This document shows positions 1-64,000 of a DNA stretch of 64,000 bases, in pieces; the stretch's first letter is position 1, and every line of letters begins with the position of its first letter. The stretch covers positions 1,631,992-1,695,991 of the forward strand of contig JAHDYR010000005.1 of the NCBI GenBank assembly GCA_019828565.1. The letters run 5' to 3'. The position numbers and the translations under genes were made by a program. This DNA is from Carpediemonas membranifera BICM. Taxonomy: Eukaryota; Protista; Fornicata. The notes below the pieces were generated by a model. The model made no database searches. It saw nothing but the letters and a program-made list of their open reading frames with translations, and was not told where the DNA came from.

Positions 1-530
1 AGCCAGGCGGCGAATTCCGCCACGACGCCGGTGCGGGCGATGTCGACGACGATGCTATCGGTCGAACGCTCACCTGCGATGTTCCCCAGCGTCCACACGG
101 CCTGCGAGAAAAGCTTCTCAGCCATTATGGTGTCCTCCATCGACCGCGCGGACGCAATCTGGCTGCAGAGGAGGGGCACGAGGCCGCGCTCGATCACAAC
201 GGGCGTCTGGTTCCCCGAGGCGACGTTTGTGATGATCCACGAGGCCTCGAAGATGTGATTCGGTGTCGCATAGGCGCGGTCGTTGATGAATTCGGGCGAT
301 TCGGGGTCCGTGAGCATGAATGGGAGCGTGATATCGATGATTGTGTTCGCCTGGTCTGCCTCGAGCTCGATCACGCTCTTCTGTGTGAAGAAACTGCGGA
401 GTGAGGTGAGATTCTTGAGCGTCTCGTCAGGCGTGTGGCTGTGGAAGTCAAGCAGCTCACAGATGACGCCATCCATTTCGCTTAGTCCATTGTGCACCTT
501 GCTTTCCAGCTTCTTCGCCCCAGAAGGCAT
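1..530 (-). CDS. Importin-alpha-like ARM-repeat protein, copy 1 (5' part only, runs off the window edge)
   Basis: Reverse complement of 9260-9789 with no difference in the stretches compared. ATG at 530. The ORF-track antisense peptides at 283-534 and 9256-9507 are identical. Confidence 0.9.
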   Translation of the reverse strand, partial: MPSGAKKLESKVHNGLSEMDGVICELLDFHSHTPDETLKNLTSLRSFFTQKSVIELEADQANTIIDITLPFMLTDPESPEFINDRAYATPNHIFEASWIITNVASGNQTPVVIERGLVPLLCSQIASARSMEDTIMAEKLFSQAVWTLGNIAGERSTDSIVVDIARTGVVAEFAAW

Positions 531-580
531 GTGATAGACTGGCGTTAAAGTGCGGCGTTGAATGCAGCATGGTCTTTACC
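1..580. repeat. Inverted segmental duplication, arm 1 (pairs with 9162-9789)
   Basis: 1-559 matches revcomp 9231-9789 and 560-580 matches revcomp 9162-9182. Arm 2 carries 48 extra bp (9183-9230). Confidence 0.95.
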
Positions 581-2120
581 AATATAACGAGGCATACTTA
601 GAAACGGTCTTCTCCTCCGCGACGATACAAGGCAGTGTCTGGATACACTCTTGGATAGGACGCACAATCGGCACCATGGATGCGCATGTAGTAGGGTGAG
701 CAACACCCACTGCTGGATGGCTTGTGTCGCCTGAGACCACAACCCCGTCTTCCTTCCTTCCCTGGTAAAACAAAGCCCCGATTCCTGGGATACGGAAAAT
801 ATTCTCTATATGACCAGCCTTCACTGGAATCCAGGAGCTGACCACCTCGCCCATCTCGCCCCGGGTCGGCTTGACCCCCAGCTGACCTGTGGGGTTGTAA
901 CCGCGACAGTACCACACCCCTGCCCCGTCAGGACCATCGCCCCGCTGGATAAAGACAGACATGTTCCCCAATATCAGCCGGCTGATTGGCCAGGTCGCTG
1001 TGATAGGCTGGGGGTGGGTCAGGGTCTCGCTGTCGAAAGGGAAGGGGCGGGTGCGGTTGTCGCCAGCACACAGGAGAGTGCCCGCGGTCGACCGGAACAC
1101 AGTGATGTTACGGGAAATAATCACGTCATAAACGGGGAAGGGGAGGCGGGTTGGGCCGTCGATCTTGCTCGCATGACCCACGCCAAGGCGACCGAAGCTA
1201 TTTTCCCCAGCGGCATAGCAGACACCGTCGCCGATAAAGAAGGATGCCAGCGGCCCGCCCTTAATTCGACTCGGGTTGAAGTTTGAGTGGAATTTGATTG
1301 GTGTGAATGAAGTCAAATTTGGAGATGTCGAATCTACTCCCAGACAGCCGTGTCGGTTGTCACCAGCAGCAAGGATGGATCTCTTTCCCTCAGATTCCAC
1401 TGCTAGATACACTCGACCGTCGATCCCAATAATTTTTTGGACACCAGTGACATTAACCTTGACAAATCCCGTCCGAGGGTTAGTATCTCCCACACCGAGC
1501 TGACCCTTGGTGTTATCTCCAGATATAAACCACGCCCGCTGCCACTGACAGAATACTACTGTGAGACCAGGGAAGAAGGAGACTCTACTGACCTCCCCCG
1601 GGATAGGGACCACGTGGGGCGTGTTGAGTATGCATTGGCGGCGGTCTATACCAAGCTGCCCGACTTGGTTCACACCAAACACGGCGATTGAGTTTGTGTG
1701 CCGGGTGGAGAGGAGGGGAGCACCGAAACAGCCCCGGCCCACATATATGGAGGCGATGGCTGGCATTGGGACCCACTGAGGGCTGTCAGTGTGAACCTTT
1801 GTACACTTGTACCCGAGCTGCCCGGAGACGTTGAGGCCATATGTGAAGAGACGGCGCTCGAAAAGCACGTAGCTAGTGCCACGGCTTCTAAGCGGTTCTT
1901 GGCTCTGAAAAGAGATAAACACCTCGGTAAAACGCTGACAAATAAACCAGTTGGCTTTTTTTTGAATTGGACGTGCGTGTAAGAGAATGGCGGCTATGCA
2001 GCTTGAAGGGAGGGTATACAAGGTTGCAGGAAGCTCACTAAACACAATATCGAGATGTAATGAGCGTTCATAGATGGGCTGATAGGTTGATTGTCCCCGG
2101 TGTTTCCTGGAACCTCTCAT
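576..2120 (-). CDS. F-box-like + RCC1-repeat beta-propeller protein (family member E, least degenerate)
   Basis: Several RCC1 repeats (GLNVSGQLG, GVNQVGQLG, GDNTKGQLG, GDNRHGCLG, GENSFGRLG, GYNPTGQLG). N-terminal LYTLPSSCIAAILLHARPIQKKANWFICQRF has F-box spacing. Confidence 0.85.
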   Translation of the reverse strand: MRGSRKHRGQSTYQPIYERSLHLDIVFSELPATLYTLPSSCIAAILLHARPIQKKANWFICQRFTEVFISFQSQEPLRSRGTSYVLFERRLFTYGLNVSGQLGYKCTKVHTDSPQWVPMPAIASIYVGRGCFGAPLLSTRHTNSIAVFGVNQVGQLGIDRRQCILNTPHVVPIPGEVSRVSFFPGLTVVFCQWQRAWFISGDNTKGQLGVGDTNPRTGFVKVNVTGVQKIIGIDGRVYLAVESEGKRSILAAGDNRHGCLGVDSTSPNLTSFTPIKFHSNFNPSRIKGGPLASFFIGDGVCYAAGENSFGRLGVGHASKIDGPTRLPFPVYDVIISRNITVFRSTAGTLLCAGDNRTRPFPFDSETLTHPQPITATWPISRLILGNMSVFIQRGDGPDGAGVWYCRGYNPTGQLGVKPTRGEMGEVVSSWIPVKAGHIENIFRIPGIGALFYQGRKEDGVVVSGDTSHPAVGVAHPTTCASMVPIVRPIQECIQTLPCIVAEEKTVSKYASLYW

Positions 2121-2432
2121 ACTGGCGATTGTTGGTATTAAACTGCCCGTTGCACCAAGCTGGACTACGAGGCCGGCCCACGGCTTGACAGCGCAGGGAA
2201 TTCACTGCATCAGAGTCTCTGAGTCCAATTCCAGGCATTTGCATTCTTCCACTGACAGAGTCAATTTGTACCAAATTGCCGCTTGACCACTGGAGAATGG
2301 GACGGCCGACGGTTCTGGCCATGACACTTGACTTAAACAGGCACGCTGGGAGGATCACAGAGATCCGATCCGATCATCGGATCCGAATTCTGCGGCAGTA
2401 AGGTCGCGTCGACAACCTGTGCGAGAAGAAGA

Positions 2433-4118
2433 ATGCACATGCCTGTTCAAACAACAGATTCTAGTTATCAAGAGGCAAATATGATTGGTGCATACGGTTT
2501 AGCCACCGTTCTTACCGCCAATGTGTCAGGAGACGTCCCAAGCTTGCTCAAGCATGCATTCCAACACCAATTTGTCAAAGAGATGCCAGAGATGCCAGCT
2601 AGTGACCGTAAGACGGCACTGAATGGTGGAAAGACGGTCTCTGTTTTGGTCACCATGCTTGAAGCGATGACCAGCTTTAAACCACGCGCCCAAGCGCTAG
2701 TCGACCGTGCCCGCTCCATCCTAACTGACGGCCCCCCGCTCAGCATGAACGTCGAGCTCGCTTCTGGACAGGAACTTCCAGATCAGCTTCATACGCTTCT
2801 CCAGGGAACAGTGTGGGCGACGCTTCTGGACGCCGGGGCTGACCCGGATCTGACTGACCAATGGCCGGAGGTCAGAGAGCACCATGAGTATGATAAGAAC
2901 GTATTTTACCCAAACACCGAAGAGAGCGCGCGGTACACTGCCGAGAGCAAGTGTCTCTGGTTCCTCTGCAGGAAGTTCTTCTTCTCGCACCAGGTTGCCG
3001 AGAAGAACGGCAAGACTGTAGTATCTCAGGCGAACGGCGAGATCCATGCCCACCGACTTTACCACGGCCGTCTTTTTGAACTCATCATCCGATCGGACGT
3101 CAACATCCCCAAGTACACGCAGCTTCGGGTTCCACCCATCGTCAAGGCCTTCGGGATGGGTAGCTGCACCCTGGTCATGGCCACCGCAGCGGGGCCATAT
3201 GCCCTTGACCGGGACGATAGCCACAACTTCGATGAGACCCACCTCAATGACTTCGCCACGGTTCCCACATTGCTGACGTTCCCCAAGTGTCCAGATGTTG
3301 TCAAGCTCGAGAGCAGCCTCCCTATCTGGCACAAGGACGGCATCGTCCAAGGTGTCTTCAGGGGCGATGAGATCATCATCGTTCTCACTCCAGTCGGGGC
3401 TGTGGCAGCGGGACCTTTGTGTGCGACCCTGATCGGCCCAGACATCACCGACGACCTCATAAGATTCCACCCATTGCCTCTGCCCCGCGAATTCATCCCC
3501 GACTCATGCTTGTTAAGTGGCCCCACCATCGTCTTCAGCTGTGGGTCACAGCAAATGATTGGTGGAATGAACTTCTTCGGCCAGTTGGGTCTGGGGCACC
3601 AGAGAAATGTTGTCGGGCTCGTACCCCTACCCTTCCATGTCGATGCCATCTTCAGTAATCTTCACTTCACCCTCTTCCATGATGGGGAGGATGTCAGGTT
3701 CGCTGGCAGTGTTCCACCGCATCTAGCCCGCATAGGTCTGCTCCCTGACTATACTGCCGGCGACATCTGCCCGCTAGCTACCCTTGCATTCCAAGGACAG
3801 CCGGACCGTTTCTTCTGCACCTTCTCCGCAGCCATGTGCATCTACCCCGAGGAGACTAGGATAACGGTCACAATCCCGCACGAGGCTGACAGTGACACGC
3901 CCCCGACCCTTTGCCGGACGATACCCCACGCTGCTGTCGCACTCAGACATAGCGAAGTCCTTGACGACCGAGCAGTTTATGTCCAGTTGAGTTCTGGAGG
4001 ATGGGTAACAGTATCGATGGATACGCCTGATGAGCCTGTTGTTGAGGTACAGGATCCTGGTGCGGGAGAGGATTATCAGTTCCTGCTTGCCGAATTGGTG
4101 TCGTTTCCAGTGCTATAA
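2433..4118 (+). CDS. Lineage-expanded F-box-like/degenerate RCC1 protein (member A)
   Basis: 561-aa ORF. Shares GDVPSLL, GPPLSMNVEL, HTLLQGTVW, GADPDL, LWFLCRKFFFSHQVAE, LPxWHKD, LTPVG and GMNFFGQLGLGH with members B-D. Confidence 0.85.
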   Translation: MHMPVQTTDSSYQEANMIGAYGLATVLTANVSGDVPSLLKHAFQHQFVKEMPEMPASDRKTALNGGKTVSVLVTMLEAMTSFKPRAQALVDRARSILTDGPPLSMNVELASGQELPDQLHTLLQGTVWATLLDAGADPDLTDQWPEVREHHEYDKNVFYPNTEESARYTAESKCLWFLCRKFFFSHQVAEKNGKTVVSQANGEIHAHRLYHGRLFELIIRSDVNIPKYTQLRVPPIVKAFGMGSCTLVMATAAGPYALDRDDSHNFDETHLNDFATVPTLLTFPKCPDVVKLESSLPIWHKDGIVQGVFRGDEIIIVLTPVGAVAAGPLCATLIGPDITDDLIRFHPLPLPREFIPDSCLLSGPTIVFSCGSQQMIGGMNFFGQLGLGHQRNVVGLVPLPFHVDAIFSNLHFTLFHDGEDVRFAGSVPPHLARIGLLPDYTAGDICPLATLAFQGQPDRFFCTFSAAMCIYPEETRITVTIPHEADSDTPPTLCRTIPHAAVALRHSEVLDDRAVYVQLSSGGWVTVSMDTPDEPVVEVQDPGAGEDYQFLLAELVSFPVL

Positions 4119-4185
4119 ATCGCAGTTTTCGGCAGAGTCGTGTGACGGTGCTAACACAAACTTTACCAAACAATGAACGAAAGAA

Positions 4186-6033
4186 CTACACCTGGCTGAC
4201 ATCCTCGACCTCTGCAGCGTCGGCACCAACAATACAGTCCACCTCTAGGCCGAGTCCCGTCATCTCTGCTGACATGCGCTCCTTAGCAACCATACGATGG
4301 TGTTCCCTTGCCCGTTTCCATAGTCTCCAAATGGCGAAGAAGCTGAGCAACAACGTGACCATCGCAGAAGTTGTATCAGAGACAGGTGTGGCTGCCATCA
4401 CCGCGTCAGGGCTACGGAACACCAGCCCGAATATGACTACGAGCGGCACTGCCAGCACGAGTTGCCGTAGGAACATTGAAATCATGCCGAGTAGGGGCAA
4501 TTTGATCGCCATAAATGTCATGCCGACAGGCATCTGGAAACCGATAAGGAAGAATGTAAGGCACATAATCCGGGCAAATGTCGACCCCACGTCGATAGTA
4601 TGCTGGTTGGTGGTGAAGACACGAAGATAGACCTCGGGCAGGGCCTGGAGGAAAAGCCACCCGCCGATGCCGAACACCATGCCGGCAGCCAGGGAAAAGA
4701 GGATGGCATGGACAAGGCGACGATACATGTGTGCGCCGTAGTGGAAGCCGATGATGGGCATCTGTCCACCTGCCAGAGCCATCATGGGGACGAAGATCAG
4801 CATGAAGGAACGGGATACGATTTGCATGGCGGCAATGTAGCTGGAGCGGTCGGATTCGGAGACGATCTCAGCAAAAACGAGATTCGTGGCAAAAGATTTG
4901 ATACTGCCTCCGATTCGCTGAACAAATATTGCGAAGCCGACCATTAAAACATTCAGCATGATCTTGGGATTTGGTCTAAAACCGCTGGCCTTGATACGGA
5001 CACCGGACTTTGAGAAAAACGTGTAGTAAGTGAGAATGATGACGGCGGGAACGACTTGAGCGAGGACGGTGGCGATGGCACAGCCTGTGGTGCCCATGTC
5101 GAAGCCAACGATGAGGATCATGTCAAATGATACGTTGATCACGGCGCTGAGCGACATGCTGAGCATCGACGCGATGGGACGACCGTCGGCTCTCAGCGTG
5201 TTGTTAAGGCAGACGTAGGTGACCTGAAGAATGGCGCTGGGGACAAGAATACGTCCGTACGGCAGCGCATGGTCCATGATGGCGTCGTTGGACCCTGAGA
5301 GCTTGAAGAATGACTCGAGGAAGAAGTAGAATATGAGCGGGTACAGGAGGCTGATGAGACAGGCAAGAATAATGGTGTTGCCGATGACAGTGGCGACCCT
5401 GTGGTGATCAGACGCGCCTAGGGCCTGGCTTACCCCCGCGTTGAGACCCATTCCCAACCCTGTTGCCAACCCACCGACCATTGTTTCGAGCGGGTAGAAG
5501 ATACCAATGGCTGCCATCGCGTCGTCACCTCCGCTCGAGGCATGGCCGACGATGGCCATGTCTAGAACACTGTACCCCATCTGAACGAAGAGCCCGAGTG
5601 CTGCGGGTACACAGAACTGGGTGAACAAGAGCCATATGGGGCGGGTGGCCATGAACCTATGGGCGTCACGGTGGCCGGGCTTGGAGGGTGGTACCGGGGT
5701 CTCGTCCTTGGTATCGCTGTCAGTAGGAGAGGAAACAGACGCCACGGGGCTCTCCTGCTCGTCCTCTGGGTTCAGCGGCGAGAGGGGTGTTTCGGCCGTC
5801 TCGAAGGCCACAGATGGGGAATAGTCGCAATCATTGACAGTGTCGTCGACGATGGGATCAGAATCAACGCCGTAATCGACTGAGCGTCCAGAGTCAAATG
5901 AATAATCGCCATCGTCCTCGATTGCTGCCTCCTCAATTGGCAACGGAGGCGAACTTGCAGCAAAGGGCTCTATTTGGGCATCATCAACCACCGTGACCCA
6001 GTTGGTCTCGGAATCACTTGCAGAGCCAGACAT
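4186..6033 (-). CDS. MATE efflux transporter (MepA-like) with acidic N-terminal extension
   Basis: About 12 hydrophobic segments. Motifs LFTQFCVPAALGLFVQMGYSVLDMAIVGH, LRADGRP, GCAIATVLAQ, PIIGFHYGA. Start placed at ATG 6033 (MSGSASDSE). Confidence 0.9.
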   Translation of the reverse strand: MSGSASDSETNWVTVVDDAQIEPFAASSPPLPIEEAAIEDDGDYSFDSGRSVDYGVDSDPIVDDTVNDCDYSPSVAFETAETPLSPLNPEDEQESPVASVSSPTDSDTKDETPVPPSKPGHRDAHRFMATRPIWLLFTQFCVPAALGLFVQMGYSVLDMAIVGHASSGGDDAMAAIGIFYPLETMVGGLATGLGMGLNAGVSQALGASDHHRVATVIGNTIILACLISLLYPLIFYFFLESFFKLSGSNDAIMDHALPYGRILVPSAILQVTYVCLNNTLRADGRPIASMLSMSLSAVINVSFDMILIVGFDMGTTGCAIATVLAQVVPAVIILTYYTFFSKSGVRIKASGFRPNPKIMLNVLMVGFAIFVQRIGGSIKSFATNLVFAEIVSESDRSSYIAAMQIVSRSFMLIFVPMMALAGGQMPIIGFHYGAHMYRRLVHAILFSLAAGMVFGIGGWLFLQALPEVYLRVFTTNQHTIDVGSTFARIMCLTFFLIGFQMPVGMTFMAIKLPLLGMISMFLRQLVLAVPLVVIFGLVFRSPDAVMAATPVSDTTSAMVTLLLSFFAIWRLWKRAREHHRMVAKERMSAEMTGLGLEVDCIVGADAAEVEDVSQV

Positions 6034-6210
6034 TTTCTTACAGATGGGATGCTCGCAGAATTTCCACCGTAGTGTGAAAACCGAGAACATGTGATATCCA
6101 CGTCCTAGGGGCTCCTCAAGCCTCCTATGGTGGTAGTTTTCGCCGCTTGTCATGGATTTGGGTTCTGCCAGATTTGCGCAATAGAACAGCCGACGACCCG
6201 TCTTCGAGCC

Positions 6211-9027
6211 ATGAATTCGGCGATTGAAGGCACTACTGGTGCCATTCCACACAAAAAGGGGCTTGAAAGTCCATTGCAGCACTCAGACGCCTTCTTCGAA
6301 GTTAATACCCCGGATATTGTCGATCAGCTCTCAAATACCCTCTCGCAGTTCGAAGACGCCGCTAAGGATGCGCCACCCGATCTTTTCTCCGATGAAGACC
6401 GCGATCCGCAAGGGGAACCCGACAGCAGGCCCCTTGAAAGCATTGCGATGCGCGCTCTCGATGCCGACAGCGGTGAAAGTGAAGAAAGCGATGCCGATCA
6501 GAGCATCGGCTCAATAGACGAGCCAGAGGACGATGATGCAGCAACCCCAGAGCCTGATACGATCGACGATTTCGTGGAAGACGAGCCCGCTCTGGCCAGC
6601 GGCATCGAGGCCTCGTCCCCACTCGCTCTCAGCCACGTCAACAGTGTTGATGACATCAGCATGGAGTATTCGTCCTCTTCGGCCTCTCTCACCCTCGCCA
6701 CCTCGTCTGACCCGACCCCCGAGCCCGGGCCTTCCCCTGAGACTGTGGCGCCGCATGACGAGGACAGCGCCACCCCACCCCACACGGTGCCCCAGTCTGC
6801 TGCTGTCCGGTCGAGCCCCTTGGCGACCTCTTCGCCTTCACACCACCTGAGTAGGGCAATCTCAGTCGACGACGACGCGGAGGTAGATTCATACGCCAAC
6901 TCAGAGGTCTCAGAGTCCGTCTCAGTGCCGCCCGACCCCATCGGCGACCGGTCTATGGTCGGGTTAATCTGCGGGCTAATGGTGGAGGCCTTCTTTCTCC
7001 AGGGCGTGCTCCACCTGCCTCTGGGCGATCTCAGGGCAGAGCTGGACATGGAGGGCGTCCCCCTGCCTGACTTCGACATCTCGGAGTTCTCATCTGATGA
7101 GCTGGCTGACTCCATTCTTGACTCTGACGTCGTGTTGCTTCCCGACCACATCCACACACTATACATCGCAGTGTGTCGGCTTAGAGAGCAGCTGGACATC
7201 CATAGACACGATCTCGAGAGGCGACACATGGAGACTACTGTTGATACAATCAAATACGGCCGGATAATGGTCGCCCCTCAGCACGCCGCCCAGCTGCTCA
7301 AGGACCTGGCGAGAGCTACTGTTGTCGAATTCACCTCCGTCTGCTCCTGGGAGGCGTCGTACGACCGTCCGCTGCTGCTGCCAGCCCCCCACAACGCCAT
7401 GGCCGACGAGTATGCCGATGACGAGGTCGACAGGGCCAGGGTCCTCGTGCTGCTGCGGCCCATACTGGAGCAGGCGGCCAAGGAGCAGCAGGACCTCTCC
7501 CAGTGGGTCGAGGACACGCTGCTGTCGATGACCAGGGGCGGCGGGCTCGACCCCTCCGCCTCTGACCCGCCAGTCCCCTTTGACGGCAGAGAGCTCGGTC
7601 TCATCGCCCAGGCGCACGCTCCACTCGTGGTTGACCTGGAGGCCGTGCACGACGCCCTGCGGACGTTGGCAGACCAGTACGAGGTCAAGCTCCGTGAGGC
7701 GGGTCTGTTGAACGACGACGAGGCCATCGAGGGCCTGGCCGCCAAACCCGAGACCATTGAGGACATCCTGACGCTGCACCTGCAGGACCTGACGCTGGAG
7801 ACGCCCCAAGTACCAGTTCCAACGTTCGGACTGCCCAGCGAGACGGCCCTCGAGATCTGCTTCCTCGGCCAGGACCCACCATCGAGCTACGACGCTGAGC
7901 CCCTCAATCGGAGGCGACCCAAGTTCCAAACCCCGAATTCGATCAAGGCGATGGAGCAGAAGAGGCTGAATCGAATGGTACTACAAGCAATGAGGGGCAG
8001 GCAGGTTAAGAACGATCCCCTGTACACGATGCGCAGGCCCGAGTACACCACACCGTACGTCGGCACCGGTATTTACAACAAGGACCTCTTCTACTTCCCC
8101 CCCGCCGTCGCATGCGAGGACCCCGACGACACACGCGCCCTCATCGCTGCGGTCAACACCGCCCACGGCGTCGACCTTGGGCTGGGTCGGGAGGAGGCGC
8201 CCGAGGACACAGCGAGGGAGGAGGACGCGATCGCCCAGAGAGAGGCTGAGGTCCAGCAGCGGACAACTCGGCTCAGGGCGGCTGTCGGGGGAAGGACCCC
8301 GTTCGTGCAGAGAAGAACGCAGTCATCGCTCGCCATCATGGGCCCTAAGGCCGCCGCCTCGCTCAGGAGGTCCAAGATGGCTGAGACAAAGCACTCGCTT
8401 CGTCTCCACGTGGGCCTGTCCGCCGAGCGCGAGGCCCGTGACGCCGTCAGTGAGGTTGTCTCGATGTCCTCGAAGCGAACCCGCTCTGCAATGTCCCTCT
8501 CCAGGTCGGCCCGCACCCACCTCGACCCGAGAGCCGAGGCCATGCTCACGATCGTGGAGAAGCGCAAGCAGATCCAGAGAGAGAAGGCGCGTCGGTTGCT
8601 ACAGAAGGAGCGTGATGCTGGCCGTGCGGCCGAGCTCAAGGATGATGACTCCCCAAGGTCATCCCGGAGTCGCATCCCCTTTGAATCAGCGAGCAAGCTG
8701 AGCCTTATCAGACGCCAGGCCGCCCTGAAGCAGCAGAACTCCACCACTGGTCTCAGGGACCGCATCAGAGACCACAGTGGGTTGGTGCGGCAGTCACAGA
8801 GCAACCAGCACGTCCGTATCCACGAGCCGACACCCGACCTGCAGTTCCAGTACGTCAGACCGCCGTGGTTCGGGGCAGACAAGGGCCACAGGTTCGCGGG
8901 TGAGGCAGCTGAGACGTACAACGTCATCTTGGGGGCGGACACAGCGTATGTGAGGCATGCCCGGTCGAACGAACGGGACTTCATCGAGAGCTACGACTTC
9001 ACAGAGGAGGAGGAGCTCCGGCTGTGA
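6211..9027 (+). CDS. Hypothetical protein (acidic disordered N-terminus, helical middle, basic coiled-coil C-terminus)
   Basis: Uninterrupted ORF of more than 900 codons with host-like C/G-ending codons. No family recognised, start uncertain. Confidence 0.8.
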   Translation: MNSAIEGTTGAIPHKKGLESPLQHSDAFFEVNTPDIVDQLSNTLSQFEDAAKDAPPDLFSDEDRDPQGEPDSRPLESIAMRALDADSGESEESDADQSIGSIDEPEDDDAATPEPDTIDDFVEDEPALASGIEASSPLALSHVNSVDDISMEYSSSSASLTLATSSDPTPEPGPSPETVAPHDEDSATPPHTVPQSAAVRSSPLATSSPSHHLSRAISVDDDAEVDSYANSEVSESVSVPPDPIGDRSMVGLICGLMVEAFFLQGVLHLPLGDLRAELDMEGVPLPDFDISEFSSDELADSILDSDVVLLPDHIHTLYIAVCRLREQLDIHRHDLERRHMETTVDTIKYGRIMVAPQHAAQLLKDLARATVVEFTSVCSWEASYDRPLLLPAPHNAMADEYADDEVDRARVLVLLRPILEQAAKEQQDLSQWVEDTLLSMTRGGGLDPSASDPPVPFDGRELGLIAQAHAPLVVDLEAVHDALRTLADQYEVKLREAGLLNDDEAIEGLAAKPETIEDILTLHLQDLTLETPQVPVPTFGLPSETALEICFLGQDPPSSYDAEPLNRRRPKFQTPNSIKAMEQKRLNRMVLQAMRGRQVKNDPLYTMRRPEYTTPYVGTGIYNKDLFYFPPAVACEDPDDTRALIAAVNTAHGVDLGLGREEAPEDTAREEDAIAQREAEVQQRTTRLRAAVGGRTPFVQRRTQSSLAIMGPKAAASLRRSKMAETKHSLRLHVGLSAEREARDAVSEVVSMSSKRTRSAMSLSRSARTHLDPRAEAMLTIVEKRKQIQREKARRLLQKERDAGRAAELKDDDSPRSSRSRIPFESASKLSLIRRQAALKQQNSTTGLRDRIRDHSGLVRQSQSNQHVRIHEPTPDLQFQYVRPPWFGADKGHRFAGEAAETYNVILGADTAYVRHARSNERDFIESYDFTEEEELRL

Positions 9028-9161
9028 GAGGTGTGCTGTTCCTTGATGGGCCGCAGTTTGCCGAATTGTATCATAAACTAATTGCTGAGAACACCCGTCT
9101 CGCTTGGCAGTGATCGCGGCTGATGGAAATGTCTCGGTACTGCGCTGCGGATTCTTCGATC

Positions 9162-9789
9162 GGTAAAGACCATGCTGCATTCAACGGCCTTGTAGTGGTG
9201 TCAGCCTCCTGTCGCTCGATGAGTAATTCAAACGCCGCACTTTAACGCCAGTCTATCACATGCCTTCTGGGGCGAAGAAGCTGGAAAGCAAGGTGCACAA
9301 TGGACTAAGCGAAATGGATGGCGTCATCTGTGAGCTGCTTGACTTCCACAGCCACACGCCTGACGAGACGCTCAAGAATCTCACCTCACTCCGCAGTTTC
9401 TTCACACAGAAGAGCGTGATCGAGCTCGAGGCAGACCAGGCGAACACAATCATCGATATCACGCTCCCATTCATGCTCACGGACCCCGAATCGCCCGAAT
9501 TCATCAACGACCGCGCCTATGCGACACCGAATCACATCTTCGAGGCCTCGTGGATCATCACAAACGTCGCCTCGGGGAACCAGACGCCCGTTGTGATCGA
9601 GCGCGGCCTCGTGCCCCTCCTCTGCAGCCAGATTGCGTCCGCGCGGTCGATGGAGGACACCATAATGGCTGAGAAGCTTTTCTCGCAGGCCGTGTGGACG
9701 CTGGGGAACATCGCAGGTGAGCGTTCGACCGATAGCATCGTCGTCGACATCGCCCGCACCGGCGTCGTGGCGGAATTCGCCGCCTGGCT
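9162..9789. repeat. Inverted segmental duplication, arm 2 (pairs with 1-580)
   Basis: See arm 1. The true extent beyond 9789 cannot be seen because arm 1 leaves the window. Confidence 0.95.
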
Positions 9790-10720
9790 TCCCAAGCTGA
9801 ACCGCAGGAACAAGGCCATTGTCATGTGGGCTCTCGAGTCCATGATGTCCAGTTCACGGCAGCTCTGCAAAGCTGGGTTGCTGAGCAACTTCGACGAGGC
9901 CAGCAGCCTCGCGATGGACATGGTCATCGAATGCGTCGACGCCGACTGGACCATCAAGCAAGGCGGGCTCATCGACGACACGATGCGCTTCCTGTTCAGG
10001 GTTTCCGACCACGACAACGAGCTCCCCCGCGACAAGCAGCGGCCGTTCGTGCGGGCGTGCATCGCGCTCTTCTTCGACCATCCCTTCCTGCAGACGTCGA
10101 TCATGAGCGCGTTCGGGAACATCTCGAACAACAGCACCGAAGGTTCCAGCATCCTGGTCGAAATGGGCTGCGTGGCATTGCTCGGCGCGGCCATATCGAC
10201 CAGCGATGCCGTGAGCACCCGCAAGACCGCCGCGTGGACGCTCAGCAACGTCGTTGTCGACGTTCCGGAGGTGGCGTTCGAGTCGGACATCATTGACGTG
10301 CTGGCGCAGTGCATGGCGACCGAGAAGTCGCCGCATGTCGGGAAGGAGCTCGTCTACGTTGCGGCCAACCTGATGGACGCCAACGACAACCCGTCCGTCT
10401 TCATCAACTCCGGTGTCATCGATGGCATGATCAATCAGATGATGAACGCTGTCAGCGTCGGGACGAAGCAGCATAGGCTCGTGGAGGAGATGCTCGACGT
10501 TGCTGCGCAGAGCTTGCAGCTCGTTCTGGCATCCAACCGGGAGGGCGACCTCCCCATAGGAGTACTGATCGAGCTCGTTGACGAGGCTACTTGCTTGGGG
10601 TTGGACGTGCATCGTCTGCTTGAATTCATGGACGTCCTGCAGGGCATAGGCGTCATTGATGCGTGGGACCCGGATGATGGCGATGAGACGGGGGATGTAA
10701 CCGAGGACAGCGAGGCGTGA
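9260..10720 (+). CDS. Divergent importin-alpha-like ARM-repeat protein lacking an IBB domain, copy 2
   Basis: Importin-alpha W..N motifs FEASWIITNVASG, QAVWTLGNIAGE, RKTAAWTLSNV. No Arg-rich IBB/KRR segment at the N-terminus. Confidence 0.85.
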   Translation: MPSGAKKLESKVHNGLSEMDGVICELLDFHSHTPDETLKNLTSLRSFFTQKSVIELEADQANTIIDITLPFMLTDPESPEFINDRAYATPNHIFEASWIITNVASGNQTPVVIERGLVPLLCSQIASARSMEDTIMAEKLFSQAVWTLGNIAGERSTDSIVVDIARTGVVAEFAAWLPKLNRRNKAIVMWALESMMSSSRQLCKAGLLSNFDEASSLAMDMVIECVDADWTIKQGGLIDDTMRFLFRVSDHDNELPRDKQRPFVRACIALFFDHPFLQTSIMSAFGNISNNSTEGSSILVEMGCVALLGAAISTSDAVSTRKTAAWTLSNVVVDVPEVAFESDIIDVLAQCMATEKSPHVGKELVYVAANLMDANDNPSVFINSGVIDGMINQMMNAVSVGTKQHRLVEEMLDVAAQSLQLVLASNREGDLPIGVLIELVDEATCLGLDVHRLLEFMDVLQGIGVIDAWDPDDGDETGDVTEDSEA

Positions 10721-11202
10721 TGAGCGGCGAGACAGCAGTGTGGCCTCGCATAGTAAAATAAACGATCACAGCTCCAGGTCGCATATAAGTGTGATGTCGG
10801 TCGATTCTTTATCGCTCGACATGGACTCCGATGTTGTCGCGGTCTGCCTCTCGTGTGCGGGCGCCTCGAAGTGCCAATGAGAACCATTTGAGATCACGTC
10901 TTTGCAAAGAACTCATAGGAAAAGAACCCACAAGGCGACGAAGGTAAATGGAAACGAAGCAGTTCCCCTCACAATCAAAACACGTGTGGAGCAAAAGACA
11001 AACACTGATGTTGTTATTGATAAGAATGAGAGGGACGGCAGGAAAGCGGAGAGGCCGCAGGACGCGTCGGATCCAGGGTTGCCCTTAGATCACCAGCACT
11101 TTTACTGATCATAACATGATTATTGTGTCTTGTTGAGTTTTGCGTTTTCTGCTTTTCATTTGTGTGCGAGCTCTGGTTCCGATTTCATTGCTTAGTGTGC
11201 GG

Positions 11203-12222
11203 TCACACGCAGAGCTTGGAGCTGTTCAGGGCATTGAGCTCGATGACCTCCGTCAGGTGCGAGTCCTCAAGTGCCTGGGAATCAGGGATGTCGGCCGAGC
11301 GGCGCACAAAGAGACGGAACTTCTGAAGACGAGAGGCGACGTTCTCTCTGGTGATGCCCTCGACGTTCATCAGCTGAAGCACGTTCTTAGGCACGGACGA
11401 CTTGATGCCGAGCACCCGGACAGCGGTGACAAAACGCTGGTGGAGCTCGGGGGTCCACACCAGACGTCTGCGGCCGTCCTTCCCGACCTTGCCCTCAGGG
11501 CGGTTGAGGTAGGCCTCGTCTTGGTGTGCATCGAAGGCCGCCCGGTCCATCCTGCTGAACTGGGGGGCAATGCGCTGAGTCTGGACGAATCCAGAGGGGG
11601 CAGGCTTCACAGCCGCCTCAGTCTTAACCGCAGGCTTAGTTGGGACCGGTACTGAGATGTAGAACTGATCGCTCTCAGTGAGAGAAGACTTGGGGACAAG
11701 CAAGCGGCGAGATGTCGACAGTGGGGCGAGTCTAGTGATGTTCAGGGGGATGAAACCGACAGCATCAGTCGAGGGGTTGTCGATGGGCATGTCTGGCCGG
11801 TTAATAGCATGGCTAGCGATGGTCTGGAGCGGCATATCGGGCTCTGGGATGCAGACCATCTGCGCAGGGTTAAACGACTTCAGCTTGGGCAACTCCGTCA
11901 TGGGAGTGGCGATAGAAGGCTTAGCCATTATGGGCTTGGAGAAGGGGGCGAAGCTTGGCTGCGGCATCGGCTCGACGCGGAGAGAAGGGGCCTGAATGGC
12001 AACCTCAGGGAAACCTGAGAAATCAAGCGGAGGCAGAGAAGGAGCGAAGTCCGGTCTCATTGGCTCCGCCATAGGAGGAAGAGAAGCCGGGTTAGATTGA
12101 GAAAGAAGGGTTGGTTTGTCCTTTCTTTCCAAATCAATCATCATGTTGGGTTCGGACGTGAGAAAGAAGGCCTCATCGCGGTATACAGACGAATTTTCAA
12201 GAAGGAAATCGAAGCTGTCCAT
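11203..12222 (-). CDS. GARP/SHAQKYF-class Myb-like transcription factor
   Basis: C-terminal RRRLVWTPELHQRFVTAVRVLGIKSSVPKNVLQLMNVEGITRENVASRLQKFR, Pro-rich N-terminal half. The start could be ATG 12372 (only 5 bp from the upstream gene's stop) or 12222. Confidence 0.9.
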   Translation of the reverse strand: MDSFDFLLENSSVYRDEAFFLTSEPNMMIDLERKDKPTLLSQSNPASLPPMAEPMRPDFAPSLPPLDFSGFPEVAIQAPSLRVEPMPQPSFAPFSKPIMAKPSIATPMTELPKLKSFNPAQMVCIPEPDMPLQTIASHAINRPDMPIDNPSTDAVGFIPLNITRLAPLSTSRRLLVPKSSLTESDQFYISVPVPTKPAVKTEAAVKPAPSGFVQTQRIAPQFSRMDRAAFDAHQDEAYLNRPEGKVGKDGRRRLVWTPELHQRFVTAVRVLGIKSSVPKNVLQLMNVEGITRENVASRLQKFRLFVRRSADIPDSQALEDSHLTEVIELNALNSSKLCV

Positions 12223-12376
12223 ATAGTTCGTTCTTAAGGCAGGAGTAGCTAGTATCAGCTCGGTTGAAGGAGATGACTTGCCGACAGTCGGTATAATTAT
12301 ATTGTTACGTGTCAGGAAATGTAATTCTCGAAATAACTTTACTGGCTCAATACTGATATATTCAACATCCATCAGT

Positions 12377-13972
12377 TCAAATCAGCCCTAAGACACTCCT
12401 GGGACGCTGACCTACAGACGTCCCATCTCTCCTGATACCTATGCCCGCGCTCGTGGGACGCGGGGGCTTACGAGGCCCACGGGCCTGAGGCTCGGCTTCC
12501 GGGCGGGCAGTGCCTCTCACGGCCAGCTCGCCCTCAGCACCATCCTCCTCAATGGCAACGGTCTTCTTCTTGGCGGGCGTCGTCTTCCCCAGCCCCGTGA
12601 GGTCTTGGGCGGCGCTGCCAATGACGGTGTGCGGTCTAAACTCGTCTCTCTGCCTCCTACCAAACGCCGAAACCGTCCCAGGCCGAACCCTGCTTGCTGC
12701 TGCGGACGATGATGGCCTACTTCCAGCGACAGAGGGCTCTTTGAACATCTGGCGATGCTGCTCGATGTACGTCTTCAGCTGGCGGTTTTCTCGCTCCATG
12801 GCGGCCAACCGCTCGCCGTTGTTCGAGCTGCTCTGCTGCAGCGTACTGTTCTGTCGGGTCAGAAGCTCGATCTTCTTTTGCCTCGAATCAAGCATTCCGT
12901 GAAGCCTCTGGAAGATCTGCTTAGGCCGCATCCGCGTGTCGTCCTCGTGCGACAGGTACTTCATCCATAGACTGTTCGCCTGCGACGATAGCTCCCTCAA
13001 CATAACACCGGCCCTGTTGGGGTCGTGGGCTGCGCTGACAGTCTTAAGGGCGGCCAGGATCTGTTCGGGATCGCTCATATCAGGTCTGTCAATCTTGTTG
13101 TTGGGATCGATAAGGTTCGACTCCCTTTCCCAGACATCCCAGAGGTCAACGATGCCGAAGACCAGGGCCAGATGTTTCCTCTTGAGCTCCTCAGCCTGGT
13201 CCACGGTCGACTGTTGCTGCGCCTGGATCTGGAGCAGCTCGTTGATCCTTGCCTCACTCTTCGAGAGGGACTGGAGGAGGTCGGTCACCTGGGTCTGAAG
13301 CTTCCCCTCGGCATCCTGCTTGGCGCGGTGGCTCTGACGCTCGAGAGAGGCCTTGGCCTCCTGGGCCTCAACGATCTCTGTGTACAGCGTGACTTGCTGT
13401 GCTTCGAGCGTCTCTAGCCGAGTAATGACCTCTTCGGGGGAGGAGAAGTGGAATCGCTCGGAAAGTGCATCGAAAATTGGTTCAAACTTTGCGAATGTCT
13501 GCAGACGGCGCTGGGACTCCACCTCACGTACCTGCATACGCCGCATCTTCTTGTTCAGGAGCTCGATAGTGTCTCTCAGAGACATCTCAACAGACTTGGC
13601 CTCGTCGAGATCATCGCGGTATTGCTCGACCTGGCGCTCAAGAATGCAGAGCTCCTCGTTGTTCTTGTTCAGCGTGATGTCGAAGGCCTGCTGAGACTCG
13701 TCAATGCGTTTCTGTGCTTGTATCTTGATGTCCTCAACATGCATTGTGTTGATAAAGGACTTGTAGTTGTCTCGACTGGTCACAGCGATAGATGCTACCA
13801 TGTCTGATGGCTTCTCCGACTTCTCACGCCGGAATTGGGCGCTTGCAACACGAATTTGCTTCAAACTTTCTTCGGCGCGCTTTCCACGGTGTTCGATCGC
13901 TTTGAGCAGCTTACCTGATGGAAGCGTCTTCATAATGTCTTCCTCGCTGTCCATCCAATCGGTTTTCGTCAT
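12377..13972 (-). CDS. Coiled-coil protein, possibly CCDC42/CFAP73-like flagellar protein
   Basis: Long heptad-rich ORF. KFEPIFDALSERFHFSSPEEVITRLETL resembles the CCDC42/CFAP73 core. CDS is secure, family is tentative. Confidence 0.6.
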   Translation of the reverse strand: MTKTDWMDSEEDIMKTLPSGKLLKAIEHRGKRAEESLKQIRVASAQFRREKSEKPSDMVASIAVTSRDNYKSFINTMHVEDIKIQAQKRIDESQQAFDITLNKNNEELCILERQVEQYRDDLDEAKSVEMSLRDTIELLNKKMRRMQVREVESQRRLQTFAKFEPIFDALSERFHFSSPEEVITRLETLEAQQVTLYTEIVEAQEAKASLERQSHRAKQDAEGKLQTQVTDLLQSLSKSEARINELLQIQAQQQSTVDQAEELKRKHLALVFGIVDLWDVWERESNLIDPNNKIDRPDMSDPEQILAALKTVSAAHDPNRAGVMLRELSSQANSLWMKYLSHEDDTRMRPKQIFQRLHGMLDSRQKKIELLTRQNSTLQQSSSNNGERLAAMERENRQLKTYIEQHRQMFKEPSVAGSRPSSSAAASRVRPGTVSAFGRRQRDEFRPHTVIGSAAQDLTGLGKTTPAKKKTVAIEEDGAEGELAVRGTARPEAEPQARGPRKPPRPTSAGIGIRRDGTSVGQRPRSVLGLI

Positions 13973-14156
13973 AATGGCAGAATCGGTCTCGTTTCGGAAC
14001 TTTTGCAGGCAATCGAAATTTTAGAGCGCCTTGCAGAGCAAGGTGACCGAAACCTACAACTCCGTAGACATGCGACGACCGCGAATACCGTCCCAAGATT
14101 GACCTCTTCCATTTTGAGAAAACGAGATCTGGCTGCATGACAAGGGCGAGTGCTTG

Positions 14157-15137
14157 ATGAGAAACAGCAGGAGCTCACGACGATTCAAGCCATACGATCT
14201 GGTGAACATCAAAGTGAAGCTGCGGGATCACAAATACGTTCTATCCCGCTTCCTGATTGCCAGGCAGCTAACTCAGACGCTCATTCCGTCCACTGCCGCT
14301 ACTACGATCGCCAATCACCTCAAGAAGCAGCTTGTGGATACTAGGAAGGTCAGTATCACACAGCATGAGCTCGAACAGTACCTCTTCGACATGATGCGCG
14401 AGTACGGCTTCGGGCGTCTCTTTGCCGATCGCTTCCTCGTCCTCACGGCCTTCCACCAGAGCAGAACGCCCCTTGTGATCTTCATCGCGGGCATCAATGG
14501 CATCGGAAAGTCCTTTTTAGCCACCCAACTCGCCGAGAGACTGAACCTCCCTCATGTTGTTCAAACCAACACCGTCCTTGCGCTCATGGAGGAGCTCGAG
14601 ATGATCCGGGGCCCTAGCAACCAGCAGATAGTGCAGGACACCCTCCCAGTTGACACAGTGGTCGTCTCTGATGACCAGGGTGTTGCCATGCTCGTCGAAC
14701 AACCCGACCGCACGGATATGGCGGACCTCACTGACTTCAGAAAGGACTGCGCGAGGGTGAGAGCATCGCTGGCGGATGATATACGGAAAACGCTGGCTGA
14801 GGGGAAGCCAATCATATTTGAGGGACCACATATCGATCCAGATCTTTATACAGATTTGATCGATCACTCCGACGCCGCAGTAGCGTTCTTCGTGCTCCAC
14901 ATCGACCCTGATCGGTACCAGCAGCTTGCAGACCGACTCCCCTCCACCCTCGACTCTATCCACACCTCCGGTACTGCCATCGCCGTGCAGGACAGGCTGG
15001 AGCGTGCAGCCCGGCGTATGATGCTGCCACTGATCTCTTTGGACGAGCGGAGGGACTCGGAGATACTTGATGAAATGCATGTCCATGTACTGAAACAGAT
15101 CGAGCACGCCGTCGGACGAAAGTTAGTTAGTCGTTGA
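14157..15137 (+). CDS. 2-phosphoglycerate-kinase-related P-loop NTPase (LPA1-like family)
   Basis: N-terminal YDLVNIKVKL..HKYVLSRFLIAR helical region, Walker A PLVIFIAGINGIGKS followed by LATQLAERLNL, later PIIFEGPH. Confidence 0.8.
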   Translation: MRNSRSSRRFKPYDLVNIKVKLRDHKYVLSRFLIARQLTQTLIPSTAATTIANHLKKQLVDTRKVSITQHELEQYLFDMMREYGFGRLFADRFLVLTAFHQSRTPLVIFIAGINGIGKSFLATQLAERLNLPHVVQTNTVLALMEELEMIRGPSNQQIVQDTLPVDTVVVSDDQGVAMLVEQPDRTDMADLTDFRKDCARVRASLADDIRKTLAEGKPIIFEGPHIDPDLYTDLIDHSDAAVAFFVLHIDPDRYQQLADRLPSTLDSIHTSGTAIAVQDRLERAARRMMLPLISLDERRDSEILDEMHVHVLKQIEHAVGRKLVSR

Positions 15138-15198
15138 GCGGGCTATTGTTTATGGACAGGATGAGGTAAATTACTATTTCTACAGTAAATGGGGGTAT

Positions 15199-16740
15199 TT
15201 ATGGCCCGGGGTTGACCAAAACAGGGAAGATCTCAATGATGTCGAGTGTTGGGGGCTCGTCTCCGGGATGGACCTCAGCCACGCCGCCCGACACGCGATA
15301 TGTCGTGAACCACAAGCCCTGCTTATCTCTGAAACTGTTGTTCCCCAGACTCAGAGCAGTTGCTTCGAACTGCATTACGTAGTTAACATCCAAGTATGTG
15401 TTCACGTAATTCGTCCTACCTTCAGTGACCCAGACAACATAGTCGTACCCACAAGACCATCCAATGACGCTCCCAGCAAACGACAGTGGTGTAATACCGG
15501 GGGTATTGCCCTGACTGTGCAGGCCCGCACGGAAGATGGCATGAGGGATGTCGCCAGCAAGAACGAGGCGGTGGTCGCTGAGGAATATCGTAAATGTGTT
15601 AGTGAATGCCGTCTTGCCTAGGACCCGGTCAACATGGAAGGGGAGGGGGGTGAATGATGGCACGGGCTCTCTGTGGCCGAGTCCCAGCTGACCGTGGTCG
15701 TTGGGGCCCCATATCATCTGTTGATCACCCATGGAGATAATCACTACTGAAAACTGGTTCATGATGTGATCTGGGACAAACCCTTCAGGCAGAGTCACCT
15801 CTCGTAAACAGCAACCACCGCTGGCGAGCTGGCTGAAGAAGGTGGTCGTGGAGTTGCCAGCCATCACAAGCCCAACTCTAGTGAGGATGAATATGCTTGT
15901 ATCGTCCAGAGAGACGTGGGTCACCAGCTCAGCCCTGTTCCATGGGGGTAGTCCCGTTTCATAGGCGGCAGTTTTAGGACAGGACGAAAAGGAGAGCGGG
16001 GTAGGGTAAATGCACCCGCGATCCACCTCGGCGGCAGGACACCAGCCCCACAGGCCCCTTGTTGTTTGGGCGATGATGCCATGGCCACAAGATGAGAGGG
16101 CGACAAGACGAGGGAGACGGACCCTGGCGAGGGGGTGGGCCGGCGTGGTTGTTGCGGTAAGGAGCCGGCCAGCATACGCCATGTAGATGGGTGTGGCAGG
16201 GATGAAGTTGCTCTCACCATCCTTTGCGGCAATGTTGTGGCAGAAGAAGAACTTGCGGCAAATGAACCAGAGGATCTTAGCATCTGGTCTAAAGCGCTCC
16301 TGGAACTCGGTTGGAAGCTTATCATCGAGGTCTGGGTTGGCTCCTGTCTGCATGATAATACTCCAGAGAGTGCCCTGGAGCAGCGTGTGCAGGGCGACCG
16401 GGAGCTCCTGCCCATCAGCGAGCTCGACGTTCATACTTAGAGGGGGGCCGTCTGTGAGAATGGAGCGGGCGCGGTCGAGGAGGGTCTGGGCTCCTGGTTT
16501 GAGCATGGGGACCTTGGCGAGCAAATCGACAAGGGATTCGAGGGAAGTATCACTCGCTATTCTTGATGCACCTTCCTGCTCCTGGATCAAGGGCATAGTA
16601 TGCTTGAAGTGCCGCGAGTAGGCGTGGCGAAGAAGAGAGGGAACGTCTCCGGCGGTGGAGGCCGTAAGCAATACTGCAGCGCGGTAAGCGGATATAATAG
16701 AGTATCTTATCCCGATTTCCTCGCTTTTAGATCCATGCAT
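15199..16740 (-). CDS. Lineage-expanded F-box-like/degenerate RCC1 protein (member B)
   Basis: GDVPSLLRHAY, DRARSILTDGPPLSMNVEL, HTLLQGTLW, LWFICRKFFF, GPNDHGQLGLGH, PLPFHVD shared with A, C and D. Confidence 0.85.
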   Translation of the reverse strand: MHGSKSEEIGIRYSIISAYRAAVLLTASTAGDVPSLLRHAYSRHFKHTMPLIQEQEGASRIASDTSLESLVDLLAKVPMLKPGAQTLLDRARSILTDGPPLSMNVELADGQELPVALHTLLQGTLWSIIMQTGANPDLDDKLPTEFQERFRPDAKILWFICRKFFFCHNIAAKDGESNFIPATPIYMAYAGRLLTATTTPAHPLARVRLPRLVALSSCGHGIIAQTTRGLWGWCPAAEVDRGCIYPTPLSFSSCPKTAAYETGLPPWNRAELVTHVSLDDTSIFILTRVGLVMAGNSTTTFFSQLASGGCCLREVTLPEGFVPDHIMNQFSVVIISMGDQQMIWGPNDHGQLGLGHREPVPSFTPLPFHVDRVLGKTAFTNTFTIFLSDHRLVLAGDIPHAIFRAGLHSQGNTPGITPLSFAGSVIGWSCGYDYVVWVTEGRTNYVNTYLDVNYVMQFEATALSLGNNSFRDKQGLWFTTYRVSGGVAEVHPGDEPPTLDIIEIFPVLVNPGP

Positions 16741-17160
16741 GGCGCAGATCGACGATTCTACCCCAATTGCTCAACTCAGTCTGGGGTCGGCGCATCTCGC
16801 CATGCCCCCTTTATATAAATCCTCCCTGCCTGCAATGAGCAGCCCTACAGGCTAGCGTGAGGTGAGAGGAGCGAGAGGGGTCCCGCTGGCACTTAATGGG
16901 CGGGGTTGGGCGGGCACTGCCCGCACGCCTTGCGGAAAACCGCGACATCGATGGCGACAAGGGGGCCGCCGGGTGTGCGCCATGCCAGGCCCAGCAGATG
17001 GTCTATGCCGTGGTATTACAGCATTCCACGAGTGCGCATCGCCGCCTTACGATGGGGTGCAGTTTAGTCTACCAACCAACACTCTACGATTCACAAGGGT
17101 GTTCCCAACAACGATAATCAACAACTGCCAGCTCTCAAATTAGACAACTTCACCGTTAAG

Positions 17161-17751
17161 ATGCAGTCCGGTATTCTATCCAACGACCGCGTCTTCGTTC
17201 GAGGATCCTTGACCGTCAGATGCGACATCAGCACTGACATCATTCCGAAAGGACTTGTTTTCTCAGTTAGATGCCCCGCTCAAGCAAGAATCCCTCACAA
17301 GTGCGACAAAGTTGTGAGTTACTACACACTTGAAACGATGGCCGATGGCAACGCTCTCATCTTCACTTTCCCTGACAAGTTCTACTTCAACGGCTTCAAC
17401 GTCATCAACGAGCGCCGTGTGTTCGACGACCAGCCTGCCGACCTCAACCACGCCCTCAAGGCCGCCCTCGTTCACGACGTCCTCATCACCTATCAGCAAA
17501 TGTTCGGGAACATCAAGTGGGGCATCGGGGTTGGTAACACACTCAACAACCTCAACCTGCGACAGCTGGCCGACTTCCTCTTCGAGCAGCTGCTGAAGAA
17601 GGATGATTTCTGTCTTGTCAACCGGTATAACCTGGAGATCGCCATGATCGTTGGAGCTGTCAAGTTCAACACAACAAGGCTCAGGGTTAAGGCCAGCGCG
17701 CCATTCTTTGGGGGGAAACGGCGCACGCCCAGGAAGCTGCCCCTATGGTAA
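17161..17751 (+). CDS. DUF1353-like protein
   Basis: Motif order FPDKFYFNG ... AALVHDVL ... RQLADFLFEQLL matches the DUF1353 pattern (xPxGFxxDGAS ... AAxVHDxL ... RxxADxxFxxxM). Confidence 0.6.
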   Translation: MQSGILSNDRVFVRGSLTVRCDISTDIIPKGLVFSVRCPAQARIPHKCDKVVSYYTLETMADGNALIFTFPDKFYFNGFNVINERRVFDDQPADLNHALKAALVHDVLITYQQMFGNIKWGIGVGNTLNNLNLRQLADFLFEQLLKKDDFCLVNRYNLEIAMIVGAVKFNTTRLRVKASAPFFGGKRRTPRKLPLW

Positions 17752-17876
17752 GCCGAGCCACTGTTTGCGATGACGATAAAACCAACCATCACGGAGTGTA
17801 GACTGTCCGAGGATGACATGTTGAGCCAGCATCTGCCTCAGTGCCGTGCAGCTTTCGCAGCTTTAGCAGCTTTGCA

Positions 17877-19013
17877 ATGGAGTCGACGATTAAGGCTGTC
17901 CACGCCACAAATAGGGGCGGGATTCCATTCCTTATGCCTGATACTCTCGCTGATATTGGTATCAGCGACGTCTCCGTCGCGTATTCCGACTTTTTCACTG
18001 GAAAGACGAATGTACGCGATCACATCACTTCTGTGGCCTCTAAGTCAAAGAAAGAGGGTGCCCTTGCCCAATACGTTGGAATGGCACAGGATACTTTCCT
18101 CATTCCGGCCTCTGACGACAACCAAATGACTGAGGTACGACCAGCCAATAAGAAGGAGACTGTGCACGTCATGACACCCTTCGGACACCAGCAGATCAAC
18201 TTTGAGCAATACCTAGAGGATGTTGCTGCTCTCAAGCCAGCTCTGGCGGTGCTGCCCATCCCAATAATGCCCAAGGAAGTCCCCACTGCGGCGGCCCCGA
18301 AGAACGTCGCCATTAAGATGGTCAGATACAGGGAAGGGCTCATGAAGAACGCGGCTAAGATGCTATGCAAGGTCCCAGCCAAGTTCGACGTCCCCCTGCT
18401 CGTTCCCATCGCATCTAGAGACAACTTGAGTGAAATTTGTGAGATTGTCGAGAAATCTGAGGCAATCGTCGGCTATTCCCTGTCAGCGGCCCCACTGGGC
18501 GATGATACTCAGACATATCTATCCGATTTAATAGATTTCCTCCCAAAGAAACAGATTTATTTTACCACAGTGAGTTGCCCCCTCGAAGCCTGCGAGGCCG
18601 CTCTTGCCGGTGCCACCCACATCCACAGTGATGTCCCGACCCGGCTGGCGAGCATGGGTTTGGCGTACAGCTTCAGTCTCGACATGAAGGAGTACGAGGG
18701 CAAGAAAGCCCTCGCAGAGGACGGCGTGGCTGCACCCAAGGCCAAGCAGCCACTCCTCACCAACCTGTGGGACCGTGTGCACCAGCGGGACACGAGCCCT
18801 CTTGTGGAAGGGTGCGGGTGCTATGCCTGTGCCCATCACCAGCAGGCCTACATCCACCACCTCACATCCATCCGGGAGTTGACTGGGTCAGTCTTGATCT
18901 CTGCCCACAACGTCCACAGCTGGCAGAGGCTTGTGGAGAGGCTGGGCTCGTTCGGGTCAGACAGGGCGGGGCTGGTGGAGTTTGTCGGGTGGTTTAGGAG
19001 GGTTTATGGGTAG
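17877..19013 (+). CDS. QTRT2: Queuine tRNA-ribosyltransferase accessory subunit (TGT family, non-catalytic)
   Basis: TNRGGIPFL near the N-terminus, zinc site CGCYAC..H...YIHHL...E..G.VL...HNVH. Lacks the catalytic DSGGFQ motif of QTRT1. Confidence 0.75.
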   Translation: MESTIKAVHATNRGGIPFLMPDTLADIGISDVSVAYSDFFTGKTNVRDHITSVASKSKKEGALAQYVGMAQDTFLIPASDDNQMTEVRPANKKETVHVMTPFGHQQINFEQYLEDVAALKPALAVLPIPIMPKEVPTAAAPKNVAIKMVRYREGLMKNAAKMLCKVPAKFDVPLLVPIASRDNLSEICEIVEKSEAIVGYSLSAAPLGDDTQTYLSDLIDFLPKKQIYFTTVSCPLEACEAALAGATHIHSDVPTRLASMGLAYSFSLDMKEYEGKKALAEDGVAAPKAKQPLLTNLWDRVHQRDTSPLVEGCGCYACAHHQQAYIHHLTSIRELTGSVLISAHNVHSWQRLVERLGSFGSDRAGLVEFVGWFRRVYG

Positions 19014-19247
19014 ATAAAAGAGGCGGGGCTGTGTTTGTCAGTATTAGGTTAGATTCGCGGAGACATCGGATTCTCGGAAGACGGATCTGGAATCTGACGT
19101 TATCTTTATAACCATCACCCTGACCCTTGGTCTCGTCTCGATGAATCAGCCTCGCCAAAGTCGAGCCAATCAGCAGCGCACCGGGGTCCGCCGGAATCTG
19201 ACTAATCAAATGATTACGCACATTGGCCAATCGCACCATCCGAGCTC

Positions 19248-22200
19248 ATGCGTCCCTCTACCACGAGTTTGGCAACCTATGCGTTCGTCTTTATCCTTTA
19301 CTTGTGCACATTCAGTGTATGCCTGGACACGGACCTGAATCCGATGTTTTACGCCAAAGCCCTCGCCGAAACCGAGACGATGTTCATTTCCTGCCAGCAG
19401 GACATCATTGGCATCAGCGGCAATGTCAATCAGATCGTGTGCTACCTGTTTGGCACCCTCCTTCCCAGCAATGCTCCCGTTGCCACTGTCTCTGACGTCC
19501 AAAGCTGCTTTGGTACCGCCAAGTCAATTACCAACATCGATGCCGGCACTGGCGTCTCAGGCAACCACGTGTTCATCTACATCGCGACCTTTGACGTCCC
19601 CGCGCCGGTCTACACGCCCAACTACAACCGCTACTCCTGTAAGCTCGCTGTCACTACATCAAACAAGGGTGTTGTCTACGATGAGAACATAGACATCCTC
19701 CTGTCCATAACTCACGGCACGGTGACCTTCGAGGAGGAGGCCAGCGTCGTCTTCGTGGCCGGTGACAACTCTGCGGGCCAGCTCAGCGCTGATCCAGCCA
19801 CCAAGGCGGACATACCTTCGGATCTGTGGACTAACGCACCATTCGACTACGAGGCCCTCACTGCTGTCGAGATCGGCGACTCTGCCTTCGTCATCACGGA
19901 CATCGGCGAGCTATGGTCCCTAGGCGGCACCAAGTATCCCGGGCACGCCATACAGGGCTCTGATGTGTGGAGGAGAGTGCAGCACGAGGATGCACTCAAC
20001 ATGGTGTTCACCCACGTCTCACTGGGCGCTGATCACGCGCTTTTCTTGGGCTACGACCCCATCACTGGCTACGACCATCTGTACGTAGCCGGTAGTGGCC
20101 CTGCTCTTGGTCTTGGCGGCATCGAGTACGTAGTCTTCGAGGAGGTTACCGAATTCAAGGACAAGGACATCAAAGACATCCAGGCCACTCAGACAGCCTC
20201 GTACCTCCTCTTGGGCGATGGAAGCGTCTGGGCATGCGGTAGAAACGACCACGGTGAGCTGGCGACTGGGACGACAGACCCGAGCGGCACGTTCATGTTG
20301 GTGGAGATGTTCCCCGCTGACTTTGGCACCGTCAGCAAGCTCGGAAACACCCTTGGTGCATTCATGTTTGCAATCGACACCGCGGGCAAAGTTACTGCCT
20401 GGGGAGAGAACCGTAAGGGACAACTCGGTCTCGGGGTGACAGACGCCTTCATCACCAAGCCGACTGTCGTCACATCCCTCTCTCCAAAGTTTATCGCCCA
20501 GGTCGAGGGCGGGCTTGACTTCGCCCTAGCACTGTCATCTGATGACTTCCAGGTCTACGGCGCGGGTGACACCGCCTACACCGGCACGGACCCCGCTATT
20601 GTCACGGGCAGGACCACCAACGTCTTCGCCAAGTCTACCCTCGTCCCCACCCCCACCGCTGAGATCGCGGCCGGTGAAATGCATGGGGTGGCACTGACCG
20701 TCAACGCCAACACCGGGGCGACTGGCGTCTATTCGTGGGGAGACAACTCGTACGGCCAGCTGGGACTCGGGCATGACCAGAAGAGTACCCCCACCCCCAC
20801 AGAGGTACCGACGCTATCATCTACCACGACAGAGCCCTTCAGCCGCGTGTGGGCTGGTCACCGTCACACCATCGCCATGGAGTCGACGAACATGCAAGAC
20901 CAGGCATTCTATGAGATCTACCCAGACGGTAGAGTCATGGTACACTCACTCAGCGGATCTGTTGGGCATGCTGTCCTGGGCGATATCATTGAGTACAACG
21001 CTGGGTCCACCATCAACACTCACATCAGCGCTACAACCGTCAACAGCGACACTGGAGTCTATTGGATATGGTCAGACGGCCATTACCCCGTAACTGACCA
21101 GATCCTGCAGTTCACACTCCGTAACGGGGCAAGGGAAGAGTCATTCAAGTTCCACATTCCGAAGGAGGTCGTGATTCAGCCCAAGGTCGACGGCATGACG
21201 TGGAAGTACACTGGGGACAGCTGGATGACAACTCTCCACTTGGCACACGGAATAATCAACAGCAGAGCGTCTCAGGTGAAGCTTAGCTGCGTCGATGGTT
21301 TGGTGTCGCCCACATTTACCCTCATGAAGCTCGATAACGCCGCCACCACATGGGATGTGTCGATAAGGCCCCGACACAGCATGTCGGGCGCTACCACTGT
21401 GCTCTACCCCTACTATGACCAGTGTGAACTCACCATAGACGGTGTTTCCATGTTCAACGGGGCGCTGGGCACCATACTGCCTCCCGACCTCACGCTGTCC
21501 ACCTTTGAAATCAAGGACGTCACTCCGTACATGTACTATGGCGGCCACATGACCGTATGCATCACACCTAAGGACATGTACGGTCGTTTCCTGCCCCTAG
21601 GCGTCGCTACGATGGCTGCTAAGGCTAAGGTCTTCGCAGTTTACCCCGTTACAGTGTCCAGCGAGCAGACGGAGCAGCTTGAGGCCATCGTTGGAGGTCA
21701 GCAGCAGGGATTCTACTTCGACCAGGCCAACAAACGCTACTGCGAGGTCGTCGACACTACCTTCCCCGTATCTGGCCAGATTCAGGCCAAATTTGATGGG
21801 GAGATCGTGGGCGATGAAATATTCATGCAGATACGGGCGGATACCGGCAAATCTAAGGTCTTCGTCAAGGAGGGGACCATGTGGCCTCCCATGGCCGGTG
21901 AGGCCGCCAGGTTCTGTATCAGCGTGTTTGACATCTCAGGCGTGAGGAAGATCACGTCAGCGCCCCCACTGTCGGTCGAGCTCATCATCAGAGGCGACGC
22001 CGACCAGACTTACCACCCCTCGCTCGACCCCTCATCAAATGATTACTGTGTCAGCGTGGTCCTCCCTGCTGGCCACTACTCTTACATCGCCACGTACAAC
22101 GGACTCCAGCAGTTCTCTGGCGCCGAGTTTACTGTCGCAGCGGCCCCCAAGACTGGCAGAAGCGGCCCCATGACCAGGGTATTCGACTTCATGCTCACCG

Positions 22201-22418
22201 TATTCGCTGTCCTGCTGTCACCGGTTGTCGCAGGCGTTGGCGTGGTCGGTGGTGTTGTCATTGCTGCTGCCGGCATCGTATTTGGGGTTGTGATGGTCCG
22301 CAACAGCGGGCGGGGAGAGAAGAAGGTGAAAGGGAGGGGTCAGTATGAAGCTATTGGCACCGTGGCCGATGACGGGTTTGGGTCAGCCCCAGCGCCCTTC
22401 GTTTATGATGCTATTTGA
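19248..22418 (+). CDS. Type I membrane protein with extracellular RCC1 propeller and beta-sandwich (Ig/filamin-like) stalk
   Basis: Signal peptide (YAFVFILYLCTFSVC), RCC1 repeats (GDNSAGQL, GRNDHGEL, WGENRKGQLGLG, WGDNSYGQLGLG, AAGEMHGVAL), C-terminal TM segment and short basic tail. Confidence 0.85.
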   Translation: MRPSTTSLATYAFVFILYLCTFSVCLDTDLNPMFYAKALAETETMFISCQQDIIGISGNVNQIVCYLFGTLLPSNAPVATVSDVQSCFGTAKSITNIDAGTGVSGNHVFIYIATFDVPAPVYTPNYNRYSCKLAVTTSNKGVVYDENIDILLSITHGTVTFEEEASVVFVAGDNSAGQLSADPATKADIPSDLWTNAPFDYEALTAVEIGDSAFVITDIGELWSLGGTKYPGHAIQGSDVWRRVQHEDALNMVFTHVSLGADHALFLGYDPITGYDHLYVAGSGPALGLGGIEYVVFEEVTEFKDKDIKDIQATQTASYLLLGDGSVWACGRNDHGELATGTTDPSGTFMLVEMFPADFGTVSKLGNTLGAFMFAIDTAGKVTAWGENRKGQLGLGVTDAFITKPTVVTSLSPKFIAQVEGGLDFALALSSDDFQVYGAGDTAYTGTDPAIVTGRTTNVFAKSTLVPTPTAEIAAGEMHGVALTVNANTGATGVYSWGDNSYGQLGLGHDQKSTPTPTEVPTLSSTTTEPFSRVWAGHRHTIAMESTNMQDQAFYEIYPDGRVMVHSLSGSVGHAVLGDIIEYNAGSTINTHISATTVNSDTGVYWIWSDGHYPVTDQILQFTLRNGAREESFKFHIPKEVVIQPKVDGMTWKYTGDSWMTTLHLAHGIINSRASQVKLSCVDGLVSPTFTLMKLDNAATTWDVSIRPRHSMSGATTVLYPYYDQCELTIDGVSMFNGALGTILPPDLTLSTFEIKDVTPYMYYGGHMTVCITPKDMYGRFLPLGVATMAAKAKVFAVYPVTVSSEQTEQLEAIVGGQQQGFYFDQANKRYCEVVDTTFPVSGQIQAKFDGEIVGDEIFMQIRADTGKSKVFVKEGTMWPPMAGEAARFCISVFDISGVRKITSAPPLSVELIIRGDADQTYHPSLDPSSNDYCVSVVLPAGHYSYIATYNGLQQFSGAEFTVAAAPKTGRSGPMTRVFDFMLTVFAVLLSPVVAGVGVVGGVVIAAAGIVFGVVMVRNSGRGEKKVKGRGQYEAIGTVADDGFGSAPAPFVYDAI

Positions 22419-22514
22419 GACATAAAGATGAATTAAAAGGCCAGCACGTCAAGTGAAACTTTTAATTATTTGACATGTCGGTCGGCCTGCACATAAAAAA
22501 TGTAAATGCAAAAA

Positions 22515-24617
22515 TCAGGCGCTACCGGCATCGACTGAAGCAACAGACATGCTTGCCTCCGTTGTCTGAGAGCTAAAGCTGTCTTGCCGCTCGTCTTCAT
22601 CCAAACTGGGCACACTCTGACTCGACTGGCTCGGCTCCCTCAACGGGAATGCGTCCGCCGGTGAAATGGCATCGCGGGGGAGGCTCTCTCTCATGTGGTC
22701 GTCGCCGTGGAGAACGCTGCTCATCTCAGCCGCAACCCAGTCGTGCTTCTCGACGTCACCCCTGAGCAGACTGACCTGACCCTCGTCTGTGCAGAACGTG
22801 ATAAACATAATGTCACCAACAAGGCAGGCTGACATCTCTCGGCCGGGCAGGATCTTGTTGATACGACGACGCCTGCTCCCCTTGGTCCCTTGGTAGTACA
22901 CGCCGCACAGCTCACTGACGTCCTCGTAGCACCAGATCTTCTCACCTGGGATGCGGTAGAGCATGGCGATGCCCCCGTCCGGGGTGACGTGGACGATGTA
23001 GTACCGGTCCCGCTCGCTGTTGCCGACCACGGCCGGGTTACCCACGCAGCGTGGGGCCCTGGAGGTCGACGTGAGGTTGTCTACACGCCACCCGCCGATG
23101 GGGTTGGCGTTGGACAGAAGCATGATCTCGCCCTTGCTGGTGGCGTAGAAGTAGAGCTGGCCGGCCTGGTACACCGAGAAGCCAGTCAGGGGCGACGCAG
23201 CCTTGCCCAGCGCCTTCCTACTGACGGAAGTGGCCGCCCCATCGCCCAGCAGCTTGTACGACCAGCCAAGCAGGGCTAGGTGCTGGAACTCGTGAATCGA
23301 CCCGCTAGGGCCAACGTAGCAGATGTGCTGCTGTGCGAGGCCAAGGAGGACCGATGGGGCGAAGAGTGGCTTGGCTGGCTTGCTCTCCTTCGAGTTGACA
23401 GCCTCAGTCATGCTGGACGGCTCCCACCCGCCCGCGGCAGTGCGAGCAAGGGTGTATATGGTGCCCTCCAGCGACACCACGGTCAGCTGGAGCTGCATGG
23501 AGGAGGTCTGGGTCAACACGGGAGGGAAGTCGGGCCTGACCGGCTTCTTGAGCTCTGTCACGGCCTGTGCCCGCCACTTCATGCTGCTGTTGGCCACTAG
23601 AAGTCTAACCCGACCCTCGCTGTCGACCACAGCGACCCAGATCTCTGGCCCGTGGGTCGATAGAATGGACACTGCGGGGCCGGCCAACGGCGAGAGCGGG
23701 GGCAGGCGAAGGGTGTGACTGAGGTTGTACGGGCGCCAGCTATGGGTAGCAGTGCGTCGGAGCTCTATCAGATCAGCAGAATTGCTGATGAAAAAGACGT
23801 GCTCAGATTGTCCGTCCCGGAATGATATGAAGGGCGCTTTTGACTCCGATTTGATGGACTCAAAGTCGTCGCTGTTGAGTCTAAAGGTCGGCGACATCAT
23901 AGTAACGGCCGAGGCGACCCGTCTAACGGCATCATCGGGCTGTGACCTGGCTCGTGTGCGTCTCCGTGCGGACTGTGGCACATGTAGGGTCAGGTTCGAG
24001 CTGGAATTGGCCTGGCCCCGCATGAGAGAGCGTGTGGCTGACTCAGGAGACGTGTGAGGGTCAGTCTCTGTGTCCTCTGACTCCTCGACTTCAATAAATG
24101 ACAGGGGCTGGACCTGTGAGGCTGGCCGAGACTGTGGGTTTGACTTGGACCGTACCCGGGACCTCACCTCCTCTGTACGCTGCTCGGCCAGCTTCAGGAG
24201 CTCCTGTGTGAGGGTCCGCACGAATATCGGTAGTGTCTGCCAATTTAGGCCGAAAAACAGGACTACAGACTCGTAGAGGACAACGGAAGTGATCAGGGAG
24301 AGCTGGAGGAAGATGAAGAAGAGTATAGGGCGAAGAACGAGGCGGCCGAGCCACATGGAGCCGACCTTATCGTTGATTAACGACACACTGTAGCATAAAA
24401 TGAGAAGGATCCCTGCGAGAAGGAAACGCTGGAGCATCTGGAAACCGCGACTCTTCACAATCCCGTATCCAGAGGCTATATCTGAGCGCAGTTGAGACAG
24501 CATCCTCGAAACATTGCTGTCGTCGAGGATTTCATGCTGTAGACGTATGTCAACGCGCCCTGAATCAATGCTATCGCGAACAACTGCTCTGACAGCTGTG
24601 TTCACTAATGAATTCAT
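22515..24617 (-). CDS. Membrane-anchored protein with lectin-type (fungal fucose lectin/PLL-like) beta-propeller
   Basis: Two N-terminal hydrophobic helices, a Ser-rich linker, then repeats like HVFFISNSADLIEL...W..YNLS, HICYVGPSGSIHEF...W, LYFYATSKGEIMLL...WRVDNLT...AP. Confidence 0.6.
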   Translation of the reverse strand: MNSLVNTAVRAVVRDSIDSGRVDIRLQHEILDDSNVSRMLSQLRSDIASGYGIVKSRGFQMLQRFLLAGILLILCYSVSLINDKVGSMWLGRLVLRPILFFIFLQLSLITSVVLYESVVLFFGLNWQTLPIFVRTLTQELLKLAEQRTEEVRSRVRSKSNPQSRPASQVQPLSFIEVEESEDTETDPHTSPESATRSLMRGQANSSSNLTLHVPQSARRRTRARSQPDDAVRRVASAVTMMSPTFRLNSDDFESIKSESKAPFISFRDGQSEHVFFISNSADLIELRRTATHSWRPYNLSHTLRLPPLSPLAGPAVSILSTHGPEIWVAVVDSEGRVRLLVANSSMKWRAQAVTELKKPVRPDFPPVLTQTSSMQLQLTVVSLEGTIYTLARTAAGGWEPSSMTEAVNSKESKPAKPLFAPSVLLGLAQQHICYVGPSGSIHEFQHLALLGWSYKLLGDGAATSVSRKALGKAASPLTGFSVYQAGQLYFYATSKGEIMLLSNANPIGGWRVDNLTSTSRAPRCVGNPAVVGNSERDRYYIVHVTPDGGIAMLYRIPGEKIWCYEDVSELCGVYYQGTKGSRRRRINKILPGREMSACLVGDIMFITFCTDEGQVSLLRGDVEKHDWVAAEMSSVLHGDDHMRESLPRDAISPADAFPLREPSQSSQSVPSLDEDERQDSFSSQTTEASMSVASVDAGSA

Positions 24618-24971
24618 TGATACCTGCGTTACTGTCGGGCGATTGCGAATGTCGTCCTTCTTGAAGCTACTCTGCAGAGCAGGCTTGAGATGGTCAACAA
24701 TAATCTCACCACCACCTTACCAACTGGGAATGATGAATCTGTCAGGGGGGTGTGTGAGTAGCAGCATTACTGGCGTATCGTCTGGTGGTTTTGTTGAGGG
24801 TCGGCATTCTGAATCGGAGGAGCAGAAGTTGGTCGGTCAACTCGCGCTGTCTGAACATCATATGGTTCCCATCACCATCATATGGGTTCTTCTCAGCTCA
24901 ACCTCACACCGAGAACCATCACTCTCAACAGAAGCCCTCTTTCATTCGCTTTATACACTGCCCGTGGTACA

Positions 24972-25454
24972 TTACCAGAGGGCCTTGGACATGGCCGATG
25001 CGACGATGATACCTGTCCCGAAGAACATGGTCACTGCCAAGAAGGAGCGGGGACTGAACCGGGCCAGGCCGCACAGTCCGTGGCCAGAGGTGCAGCCGCT
25101 GCCGTAGCGGGTGCCGAAGCCGACAAGGATACCAGCAACAAGCATGACCGAGGCGGAGAGGGGCGTGTCTGATGCCTTGAGGGGCAGGATCTCGTCCTTC
25201 TTCATCCATATTGCGTCAAAGAAACTGGCGGGGACAACCTCGAGGATCAGGCGCCAGACAAGACCGCCAAAGATCATTCCGCCGATGTATGTCATCTTCC
25301 ATGGGCTGTCGTTGTTGTTGGGCATCAGAAGTCCGCCCAGAACACCGCTGGTGCCAGCAATCTTGCCATTGAACACGATCATGAGCAAGAGAGAGATGCC
25401 AATGATGCATCCGCCGATCAGAGAAGTGTGAATCGTCCAGGTGGTCGTCTCCAT
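24972..25454 (-). CDS. YeeE/YedE-family sulfur-compound transporter (single half)
   Basis: LIGGCIIG..FNGKIAGTSG and AGILVGFGTRYGSGCTSGHGLCGLARFSPRS signatures. ATG at 25454. Confidence 0.9.
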   Translation of the reverse strand: METTTWTIHTSLIGGCIIGISLLLMIVFNGKIAGTSGVLGGLLMPNNNDSPWKMTYIGGMIFGGLVWRLILEVVPASFFDAIWMKKDEILPLKASDTPLSASVMLVAGILVGFGTRYGSGCTSGHGLCGLARFSPRSFLAVTMFFGTGIIVASAMSKALW

Positions 25455-25923
25455 CAAGGGTATTTCTCCACAGTGGTGTTCTGAAGGCAAATCATCCGGC
25501 AGCAGTGGAATCATCAAAATGGAAAGTGAGTGGATCAGAGTGGCAGCGCAGTATGCAAGAGGCGGGTGAGCCTACCCGGCTTCACCGATGCCAGGAATGT
25601 CCGTTACTATGGATGTCCGCACTTCTCCGAGAACAAGGGCCCGGGCGATGGGTTGACGCGATTGGACGGATGATAGAGGATGACTATATGCGACAATCGG
25701 ATCATAGACCGGTGCGGTTTTGGAAGCAGAGACAGTGGGACAGCCAGGAGTTCAGGCTGGCGACAGAGTCTGTTCTGCTCAGAATTGCCGGGCGGTTCTG
25801 CTGAGCCAGCGAAGGCAACTGACTGAGCCCCCCAGTCAAGTTGGGCACTCTTCGCGGGCGAGTGATTGTCTCGCGGTATCCTTGTCGACTCAAGCTGGAG
25901 TCGAATTTTCACGAATATATGCT

Positions 25924-27525
25924 ATGAAGACCATGAGTGTACAGCATCGTGGAACACACCCTTACCATGCTAATGATACTATCGAGAACACATTGCTTGC
26001 TGCCTACTACTTGTCCTTTTCAGTAACTGCAAATTTGCCCGGAAATGTGCCATCGATACTTGCTGCTGCCTTCAGAAGACAGCTGAGGATTACTGTTCCC
26101 GTTGGAGACGACACTGAAGCCTATACATATGAATCACAGTCGCAGGGTGCTGCCTTCATCATTCTCCTCAAAGTCTTGAAACACATCCTTCGCCGGCCCG
26201 CCCTGACGCCCGACGCCCGCCGCCTGGTGATGCACGCCAGGATGACTCTCATCAGAGGGCCTGAGCTGAGTATGAACATCCATCTCAATGAGGGCGATTA
26301 TCTCCCCGATCGGGTTTACACGCTGCTCCAGGGAACTGTGTGGTCGATACTGATGCAAGCCGGGGCGGACCCGGACCTCGGGGACACTGAGAGAAAGATC
26401 TACACCAACGACGACAAGTGTCTCTGGTTCCTCTGCAAGAAGTTCTTCTTCTCGCACCAGGTTGCCGAGCACGATGGCGAGGTGCTCTCGTACTTCAATG
26501 TGTGTCCGTTCTTCCATAGGTCATACGCTGGCCGTCTATTCACACGAGACTTCATCCGACGGGGGTCGAGTCTATACTCTCTCGTCAGGTCACCACCCGT
26601 AATCGCCCACACAACGAGCGATGGCTGGGCAAACGTACTGGTCACACCACACGGGGTCTACGGCCAAGGTAACAACCGGCATGCAAGGTTCGGCGGCATT
26701 CCCTGCGAGACCATGCCGCTACGCCGGCTGAAATTCCCTGCTTGCCCCAGGATCCAGCAATTTGAAAGGAGACTGCCTCCCTGGCACAAGGACAAGCTAG
26801 TCAGACAGGTCGTGATGGAGGAGACATGCACCCTCGTCCTCACACCTGTCGGGTTGGCCGTGGCCGGGGCTGATTGTGCATGGGCTACCGGAGATGATGT
26901 CGTTGATAAGGCGGTCTTCCATCCAGTCCCGCTGCCCAATAATTTTGTACCAGATCGCATCATATCTAGCTTGAACACCGTTGTTCTGACACTGGGCGAT
27001 CGGCAGTTTATATCTGGTACCAACTGCACCGGCCAGCTTGGTCTTGGTCACCGCGAACCCATGAGCGGCTTCGTCCAGTGCCCATTCCACGTCGAGAGTA
27101 TTGTCAGTACACCCCAGTTCTCCATATTTATAACCTCTGCGATGTTTTTATTCGCGGGGCGGGTCCCAGACGTCCTCGCCAGCCCCACTGCGGGTGGTTT
27201 ACTCCCAGGTTACGCTGCGTCAGCCCTCTGCACAACAGCCACCCCACTCCTCTTCAACAGACCGGTGAAGAGGATTTACATTAACTTATTCCGCCTTTAC
27301 TATGTTATTCAGGGCGAGACAGTCTGCCTCGACTTCCACTGCCAGTACGGCAAGTTCACTGTGCCATTCGAGGCCGTTGCAGTTGCCCGCACGACCATCT
27401 TCAAGGACACCTTTGGCATCTGGCACAAGGTTGTCAGGGTAACTCACGGAGTCGCCTCGTTTGTCCGACTCGAACCGGGTCATTTCCCAGAGAAAAGGCA
27501 TGTTATGCAGCTCGAGCCTGTTTAA
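25924..27525 (+). CDS. Lineage-expanded F-box-like/degenerate RCC1 protein (member C)
   Basis: GNVPSIL, GPELSMNI, YTLLQGTVWSILMQAGADPDL, KCLWFLCKKFFFSHQVAE, LPPWHKD, GTNCTGQLGLGH. First ATG at 25924. Confidence 0.85.
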   Translation: MKTMSVQHRGTHPYHANDTIENTLLAAYYLSFSVTANLPGNVPSILAAAFRRQLRITVPVGDDTEAYTYESQSQGAAFIILLKVLKHILRRPALTPDARRLVMHARMTLIRGPELSMNIHLNEGDYLPDRVYTLLQGTVWSILMQAGADPDLGDTERKIYTNDDKCLWFLCKKFFFSHQVAEHDGEVLSYFNVCPFFHRSYAGRLFTRDFIRRGSSLYSLVRSPPVIAHTTSDGWANVLVTPHGVYGQGNNRHARFGGIPCETMPLRRLKFPACPRIQQFERRLPPWHKDKLVRQVVMEETCTLVLTPVGLAVAGADCAWATGDDVVDKAVFHPVPLPNNFVPDRIISSLNTVVLTLGDRQFISGTNCTGQLGLGHREPMSGFVQCPFHVESIVSTPQFSIFITSAMFLFAGRVPDVLASPTAGGLLPGYAASALCTTATPLLFNRPVKRIYINLFRLYYVIQGETVCLDFHCQYGKFTVPFEAVAVARTTIFKDTFGIWHKVVRVTHGVASFVRLEPGHFPEKRHVMQLEPV

Positions 27526-27872
27526 GTAAGAATGCACATTTGCTTGATCCGTCAAGCCGCTCTGTCGAATACGGGGCCTCTGATCTTTCGTAAATTTTTG
27601 ATAATTTTTGGCCAATCATTCCCCAAGAATGACAACACCGCATGTACCTATCAATACGAACCATCACACCTCTTCATACAGGCATAGTTAGAGAATGTCC
27701 CCATCGGCTCCATGATGATCGATGCGATTGATCTCAATACCATCGAACTCTCCACGCACAATCACGAACCAGGTTGCAGAACAATGCTTCGTGGCGCCCC
27801 TACGGGCCTGGCCTGAGTGCTCTGTGCACTGACCCAGGCGACTCTGGGCATCTGATTTTTTCTTGCAACGCA

Positions 27873-30800
27873 ATGGACGACCTCCTCGATTTCGACATAC
27901 AACGGTTTGAGCAGCTTTCTGCTGAGCTGTACAGTCATCCCAGCGAAGATGCGCGAAATAACGCGCAGCAGCAACTCGATCCCCTCTTTGTATCCAGCAC
28001 TCGCAACCTCTCTGCATATATGCGTCTCCTGGACAACGTCACAACTATATATGGCCAATATTGCATTCTACAGCTTATTGAGAAGTGCGTTGGGCAGAAC
28101 TGGAGCGCGCTTAACAGTGACACTCAGCGTGACCTCCATGCCAAGCTCCTCAACATGGTCGGCTTCCAGTCGGATCGGTTCACAGCCACCAACCAGTTCA
28201 CCGCACTCCTCCGCCTCTACGCCCGCGTGCTCAAGTACGGCTGGGTAGACTCCAAGGACTTCAGGGCCTCGCTGTCAGCCATCGTTGACTCGTGCCTCGT
28301 GCCTGACATTGATAACCAGCGCGTCCTCGGCATCAAGACCCTTGTGGAGGTCACCAAGGAGATGTCCACACGCTCTCCTGGCCGCACGATCACCCAGAAC
28401 CGCAAGGCGACCATGATGTTCAGGGACAAGACCCTCCTATCGTTCATGGAGCTCAGCGTCTCCCAGCTCCGCCGCCTCTACGGCCCCGACGCCTCCAGCT
28501 CACCTCTCCACGACCAGATCAAGACTGAATACCTCAACCTGGCCTGTGCCTGCCTCGACTTCGACTTCACGTGCACCTCATACGTTCTTGACCCAACGTC
28601 AGACCAGTTCTCCCTCCAAATACCATCCACGTGGCGCTCCCTCGTCCAGACTGACTGGCTACTCACACTGTTCTTCGACATCTACCGCACCGAGTCGCCC
28701 CCCAGATCCACACTGGCTATCGAGTGCATCTCACAGCTATCTGCCGTCAAGACATCCCTGCTTCCCACTGATGCCGATAAGCTGACTTATCTCAATCAGT
28801 TAATTACAGGCGCTCTTCGGGCGATGCAGAACAACCTGCCCCTCCGTGACGAGGCCGAGTACCACATGTTCTGCCAGCTCATATTCAGACTCAAGCCGCC
28901 ATTCTTTACATTCCGTCATGTAACTCGCTGTGTGAACTTTAACGACTACATCGAAGCCCTCACTCAGTTCACCGTCGCCTCGCTGGCCGAGTACTCCTCC
29001 TGCAAGAACGGCATACACTACTTGATGAAGACATGGTCCAGACTCAGCAAGAACGCCGAGGGCTCCTTTGGCGGTGAGACCTACAACGGCGGGCAGATCC
29101 CCCTGGCTGCGGCACAGATCACCCAGAAGTTTATCGGGGTCTACCTCTCTGAGATCAGGGAGGCTTACACCGATGGGAGCTACCAACAAGACGACCCTCT
29201 CGACGACAGTCAGTTGGAAGCCATGCTCGACTCGATCTCGACTCTAGCCAGGTCCTGCTACCCCCAGGCGGCTGAGCTACTCGGGGCTGATCTTGTATCC
29301 CTCACAAACGTGATCAACCGAGGTGAGGCGACCCTTCTGGTCGAGGCTGAGGCTGCTTGGATTCTCCGTGTCGTTGCCGCCGTCGTCGAGGGTAGGCTGA
29401 CCCCAGGCAACGAGAGCCACGACGCCGAGCTGGCAGGCAAGGCAATGGCGATGCTGAGGGCTGTCGACCGCAGCAATGAGCAGGCTCAGAGTGGCACCGT
29501 TGCCCACATCAACCTGGAGTTCGCCGCACTTCTGTTCCTGGATGCCTTTAAGACGGCCTTCATCTCGGACAACGAACTGGCCATGCGTATCTACCCCGCT
29601 GTACAGAGGGATGCCGGCATCAGCAACACTCCCGAGATGCTGGCCTACACCCTCGACAAGTTGTTCTGGATTATACGGGTGTACCCGAACGTCGGCAGAC
29701 TCGTCGACAGAGCTTTCCACTTCGCTAACAAGCTCACGGGCAACTACTACACCGGCAAGACTCTGCCCGGCCTTCCCATCGTCAGAGACATCCTCGAGAG
29801 ATACGCCGCGGACTTCCAACTCTTCTTCCAGCCAGACCTCCTCAAGAAACGGACCAAGCTCTACCACATCCTTGGTGTACTCCTCTTTACTCAGGAGGAC
29901 AGTGGTGTTGTCGATCGGTTCGTACGTCCCATGCTGTTGTCCGTGTCTGAGGCTGTGAAGGCCGTGCAGCAGTCCACCGACCAATCCGCCCAGCTCTCCG
30001 TCATCAGGGCGTGCAGAGACGTCTCGGGGCTGCTCAAAGCCATCCAGAAGTACGCGAACTTCACTGCCATTTACGACATACTTCTCCCACAAACTGTCTC
30101 GGGCCCCGCACCCACCCCATTCTTCGCCATGCTCGAGACTATCGCCCGGGAGAGCCCCACTGAGGCCGAGCTCGCCATCCCCATTCTGAGAGTGGTCACA
30201 GATTTTATCACTGGGTTCCAAAAGAGCTATGACGTTTCTTTTGATAGATTCTCGACTGCAGGATATAGGATCTTCGGCTCAGCTTCCAAGACTATGTTGG
30301 TGATCGCCCAAGCTTTCCTTCAGCTGATCCCAACCATCCGGGAAAGGATCACGACGGAGTCTGATCTGTGGCCCAGGTGCTATAAGGTGGTCTACCACCT
30401 TCTACAGGCCGTCAACAAGGCAGTCCAGACCTCCTTCTGCAACTTTGGCGTGTTCCAACTCTTTGGTGACAACACAGTCGAGGCGTATCTCGACACTCTG
30501 CTCGAGATTGTCGCGTCCATCCCGCCCGACGATATCCTTTCCCACGTGAAGCTGAGTCGCACGGTCTTCTCATTCATCCAGACCATCGCCCGCTCCCACA
30601 TCGTCGCCCTCGCCCGCATGGAAGGCAACACGCTGGCCCGTCTGGTGCAGCTGCTCGTCTCGGCAATGGTCGATAACCCCGCCACCGTAAGTGCGGCGTC
30701 GGTCAGCTCCCCGGCAGCTGAATCGATCGAGAACCTGGTAACGTATATTGTCGAGGGCACCCAGTCGACGACGCCGTTCAGGAACGAGCTCGCACGAGTA

Positions 30801-31118
30801 CTTCAAGACAAGCTCAACAGCGACCGGGAGACGCTGACCGGTGTGCTTCACTCCATGTTTGACATCGTCCTGTACAGGGAGAGCCCCATGCTCTACAGTC
30901 TGTCCAAGGCGATGCTGCCCGTCATGGTGCTCATCTCAGACGAGCTCCCGGCTGTGCGGCAGACGCTGTTGGACAGATGTGACAATGAGGTCGACCAGGC
31001 AGAGGTGGCCCGGTGCTATGATAAGCTGCTCGTTGGTGTATCAGGTATTGATGACGTCGACGCCTTCCAGACCAACCTGCAGCTGTTCTCGTCGAGTGTC
31101 AACGGGCTTGTAAGGTGA
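27873..31118 (+). CDS. XPO7: Exportin-7 / RanBP16-17 family karyopherin
   Basis: FEQLSAELY start, RKATMMFRDKTL, ACLDFDF, LQIPSTWR, YHMFCQLIFRLK, CNFGVFQLFGD, YSLSKAML motifs. Confidence 0.85.
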   Translation: MDDLLDFDIQRFEQLSAELYSHPSEDARNNAQQQLDPLFVSSTRNLSAYMRLLDNVTTIYGQYCILQLIEKCVGQNWSALNSDTQRDLHAKLLNMVGFQSDRFTATNQFTALLRLYARVLKYGWVDSKDFRASLSAIVDSCLVPDIDNQRVLGIKTLVEVTKEMSTRSPGRTITQNRKATMMFRDKTLLSFMELSVSQLRRLYGPDASSSPLHDQIKTEYLNLACACLDFDFTCTSYVLDPTSDQFSLQIPSTWRSLVQTDWLLTLFFDIYRTESPPRSTLAIECISQLSAVKTSLLPTDADKLTYLNQLITGALRAMQNNLPLRDEAEYHMFCQLIFRLKPPFFTFRHVTRCVNFNDYIEALTQFTVASLAEYSSCKNGIHYLMKTWSRLSKNAEGSFGGETYNGGQIPLAAAQITQKFIGVYLSEIREAYTDGSYQQDDPLDDSQLEAMLDSISTLARSCYPQAAELLGADLVSLTNVINRGEATLLVEAEAAWILRVVAAVVEGRLTPGNESHDAELAGKAMAMLRAVDRSNEQAQSGTVAHINLEFAALLFLDAFKTAFISDNELAMRIYPAVQRDAGISNTPEMLAYTLDKLFWIIRVYPNVGRLVDRAFHFANKLTGNYYTGKTLPGLPIVRDILERYAADFQLFFQPDLLKKRTKLYHILGVLLFTQEDSGVVDRFVRPMLLSVSEAVKAVQQSTDQSAQLSVIRACRDVSGLLKAIQKYANFTAIYDILLPQTVSGPAPTPFFAMLETIARESPTEAELAIPILRVVTDFITGFQKSYDVSFDRFSTAGYRIFGSASKTMLVIAQAFLQLIPTIRERITTESDLWPRCYKVVYHLLQAVNKAVQTSFCNFGVFQLFGDNTVEAYLDTLLEIVASIPPDDILSHVKLSRTVFSFIQTIARSHIVALARMEGNTLARLVQLLVSAMVDNPATVSAASVSSPAAESIENLVTYIVEGTQSTTPFRNELARVLQDKLNSDRETLTGVLHSMFDIVLYRESPMLYSLSKAMLPVMVLISDELPAVRQTLLDRCDNEVDQAEVARCYDKLLVGVSGIDDVDAFQTNLQLFSSSVNGLVR

Positions 31119-31327
31119 GATACTTGATTTATGTTTAAAACTGGTGGTGACTTGGGGGAAGTCGATGGCCCCGAGGGAAGCAGGCTGGCCCTATATTCGT
31201 GTTCAGTGCTGTGAGTGCCCCGCGTTTACCACCTCGAAGCCCGACACAAGCCCGACAGGGCGGCATTGTCTATTTGTGTCAAATTACGATTGATGACATC
31301 CACACTTATCGCGTCAGCGGTAGTGAA

Positions 31328-33256
31328 ATGAACGCCAATGCGTATAGTGAAGAGGATTGCCGGGAGCTGGACATCACACTGTCCTGTGTGAAGCACGATA
31401 TCATGTTCCTGACGAAGTGTGATCCCAGACGAGATGAACTGATGGGGAACCTTGCTTCTTTCGTGAAAGAAAAGGTAACGCCGCTATATAATGAGTTATT
31501 CGGCGATATAACAACGTCAGATGCAAGAAAGGTGTTCATTGAGGCTCATAACATCGCCACCACGTCCAGCAACACCATCGCCAACGATGTTCCAGCCCTC
31601 ATCCGACGGGCATTCAGAGCAGAGTTCGGCGAGGAAATACCATCCGCCAGCGTCCCAGCCCTGCAAGATGCCCTCCGCAAGCTCGGATCGTGTCGGCTCC
31701 ACAACAAGCAGGCTATCCGCCTGCTTCACAGTGCCAATCTTGTCTTCTCCCGCGGCCCGGAACTGAGCATGAATATTGAACTTGGCGAAGGCGAGGACCT
31801 TCCAGTGAAGATGCACACGCTGCTCCAGGGCACAATCTGGGCCATACTGATGCAAGCCGGAGCCGACCCGGACATTGACACCCGCCCCGACAAGAGAATG
31901 CGGGACCCAAGTGGACACAGGTATAAGTTTGGCTATACTGAGAGAGAGCGCTGCCTCTGGTTCCTCTGCAAGAAGTTCTTTTTCTCGCACCAGGTTGCCG
32001 AGAAGGATTGCGATCAAAGCCTTAAGATTGACACCAGCCATTTCGCCCATCGACTATACTTCGGCCGGTTCTTCAAGCTGTCAGCTGACACTCGCCCGGC
32101 TGCCCGGAGATACACATGGATGCGACTCCCCCCAGTCATCCGACTCTATCGTCTGAAGTATCTGACGTTCATTGCTGTCACCCCGCGTGGCTTGTATGGC
32201 TACCTGCCCCACTGGCGGTGGCGCACCCCCGACTTTATGTTCGATGAGTTGCACCCCGACCGAATGATGAAAGCCCCTGCCCACATTGCTTTCACACGCT
32301 GCCCGGCCATCAGTGAGTATGAGGCCAGTCTGCCCGTGTGGCACAAGGACAGGGTGGCGACGGATATTCGCTTCCTCAAGGGCGAGCAAAGCATGTTCTG
32401 TGTGATCCTGACGCCAGTCGGTGTGGCAGTCAGCGGCGAGCAGACTGCCAACCTATCCAGAGCCCCCGGCGAGCGGAGGGATAGCGTCATCACCCGCGTG
32501 TTCCGACAGGTCCGGATGCCCGGACGATTCATACCCGATCAGGTCACCAACGTCGGGTCGACCATTCTGTTTGGACATGGCAGTCGGCAGATGATTGGCG
32601 GTGACAACTCCTTTGGCAAGCTCGGCATCGGTGATGAGGCGGCATGGGACGGTCTTGGGGTCTTCCCCTTGCCGTTCAGGGTCGACCGAGTCTTCGACTT
32701 CGGCGACATCATCAACGTGAAGTTCCATCTTTACCTCAGTGGCCGGCAGATACTGTTCGCTGGCGAGGTCCCACCCCACTTGATTGACTCTGGGTTGCTC
32801 ACTGGGTTCGAGGCGAAAGAGCTATGCCGCACAGCCACGCCGCTTCGATTCCCTAAGCGACTCATCGGTTTCTACTGCACCCAGCGGGCCGTAGTCTGTG
32901 TCTATATCAATCAGACAGTATGCCACGTGATACACCGCACGCGACATCGCAACCGATTCCTGACTGGTCTCTTGGATGAGCTGGATGAGCCTGAAGAGGA
33001 GAACCCACCCGCACCCCGCACTGACGTGCTCACGGTTGAGTTTGAGAGCTCCGCAGTGAGTGAGGTCGGGGTGTACTATGACTCTGTCTTCTCACTGCAG
33101 ATGAAGGGGACTGATCGGGGTGGGTGGCGGACACTCTCGATCAACGGCGAGGGGGAGACGGTTATCAGGCATGAGAGGGACATACGGTGGGGGGTGAAGG
33201 ATCTAGCCGAGGTGGAGGTGGATGCATATGGAGTTGAAGAGGAGTCGACATCATAA
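31328..33256 (+). CDS. Lineage-expanded F-box-like/degenerate RCC1 protein (member D, extra N-terminal helical segment)
   Basis: NDVPALIRRAF, GPELSMNIEL, HTLLQGTIWAILMQAGADPDI, CLWFLCKKFFFSHQVAE, LPVWHKD, GDNSFGKLGIG. First ATG at 31328. Confidence 0.85.
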   Translation: MNANAYSEEDCRELDITLSCVKHDIMFLTKCDPRRDELMGNLASFVKEKVTPLYNELFGDITTSDARKVFIEAHNIATTSSNTIANDVPALIRRAFRAEFGEEIPSASVPALQDALRKLGSCRLHNKQAIRLLHSANLVFSRGPELSMNIELGEGEDLPVKMHTLLQGTIWAILMQAGADPDIDTRPDKRMRDPSGHRYKFGYTERERCLWFLCKKFFFSHQVAEKDCDQSLKIDTSHFAHRLYFGRFFKLSADTRPAARRYTWMRLPPVIRLYRLKYLTFIAVTPRGLYGYLPHWRWRTPDFMFDELHPDRMMKAPAHIAFTRCPAISEYEASLPVWHKDRVATDIRFLKGEQSMFCVILTPVGVAVSGEQTANLSRAPGERRDSVITRVFRQVRMPGRFIPDQVTNVGSTILFGHGSRQMIGGDNSFGKLGIGDEAAWDGLGVFPLPFRVDRVFDFGDIINVKFHLYLSGRQILFAGEVPPHLIDSGLLTGFEAKELCRTATPLRFPKRLIGFYCTQRAVVCVYINQTVCHVIHRTRHRNRFLTGLLDELDEPEEENPPAPRTDVLTVEFESSAVSEVGVYYDSVFSLQMKGTDRGGWRTLSINGEGETVIRHERDIRWGVKDLAEVEVDAYGVEEESTS

Positions 33257-33403
33257 ATCTTGGAGAAAGCGTGGTCGGCGAGCATAGAACAGCCTGTTGG
33301 CACTATACTGGTTATGATCGTGGCCAAGCTCGATCGATCAGGGTCCAGTCGACGGTGGTCAAATTCGGAAAATCTCGCACAAATATCAGCCAGCCACGAA
33401 CAG

Positions 33404-36400
33404 ATGTCTGGCCTGACAACTATAAGAGGAACCATTTGGTGCGCATTGGTTCTACTACTCATTGCATACTCCTCTTGCACATTTTCAGCTTCAGGGACTG
33501 ACATCCGGCCCTCTGTGGGCACTGATTACGCCCTCGGGACCGCAGTAGACATCTACGGTTCATATGCGGTGGCTGCTGCGCCAGGATACAACGATGATGC
33601 TGGCCGCGTCTACGTATACGTCAATTCCGGTGGTTGGTCGCTTCTTCAATCGAACCTATACGGCGCCGACGTTCGGTACATGTTTGGCAGCGCAGTCGCC
33701 ATGCCATCGACCAACATTCTAGCTGTTGGTGCCCGTGGTGAGGGCGAGACGGTGTACGGTGCAGTATACCTCTACTATCGTTCGAGTTCGACGTTCGATT
33801 ATCGAACCCGACTGACACCCCCCAGCACGCCCGTGTATGCAAATTTCGGCTCTTCCCTCGCCATGACGACTTCTATGATGGTTGTCGGGGCTGCAGGCCG
33901 TCAGAGTGGCACTGGTGCCGTCTACGTATACTCTTATACATTAACGTATTCCACCACGTCATTCACACTCACAGCGACACTTACAGCCTCAGACGCAGCA
34001 GAGGGTGATTACTTCGGGTCGTCAGTGGCGATTAGCGATGATGAAAACTACATCATCGTCGGTGCGCCCAATGACGCAAGCGACAGGGGGGCCGCGTATC
34101 TCTTCTCGGGCTCATCCTACAGCACTCAGCAGAAGCTCACAGCCAGCGATGGTGCTGGCACGTATAGGTTCGGCGAGAGTGTCGCCATTACCAGCTACTA
34201 TGCAGTCGTAGGGTCACCATATAAGAACGTGGGCGGAACTAGCAACGCGGGCGGGGCATACATCTTCACGCGGTCAGGATCGACGTGGTCCCAGACCAAC
34301 GTCCTCACGGCCAGCACAGCCTACTCGGGTGGGACTTTTGGTGCCTCTGTCGCCGTCAGGTCCAACATCGTCTACGTTGGGGCAAGGAGCGACTACTCAG
34401 CGAATGGTCGTGTGTATGTGTGGACAAGGGTGAAAGGGGGCTGGGGGCAGCGGTTCACCATGAACAATGGGTACTCCAACAGCTACTTTGGTGCAGCCAT
34501 GAGCGTCAGTGGCAACAGCATCATCGTCGGCGGCAATGGCACCACGAGTGGGGCAACGAACGCCGGTATGTTCAGGGTGGTTGACATGACATGCTCGGTC
34601 TCGTCAGGGTACATTTGTCTCAGTGACAGCTCCAACTACCCCTGCAACACTGGGTACTACTCGACCTCCTCCTCCGCCACTGATTGCACGGCCGCCCCAG
34701 CTGGCGGCTATGTCTCAACGACGTCGGGGCCAGTGAGCACGTACTCGTCATGCGGCAGTGGCACTTACCAGGACAGCACCGCACAGACCAGCTGTGACAG
34801 CGTGTCCCCGGGTTACTATGCCAACAGCGGCCGGACAGGCCAGTCGGTGTGCTCCACCGGCTACTACAGTGAGGGTAACTGCGACTCGTGCACGCAGGCC
34901 CAGGCCGGGTACTACGTTCTTAGTTCTGACAAGACGAAGCAGCGGGAGTGCTGGAACGGCCACTACCAGCCCAACGCCGGCCAGTCCTCCTGTCTGATCT
35001 CTGGAGTCGGGTACTACGCCCCCGCTACCACACCCCAGACGAGTCAGTCGGCCTGTGCGTCGGGTTATTACGCCCCAGCTCAGTCAGCCTCGTGCACGCA
35101 GGTATCGGCCGGTAACTACGCCAAGTCCAGTGACCTGTCGAAGCCATACATGTGCAACGACGGCAAATACCAGCCTGACGCAGGGCAGACGGCATGCCTC
35201 ACCGCGGCAAAGGGTCACTACGTCCCTGCAAACGGCGCCCAGACAGTTCAGACGTCATGTAACGGCGTGGGTGAGTATCAGGACGAGACAGGGCAGGCTA
35301 CCTGTAAGAAGGCAGACGCCGGCTACCGTCCAGCAGAGAACAGACAGAGCCAGGTGGCCTGTGCGACCGGTACCTACAGTGCTGGTGGCGTTGACAGCTG
35401 CACCTCGGCCTCTGCTGGCTACTACGTCGACTCCAGCGACAAGTCGGCCCAGCTTCCCTGCGATGCGGGCAAGTATCAGCCATACACGGGACAGTCAGCC
35501 TGCATCACATCCAGCCCGGGCTACTTCGTCCCGTCGGCCGCCTCCATTGCCCAGCTGCCCTGCAACGGCACCGGGCAGTACCAGGACGAGTCGGGGGCTT
35601 CATCGTGCAAGACAGCGGCGGCCGGCTACTTCGCCAACGACGACCACACCGCCCAAGTGGCGTGTGCGACTGGCTACTACAGCGAGGGAGGGGCCAACGC
35701 CTGCACGGCCTCGGACCCCGGCCACTACGTGCTCTCCTCGAACAAGACCAAGCAGTGGGGGTGCACCGTTCTCGGCACGTACTCCCTCGGTGCCGCCAGT
35801 GGCTGCACCACGGTTGCCAAGGGCTATAGGGCCTTGACGAACTTTACTGGCATCGTATACTGTGACGATGTGGGTGGTTATCAGGACGAAACCGGCCAGA
35901 CCACGTGCAAGACAGTCGCCGAGGGCTACTACCCCTCCGCGGACAGGACAGCAGCCGTGGTATGTGCGACAGGCTATTACTCGTACGGCGCTGCGGACGC
36001 CTGCACTCAGGCCGAGCTGGGCTACTACGCGCTGGCCAACCACACCGACCATGTGCTGTGCGACGGCACGGGGGAGTACCAGGACGAGGTCGGCCAGACC
36101 GGGTGTAGGACGACCGAGGCCGGATACTACCCAACAGCGGACAGGACTGACCAGCAGCACTGCGAGGACGGCTACTACTCACCGACAGATGGCTGCGAGA
36201 CCTGCACTGCCGCGGACCCAGCGTACTACGTCTCGACGTCAGACCGGACGGCGCAAATCAGGTGCACGGTGGCCGGCACGTACTCTCTGGGCGGGGCGGG
36301 GTCGGCAACGGGATGTACTGAGGCCGAGCCCGGGTACTACGCCCTCTGTAACAACACTGACCACGTACTCTGCGATGGGACAGGCCAATACCAGGACGAG

Positions 36401-38449
36401 ACGGGCCAGACGACGTGCAAGGTCACTGCCGCGGGCTACTACCCCAGCGGCGACCGGGCGACACAGCTCCCCTGCGCCACGGGCTTCTACTCGTACGGCA
36501 GGGCTGACAGCTGCACTGAGGCCGAGCTGGGCTATTACGCCCTCGTCAACCACACGGCCCACATCCCCTGTAACTCAGGCCAGTTCCAGGATGAGACAGG
36601 CCAGCTCGAGTGCAAGAACGTCAGCACCCCCGGCCAGTACACGCCCGTCAGCGGGGCCTGGGCCGAACCGTTGTCCTGCCCCGACGGGTTCGACGTCACT
36701 GAGGACTTCACGGGCTGCTCCAGCTTCCTCGATTATATCACGGGATACACTGAATCTGTTTCAATAGATTTAGCTGAATTCGTCAACACCACGACCGATC
36801 TCGTGATCTCCAACATCGGGATCGCCACAGTCCCGCCCCAGTGTTCCCTCGCTAGCACCGTCCTGACCTGTACCGAGCCCGTCGACACTGTCCTGACTGT
36901 TTCTTTCGAGGCAGGCGGCACAGTGTTCTCTGGCTCTGCCGTGCTGCAGCTCCAGGGCTTGACTGAGCCCGCTGGTCTTGTCCGGTCTCACGTGGTCGGA
37001 CGGGTGAACGGGAACCGGGACTACGACCTGGGCTATTGGGCCACACCCCTCGGGACAGCATGCCCCCTGACCTACAGCCTGACCCAAGCCCCCGACTGGG
37101 CGACAGTCAATGACACGGCGCTGATCCTGGCCCCAACTGGACCACAGCCAGCGTCTAATGTGACATTTCTCACTGTCACTAACTGCCAGAATGTGACAAT
37201 GACGAATGTGCTGACGCTGACATATATGGCGATCGACCAGAGCAACGTGATTGCCGGAAAAGCCCGCGACTCGAACTCGACTTACCACAGCATCATTTTT
37301 GACACCATGAATGACATGGCAGTGACAAATGTCACCGTGAGCGGTCAGACTGGTGTGACTGTGAGGAACTCGACTTCAGGCGAGGCCATCTACGTCCCCA
37401 TCGGGTCAACAGTCAATGGCACGACGTCGATGACGGTAACGCTGTCCGACGGCACCACAGAGACACTCGAGGTCGCTATCCCCGCGACAACGGTCCGCTA
37501 CAACGCCACCGGTGCCGTCACGATCAGTAACGACACTATGATGGCCCGCACACCTGCTGTGAACGGATCCTGTGCCGCTAGCCTCGAGGCCAGCTTTCTG
37601 GGCGAGATGAACGTGACTACGGTGACCCTGGAGGATGGCACCATCTACTGCGTCACCACCGAGACCGTATCGGCCAACATGCTGGCGACAATGACATATG
37701 CAGTTTATGAGGACAGCAGCACTGTCCCGATTGCTAACGGGTCGACCCCAGTTACCCCAGAGCACCTCTGTGTCGGCATCCTGGACACGGTGACGAACTC
37801 GACCGCCGGATTCACTGATTCTAGCAGATATTTGATCGATCTCAACGGCGTGACTCAGTCGACTGTGATTGAGTCATCCCGAGTTTGTGTTGACGCGTCC
37901 TTCGTATCTACCGACGCTGCTATCGTCCCAGTGACCGGTGACGGCGCGGTGTCTCTCTCGCTGCTGTTTGATGAGGCATCCGTCTTCTCCACCGAGTTTG
38001 TCGTCGAGCCGATGGTTGTGGACGAGTTCCCCTGGCTGACCGTGATTGGGGTCGCCCTCGCAATCTTTGTGACCATCGCCCTCTGTCTCGCGTGCATCAT
38101 TACCACCTGCGTCTCCTGTACATGCGCAGCAGTCTGTGCCAAGTCAACTCATGTCTTCTTCAAGAAGGCCCGAATCTGGCTGGCATCTCCCCCCGCACCC
38201 CAGGGGGTCCCCGCCTCCTTCCGGTATCCTGTGGCCCGGCCCCAGTCGACCATGGCCGACAGCTACTACGCCCCCTCAGCTTACAGCCGGACCAGCACGA
38301 TGACCCAAAGCACCATCAGGCCGCAGATGTCGCGCATGAGCTCGTTCAGCCAGTCATACGCCCCTACGCCCTCTCTGGCGTCTGCCCCAACCAGCAAGTC
38401 GTGGCGGGTGTTTGATGGCCCTCTCCGTGATTCACAGAGTAGGCTCTGA
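33404..38449 (+). CDS. Large cell-surface protein: FG-GAP propeller, Cys-rich repeats, glycosylated stalk, TM
   Basis: Signal peptide, FG-GAP repeats (FGSAVA..VGA, FGSSVAIS..VGAP), about 20 two-Cys repeats (C..G.YQDE.GQ..C / C.TGYYS.G), many NxT sequons, TM with Cys cluster, Ser-rich tail. Confidence 0.9.
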   Translation: MSGLTTIRGTIWCALVLLLIAYSSCTFSASGTDIRPSVGTDYALGTAVDIYGSYAVAAAPGYNDDAGRVYVYVNSGGWSLLQSNLYGADVRYMFGSAVAMPSTNILAVGARGEGETVYGAVYLYYRSSSTFDYRTRLTPPSTPVYANFGSSLAMTTSMMVVGAAGRQSGTGAVYVYSYTLTYSTTSFTLTATLTASDAAEGDYFGSSVAISDDENYIIVGAPNDASDRGAAYLFSGSSYSTQQKLTASDGAGTYRFGESVAITSYYAVVGSPYKNVGGTSNAGGAYIFTRSGSTWSQTNVLTASTAYSGGTFGASVAVRSNIVYVGARSDYSANGRVYVWTRVKGGWGQRFTMNNGYSNSYFGAAMSVSGNSIIVGGNGTTSGATNAGMFRVVDMTCSVSSGYICLSDSSNYPCNTGYYSTSSSATDCTAAPAGGYVSTTSGPVSTYSSCGSGTYQDSTAQTSCDSVSPGYYANSGRTGQSVCSTGYYSEGNCDSCTQAQAGYYVLSSDKTKQRECWNGHYQPNAGQSSCLISGVGYYAPATTPQTSQSACASGYYAPAQSASCTQVSAGNYAKSSDLSKPYMCNDGKYQPDAGQTACLTAAKGHYVPANGAQTVQTSCNGVGEYQDETGQATCKKADAGYRPAENRQSQVACATGTYSAGGVDSCTSASAGYYVDSSDKSAQLPCDAGKYQPYTGQSACITSSPGYFVPSAASIAQLPCNGTGQYQDESGASSCKTAAAGYFANDDHTAQVACATGYYSEGGANACTASDPGHYVLSSNKTKQWGCTVLGTYSLGAASGCTTVAKGYRALTNFTGIVYCDDVGGYQDETGQTTCKTVAEGYYPSADRTAAVVCATGYYSYGAADACTQAELGYYALANHTDHVLCDGTGEYQDEVGQTGCRTTEAGYYPTADRTDQQHCEDGYYSPTDGCETCTAADPAYYVSTSDRTAQIRCTVAGTYSLGGAGSATGCTEAEPGYYALCNNTDHVLCDGTGQYQDETGQTTCKVTAAGYYPSGDRATQLPCATGFYSYGRADSCTEAELGYYALVNHTAHIPCNSGQFQDETGQLECKNVSTPGQYTPVSGAWAEPLSCPDGFDVTEDFTGCSSFLDYITGYTESVSIDLAEFVNTTTDLVISNIGIATVPPQCSLASTVLTCTEPVDTVLTVSFEAGGTVFSGSAVLQLQGLTEPAGLVRSHVVGRVNGNRDYDLGYWATPLGTACPLTYSLTQAPDWATVNDTALILAPTGPQPASNVTFLTVTNCQNVTMTNVLTLTYMAIDQSNVIAGKARDSNSTYHSIIFDTMNDMAVTNVTVSGQTGVTVRNSTSGEAIYVPIGSTVNGTTSMTVTLSDGTTETLEVAIPATTVRYNATGAVTISNDTMMARTPAVNGSCAASLEASFLGEMNVTTVTLEDGTIYCVTTETVSANMLATMTYAVYEDSSTVPIANGSTPVTPEHLCVGILDTVTNSTAGFTDSSRYLIDLNGVTQSTVIESSRVCVDASFVSTDAAIVPVTGDGAVSLSLLFDEASVFSTEFVVEPMVVDEFPWLTVIGVALAIFVTIALCLACIITTCVSCTCAAVCAKSTHVFFKKARIWLASPPAPQGVPASFRYPVARPQSTMADSYYAPSAYSRTSTMTQSTIRPQMSRMSSFSQSYAPTPSLASAPTSKSWRVFDGPLRDSQSRL
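34590..36720 (+). repeat. Intragenic degenerate tandem repeat (about 100-bp unit) encoding Cys-rich modules
   Basis: Recurrent ta(c/t)caggacgag..gg(c/g)cag and gg(c/g)tactac words. The peptide unit is about 34 aa. Confidence 0.8.
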
Positions 38450-38502
38450 TACCATAGTATTACTACATTATAAAAATGCAGTTCGGTGCTATTTTATTTG
38501 TC

Positions 38503-40059
38503 TTACTTCCAGACTGGGACGGAGGGCGGCACGACACACGGGGCGGAGGGTCTGATCGGCGATGAGTGGACGCCTGCACGGACCAGCACGCAGCGCTTGA
38601 CGTTCATGCGGGCCTCCGCGCTGTCAGTGTCGGTCACAGATTGGGCAGACCAAAGTCTCTCGGCTGGGGCGAGGATGCGAGGCCACATGCGGCCGTCAAC
38701 AGTGTCCTCGTCGACAGTTTCAGCCCACATCGCAGCCTCACCACCGAGGATGTTTGCCTGGTGAGCGGCGGGGATCTGATCGGTGGGATCCTGGGCATAC
38801 ATGGCCTTCCAGGTATCGATCCAGAGATAGGCTGTGGGCTGGTCGGGGATCTGCTTGTCAAGGTACCACGGGGAAGCGAGGATAGCATTGGAGCCAGTAG
38901 ACACGATCTCAGCGAGTTTGGCCCTGTCGGACCAGACCTCGAAGATGGACTGCTTGTGCTCGGCAGCAGTGAGACGAGCGAACATCTCTTCCCAGAAGAC
39001 GGGGGTGCGGCCCTGCTGCAGTACGGTGGGCATGACGTTGCGGACAAAGTACTCAGGGACCTGGCTTGAGCGGATGCCCTGCTTCTTCAGCCAGGCGGCG
39101 ACTGTGGCATCCTTGTCGTAGCAGATGGTCTCGACCTCATCGCCACCAAGGTGGGTATACTTGGTAGGGAACATGTTAGCCAGGTCGGCGGTGACGCCCT
39201 GGATCGCGGGGATGATCTTGCTCGAGGCGGGAGAGACGGGGATGTTGTTGATGTTCCGGTCCATGTGTGCGCCGCAGTCTGCTGTGAAGGCAGGGTCCGC
39301 ATGGCCCCAGATGGCGCCGTGGCCGGGGATGTCGACCTCGGGAACAACGGCGATGCCGAGCTTGGTGGCGAAGTCGACAACCTCGGAGACGTCGAGATCA
39401 GTCATGAGGGCAGATGGCACCCAGGCGCCGCCGTCGAGCTTGGGCTGGGAAGGCATGTGGACAGACCACGACTGGGCGTCCTCGAAGTGCCAGTGCATGA
39501 CGTTGAGCTTCGAAAGGGCCATGCCGACGAGGATCTTCTTCACAGTGAGCGGGCCGAGGTAGTGGCGGGCCGTGTCGACGAGGACACCGCGCCAGCCGTA
39601 GCGGGGGCTGTCAGTGATGAGCAGGCCGCTGGGAATGGTGGCCTCGTAGCTGCCGTAAGAGTAATCGGCAACGTCAGCGAGGGAAGCAAAGGCACGAGAC
39701 ATGCCAACGTGGTTTTTGGCGTGGATCTCAATGGTGTTGCCGTTGAGGAATGTGCTATAGCTCTCGTCGGTGGTGTGATCAACGGCCACGATGTAGCCAT
39801 CGTCGAGAACAATCTTCAGACCAGTAACATCACCCTTGGTGCTTGGGCCCGGGAAAGCAATCTTAGTCCACATGGAGGCAGAAGAACGCACCTTGTCGGC
39901 GTCGGGAGAAGAAATAGTGATGGAAAGCGGGCGAGAGATGGTCTTAGCCGAGCCACTGACCTGAAGCTTCGTCGGAAGAGGCATGACAGCATCAAACGTC
40001 GAATCAGCGAAAACGGACACGAAAACAGTCAGCAAGAGGGCAAATTGAAAGACCTTCAT
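38503..40059 (-). CDS. Beta-N-acetylhexosaminidase (GH20), secreted/lysosomal
   Basis: Signal peptide, DSPRYGWRGVLVDTARHY, KLNVMHWH, PEVDIPGH, catalytic HLGGDEV, GGEAAMWAE, WPR..AERLWS. Confidence 0.97.
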   Translation of the reverse strand: MKVFQFALLLTVFVSVFADSTFDAVMPLPTKLQVSGSAKTISRPLSITISSPDADKVRSSASMWTKIAFPGPSTKGDVTGLKIVLDDGYIVAVDHTTDESYSTFLNGNTIEIHAKNHVGMSRAFASLADVADYSYGSYEATIPSGLLITDSPRYGWRGVLVDTARHYLGPLTVKKILVGMALSKLNVMHWHFEDAQSWSVHMPSQPKLDGGAWVPSALMTDLDVSEVVDFATKLGIAVVPEVDIPGHGAIWGHADPAFTADCGAHMDRNINNIPVSPASSKIIPAIQGVTADLANMFPTKYTHLGGDEVETICYDKDATVAAWLKKQGIRSSQVPEYFVRNVMPTVLQQGRTPVFWEEMFARLTAAEHKQSIFEVWSDRAKLAEIVSTGSNAILASPWYLDKQIPDQPTAYLWIDTWKAMYAQDPTDQIPAAHQANILGGEAAMWAETVDEDTVDGRMWPRILAPAERLWSAQSVTDTDSAEARMNVKRCVLVRAGVHSSPIRPSAPCVVPPSVPVWK

Positions 40060-40288
40060 TGCTCGCTATCAAATGTGAGGACGGTGTTGACCAACGTCGA
40101 CCATCACATGATTAGTGTTCTTGACCAGCTGCTGTGGTGTCAGGTCGGGTCTATGAGTCTCTGTAACGCGGTAAATGAGCTTTATTTGAAGAATAGCGAA
40201 GAAGCGACTTTGCTTGACCAGACAAAACGCCGTCTAAATACCGGCAAATCCTTGACCTTAATGACCTAGCGAGCACACATTCAACACT

Positions 40289-42661
40289 ATGGCGTTCATG
40301 AGTCAGTCAAAATTCGTCTCAGATCCGGAAGGTGCAGTTTTGGGGCTTAATGCAACCATGGAGGAAAATACTGGCTTTTGGCAACGTGCCATAGTTCGAA
40401 ACAGGCACCACCATGAAGACCACGGACAGCTTATGTCAAAAATGAGCAAGTATGACTCTTTAGAGTACCAGGACACTTTCTGTGCGGCATCTGTCGCACA
40501 GCGCCATCGTCGGTCCAAGAAGGACGTCATCCTCTTTGATTTCTCCCGCTGGATGCTATCCTTCTTTATCGGCGTGATCACGGCGCTCGCTGCCGTCTTT
40601 ATCGACGTCAACGTTGTCTGGATGTCCACCATGAAATTCAACCTCACCAGCGGCCTCATCCGGTCAACAGAGGAGCTCGGGCCCTTCTTCCAGTTCCTAG
40701 TCCCCTTCATCTTCTTCATCGTCTTCAACTGCGGCCTGGTCGCCACCGCCACCTACTTTGTTGCCCGCATCGAACCTTGTGCTGCAGGCTCAGGCATCCC
40801 CGAGATCAAATCATATCTCAATGGTGTCCGAATCCCCATGGTGGTCCGTCTCCGCACCGCCATGTCCAAGGTCGTCGGCGTCCTCTTCTCTGTCGCTGGT
40901 GGACTCTGTGTGGGGAAGGAGGGCCCAATGATCCACACTGGCGCCATTGTAGGGGCCGGCATCAGTCAGGGCAAGTCCATCGACATGCCCCTCGTCCATA
41001 GGATTCCCATGGCTTTCCTCAAGCCCTTTAGAAACGACCATGAGAAGCGCGACTTTGTTTCATGCGGCGCTGCTGCTGGTGTCGCAGCCGCCTTCGGTTC
41101 CCCGACCGGTGGCGCACTGTTCTCCCTTGAGGAGGCCTCGTCCTTCTTCAACCAGGGCCTCACGTGGCGTATCTTCTTCTCCTCGATGATTTCGACCTTC
41201 ACGCTCAACATCGTGCTCAGCGGTGTCCGTGGCTATGGTTGGGGCAACCTTTCCCAACCTGGTCTCATCACGTTCGGCATGTTCAACAAGGCCACCTACA
41301 CGCTCTACCAGCTGCCCCTATTCCTACTGTTAGGTGCTTTCGGTGGTGTCATGGGTGCTGGTTTCAACGCTGCAAACACTCGTATCTCCCGACTTCGTAT
41401 CAAATACCTCAAGGGCAACTATAAGATGCTGGAGGCCATCCTCATAGCCTTCATCACTGCCACCTGCCAGTTCTGCCTCCCGTTCATCATGTCTGGCGTG
41501 CTAAACCAGTGCGTGCCCCACCGTCCTGGTGTCACGGATCAGGCCAAGCAGTTCTACTGTCCCGAGGGCCACTACAGTGACATCGCCACCCTCTTCTACA
41601 ACCCCCAGGAGGACGCCATCCGCAGTCTATTTCACAGCCAGTACCAGCTCAGCATGGGCGGGCTGTTCCTGTTCGCCGTCGTCTACTACTGCCTTGCCAT
41701 CGTCACATACGGCGTGGCCGTCCCGTCCGGGCTATTCGTCCCCTGCCTGCTCAGCGGGGCCGCGTTTGGCCGCATCTACGGCCGTCTGATCAGCCTGGTC
41801 TTCCCCGGCATCGACACTGGTAACTTCGCCCTCATTGGCGCAGCGTCCATGCTCGGCGGTGTCGCCAGGATGACTATCAGCCTCACTATCATCCTGCTAG
41901 AGGCCACGAACGACATCCAGTACGGCATGCCCATCATGCTCACTATTATGACGGCCAAACTTGTTGGGGATCTCTTCAACAAGGGTCTGTACGACATCCA
42001 CATCCACCTCAAAGCAGTCCCGTTCCTGGAGTTCGAGCCCCCGCACTGCATGGATTACCTCGAGGCCGGTGACATCATGTCGAGGGACCCCATAACCATC
42101 CCCCCTGTTGTCACGGTCGAGCAGGTTACCAGCCTCATGAAGCTGTACGGTCACCAGGCCTTCCCCGTCGTTGACCCCGTCACAGGCAAGCCTCTGGGCC
42201 TCATCACGGTCCCCATCCTAACTGGCATGCTGATTAACTCAATATTTATCAAAGACGAGTCCGAGGCAGATGGATCGCGGTCGACCTTCAGCACTGGCTC
42301 TGCTCTTCCCCAGCATTTCGACTGGTATCATTTCAGTGACTCGGTCTACCCCCGATTCCCTTCGGTCGACAAGATCCTGTCGACCCTAACCGAGTCAGAT
42401 CTGGAGCAACGGATGGACATCCAGCCGTTCATGGACCCGTCGCCCCACACGGTACGCACGCAGACCCCGGTCATCAGGGTGTTTACACTGCTTAGGGGCC
42501 TCGGGCTGCGGCACATTCTTGTCGTAAGCGATGACGGCACCCTCGTGGGAATTGTGTCGAGAAAGGACCTTGTTGAGGAGGTCGCTGAGAGCTTCCTCGG
42601 CGCTACGAAGGGGAGGGATCGAGCTCAGACTGTGGCTGACACTATTCCTCTGTTGCCATGA
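40289..42661 (+). CDS. CLC-6/CLC-7-type Cl-/H+ antiporter with two CBS domains
   Basis: GSGIPE, GKEGPMIH (gating Glu), LFSLEE (proton Glu), GLFVP, GLYD, C-terminal CBS pair. Confidence 0.97.
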   Translation: MAFMSQSKFVSDPEGAVLGLNATMEENTGFWQRAIVRNRHHHEDHGQLMSKMSKYDSLEYQDTFCAASVAQRHRRSKKDVILFDFSRWMLSFFIGVITALAAVFIDVNVVWMSTMKFNLTSGLIRSTEELGPFFQFLVPFIFFIVFNCGLVATATYFVARIEPCAAGSGIPEIKSYLNGVRIPMVVRLRTAMSKVVGVLFSVAGGLCVGKEGPMIHTGAIVGAGISQGKSIDMPLVHRIPMAFLKPFRNDHEKRDFVSCGAAAGVAAAFGSPTGGALFSLEEASSFFNQGLTWRIFFSSMISTFTLNIVLSGVRGYGWGNLSQPGLITFGMFNKATYTLYQLPLFLLLGAFGGVMGAGFNAANTRISRLRIKYLKGNYKMLEAILIAFITATCQFCLPFIMSGVLNQCVPHRPGVTDQAKQFYCPEGHYSDIATLFYNPQEDAIRSLFHSQYQLSMGGLFLFAVVYYCLAIVTYGVAVPSGLFVPCLLSGAAFGRIYGRLISLVFPGIDTGNFALIGAASMLGGVARMTISLTIILLEATNDIQYGMPIMLTIMTAKLVGDLFNKGLYDIHIHLKAVPFLEFEPPHCMDYLEAGDIMSRDPITIPPVVTVEQVTSLMKLYGHQAFPVVDPVTGKPLGLITVPILTGMLINSIFIKDESEADGSRSTFSTGSALPQHFDWYHFSDSVYPRFPSVDKILSTLTESDLEQRMDIQPFMDPSPHTVRTQTPVIRVFTLLRGLGLRHILVVSDDGTLVGIVSRKDLVEEVAESFLGATKGRDRAQTVADTIPLLP

Positions 42662-43249
42662 GTAAAGGCGGTATCATTAGTTCGGTGGGTAGTTTTCTGG
42701 GACCAGAATCAACGGATTTGTCACCCTCAACGGATCACGCTGCTGCCCCATGGTGTGATTCTGATAAACTACACGACAGCTTGCGATTTCGGGTGGGATT
42801 GGCCTTTGCTTAATGGAGTCGACACCGAGGGAAAGTCTGAAATGGACCACGAGTGTCAACCGTAAATTTGCTATCCCATTCAATCGGCAAAACATTCATA
42901 TGCGTCTAGTCGTGACAATAAATGCTCTGCGGACCCGCGGAGGAGCTGAGACCGCATGTTTGATATAGGGTTTACATAAGGGATAAAACGCAATAAATCC
43001 CAAGAACAGATAGAATCAGCATCTGGGTGCATGAATATACACATTCACTGCAGAGAACCGGACGCTCTCGAAGAGACGCACATTCGTCGGGTGACCGACC
43101 CAGCAGCAGAATTAGCCGCAGAGGCTATGTTTAACTGTAACTTCCTCCCACCGACGGTTGAATAGAAGCCCGTGAGCTCTGCCTTCCAGCCAAAGAGTAA
43201 GAGTTTCCTATATGTTAGGATATATACATCGAAAAATCGGGCGATTAAT

Positions 43250-43331
43250 GAGTGGGTGGCCGAGTGGTTAAGGCGGTAGACTGCTAATCTGTTTCCCTAG
43301 TGGAGCGTGGGTTCGAATCCCATCTCACTCG
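43250..43331 (+). tRNA. tRNA-Ser(GCT)
   Basis: Acceptor GAGTGGG/CTCACTC, A box TGGCCGAGTGG, anticodon loop CT-GCT-AA, long variable arm, GGTTCGAATCC, followed by TTTT. Confidence 0.95.
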
Positions 43332-43384
43332 ACTTTTGCACGCCCAAGAGAGATTCGCAGTTTAAAAATCAGCGATGCAAAAGT
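43332..43384. terminator. Pair of Pol III terminators (ACTTTTGCA on each strand) between convergent tRNAs
   Basis: ACTTTTGCA at 43332-43340 and its reverse complement at 43376-43384, each immediately 3' of a tRNA. Confidence 0.7.
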
Positions 43385-43456
43385 GAGGCGTACCGGATTT
43401 GAACCGATGACCTTCGGGACTGGAATCCGACGCTCTACCAGCTGAGCTAACACCCC
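43384..43456 (-). tRNA. tRNA-Trp(CCA)
   Basis: GGGGTGT/ACGCCTC acceptor, GCTC/GAGC D stem, TCGGA-TT-CCA-GT-CCCGA anticodon arm, GGTTCAAATCC T arm, followed by TTTT. Confidence 0.92.
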
Positions 43457-44026
43457 GGCCAAAATTGGAACTCGCTGATTAACCATACAGTGCTTTATCC
43501 TCAACCCTCAATTTGGCCCAGTTTTCTCTATCAAAGATGTCAACGTAGCTTATCGCCATGTAGACCTCAATAATATGCCCGGTGTATCCTTTCCGAATGG
43601 TACAAGCGATGATTTCAACACCTTGTGGTGATGATAGATGCAGTTGAGCAGTTGTCAGCTGTTAAAAATACGAAATAAATTATCGAGTCGAGTTGTATGT
43701 ACTTCATGGCAGGTGTATGTGCCAGTTCTGACTCGGCTTAGGAATGGATGACATCATGACTCAGGAAACGCTTGGAGGTAATCGGTCAGAGTAGCACGCG
43801 AGAAATGACGAACATATCTCAACAATGCATATAAGACGATGAACGGGATAGGCTTATCCCATGCTGACCCGCCTTGTTCCATCGTCACGGGTTATTCATG
43901 TCGAGCAATCTTTCTTCTCAGTGTGTCAAGGAAAGTCAGTTGGTAACGTTGGCATGTGATGGAGAACATCGCCCCTTCATCCGTCCACCTACCCACGATC
44001 AATCACCCATTTATGTCACAATCCCA

Positions 44027-45106
44027 TCATATCTCAAACACAGCACTCTCGCGAACCTTTTCCTCAACATTGAAAACGAACCGAAGAAGATGTGCGATTT
44101 CTCTCCACCACCCCACGAGGTATAGCACGATATCATGAAGCGTGTGTGGGCGATCATGCGGTGCACTCTGGCCTGTGGATCCAGCCACGGCATGCTTCCT
44201 AAGGTTGGCGAAATGAATCGGCATGGAGATGAACACCAGCAAGGAGGCAACGAGGACGAAGTAGGTTCGTACCACAAGCTTGATAGCGTGTCCGGCGTCG
44301 CCCAGTAGGAATTCTACCGCCATGTGAACAATCGACTCTGGAATGGAGTCATCTTCAAACTTCTCATGAGTCATGGTATGACGGATGAATGCGACAACAT
44401 GGAACAAAAGACCGGTAGGGATCTGTGTTACTGTGAAGAGAACTACGGTGTCGACGAGGTGGAGGAAGGCCTTCGTCTTTGCCCCGATGGCCTGATGGAA
44501 GCGGTGGACTGCCAGTACTCGCCAGACGATAGCAAGGGCCCTGCGGATGACGTTAGCGTCTCTCATGTCACTCACGGTGACGAATAGGGGAAGGTAGGCG
44601 AGTGTAGTGAATATCTGGCTGGCGACGACAAAGCTGATGATATACTCGGGAACACCCACTGCCTGGATGTTACCGATGCTGGTGTTGACCAGGCTCTGCG
44701 TTGTGGGTGCCAGGGCGACGATGGTGCCGAGAACGAGCAGTGTGAGTGTGGGAATACCTCGGATCATTAGGCCGTAGGAGGGGGCAATGTATAGATTGTG
44801 CATGCCCTTAGTGAGGACGGAGAAGGCGTCTAGGACGGCTATGACACCGATGGGGATACACGAGACGAAGAAAAGAAGCTCCATTTCGATAAGATGGCGT
44901 GGGAACAGTGTGGAGATTGCAATGGTCGCTACTTGCAGGGCAAGAAGATATAAGCCGTATAGGCTATTCAACACAAAGAGTATCAAGTCTGTTCGGAAGG
45001 CCAGACGCTCGTGAATTGAGTCAATATCGTGGGCTCGCGTCATGGTCTTGAAACGACTGATCCGCTTGACATTCTGGCCTTTCTCAATTGTTTTGTACTT
45101 GTGCAT
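44027..45106 (-). CDS. Hypothetical multi-pass membrane protein (possible short upstream exon at 45219-45226)
   Basis: About 360-codon ORF with 6-7 hydrophobic segments. No family recognised. GTATGT donor-like site at 45218. Confidence 0.7.
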   Translation of the reverse strand: MHKYKTIEKGQNVKRISRFKTMTRAHDIDSIHERLAFRTDLILFVLNSLYGLYLLALQVATIAISTLFPRHLIEMELLFFVSCIPIGVIAVLDAFSVLTKGMHNLYIAPSYGLMIRGIPTLTLLVLGTIVALAPTTQSLVNTSIGNIQAVGVPEYIISFVVASQIFTTLAYLPLFVTVSDMRDANVIRRALAIVWRVLAVHRFHQAIGAKTKAFLHLVDTVVLFTVTQIPTGLLFHVVAFIRHTMTHEKFEDDSIPESIVHMAVEFLLGDAGHAIKLVVRTYFVLVASLLVFISMPIHFANLRKHAVAGSTGQSAPHDRPHTLHDIVLYLVGWWREIAHLLRFVFNVEEKVRESAVFEI

Positions 45107-45385
45107 ACGTTGTTGAGTGTTCAAAGCAGCATCCGTAACAGTACTACTTCGTCTCGCACGCTGTAAGTCCAGAAGTCAGCAGAAATGATAGGATCAAACC
45201 ATTTATGCGTTTACATACCTGGCCATATACAAGCACATCCGGCCCAGGTCAGCCCGAGCTCAATCACTAGCAGCCAGGAGCAGTACAGCCCACAACAGTC
45301 AGGAAAAAAATGAGTCCACAAAATGAAAATTTACGGAGATCTCTTCACGAGACTAATCCACACAAAACCAACAAGCCATGACACG

Positions 45386-47797
45386 TCATACTGCCATAAA
45401 AGCAGGGGGGAAGAACCCCCGCCTCCCATCCTCAGTCTCGCCATACAGCCACTGCCCCGCCTCTCCAGTAACTCGAGCCGAGTCGCCCCGTCGCATGGTA
45501 AGCATGCGGGGGTCTGCCGAGATGAAATCAAAGCGGGCCCGGACTATTCGAGACCGGCGGACCTGTCGTACCTCGATCGTATCTGGAGATTCGTTGGTCT
45601 CAGTCCATTTTTTGATAAATTCGGCCAAGATTGCGTAAATCACCGCCTTTTTCGATGATGAAAACACGAGTGGGGTTGTATGACTGGGAATGAACAAGCT
45701 GAAGCACTTCCCCGGCCTATCATGCAGCATGATCCCAGGCTTGAACTTGAACCTGTGCAACACGGTCCTCCTCTTTCCCGCGCCCTTTCTCAGCCACACA
45801 GTGAGGTCAGACGGAGTCATATCAACATCCACAGCAATTCTCTCCCCTCCTTCATCAAGCCTGAGGTTGAACGTCGCCATTCCTCGTTCCACGGCTCGTC
45901 CGACCAGCTTTCGTCCACTCTTACACACAGTTGGACACGGGTCAGCGCTGAACACGGGTGGACTGCGTACTGTCGAGACACTGAGCTGACGCATCGATTG
46001 TGTGCCCAGAGGCGTGTTGATTCCAGGAATATTGTGGGCCGACCCGGCAGGTTCCTCAGTCAAGGCGAGGTTGGAAGGCCGAGTAGACTCTGGCGAGGCT
46101 GTCTCCACCACCTGCCAACGGGATTGGGGAAGGATCTCGTCTGTACCCTCGGCACATGACCCTGCTCCACCGTGACCTCGGCTGGTCGCCCGCAGTAATA
46201 AACTGTCTAATAAATCTGAGTCGGAGCCTGACTCCAGCTCGCGGCTCAAGACATCAGTGTCTGCATCCTCGAGAAGCTCGGTGGTCGCCTCAGCATCTTC
46301 CCTCCAGTGTGCTTCATGGTCTTCTCGTGCAGTGAGTGGTGAAAAAAAGAAGGCATCCTGACTCGACTCGAAGTCAGATTGACCGACAATCTTTGTGAGA
46401 TCGTCCGTATCAGTATCAGTATCACATGAATCCATTTGAGACGGTGTATCCGTCGTATCTAAATGATACAATCGATTCATCGTCATCTCCTCATAATCAG
46501 GATCATATTCGCTATCAGATCCGCAAACCAACCCAGAAACCACCCGATCTCTTCCCTTTGGTCGTGGAACCCTGCCCTTCGGCTTCCCAGGCTCCTCTAG
46601 GGTTGATATAGTCAATGGACTATGCCTTTCCATGACTTCTGGCGTGGCCGATTCGGGTAGGGGGGAGTCCACATGCTCGTTGACTCTCGGCTTGCCAGGC
46701 TCCATGAGCGGAGAGGCTGGGGTGCCAGGCGTGTCGCGTGCTGGTGGGGTAGATGCATTTGGTGGGATTGTAAGCGGTGCTGGGGGTATATGGGCGATGG
46801 TGGGGTTGTGTGGCCTTTCTGGGCGATCAGAGTGGGCTTGAGGCGGCCTCTGCTGGAGTGTGTTGACATGGCATCCAGAAGCAGCGGCCGCGGCCTCTAG
46901 CTCCTTCACCGAGGAGGGGGTCAGGTGGTTTGCTCGCAAGTTGAGTGATACGAGGTGACCTTCGGCCAGAATAGATCTGAGACCGGCCATAGAAGAATCA
47001 GTGATGTCACAAAAACTCAGGTCGACCCTCCTTACACTAGTGTGACAACGCAGTCCGTCTACCAAGTGCTGGAAACCGGCATCGCCCAGGCTGTTGTTGC
47101 CCAAGACAACAGATTCGAGGGTAGACCCGCATGGGGATGATGGGGAGACGAGGGCAGACAGCCCATGGTCTGGCCTGAGCGATGTACCCCACAAGTTGAC
47201 TGACCGAAGCTTGGGCAATGTGGCGAGGGTGGCAAGGAGGGTTGACGTCTGATCGCCCACGTCACAACAGAATAGGTCGAGGTCAGCGAGCTCGGGGCAG
47301 GGTGAGGAGGCCAGGGTTGAGTAAAAGCCTTTGCTCAGTGGGTTTCCTGAGAGAGAAAAGGCTCGAAGGGAGGCGAAGGAGGTGAGTAGGGCAGAAACGA
47401 CCGAGGAGGAGTGAATGGAAAGGTTGTTAACTCGGGCATGGAACTCTAGCAGGTCGGAACCCTGTAGCGCCTCAATGATGGCGGACAGTCCGCGGTAGGT
47501 GAGAAAATTGCCCGACACGGCGACAGTACGGATGGACTTAGTCGAATAGGCGAGGAGATCAGCGAGTGCTGGGATACTATCATCTGTAAGACCTAGAGAG
47601 CTGATGTCTAGCGAAGTAGGGCTTCGTTTCAGGCGCTCAGCGAGTATGTTTTGAGTAGAATGCTGGTTCTCGCCGCTCCTTGAAGCTGTGGGCCCGAGAT
47701 CTAGCGGCTGTTCTATTTGTACAGGTTTAACATTAGCGGTAACGCCACGAGTACTAAGCTGGTCGAGAAGCTTCATACAAGGGCAGTTGTTGTTCAT
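45386..47797 (-). CDS. RNI-like LRR protein with C-terminal PH-like and SH3 domains
   Basis: LRRs (LDISSLGLTD, LSGNPLS, LGNNSLGDAG, VDLSFCDITD, LNLRANHLT), acidic linker, beta-rich block, terminal SH3 VRARFDF..LTMRRGD..WLYGE..RRGFFP. Confidence 0.85.
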   Translation of the reverse strand: MNNNCPCMKLLDQLSTRGVTANVKPVQIEQPLDLGPTASRSGENQHSTQNILAERLKRSPTSLDISSLGLTDDSIPALADLLAYSTKSIRTVAVSGNFLTYRGLSAIIEALQGSDLLEFHARVNNLSIHSSSVVSALLTSFASLRAFSLSGNPLSKGFYSTLASSPCPELADLDLFCCDVGDQTSTLLATLATLPKLRSVNLWGTSLRPDHGLSALVSPSSPCGSTLESVVLGNNSLGDAGFQHLVDGLRCHTSVRRVDLSFCDITDSSMAGLRSILAEGHLVSLNLRANHLTPSSVKELEAAAAASGCHVNTLQQRPPQAHSDRPERPHNPTIAHIPPAPLTIPPNASTPPARDTPGTPASPLMEPGKPRVNEHVDSPLPESATPEVMERHSPLTISTLEEPGKPKGRVPRPKGRDRVVSGLVCGSDSEYDPDYEEMTMNRLYHLDTTDTPSQMDSCDTDTDTDDLTKIVGQSDFESSQDAFFFSPLTAREDHEAHWREDAEATTELLEDADTDVLSRELESGSDSDLLDSLLLRATSRGHGGAGSCAEGTDEILPQSRWQVVETASPESTRPSNLALTEEPAGSAHNIPGINTPLGTQSMRQLSVSTVRSPPVFSADPCPTVCKSGRKLVGRAVERGMATFNLRLDEGGERIAVDVDMTPSDLTVWLRKGAGKRRTVLHRFKFKPGIMLHDRPGKCFSLFIPSHTTPLVFSSSKKAVIYAILAEFIKKWTETNESPDTIEVRQVRRSRIVRARFDFISADPRMLTMRRGDSARVTGEAGQWLYGETEDGRRGFFPPAFMAV

Positions 47798-47932
47798 ATT
47801 ATGATAGATCCGAGCCCACCACATAATTCACGTAAATCCCCATGAATGATTCAGAGTGGCGACCCAACCCAAGTCACTGATCAACTACTACACCATCCAC
47901 CTCCTTATTTACAAGTACAGCAATCACCCAAC

Positions 47933-48760
47933 CTATCTCTTTATCGCCATCCGACCACCGTTCGGGAGCTTTTCAGCACACAACTCGCACAAGCACAGAC
48001 TAAGAGAGTCCTCTAGGAGGTTCACAGGGTCACACTTCTTGTGCCACACCGATCTACACCGCACGCAGGTCACTGCCTCTGGCGCATCCTGCTTCGCCAC
48101 TACTTTGAGGCATTTGACGCATACATGGCCTGGACAAACGAATGAGTCTGCCTGGATAACTGGCGGGGGTCTCTTTCTTGCTATGTTATACGCCACCAAG
48201 GCCTCTACGCAATGTGTATGCATGAAGCAGAGGCAGTGAGGCACAGAACAGCGGCGGACTGTCCCAGTGTGGTCGTGCATGCCTCCTGTATCCGAGAAGG
48301 GCCCGCTCAGACCGCACCAAGGCGCCGAGCATGCCCTGTGGCCGTGGGCGCACCCTGGACATACCCATTCATCTTCTGCACCGGGAGATTGGTCAAGACC
48401 GCCGCACGCAAGGCAGAAGCCCCTATCACAGCTGTCGCAGTACACAATCTCAGAGGTGATGGCTCCTTGGAGGCAATAGAAGCATGCATCCTCGTCATTG
48501 ACAGCTTTCGGTTGAATCCTTTTGGATAATGTGTCAGGAAATATGTCCGTGGGCACAACATTCACTCCTAGCTTCTCTTTAGGGGCTTTCGAGACCTCTA
48601 GATTCTTCTCAAACTCATTGATGATCGTTTCATCGGTAAAATCTTCGGGACGGACCCATGAGCGCTCATTGTATCCTAGCCACGATACCAGGTACTCATA
48701 GTTCCCCCGTGTGCCTCTGCGGCGTACAATCCGCTCGATTTCATACACCTCATCGTCCAT
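47933..48760 (-). CDS. Chromodomain + tandem PHD-type zinc finger protein
   Basis: YEIERIV..YEYLVSWLGY..SWV chromodomain. CFYC..YCDSCDRGFC..C..WVCPGC is followed by two further C/H-rich fingers. Confidence 0.9.
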   Translation of the reverse strand: MDDEVYEIERIVRRRGTRGNYEYLVSWLGYNERSWVRPEDFTDETIINEFEKNLEVSKAPKEKLGVNVVPTDIFPDTLSKRIQPKAVNDEDACFYCLQGAITSEIVYCDSCDRGFCLACGGLDQSPGAEDEWVCPGCAHGHRACSAPWCGLSGPFSDTGGMHDHTGTVRRCSVPHCLCFMHTHCVEALVAYNIARKRPPPVIQADSFVCPGHVCVKCLKVVAKQDAPEAVTCVRCRSVWHKKCDPVNLLEDSLSLCLCELCAEKLPNGGRMAIKR

Positions 48761-48872
48761 GACGTTCCCTCACCGGGATTGGCGGAGCACGAGTCGTCTC
48801 GAGTCGCATTAGAATACAGCTTGGAAAGACACCTTGAGTGGCCCAGAACAAGCCAGTAACCAACCATTCTGT

Positions 48873-49460
48873 CTAAGTTTTATCACATCCACTTGCTCCA
48901 CCGTTATCAATGGGTCGGATGACTCTGCACGGGTTACCCGCAGCTACCACGTCAGAAGGGACGTCCATAGTCACTACTGACCCTGCCCCGATGACACTGT
49001 TAGCTCCTACGGTGACCCCGGGGCATATTATAGCTCCCCCACCGATCCAAACATTGTCGCTGATGATGATGGGTTTCCCGAACTCAACCGCGTCAACTAC
49101 CCGCCCTTGTACATCCAATGGGTGTGCAGCAGTGTACAGCTGGACGTTTGGACCGAGCATCACGTTTTCTCCTATCGTAATGGGGCAAATATCAAGCATA
49201 GTGCAGTTGAAGTTGGCATAGAAGGAACGGTCAAGGTGGATGTTAGTGCCATAGTCGCATCTAAATGGTGGCTCAATGAATGCGTCGTTAGAACCAGGGA
49301 TAAGGCTGTTGATTGCTTCGCGCCACTCTGGTGTCATTGGAATTGAAACATTGAGGGCTTTCAGCTTGTAGCGAGCAGCAATACGAGCATCAACTAACTC
49401 AGTATCCCATGCATCGTAAGCTTCACCAGCAATCATCCTGTCCCATTGCCTTTCCGTCAT
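48873..49460 (-). CDS. maa: Maltose/galactoside O-acetyltransferase (hexapeptide repeat)
   Basis: MIAGEAYD, IEPPFRCDYGTNI, GPNVQLYTAAHP, NVWIGGGAIICPGVTVG, GAGSVVT.DVP..VVAAGNPCRVIR. Confidence 0.92.
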   Translation of the reverse strand: MTERQWDRMIAGEAYDAWDTELVDARIAARYKLKALNVSIPMTPEWREAINSLIPGSNDAFIEPPFRCDYGTNIHLDRSFYANFNCTMLDICPITIGENVMLGPNVQLYTAAHPLDVQGRVVDAVEFGKPIIISDNVWIGGGAIICPGVTVGANSVIGAGSVVTMDVPSDVVAAGNPCRVIRPIDNGGASGCDKT

Positions 49461-49756
49461 CCCTCGACACTGACTTCATCAAGTCGAAAATGGCCCGCCA
49501 CCCTGTTCCCGTTCATGATCGCTATAGACCCCCTTGCTACCCCCAACCCATCTGCCGGACTAGTTCCAACGTCGTATCATCGGCACAAGCAGTCGAAGCT
49601 CGTATGACACTTGACAGTAAGAACCCAGGGCAATTGAACCTAGTGGCCTGGTATGATGGTGTTCATGTCACATGATTAGCTGCTAACTGCAACGTACTGT
49701 TCTGGGTCTTCTTTCGCAGGTGCAGTTTTAGGAAGGCTGCCAGGCAATACTCCCAG

Positions 49757-51346
49757 ATGCCGAGGGTAGCGTGGAAAACAGTTGATGCGGAGATTGCCAA
49801 CGAGCTTATGGCGTTCACCATTTCTCACGAGCGTTCCATGCCGCATATCCGCCACACAGGCCGCCATTCAAGGCCATACGAGGTAATGACGGCCTCAGAT
49901 TACGTCAACGCCAAGTGTAGGCTCACAGTACAGCCAACGAACAGCTATATGAAAGTTTTCGCCGACCCTAACAACAACGTGGACTGGGACGACATCAAAA
50001 CGATCAGTGTGATGGCCCGGAGCGAAAGAACATGCCCCATATGCCTCGGGGAACCTGTGGTACCCATCATGCTCAAGTGCGGCCACATATTCTGCTGGTC
50101 CTGCTTCATGGCTTTCCACTATCTCACCAAGACTCAACACGAGGCGTCATACGGCGTTGCATTCAGACCCTGCCCGGTGTGCAACGAGCCAACCCGCCTA
50201 TCACATGCCAGGCTGTGTGATATAGAGCTCCATCCTGTCCCGGGGCCGAACACTGTTGCGGAGATGTCCCTCATCCGCAGACTACGGGGAACACACCTCT
50301 GCTGGCCTGCGTCGGATCCAGCGCGGGCCTCGTCGTTTACTAGGCTATGGATAGGTACAGATATGCGTCGGGTGTTCGGTGATGCATTTACCAAGCTCGC
50401 AGTCCAAAAGATCGAGGAGGGCATGCCCACGGGGCGGTTCGTCGAGTCGGCACAGATGCATCTGGCAGAGGAAGCGTACAAGACAGCCGTGGAGTTCGGC
50501 AACGAGGTCCCCCCGCTGCCCGAGACATGGGGGGACAGGGAACCCTGGCTCAAAGCCGTGCTCGACAGCGATGCTCTCGTATTGGGCGATAGGAGCGCTA
50601 TGCCTGAGGACACAGCTGCCGTGGTGGCCCAGCAGAGGCTCCTAGAGACAGGAACGGCCCCCAAGGGCGAGGTCCTCACGTTCTACCAAGCAACCAACGG
50701 CGCCCGGCTCGTTCTCAACAGTACATCATTCAGTGCTCTCACCCATCATGTAGACACCGCCCTATGGGGCACCCCACCACCCAAACTTACAGTGCTCGTG
50801 CATGATATCGCGTCCTGTAGAATGGGTTCTGTTGGTCGACCCGTGAGATTTCTAGACCACATGCCTAAGTACACAAGCATTGAGTGGGTCAACGTGGCGT
50901 GGACCGGGCAGACTTCTGTGAGGCTGGGGAAGGAGACCATTGCTAAGCACGGCAGGAAGCTGAGTCTCAGGCGGCCAAGGGTGAAGAAGACTGGGAATGC
51001 CAGGCAGCGGGACGTGCCGGAGACAAAGGAGACGAAGGAGGAACCCACCCCACCTGCTGCTGCTAACCCAGCAAACAGTGAGGTTTTTTTATTCGATGTT
51101 CCACCAAGGTCTGAGCAAAGGTCAAGCAGCGAGAACACAGAGCCACCCACACCTGCGGAGCCGGAGCAGAAGGCCAGTGAGGCAGAGGCAGTCGCCCCAG
51201 GCCAGCTGAGGACCCAGGACGTCGTCTCCTTCGCTGATGCGATCGGATGTCTCAGGGGAAGTAATGCACCGAAGGTTACGGGTAAGATGAAGAAGCGCAA
51301 GGACAGACAGACACTGTGGTCGACCTCGGGGCCGTCTTACAGGTGA
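49757..51346 (+). CDS. RNF10: RING finger E3 ligase, RNF10/Mag2-like
   Basis: YVNAKCRLTV..DPNNNVDWDDI, C3HC4 RING CPICL..KCGHIFCWSC..CPVC, FYQATNG..L, RFLDHMP, SFA and KKRK near the C-terminus. Confidence 0.8.
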   Translation: MPRVAWKTVDAEIANELMAFTISHERSMPHIRHTGRHSRPYEVMTASDYVNAKCRLTVQPTNSYMKVFADPNNNVDWDDIKTISVMARSERTCPICLGEPVVPIMLKCGHIFCWSCFMAFHYLTKTQHEASYGVAFRPCPVCNEPTRLSHARLCDIELHPVPGPNTVAEMSLIRRLRGTHLCWPASDPARASSFTRLWIGTDMRRVFGDAFTKLAVQKIEEGMPTGRFVESAQMHLAEEAYKTAVEFGNEVPPLPETWGDREPWLKAVLDSDALVLGDRSAMPEDTAAVVAQQRLLETGTAPKGEVLTFYQATNGARLVLNSTSFSALTHHVDTALWGTPPPKLTVLVHDIASCRMGSVGRPVRFLDHMPKYTSIEWVNVAWTGQTSVRLGKETIAKHGRKLSLRRPRVKKTGNARQRDVPETKETKEEPTPPAAANPANSEVFLFDVPPRSEQRSSSENTEPPTPAEPEQKASEAEAVAPGQLRTQDVVSFADAIGCLRGSNAPKVTGKMKKRKDRQTLWSTSGPSYR

Positions 51347-51553
51347 CATCATGTAACATGTAACATGTAGCGCTGTGAGATTGGCAGTGCTGTTGATCGC
51401 CTTTACCTGGAGCTGACGGAGTATGGTATAAACACTTCGCATGGACTCGTGAGAGCGCTCTGTATGCACACAGCGACCTTCTGCTTCGGATGTGGCCGCT
51501 AGCACTCCACGGAGTCGTCGGAAAATCAACAACCGTGCAGAATTGCAAACGTC

Positions 51554-52819
51554 ATGTCTAAGCCGCCAACAGCCCTTAATAGGCGGTTTATATCAGCAGT
51601 AAGCTCTGGTTTAGACACATCCATTTCAAATAAGCGTCCAGGAGTTCCTGCAGGGCGAGCACGTCCAACCACGCCGATTTCAACGGCAACAAACGCGATG
51701 GTTGCGCAACTGCTGTCCACAGGCTCTTTAAACACCGGGAAGTCACCGCCCCGGTTTTCTGCGAGCTTCACAGGCACTTTGAAGGACAGTAGTTCATGGT
51801 CTCCATCACCACGGAAGCCCGCAGCCGTCGTAATGCCGATCGAATCACCGCGAATGGTGCGTCTAGTGGAACCTGACGACAGAGATGAGATCGATCTGCC
51901 GAAGTCGAACTTTGACGACCCAGACACCTTTGGCGGTGGTATGATCCTCATGTGTGATCGAAACGATGTGCTCAGGCCCCCCGCTGAGGCTACAGCGAAG
52001 AGTACACGCCCCACTACCCGCCGTGTGATGCTCCCTACCGAGCGCATCCCTTCACCCGACAAGCAGCTCTCCGCACCTCCCTCCCGCGGCCCTGTGCTGC
52101 CTGCCACAGGTCTAGACCTGGAAGACAGCCTCTCTGACGACGAGGGGCAGATTAGTGATGTCCCATCATCCGAGTCAGAGGCAACTGAGTATCTATACCA
52201 GAACTGGACGGGTTTCAGTCCGTATACCCTCGCAAACTCCCCAGGGAGCTCTGGTCTCAGTCCAGAAAGCAGCAGGTTCAATAGATCAGCGTATCAGGAG
52301 CCAATGATGATCCCCGAGAGCCCTGGCGGTGCAGACTCCGAGCTTGACTGGGCCGGGTATAGTCTAGGCGGGGCAGAGTTGCCAACAAGGCAGCTAGCAG
52401 AGAACCAGGCGTATGCTTATCAAGAACAGCCGCAGACCCAACCCGTGAGACAGAGACAGAGACAGAGACAGAGGCCGGGTACTCCTGCCGGAGAAAGGTT
52501 TGCTAGGCTGGAGGCGATCAGATCGCAGGCTAGGGCACGATTGTATGAGCACTTGAAGCATGGGAGGGAGCAAGAGGAGACAGACAGAGAGCTCACAGAC
52601 CGCCTAGACAAGCAGGCTGCCACACCAGCGAGAACTTCCATCACACGTGGCAGAGCAAGACCTATTCCACAGTCAACGATGGTCAACGACGGGTCGACTC
52701 CATGTGGGTCACGGACCCAGCCCGTGGGAGTTGCCATGACATCCCCAGTTGTCCGGGCACCCCCGAATGGGGTGCCTGTGCGGATCTCGAGGGGGAGGCG
52801 ACTTGTGCCTTTCCAGTGA
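51554..52819 (+). CDS. Hypothetical low-complexity Ser/Pro-rich protein
   Basis: 421-aa ATG-initiated ORF followed by GTAAA. No domain recognised. Confidence 0.7.
   Translation: MSKPPTALNRRFISAVSSGLDTSISNKRPGVPAGRARPTTPISTATNAMVAQLLSTGSLNTGKSPPRFSASFTGTLKDSSSWSPSPRKPAAVVMPIESPRMVRLVEPDDRDEIDLPKSNFDDPDTFGGGMILMCDRNDVLRPPAEATAKSTRPTTRRVMLPTERIPSPDKQLSAPPSRGPVLPATGLDLEDSLSDDEGQISDVPSSESEATEYLYQNWTGFSPYTLANSPGSSGLSPESSRFNRSAYQEPMMIPESPGGADSELDWAGYSLGGAELPTRQLAENQAYAYQEQPQTQPVRQRQRQRQRPGTPAGERFARLEAIRSQARARLYEHLKHGREQEETDRELTDRLDKQAATPARTSITRGRARPIPQSTMVNDGSTPCGSRTQPVGVAMTSPVVRAPPNGVPVRISRGRRLVPFQ
52447..52473 (+). repeat. (GAGACA)4.5 microsatellite encoding RQRQRQRQR
   Basis: Read directly from the sequence. 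Confidence 0.95.
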
Positions 52820-53346
52820 GAGCGGGGCAGTGTAAATGATAGCTTGGTACGGCGTGTGTGGATGTTGATGTGGAGTGTGTTGGACATTGTTGGAGGAGGA
52901 GGTGGAGAGGTTGATTTCTTTAGTTCTTGGGTGAATTCAGTTGAGCGATGTGGCGATCCAGACCGTGGAGGCTTTCGTGAGTAGTTGCCGACCATGGAGA
53001 GTATTTTGATTGATATCCCACAATCTAGTCTGAAATAGAATTTTTCGCAGAGTTGTGCGAATCTGAGTTCGTCAAATAATATTCGACGAACTAGTCTCTG
53101 TAGCTCTGCCATGTGCACCCTACAGCTCAATGACCGCGTTCTTCCATTGAGCACCCACCACTGATCACCTCAACCTTTGATCATGCCATGGTGATTTTAG
53201 CACTGCGTCTCGCAAAACAACGCCAGCCACCACTAGTAGCCCGCACACTCTGCATACATGACATCTGACCCATGATGTGATCAGATCAGACAGGTTAGGG
53301 TCTGTGGAGTCGCAGAATTTCAATCACAAAACACCGGCCGTCTTTG

Positions 53347-54779
53347 ATGCTTGCTCCCGGTTCCCTCATCAAAGACCGTTGGAAAATCGTCAAATCATTG
53401 GGACAAGGCGCATTCGGGCAGATCTATGAGTGTAACGACCTTGAAACCGGCAAGCATCACGCGATTAAGCTTGAACGCCGCGATAGTAAGCGTTCCGTCC
53501 TCAAAATTGAGGTGGCCTTCATGCGGAAGGTTCGAAAATGCCCTTCCGTTCCATCATACATGTTTGTTCAGTGCTCTGCGGTCCCTCCAACGCACTCTTT
53601 CATCGCGATGACGAAACACACATTTGGGCCCACAGACCTTATTGATCCTCACACAGCACCTGCGGCACCACTAGGAGCTTCAACTTCCTCGTCATGGAGA
53701 TGTGCGGGGTTAACCTAAGCAATCTCCGCAAATCCAGACCCGAGCAACGCTTTTCACTCACCACCGTCCTCAAGCTCGGCATCTCGATGGTCGCCTGCAT
53801 GAAGGACGTCCATGCCGCGGGCTACGTCCACCGAGACATCAAGCCCTCGAACTTTGTCCTTGGAAACGGCAACAACCGGGTGTACATCATCGACTTCGGC
53901 CTCGCTAGACGCTACATCGACGACCACGGCGAGCCCCAGCAACCAAGGGGTGACCCTGGCTTCCGCGGTACGGCCCGCTACGCCTCCGTGGCCTCCCACC
54001 AGGGCAAGGACCTGGCGCCCCGGGACGACTATTGGTCTCTCCTCTACCTCATGATCGAGATGCTCACAGGCTTCCTCCCCTGGCGCAGACAGAAGGAGCG
54101 CGACCGTATTGGGGATGTCAAGGCTCTCTGCCTCACGCACGACACGTTGACTTCAGGTCTGCCCGCCTGCTTCCAGCATTTGCTTGATTATCTCAATGCC
54201 TTGAACTTTACTGATCCAATCAACGCTGAATATATACAAACCCTGTTCCTAGACGAGATTCGAACCCGGTCCCTTTCCGTTTCGACTGACTACGACTGGT
54301 GCCAACCAATCCAGCCTGAGCTATACACCCCTACTACTGCCCTGTACTCTACTAGCAAGCCTAGTTCGGGCAAGAGACACGCACGAGATCACGCCCGCGG
54401 CCATGGCGAGGTGGCGTCAACTCCTGTGCTCCGCCTTCCCTCCGTGTCGACTGCTCACTCAGATGCGCCACAGATGACATATGCCTCGACTGCTAGGTCG
54501 ACCGTTCACCGTCTACCCACGCTGGACAAGAACTCTCGGTCGCACTCTTTCTCATTCCAGTCTGCCGACTCGAGCTCCAGGAACATTCCTGTGGAAAGAG
54601 AGAGGCGGGTGTCTGCCAGCCAGCCATTTACTATTTATGAGGACGATAACAGCCCAATGGTTGCCACTGGGAGGAAGAGGTCGGGCGGGCTGTCATCAAA
54701 CGTGTTCTCTCCCGTACTCGCCCAGAGAACGCTGAGTTTGAATGGACCAGGCAGTTTCCTCCTTCACGAAACTCACTGA
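53347..54779 (+). CDS. TTBK: Tau-tubulin kinase-like CK1-family kinase, join(53347..53561,53657..54779), 445 aa
   Basis: GQGAFGQIY, AIKLE, LKIEVAF, HRDIKPSNF, IIDFGLAR, FRGTARYAS, RDDYWSL. Removing a 95-nt intron fuses two ORF-track fragments in frame. Confidence 0.9.
53562..53656 (+). other. Spliceosomal intron (95 nt)
   Basis: GTTTGT...CCTCACACAG. Splicing restores SYITCGTTRSFNFLVMEMCG (kinase subdomains IV-V). Confidence 0.9.
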
Positions 54780-54882
54780 GGTCGAGTGAGCAGCGCTTTG
54801 AACAATTGATTGATGAATTTTCCCTTAAATAACTCACTGACCTCTTTTTATTTATTTTTTTCAACAACGACAACGGCGTTTT

Positions 54883-56595
54883 CTACCGAGCATTCGGGCC
54901 CATTGTCCTGTAATACGTCTGGTAGCTTCCATTCATGCCAGGCATCTGATATGCTTGCACCGGAATGAACTGAATTGCCTGCATACCGTTCTGCGTCGTA
55001 TACGGCTGCGGTACCATCAACTGGCCATACTGATTGACAACCATCTGAGGGTATTGGTAAGTCTGGGGAAATTGGGTGGTCGGATAGAACGAGGCGGGCC
55101 TTTGCTGGGCGATCGGAATGGACGGGCTGACTTGAGGTCTGGTACCAGTGTTCGTCATGATTCTGGGTGCACGTCTAGCAGCACCATCGGCCTCGGCGCG
55201 GCGTTCCAGACAATGGTGGATGTCGGGACGGTTGATGGCGTGACCCTCGGCAACCGTGGCTTCCACGATACGGCCCACGATGCCGTAGCGGGTGCCCATG
55301 CCCTCACATACAGGGTCGACGGGGGCGAGGGGCTCCGTTTGACGGCTGGATGCCCAGGGGGCTACGGGGGCTTTGTAAACGGGCTTCTCGGGAACCGGAG
55401 CAGGGGCTGGAGCGGGGATTGGAGCGGGGGCGGGGGCGGGGGCGGGAGTAGGTGTGGGTGCCACCGTCTCGACTGGTTTAGTGGGAGTCTCCTCCGCAGT
55501 TTTAGCCACAGGCTTCTCCTTGGTCTGACGCCTGCCCTTGGTCTTTCCAGTGGCCAGGCAGGGGTACAGGTTCTCCGGTAGTGTAACCCGCGCCGGCATG
55601 ATGATATGACCCGGGGCAACCGGAGCCTGGTCAAGCATGGTCAGCAGCTCAGCCAGGTCGCCAACGGGGGCGTCGACGATACGGCTGGCGGGGGTTGACG
55701 AGGCATTGAGCTGGGCGGCGATAGACTTGAAGTATCCTGTTGGTGGGACCTGGCCAAGCCGGCGATGGGGTACCTTGCCCGAGGAGGACGTCATAGGCTT
55801 GTTAGACCTCCACGAAGACACCGCAGCGGCCTTGGAGGCTGTAGAGTTCAGTGAGGCAGCAGAATCAGTCCTTGTGAGGGTCTGTCCGACGAGGGGGACG
55901 TTGGATTGGGCCGGCTCGTAAGAACGACGGGAACGATCCAAGTCACTGCCGACAGAGTCTGTCCGTGACATCACGTGCGGGGGCGGGCGGGCGGCCTGGA
56001 ATCCGTGGCTGCGGCCTTCACCCCACGGGATGTACTCCGTTCTTTCAGTGCGGCGGAAAACGTTGCGGATCTCGGTAGGCTCTAGAGCGTCATACGGCTC
56101 GCGAGGGGCATGTCTCACAGGGATCGGCTCAACTGTGGATTGAACCGACTTCACGGGCGAGAGCTGGGGTGAAATCCGATCATCGTCCATCTCGGCCCAA
56201 TCGGGCGACACCGACACAGGCTCCGGAGGGGTCTGGTTCGACGCGTGGGAGGACATCACAGACGCTACTTCCGAGTCTTCGGGCGTTTCATGGCTGATAA
56301 GCGTCGTCTCGAGGTGAACGGCGTCAATTTCTTTTGACACGTCGGCGACATCTTCGGTGGTGATAACTGGAGACATATCGGGCCGGGAAACTGCAGATGC
56401 ATAGTCAATGACGTTTCCATCGCTCATAGGCTCCTCCTTAGATTCCTCGGGTGCTGCTTTCTGCATCGCAGGTTCATTCTTTGAGGACTGAGAAGCCTTT
56501 GACGGCATATCATGTACAGATGGCATCGGAGAGTCTCTTTTAGATCCCTTGGAAGTTCGACCGCGTCCACCACGACCTCTAGAGTGAGTATTCAT
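54883..56595 (-). CDS. Hypothetical intrinsically disordered protein (RGG start, Pro-Ala tract, Gln/Tyr-rich tail)
   Basis: 570-codon ORF from ATG 56595 with RGRGGRGR, (PA)n and a YPQ/QY-rich C-terminus. Confidence 0.8.
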   Translation of the reverse strand: MNTHSRGRGGRGRTSKGSKRDSPMPSVHDMPSKASQSSKNEPAMQKAAPEESKEEPMSDGNVIDYASAVSRPDMSPVITTEDVADVSKEIDAVHLETTLISHETPEDSEVASVMSSHASNQTPPEPVSVSPDWAEMDDDRISPQLSPVKSVQSTVEPIPVRHAPREPYDALEPTEIRNVFRRTERTEYIPWGEGRSHGFQAARPPPHVMSRTDSVGSDLDRSRRSYEPAQSNVPLVGQTLTRTDSAASLNSTASKAAAVSSWRSNKPMTSSSGKVPHRRLGQVPPTGYFKSIAAQLNASSTPASRIVDAPVGDLAELLTMLDQAPVAPGHIIMPARVTLPENLYPCLATGKTKGRRQTKEKPVAKTAEETPTKPVETVAPTPTPAPAPAPAPIPAPAPAPVPEKPVYKAPVAPWASSRQTEPLAPVDPVCEGMGTRYGIVGRIVEATVAEGHAINRPDIHHCLERRAEADGAARRAPRIMTNTGTRPQVSPSIPIAQQRPASFYPTTQFPQTYQYPQMVVNQYGQLMVPQPYTTQNGMQAIQFIPVQAYQMPGMNGSYQTYYRTMGPNAR

Positions 56596-56734
56596 TCCCC
56601 TTGTTATGTGCGCCTCTGCAAACTTCTGGACGCCAGGAGAAATCGTGACACGTGCGCATAATTCCCCCTGCGGGCACCACACACGCCTCGAGGCTGACTA
56701 TTTCAACCCTGGTTCATTTTGCGCCTTCGTGACT

Positions 56735-57536
56735 ATGATGCCAGCATATCACGGAAAAGGGCCGCAGATCCTTTTTAGAGACAATCTAAGAGGGTTTTTA
56801 GTATCATCGTATGTTGTAGCCTGGCTCTCCGTGCTTATTTAGCTCTAAAAAGGGGCAGAATCGGTGTGCGCGTGATGTCGCTGACGCTTTGGTCAAAGTA
56901 CTGGAAGTTGATCGATACTACGACACTGAAGACACTAATATGGAACCAAACGACCCGTTTGCTTATCAGAGTGCTCCTCTCCGTCAGCTTCTCCGAGATG
57001 AGGAGGCTTCATTCAGAGACGCCAACAAAAACCGCAACGTATTCCGCCTTGACACCTCCTGCCGCGAGCTGTTCTTCGTTGGCTGGCATAGAATGGACAG
57101 CGAGCCCGCTGAACTCGACCCGGACGCACTCCTCCCGTTATTGTTCGAGCAGTTTAAGGAGGGAACAGTAGTGTCGCCCTCGACGGGCCGAATCATGCCG
57201 GTGCAGTGGACTGGGTCTAGTATGTGGGATGGGGTACTGGATGTGTTGCAGAAGCACGCTATTCCAACTATTACCGCCTCCCACTCCTCCGACAGGATTG
57301 CCATCGTGATCAAGTCAGTCAACTGCAACAATTGGCGTACCGGGGACCTGTACGAGGAGGCGAAGACCATGCTCCCCTCTACTGTCACTGTTGTTGAAGA
57401 CTATCATTCACCCGACGCTGTGCTACACATTCATGCGGTTGGTGGCAGTGTGTTCGTCGCCGTCAGCCAGACATGGGCCGATTATGAGTCGTGGAGGGTT
57501 GCTAGGTGGTGCAGGATCGCGAAGAGTGAAGTTTAG
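56735..57536 (+). CDS. THUMPD1: THUMP domain protein 1 (Tan1), join(56735..56808,56843..57536), 255 aa
   Basis: Spliced product shows LRGFLVSS..NRCARDV, LDTSCRELFFV, RIMPV, IAIVIKSVN, EDYHSPDAVLHIHAV in Tan1/THUMPD1 order. Confidence 0.75.
56809..56842 (+). other. Spliceosomal intron (34 nt)
   Basis: GTATGT...CTTATTTAG. The phase-2 join is in frame and supplies the otherwise missing Tan1-like N-terminus. Confidence 0.85.
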
Positions 57537-57734
57537 TCCCGTTTAAACATCTTATTAACTTTGACTTTGGACTTCAGTCACTGGGACTTGGGGAAATATA
57601 CGCACTGCCGACACCAACAGCGGATCAACGCACTGCAGCCGACCCAGTCCAGGACTTGTATCCGAACTCGACGTCAGTAAGGACGATTTCAAACTGTTCA
57701 ATCATTCTCTGGCATTGGCACTTGCCAACCGGCA

Positions 57735-58418
57735 ATGAGTACCACCCTTGTTCTTGTAGCGTTCTTTGCCACTCTGGTCCTATTTGAGCTGGGTTTACTC
57801 GTATTTGTGACAGTTACATGCGCTGCAAGTCTCCTCAGCGTCATCTTGCTTGTTCTCTTACAGATGCGCCTCAACCATGTCGCCAGGCTCAAGCAGGAGA
57901 ATGCTCGCATTGCAGCAAAGGAAAAGGTGAAGAAAGACAGCGCTCATGCGTTGCTCCTTGCCTACCAGCTTCAAACCATGGCTAAGCGCCGAGGAGACAA
58001 CAGGACAGAGAGTCCAGTGCCGAGGCCACCAGCGCACGCGGACACGGACATCTATGTGCAGCGCTTACCGCCACCCCCAAAGACGTCCAATCATGAGGCT
58101 CCATTGGCATCGTTATCAGCCAACAACGAGCTTAATACTGAGAGCGTGATGAAGTCTATTTCAGTCGAGTTCAGTGACCCAGACGCTTCGTCAGACTCCA
58201 ACGAGTCACCTGACACTTGTGGTGCCGACGTGGATGAAAGGACGATGATGTCGACAGCCGTCACTGAGTACAGCGCCACGATGATCCCGCCCCTGCAACC
58301 ATCGGAGACCGGAGACGCTATGCCTGATTCCATTGTTGTTGAGGAGTTTGAGGCCGAGGAGGAGTCAGACGGGTTTTGGGCGGGGGAGACTGAACCCACC
58401 GTCTCGGGGCCTGCCTGA
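57735..58418 (+). CDS. Hypothetical membrane-anchored protein
   Basis: About 45-aa hydrophobic N-terminus, short coiled coil, acidic disordered tail. Confidence 0.7.
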   Translation: MSTTLVLVAFFATLVLFELGLLVFVTVTCAASLLSVILLVLLQMRLNHVARLKQENARIAAKEKVKKDSAHALLLAYQLQTMAKRRGDNRTESPVPRPPAHADTDIYVQRLPPPPKTSNHEAPLASLSANNELNTESVMKSISVEFSDPDASSDSNESPDTCGADVDERTMMSTAVTEYSATMIPPLQPSETGDAMPDSIVVEEFEAEEESDGFWAGETEPTVSGPA

Positions 58419-58594
58419 GAGGTTACATGTGTACATTAGTTTCTCATAAATCATTCAGTCGGCTCGTCGGACTGATGTGAGGATGCTGTGTGGCAATGGA
58501 GCATGAGTGACTCTGGTCCGGTCAGCAACACTTTTCAACGATGCGATGAAATAGCGAACTTTGCTTACGAACCCGGAAATAATGTACGAAAGCG

Positions 58595-59965
58595 ATGAAT
58601 CGGCTGATGGACGCCTTGACACCGATGATAGACGATATGGACGAAGGCATGGAGACGATCGAGGACCTCGACGACACCCAGAGCGAAGAGGACCCCTCTG
58701 ACATCGAGTTCCCCACTGAGTACAACTTCTGCACCCCCACAGGCAACGCTATCGACCTTATGGAGCGCTACGAGGCCACTAGAAGCGAACAGGACTTCAC
58801 CTCTGCCGACCAGTACGGCCTCCGAGCCCTCAAGTCCGTCCTTAGCGCCCATGACCGTGCCTACCTCATCCACCCCGCCGTCATGGGCCCTGGAGGCGAC
58901 TGGAAGCTTGCTCGCTTCCTCCGTTCCACAGATCACGACGTGACCGAGACAGTGCGACGATTGTATGAATACGCCGTCTTCAGGCACATGTGGAACCTCG
59001 ACGACTTGAGAATCGGTGACGTCAAGGATGATGTGATCAAATACCAGTACTTCTTCCTCCCCGAGGAGTTCAAGTCCGGCGACGCCATCATTTGCCTCCA
59101 TCTGGCATACCCAGATGGGGTCCCATCCACCGAGAGCATCGCCAGAGCTTTCCTCTACCTTGCCGAGACCCTAGACAGGGAGCATGCCGAGTGCTTCTCC
59201 CAGTGTGGCTACCTCGTCTCCTTCAAGGGCTATAAGCTCCGTCACTACACCAACAAGTATGAGCGCCTCATTGTTAACATCATTGAGAACAGCTACCCCG
59301 GACGTGCATCTCTTTCTTTCGGCATCCACACCCCGATCTTCGCCAGGCTTCTCTATCGAGTCATCAGCAGCTACGTACCGCCACACTTGAGAAAGTGTAT
59401 AGTCATAACGAGCGCTGAGGTTCTTCATAACGTTGTCAACCCCGATATCCTCCCTAAAATGCTCGGGGGTAACTCTGACTACGACGAGCTCCAGTTTGTG
59501 AAAGACCGCGAGCAGGTCGAGGGAACTCTTGCCGCCCACAAGCCCCACAGGCTTCTCTCCACGATGCTCGACGGCATGGGCATCCCTCCCCGCAGGATAG
59601 AGCTCGAACGTCCACCGGGAGTGATTAAGGTGGGCCCAGGTTCGAAGAGGATCACCGCTGGGCGATGGAAGAGTTACGTCATGGTGTTGACAGAGGACTT
59701 GCTGTTGTACTACAGCGACGCGGACGCCGTGCAGCCCAATAACGGGATCCTCCTTGGACGTTCAGTCGTTGTTAGCTCTCGCCATCGTATGGTCAGAGGC
59801 CACGTTCTCGCCATACGATCGGATCAGAAACTATACGAGTTCGGCCTGAAGTCCAAGGATGAACGGGACGAGTGGAAGGAGGTCATTCAGAGAGCTATTG
59901 GCGAGGCGACAGTAAGGACGGAGGCGGAGCTGAGAGCAAAGGCGGAGGGGCCAAGTGTAGAGTAA
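58595..59965 (+). CDS. CRAL-TRIO/Sec14 lipid-binding protein with C-terminal PH domain
   Basis: LARFLRSTDHDV..RL.EY..FR, YPGR....HTP.F..LY.VI..YV, ILPKMLGG. PH motifs WKSYVMVL..LLYY..ERDEWKEVI. Confidence 0.88.
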   Translation: MNRLMDALTPMIDDMDEGMETIEDLDDTQSEEDPSDIEFPTEYNFCTPTGNAIDLMERYEATRSEQDFTSADQYGLRALKSVLSAHDRAYLIHPAVMGPGGDWKLARFLRSTDHDVTETVRRLYEYAVFRHMWNLDDLRIGDVKDDVIKYQYFFLPEEFKSGDAIICLHLAYPDGVPSTESIARAFLYLAETLDREHAECFSQCGYLVSFKGYKLRHYTNKYERLIVNIIENSYPGRASLSFGIHTPIFARLLYRVISSYVPPHLRKCIVITSAEVLHNVVNPDILPKMLGGNSDYDELQFVKDREQVEGTLAAHKPHRLLSTMLDGMGIPPRRIELERPPGVIKVGPGSKRITAGRWKSYVMVLTEDLLLYYSDADAVQPNNGILLGRSVVVSSRHRMVRGHVLAIRSDQKLYEFGLKSKDERDEWKEVIQRAIGEATVRTEAELRAKAEGPSVE

Positions 59966-60027
59966 AAATAATAATAAACCGTGACTTTTATTATAAGGCG
60001 TGATGCAATCGACCGGAGGCTTGGTGT

Positions 60028-61006
60028 TCATGGTTTCCGTATCAAGACAGCCATCCAGATCTCGACTGCAGGATCCGCAAAAGTCTTGATCGATCCATAC
60101 GACTGATCTATCGTATCCACATTCAAATTGGCCATAGCATCTCGCGTGTACCTTGCGACCTTGTGGGTCACAGGCACTCCATCAAACGAAAGCTCCTGAA
60201 TGAGCTCGTCATAACGGGCCGCTACAGACAGCACGAGGCCGGCTTTGGCGCACTCTTCGCGTAGGCTGGGGATGTGTACAAGGTTGACCACCTCCTCCCA
60301 GCCGTAGACCTCGACGTGGGCGCATACTCCCCATTTGCTGGTGCGGTATGATGGATCTAAATGGCGCAGTTTAACGCCAGGCCAGACCTTGTTGGACTTT
60401 TGGTCAGCGTAGACCCGAGCGATGGTGCCGGCGTCGATCAGTTCACCGAAGAGACAGCCACCAGATTGTAAGCTTGCGCTTGCCCAAGTTAGGAAAGCTC
60501 TGGTGGTATTTGGCTCAGCAAAGAACTCGTGGAAGTTCTCAAAGCAGAACATATGATGGACCGGGGGCGATATTGCAGGCATTTGGAATGTTTGAGTGAA
60601 TAGCATCAGGCTGGGGGGCAGACCTTCGCGGGGGACAGCTGCCGATTGAAGGAGATTCAACGACATCCCTATCTTAAGAGCCTTGGCAGTTTCTACCATC
60701 CTTTTGATGCGATACATCGTTGTTTTGCCACTCACAAGGTTCCTTTTGTCGGATGACTGACGCACAGAGTTGACGTACACGTGAAACTGGACAACGCCTT
60801 GAGTCATGAACCTCTCCATGTCTAAAAAATCAATAAAGTTGAGGATGGCGATGTGCCATTTGGGGCTAATATACTCCTTGTCCCCAAACGAGTGCTTCTC
60901 GGGTGGAATAAGAGTATCTATTGCCAGTTGACGTCCCCACTGCGTAAGTTGATGAACTGCCCATACAAACCTTCCGCAGCAAGTCCGGGTTGTTCATTTT
61001 GCTCAT
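60028..61006 (-). CDS. Degenerate mRNA cap guanine-N7 methyltransferase-like protein, complement(join(60028..60939,60971..61006)), 315 aa
   Basis: CFENFHEFF..TRAFL..ASASLQSGGCLFG..IDA and NLVHIPSL..CAKAGLVL align to RNMT/Abd1. The frame stays open 5' of 60819 up to a 31-nt intron. Confidence 0.7.
60940..60970 (-). other. Spliceosomal intron (31 nt)
   Basis: GTTTGT...CTTACGCAG. Phase-0 join of MSKMNNPDLLRK to WGRQLAIDTL. Confidence 0.75.
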
Positions 61007-61150
61007 CCCGACAGCTTGCGAGCATAAACTGCACTTTGCAGAAAAACACCGGAGTGACCCTAGGCACCTTATCCGAGCGAGCCCGGGGTCCGTAGGCGAT
61101 GGCTGACCACGCCATCGAATCAGATCCGGACCGTTCTTGAGAACGAGTAC

Positions 61151-62242
61151 ATGGCAGCCGCTGGTCAAAGCTACACTATTGGTTCCCTGAATGTCCACTT
61201 CTTTGAATGTGAAGCTAATCACGATATATGCTCCTTTTTCGCCACGGATATTGCGAAGAGCGGCCACAGGCTGGATGTCTTATGTGTCCAGGAGTGCATC
61301 CTGAATCATCTGTGTACCAGGCCGAACGGACGAACATATAGCATCGAAATATGCCCCTTTTACGCCGGAAAGAAGGGTGAGAATGCCGAGAGGATCGAGC
61401 TCTACTACACCATGACGGAGGATGAGGTCGAACGCCACCTATGCGCCTCCTTTGGTGTCTCTCCACAGGCCATAACCATCTACGAACAGCCTAAAGAATC
61501 ATCCACGCGCGTTCCACTGACTCATCACGCTCTCCGCAGGCACATGACCAAGCCATGCTATATCAGACTCAACCCAGACCATGGGCCGGCCACCGTTGGG
61601 CAGGAGTATACACTGGGCAGACTAGCGCATACCCTGGACATGCCCTATGTGGCTTTCGGGACATCTATGCCTGGGAACCTCGGATTCTTCGGCAATGCAG
61701 TGCTTTCGAGAGTACCGTTCACCGAGGCAATGTGCCGACAGCTAGAGAGCACACCAGAGCTGCAGGTATCATGCCCACCACCATGGGAGTATCCTCAGAC
61801 GAGAGGTCTGACCACAGTCTGTCTCCCTGGCCTCAGGCTTGCTGTCGTTCATCTAGACCATGTTTACGAGCAACTCCGGACACATCAATTGATTACTGTG
61901 GCTGAGACACTCTCTGGCTCGGCGCCGACCCTTCTTATCGGCGACTTCAACAGCCTCCGACAGTGTGACTACTCTGAAAGCCAGTGGGCTAGCATCGTCT
62001 CGATCAGAGAGAAGAATAGGTGGGAGGAGCCTCGACCCGAAGTCATGGAGACAGCACTCAGCCTGGGCTTCCGAGACAGCTTTTATGAGGTCAATCCGAA
62101 TGCTCTACCCGCCCCTACATGTCGCTTCAACACCAGGGTTGACTATGGCATGTTGAAGGGGGCGATTAGTGCGTTGGAGTACGGGACATATCACAGTCAT
62201 AGTGACCATCAGCTGCTGGTGGTTAAGGTAAAGGTCGGGTGA
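61151..62242 (+). CDS. Endonuclease/exonuclease/phosphatase (EEP) family protein with internal insertion
   Basis: GSLNVH, DVLCVQE, GNAVLSR, VHLDH, IGDFNS, RVDY and SDH are all present in order. Confidence 0.92.
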   Translation: MAAAGQSYTIGSLNVHFFECEANHDICSFFATDIAKSGHRLDVLCVQECILNHLCTRPNGRTYSIEICPFYAGKKGENAERIELYYTMTEDEVERHLCASFGVSPQAITIYEQPKESSTRVPLTHHALRRHMTKPCYIRLNPDHGPATVGQEYTLGRLAHTLDMPYVAFGTSMPGNLGFFGNAVLSRVPFTEAMCRQLESTPELQVSCPPPWEYPQTRGLTTVCLPGLRLAVVHLDHVYEQLRTHQLITVAETLSGSAPTLLIGDFNSLRQCDYSESQWASIVSIREKNRWEEPRPEVMETALSLGFRDSFYEVNPNALPAPTCRFNTRVDYGMLKGAISALEYGTYHSHSDHQLLVVKVKVG

Positions 62243-62322
62243 GGGTTTGGGTGGTAAATGTGTGGATGGTGCTAGGTGGCGGGCTGGAATGGGGTGGGGG
62301 AGGGGATGGAGTCAGCCATTAT

Positions 62323-63249
62323 ATGACAATCCTCGGTTTTCTCAAGATCCGATGCGATTTTGGTCCAGTGGCTCATCCTTCGTGCAACTCAACAACGATG
62401 CACCCGTTTCATTACTTTAAGGTCGTTGGAGCGTGCTTCGGCTTCCTTTCTATCCTTTCTTGGATTTTTAGTGCTGCGCCGCAAGTAATCAAGAACTTCA
62501 GGCGCCAAAGCACCGAGGGATTCTCTATTTTCTTCATGAGTTACTGGTTTCTCGGCGATCTGACCAATCTCATTGGTGCGATCATCACAGGCGCGGTATG
62601 GACACAAATCCTGCAGGCTGTATACTTCTGTTCGATGGATACCGTCCTTCTTTTACAATTCCTTCTGTTCAACCGCCACGTTTGGCCGCGGATCACAGCT
62701 TTCATCAAGCGAATCCTTCGGGGAAGCCCCAGTCCGGCCGAAGACAGTGATGGCGACTCGCGTCCCCTCTTAGATGAAGTCAGCCTGGCATCTCTGAGCC
62801 CGCTCCTCGTGCTGATTGGGATACACCTTACTAGCCACCAGAGGCATGACCTCGGCGTTGCTCAGGGCATCCTCGGTGAACTTATCGGCTACGTGAGTGC
62901 TTTGTGCTACCTGTCGAGCCGTGTACCGCAAGTTTACCACAACATCAAGGCACACAGTGTAGATGGGATAAGCCCTCTCATGTTTGTCCTGGCTGTGTGC
63001 GGGAACGGTACATATGTTATCAGTATCATACTCAGTGCTCCGTACGAACATGGCTGGAGTACCGTCAAGTCCTTTTTCCTCAGGGAAATCCCATGGATCT
63101 TGGGGTCGGCCGGAACGTTCGTGTTTGATTTCACCATCATCATTCAGTGCTTTTACTACATCTTGATAAGGCCAAGGTTTGTTAAGCCTGCTGCACATGA
63201 GGATGAGGCGGACCTCTTGGAAGCGAGCGAAGATGAGCAGGCTTTATAA
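62323..63249 (+). CDS. PQ-loop lysosomal amino-acid transporter (PQLC2/Ypq-like)
   Basis: Two PQ motifs (APQVIKNF..STEGFS, RVPQVYHN..SVDGIS), WILGSAGT..FDF, dileucine signals DSRPLL and DEADLL. Start is 62323 or 62398. Confidence 0.9.
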   Translation: MTILGFLKIRCDFGPVAHPSCNSTTMHPFHYFKVVGACFGFLSILSWIFSAAPQVIKNFRRQSTEGFSIFFMSYWFLGDLTNLIGAIITGAVWTQILQAVYFCSMDTVLLLQFLLFNRHVWPRITAFIKRILRGSPSPAEDSDGDSRPLLDEVSLASLSPLLVLIGIHLTSHQRHDLGVAQGILGELIGYVSALCYLSSRVPQVYHNIKAHSVDGISPLMFVLAVCGNGTYVISIILSAPYEHGWSTVKSFFLREIPWILGSAGTFVFDFTIIIQCFYYILIRPRFVKPAAHEDEADLLEASEDEQAL

Positions 63250-63308
63250 AACGGGATATTTACCACTGACAGGTTGATATACATGTTACATACGGTCATA
63301 CAGTAACT

Positions 63309-63884
63309 CTAATCCGCCCTGAAGCTTCCAACTGGCGACATCAACAGTGTGGTCTCCTCCGACCTAAGCTTAGCCTCAGCAGCAGCAGACACCCTTCCAG
63401 CGAAGTCGTTGAGTACACCCCGCAGGCTGTCCAGTCTCTCTGGTGCAAGGTTAGTCTGATACGAGGCCATTGAGGCGAACAATGCGGGGAGGTGGGGTAA
63501 GTCTGCAGTTTCTGTGTCCTTGGTGAGCCAGAGGATGAAGCACGAGGAGTGAGGAATAGCCCCGTCAACGATCTTTTGGTACCAGAAGGCGAGGCTGTCC
63601 ACACAGCCGGGGTTGTTGGGGTTGAGCACAATGACTGCTCCATGGACGGCTTTGCGGACAAGAATGAAGTTGTTCACTGCGGAAGCTTCGCCAGAAAGGT
63701 CCCATATTTGAAGATTAATGGGCTCATCGTCAGCAATTGCAGTGGTTTCCACGATTCGGAGGTTCTTGGTCGGATCGTACTTGACAGCAGGAGTATCGCG
63801 GAGACCGGCCCACATCATGGATACCTGTGTTTTACCCACCATGTTTGGTCCACAGAGAACGATTCTAGTCGGCAGAGAAGCCAT
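63309..63884 (-). CDS. IFT22: IFT22/RABL5-like atypical small GTPase
   Basis: IVLCGPNMVGKT, YDPTKNLRIVE, IWDLSG. No NKxD motif and no prenylation Cys. Confidence 0.7.
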   Translation of the reverse strand: MASLPTRIVLCGPNMVGKTQVSMMWAGLRDTPAVKYDPTKNLRIVETTAIADDEPINLQIWDLSGEASAVNNFILVRKAVHGAVIVLNPNNPGCVDSLAFWYQKIVDGAIPHSSCFILWLTKDTETADLPHLPALFASMASYQTNLAPERLDSLRGVLNDFAGRVSAAAEAKLRSEETTLLMSPVGSFRAD

Positions 63885-64000
63885 TTTTTCTGATTTGTGC
63901 AATGAAGGATGGCGAAAACTGCGATGTCACTCGGACCCCACAATAGCACGGGAGGGAGGTGCTGGCGAAGTAGGTGTCATTTGAGCGCCAAGCTGACTCA

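Follow-up and report, generated by a model that had tools for sequence, protein, structure and literature searches.

A large family of RCC1-propeller genes in Carpediemonas membranifera that probably encodes receptors with disguised F-boxes

The Pof9 protein of S. pombe and the FBXO24 protein of human are F-box and RCC1 proteins. Saf1 of S. cerevisiae also has an N-terminal F-box that is followed by RCC1 repeats (bioRxiv 10.1101/636902). The expanded F-box families of C. elegans (FBA/FTH) have been linked to antimicrobial defence (PMC8120010). Giardia, a parasitic relative of Carpediemonas, has no detectable Skp1 or Cul1 (PMC7029713). A literature search retrieved no paper on RCC1 in Carpediemonas and none that describes Carpediemonas F-boxes. 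Carpediemonas membranifera is a free-living anaerobic protist, and the many products of the gene family that is described here are probably receptors by which proteins are marked for destruction. Structural modelling suggests that a disguised F-box and a variable propeller are joined in the products of this family.

The window (the whole stretch of 64,000 nucleotides that was analysed) belongs to Carpediemonas membranifera. The five paralogues that had been proposed from the sequence, members A to E, are all present at the stated coordinates as stop-free open reading frames; those of C and D begin at the first ATG inside longer stop-to-stop frames. Member E (576-2120, minus strand, 514 aa) consists of a short N-terminus, a compact F-box-like block (1908-2033, minus strand; residues 30-71, three helices in the model) and an RCC1-type propeller (579-1871, minus strand). 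The block of E has an upstream LP, then L37-P38, I45-L46, and I60-C61-Q-R-F64. The F-box-consensus spacing that had been read in E is correct, with the motif as quoted and 24 residues from L37 to C61. The block also precedes RCC1 repeats as had been claimed, since seven RCC1-type repeats are found at residues 94, 148, 200, 252, 304, 352, and 406. The propeller of E was detected by Pfam (WD40_RLD, E=1e-26), matched RPGR (E 1e-10), UVR8, and HERC in a PDB sequence search, and has the defining features of an RCC1-like domain, with seven repeats that are each about 52 residues long and carry the GxNxxGxLG motif.

Member A (2433-4118, plus strand, 561 aa) consists of an N-terminal helical bundle (2460-2729, plus strand; residues 10-99) that belongs to no named family, a box with the longest inserted loop (2775-2999, plus strand; 57 residues from L1 to Cys, about 33 of them inserted) and a degenerate RCC1 propeller. 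Member B (15199-16740, minus strand, 513 aa) has its box at 16228-16404 with 17 residues inserted. Member C (25924-27525, plus strand, 533 aa) has its box at 26302-26466 with 13 inserted, and member D (31328-33256, plus strand, 642 aa) has its box at 31799-31999 with 25 inserted. The propeller is degenerate in all of A-D and reached Pfam significance for one repeat only, in B. An RCC1-type propeller occupies the C-terminal position of a putative substrate-binding domain. The N-terminal bundle is common to A-D and most family members.

Members A-D are 32-39% identical to each other over 450-570 aa (E 1e-65 to 1e-97). Member E was linked to A-D by BLAST through the RCC1 repeats only, and it scored 56 bits on a block profile that had been partly built from E itself. 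A membrane or secreted receptor was also considered and rejected; A-E show no clear transmembrane stretch, with a best 19-residue hydropathy of 1.3-2.0; the RCC1 gene at 19248, for comparison, reaches 2.7. That gene (19248-22418) did not match the block profile and was rejected as a family member. Sequence of E, C, D, and A was found in contigs of probable RNA runs. One contig of 1,476 nt spans 625-2100 of E with no joint, C-specific sequence was found in three of three runs and D-specific sequence in two of three, and A was represented only by a low-depth contig of 194 nt.

The block exhibits the F-box pattern of hydrophobic residues at positions 1, 9, and 10 and a [VL]C[KR]x[WF] motif, the Cys of which follows the Leu at a distance of about 24 residues in the compact form. 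Across 114 sequences, L1 is conserved in 96% and positions 9-10 are hydrophobic in 89-100%, followed by L/M/I, C (96%), K/R (93%), K (93%), and F (76%). The spacing from Leu to Cys is 37-57 residues in A-D, where a loop lies inside the box, and most members have 13-33 additional residues that replace helix 2. L-P-x-x-hydrophobic is kept in several compact members (L033, L037, L049, L051, and L060). Pro2 occurs in just 5% of the 114 sequences and Glu4 in almost none, position 4 being mostly Gly or Ser; Pro2 is retained in E and some compact members, and A-D lack both of these Cul1-contacting residues.

No sequence profile calls the block an F-box. Neither of the Pfam models PF00646 and PF12937 matched 18 and 44 block fragments at E<=10, and no Pfam F-box was matched in the whole proteins of members. 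F-box homology was not found in three profile searches of the PDB with the block, nor in a search of 1.84 billion proteins with the block profile, where P0156 was discarded from the matches as a spurious repeat protein. Only one F-box, of canonical type, is detectable by Pfam in the genome; it is near the threshold, is not a family member, and was matched by the block profile with a probability of 0.5%. Searching with full-length compact members as a profile yielded ordinary RCC1 proteins, and neither this search nor the one with the block profile gave an F-box and RCC1 protein from other lineages. Because of this, orthology with the Saf1 type would be putative, and the fusion may be independent.

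These negative profile results favour a reading in which the block is a three-helix unit peculiar to this family of RCC1 receptors, serving as a cap or for oligomerisation, and its likeness to F-boxes is convergent; similar hydrophobic spacing does arise from amphipathic helices. Residues 22-89 of E were modelled by AlphaFold2 from the alignment of 114 sequences, in which A-D-type sequences entered only through the alignment; the model (pLDDT 82.8) consists of a short turn and three helices. Among 48,161 PDB representatives, 37 matched this model at Z>=2, and 12 of the 37 are F-box proteins that were aligned on their F-box region (P<1e-19 for this enrichment, even if 200 F-box chains are assumed in the library). 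FBXO42 ranked first (Z 3.4, rmsd 3.4, 52 aligned) and cyclin F second (Z 3.3, rmsd 2.7, 45 aligned); the others include Cdc4, FBXL17, FBH1, beta-TrCP twice, COI1, 5ibk, FBXO31, and FBXO3, and Skp2 was matched with an rmsd of 2.8 over 40 of 41 residues. FBXO3 ranked first in Foldseek (E 2.2), and F-box clusters ranked first and second in the ESM Atlas (TM 0.49 and 0.47). For the compact E, the F-box-like three-helix fold that had been proposed is supported by a confident predicted model and by F-boxes standing first in three different structure searches, each match being weak.

The convergent reading gains from this weakness, as the Z-scores are just 2-3.4 and unrelated folds tie (Vps16 at 3.0, FliG at 2.9), and from the feature search in the ESM Atlas, where the models that the Atlas itself supplied for E 20-80 and for B 10-175 gave no F-box match. 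It is nevertheless rather improbable in our judgement, because the F-boxes lead all three structure searches, the Leu-to-Cys spacing equals that of Skp2, a C-[KR]-[KR]-aromatic motif opens helix 3, the canonical L-P is present in basal members, and the block lies directly ahead of the propeller as in FBXW proteins. An AlphaFold2 run of A from a five-sequence alignment had an overall pLDDT of 45, with the box region below 50 and helices 1 and 3 where expected. The bundle of A was modelled in that run at pLDDT of about 60-80, and its structural matches were generic ferritin/Dps-type only (Z up to 7.5), with no dimerisation domain matched.

The reading that we favour, with moderate confidence, is that the members are divergent F-box proteins that serve an SCF ubiquitin ligase as substrate receptors. 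Two near-identical Skp1 genes are present in C. membranifera, with 73% identity to the Skp1 of a second genome (probably C. frisia). Five cullin matches were identified in C. membranifera, two of them nearly full length. The interpretation as SCF adaptors that had been proposed is partly supported, in the family size, the predicted fold of E, and the presence of Skp1 and cullins; what weighs against it is that the Cul1-contacting Pro and Glu are absent from most members and that Skp1 is not expanded.

The block could also be a true F-box by descent in a family where most members have no working SCF, so that it binds Skp1 without Cul1 (in non-SCF complexes or as decoys) or contacts its own bundle in the large inserted clade. 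Consistent with this, the large clade has lost Pro2 and Glu4, 13-33 residues are inserted in the box, and the B region gave no F-box match in the Atlas; proline mutants of Skp2 and Fbxo4 also lose Cul1 binding (PMC3237615). Conservation moreover peaks upstream of the box, at 76%, as would be expected if the block had another partner than Skp1. We regard this alternative as unlikely, as beta-TrCP binds Cul1 via Skp1 without Pro2 or an acidic residue 4 (PMC3237615), the hydrophobic positions of helix 1 and helix 3 are fixed across all clades, and cullins are present in the genome.

The large lineage-specific family that had been claimed was confirmed by a genome-wide count. A DNA pattern for the last helix of the block occurs 247 times in the genome and 0 times when reversed, so its occurrence is not due to chance. 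The family comprises at least 247 loci in C. membranifera, about 300-500 after correction, which is roughly 3-6% of the 8,300 genes. The members are carried in annotation as hypothetical or RCC1 only with the F-box missed, as had been anticipated. About 15 relatives were identified in the second genome (probably C. frisia); the family is older than the split from that genome, and E is a member of an older compact clade common to it. The sequence-only reading had named the lack of a three-helix fold, the lack of Skp1 binding, or a mere handful of copies as evidence against itself, and nothing of this kind was found among the points that could be tested.

In a comparison of 110 C. membranifera relatives, mean identity is 67% and 71% for the halves of the block and 43% for the propeller, in agreement with the claim of a constant box and a variable propeller. 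The further claim that the block is the most conserved segment of A-D stands with respect to the propeller but not with respect to the 20 preceding residues, which at 76% are above the block itself. The N-terminal bundle of about 90 residues in A-D is as variable (45%) as the propeller. In 25 close paralogues, dN is 0.043 in the box and 0.232 in the propeller, and the pooled pairwise dN/dS is 0.29 in the box and 0.52 in the propeller, with no region above 1; this regional reading is confounded by gene conversion. The box conservation is in part DNA homogenisation, to which the low dS in the box points. The DNA for the last box helix of C (26401-26481, plus strand) is 85% identical to A 2934-3014 although the proteins are just 39% identical, and the third base is unchanged in 17 of 17 shared codons; from its sequence, this block is likely a conversion tract.

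Under the favoured reading, the family would have grown by duplication, both in tandem arrays and by dispersal, with gene conversion among its members. It is highly improbable that mobile elements and tandem amplification produced most of the copies as a side effect, with no selected receptor role for the majority. The member P0147, which is found on six contigs as full-length copies with 100% identity and elsewhere as decayed copies, the further identical sets and fragments within the family, and the homogenisation of the box are what this alternative would explain. Against it stand the 140 clusters at 50% identity, the absence of internal stops from most full-length matches, the dN/dS values, the age of the family, and the window members, which are single between ordinary genes and have no common flanking repeat.

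Under the favoured SCF reading, the three-helix block would dock on the C. membranifera Skp1 at the C-terminal helices, Skp1 would connect it to the cullin-RING scaffold, and the RCC1-type propeller would grip a target and present it for ubiquitylation. Duplication and gene conversion would keep the Skp1-binding block near constant while the propeller loops diverge, and hundreds of specificities might be served by one common Skp1. By analogy with Cdc4/FBXW7 and beta-TrCP, where the domain preceding the F-box dimerises, the most likely role of the N-terminal bundle in the large C. membranifera clade is to dimerise the receptors. We infer the binding of Skp1, the assembly of the SCF, the dimerisation, and the existence of substrates. 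The family may further form a ubiquitin-based intracellular defence, in which several hundred F-box receptors, their propeller loops shuffled through gene conversion, would recognise transposon, viral, or engulfed bacterial proteins and deliver them to the proteasome, and a mobile element would have captured and dispersed one receptor, perhaps as a counter-measure; we consider this proposal unlikely as it stands. The recognition of foreign proteins that had been suggested draws no support from the regional dN/dS, which is under 1 throughout.

If the SCF reading is true, a genome with one Pfam F-box gene holds several hundred, or 3-6% of its gene set, in a lineage to which Giardia, without detectable Skp1 or Cul1, is a parasitic relative. 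The output of the propeller family would then be degradation of the bound proteins, profile annotation would be shown capable of wholly missing the F-box repertoires of divergent protists, and, as far as we know, no large expansion of F-box and RCC1 receptors would have been seen before.

Saf1, Pof9, and FBXO24 resemble the family in having an N-terminal F-box with RCC1 repeats after it. However, each of them is a single gene whose F-box is recognised, whereas the family has hundreds of members, a box invisible to Pfam, and an extra bundle and loop. The nematode (FBA/FTH) and plant F-box expansions resemble it in their many paralogues, conserved F-box, variable substrate domain, and clustering. 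They differ in the substrate domain, in Skp1, which is unexpanded here compared with 20 in C. elegans, in the regional dN/dS below 1 here, and in the host, which is a single-celled anaerobe with 8,300 genes. RPGR, UVR8, and HERC resemble E in propeller sequence but have no F-box-like block, and the propeller of A-D is degenerate. The FBXW proteins (beta-TrCP and Cdc4/FBXW7) exhibit the same order of helical N-domain, F-box, linker, and propeller, and both beta-TrCP and Cdc4 are among the structural matches of the E model. Their blades are WD40 whereas those of the family are RCC1, and the bundle here has about 90 residues. beta-TrCP is also similar to the family in its upstream LP and in having no Pro2 and no acidic residue 4 (PMC3237615).

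All five open reading frames proposed by the sequence-only reading are present in the window as described: E (576-2120, minus strand), A (2433-4118, plus), B (15199-16740, minus), C (25924-27525, plus), and D (31328-33256, plus). A-D are 32-39% identical to one another and are paralogous over their full length. E is much more distant. All five exhibit the same domain order, which is an N-terminal part, a conserved helical block (the box), a short linker, and RCC1-type repeats. The propeller of E consists of seven clear repeats with a spacing of ~52 residues and matches RPGR and UVR8. The propeller of A-D is degenerate, and A-D have 13-33 additional residues at the position of box helix 2. Averaged over 110 relatives, pairwise identity is lowest in the propeller (43%) and in the N-terminal bundle (the ~90-residue helical part of A-D; 45%), followed by the inserted loop (49%), box helix 1 (67%), and box helix 3 (71%), and it is highest in the 22 residues upstream of the box (76%). 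The claimed contrast between a conserved box and a variable propeller thus holds, but the constant stretch begins earlier than the box and the bundle is a second variable part. E, A, and two more genes lie between the arms of an inverted repeat with 100% identity (1-559 and 9231-9789). The repeat is 559 nt long or longer, as one copy is truncated at the window boundary, and it overlaps the start of an importin-alpha-like gene (9260-10720).

The block matches the F-box in its residue pattern. Leu occupies position 1 in 96% of the sequences, 89-100% have hydrophobic residues at positions 9-10, and the beginning of helix 3 reads hydrophobic-C(96%)-K/R(93%)-K(93%)-F(76%). The distance from Leu to Cys in E is 24 residues, as it also is in the F-box of Skp2. 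The block was not detected as an F-box by Pfam, by PDB profile searches, by its profile against 1.84 billion proteins, or by its profile against the canonical F-box of the genome. That F-box (L061, G000:C32:83861-83980) is the only Pfam-detectable one in the genome and is followed by a long helical-looking region. It falls below the Pfam cut-off itself, which places this lineage at the edge of the Pfam F-box models.

The compact block of E was modelled using AlphaFold2 without templates from 114 family sequences, and the model exhibits three helices (pLDDT 82.8). Among 48,161 PDB representatives, 37 matched the model with Z>=2, and 12 of these are F-box proteins aligned on their F-box, with FBXO42 and cyclin F as the top two matches. 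The Skp2 F-box (41 residues) aligned over 40 residues with an rmsd of 2.8. The top Foldseek match was FBXO3 (E 2.2), and D3 was at rank 4 (Z 3.1 for D3 in a separate comparison). The Atlas search placed F-box clusters at ranks 1-2, and the Atlas's own models gave no F-box match. Since the three structure searches agree, the predicted block probably has the F-box fold. No single structural match is significant and unrelated helical folds score equally; we regard a convergent helical cap as improbable and F-box ancestry as quite likely. The cryptic F-box that had been proposed is partly supported, by residue pattern and, for the compact block of E, by predicted fold, where F-boxes ranked first, but not by sequence-profile detection, and two F-box residues (Pro2 and acidic residue 4) are mostly missing.

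The assembly used here (24.24 Mb in 69 contigs), in which the window lies at G000:C6:1631992-1695991, agrees with the published C. membranifera genome, which encodes 8,300 proteins on 69 contigs totalling 24.2 Mb (PMC8516963). The genome contains 247 occurrences of the DNA pattern for W-F-hydrophobic-C-basic-K-F (control 0) and 227 of the pattern for the start of helix 1 (control 3). The former recovers 73% of the known members, and correction for this yields about 340 loci. The overlap of both lists on contigs C1-C11 (78, 74, and 58 shared) gives about 315 loci, a hand tally that is biased low. First-look candidates numbered 482 with the block profile and 517 with whole B. All counts are loci, fragments and broken copies included, and correspond to 3-6% of 8,300 genes. 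The members form 140 clusters at 50% identity. Dense arrays of many members lie on C3, C13, and C67, and the members in the window are single with ordinary genes between them. NCBI names the members hypothetical or RCC1, as had been anticipated.

Three 2017 runs, presumed RNA and not on record as RNA, contain E almost end-to-end in one contig with a gap without coverage after the gene, C- and D-specific sequence, and a 194-nt trace only of A. This pattern is compatible with transcription.

Several other genes were identified. The RCC1 gene at 19248-22418 (plus) has no F-box-like block and was rejected as a member; its 1,056-aa product is probably a surface propeller, given that its N-terminus is hydrophobic and that residues 999-1017 in the C-terminal part form a transmembrane segment. 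The 195-aa gene at 48873-49460 (minus) reads like a bacterial maltose O-acetyltransferase, and the 196-aa open reading frame at 17161-17751 (plus) has no Pfam match at E<0.01. Elsewhere, locus L043 (G000:C32:71165-75391) is a 950-aa open frame of a signal peptide, an RNase T2-like part, and a compact family member (fusion or run-through). Protein P0133 (G000:C16, about 296300-299600; 1,412 aa) matches the block at three places, and RCC1-type repeats come after each of them.

All 109 non-self protein-database matches of B are from C. membranifera. The block profile searched against 1.84 billion proteins found family members, one spurious repeat, and nothing else, in agreement with the large lineage-specific family that had been claimed. 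Of 30 matches looked up, 15 are from C. membranifera and 15 lie on short contigs; the two traced belong to GCA_002919055.1, a eukaryotic, gene-dense, and GC-rich genome that we take to be C. frisia. In the FastTree tree, which has a midpoint root and long branches, the relatives from this second genome and E form a compact-box clade (support 96), and A-D fall in a clade (support 99) where only C. membranifera rows were found. Thus, the compact-box form is the older one and the bundle-plus-insertion form is a large recent expansion.

The propeller has a dN of 0.232 and a dN/dS of 0.52 among 25 close paralogues, compared with 0.043 and 0.29, respectively, for the box, and no region has dN/dS >1 as a sign of positive selection. 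The dS in the box is three times lower than in the propeller, and helix 3 of A and C has the same third base in 17 of 17 shared codons, so gene conversion probably helps to keep the box constant. Protein P0147 has six 100% identical full-length copies (C3:5852, C39:5639, C54:81039, C67:176468, C68:706748, and C27:187267) and nine further partial or decayed matches, several close to contig ends. The identical copies on six contigs and the decayed ones point to carriage by a mobile element. A second identical set of family copies includes C6:1065268 and C50:108066. That the copy number is mostly a by-product of amplification appears very unlikely.

Two near-identical Skp1 genes (L064 and L065, at G000:C26:615291 and C13:109459) resemble Skp1 chains of known structure (E 1e-10), most closely in the C-terminal part that binds the F-box. 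Both are very divergent from those of other eukaryotes, and a word search found one relative only, in the second genome (73% identical). Five cullin matches were identified, two of them nearly full length. The reading that we favour, by a modest degree, is that the family products are SCF substrate receptors, in which the box would dock on Skp1 and the propeller would bind the target. The earlier suggestion of defence against foreign proteins draws on an analogy with nematodes (PMC8120010) and is doubtful.

Both F-box expansions and proteins that combine an F-box with RCC1 repeats are already known, and none of the papers searched reports a Pfam-invisible F-box + RCC1 family of hundreds for a fornicate protist. 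The bundle is predicted as four to five helices, its structural matches are generic bundles only, and its G-D-I-P motif is present in about 120 of 201 block-bearing proteins. FBXW7 has a domain at the same position (PMC12475580), so the bundle may dimerise the receptors. Pro2 and acidic residue 4 of F-boxes contact Cul1, and mutating the proline in Skp2 or Fbxo4 leaves only poor Cul1 binding (PMC3237615). Pro2 is kept in 5% of the block sequences and acidic residue 4 in almost none. An F-box by descent that stays outside a working SCF is judged unlikely beside the SCF receptor reading. Beta-TrCP has neither residue and has LP one turn upstream, yet it binds Cul1 through Skp1 (PMC3237615). The family resembles beta-TrCP in that an upstream LP is nearly fixed (91%, 95%) while Pro2 and acidic residue 4 are mostly absent.
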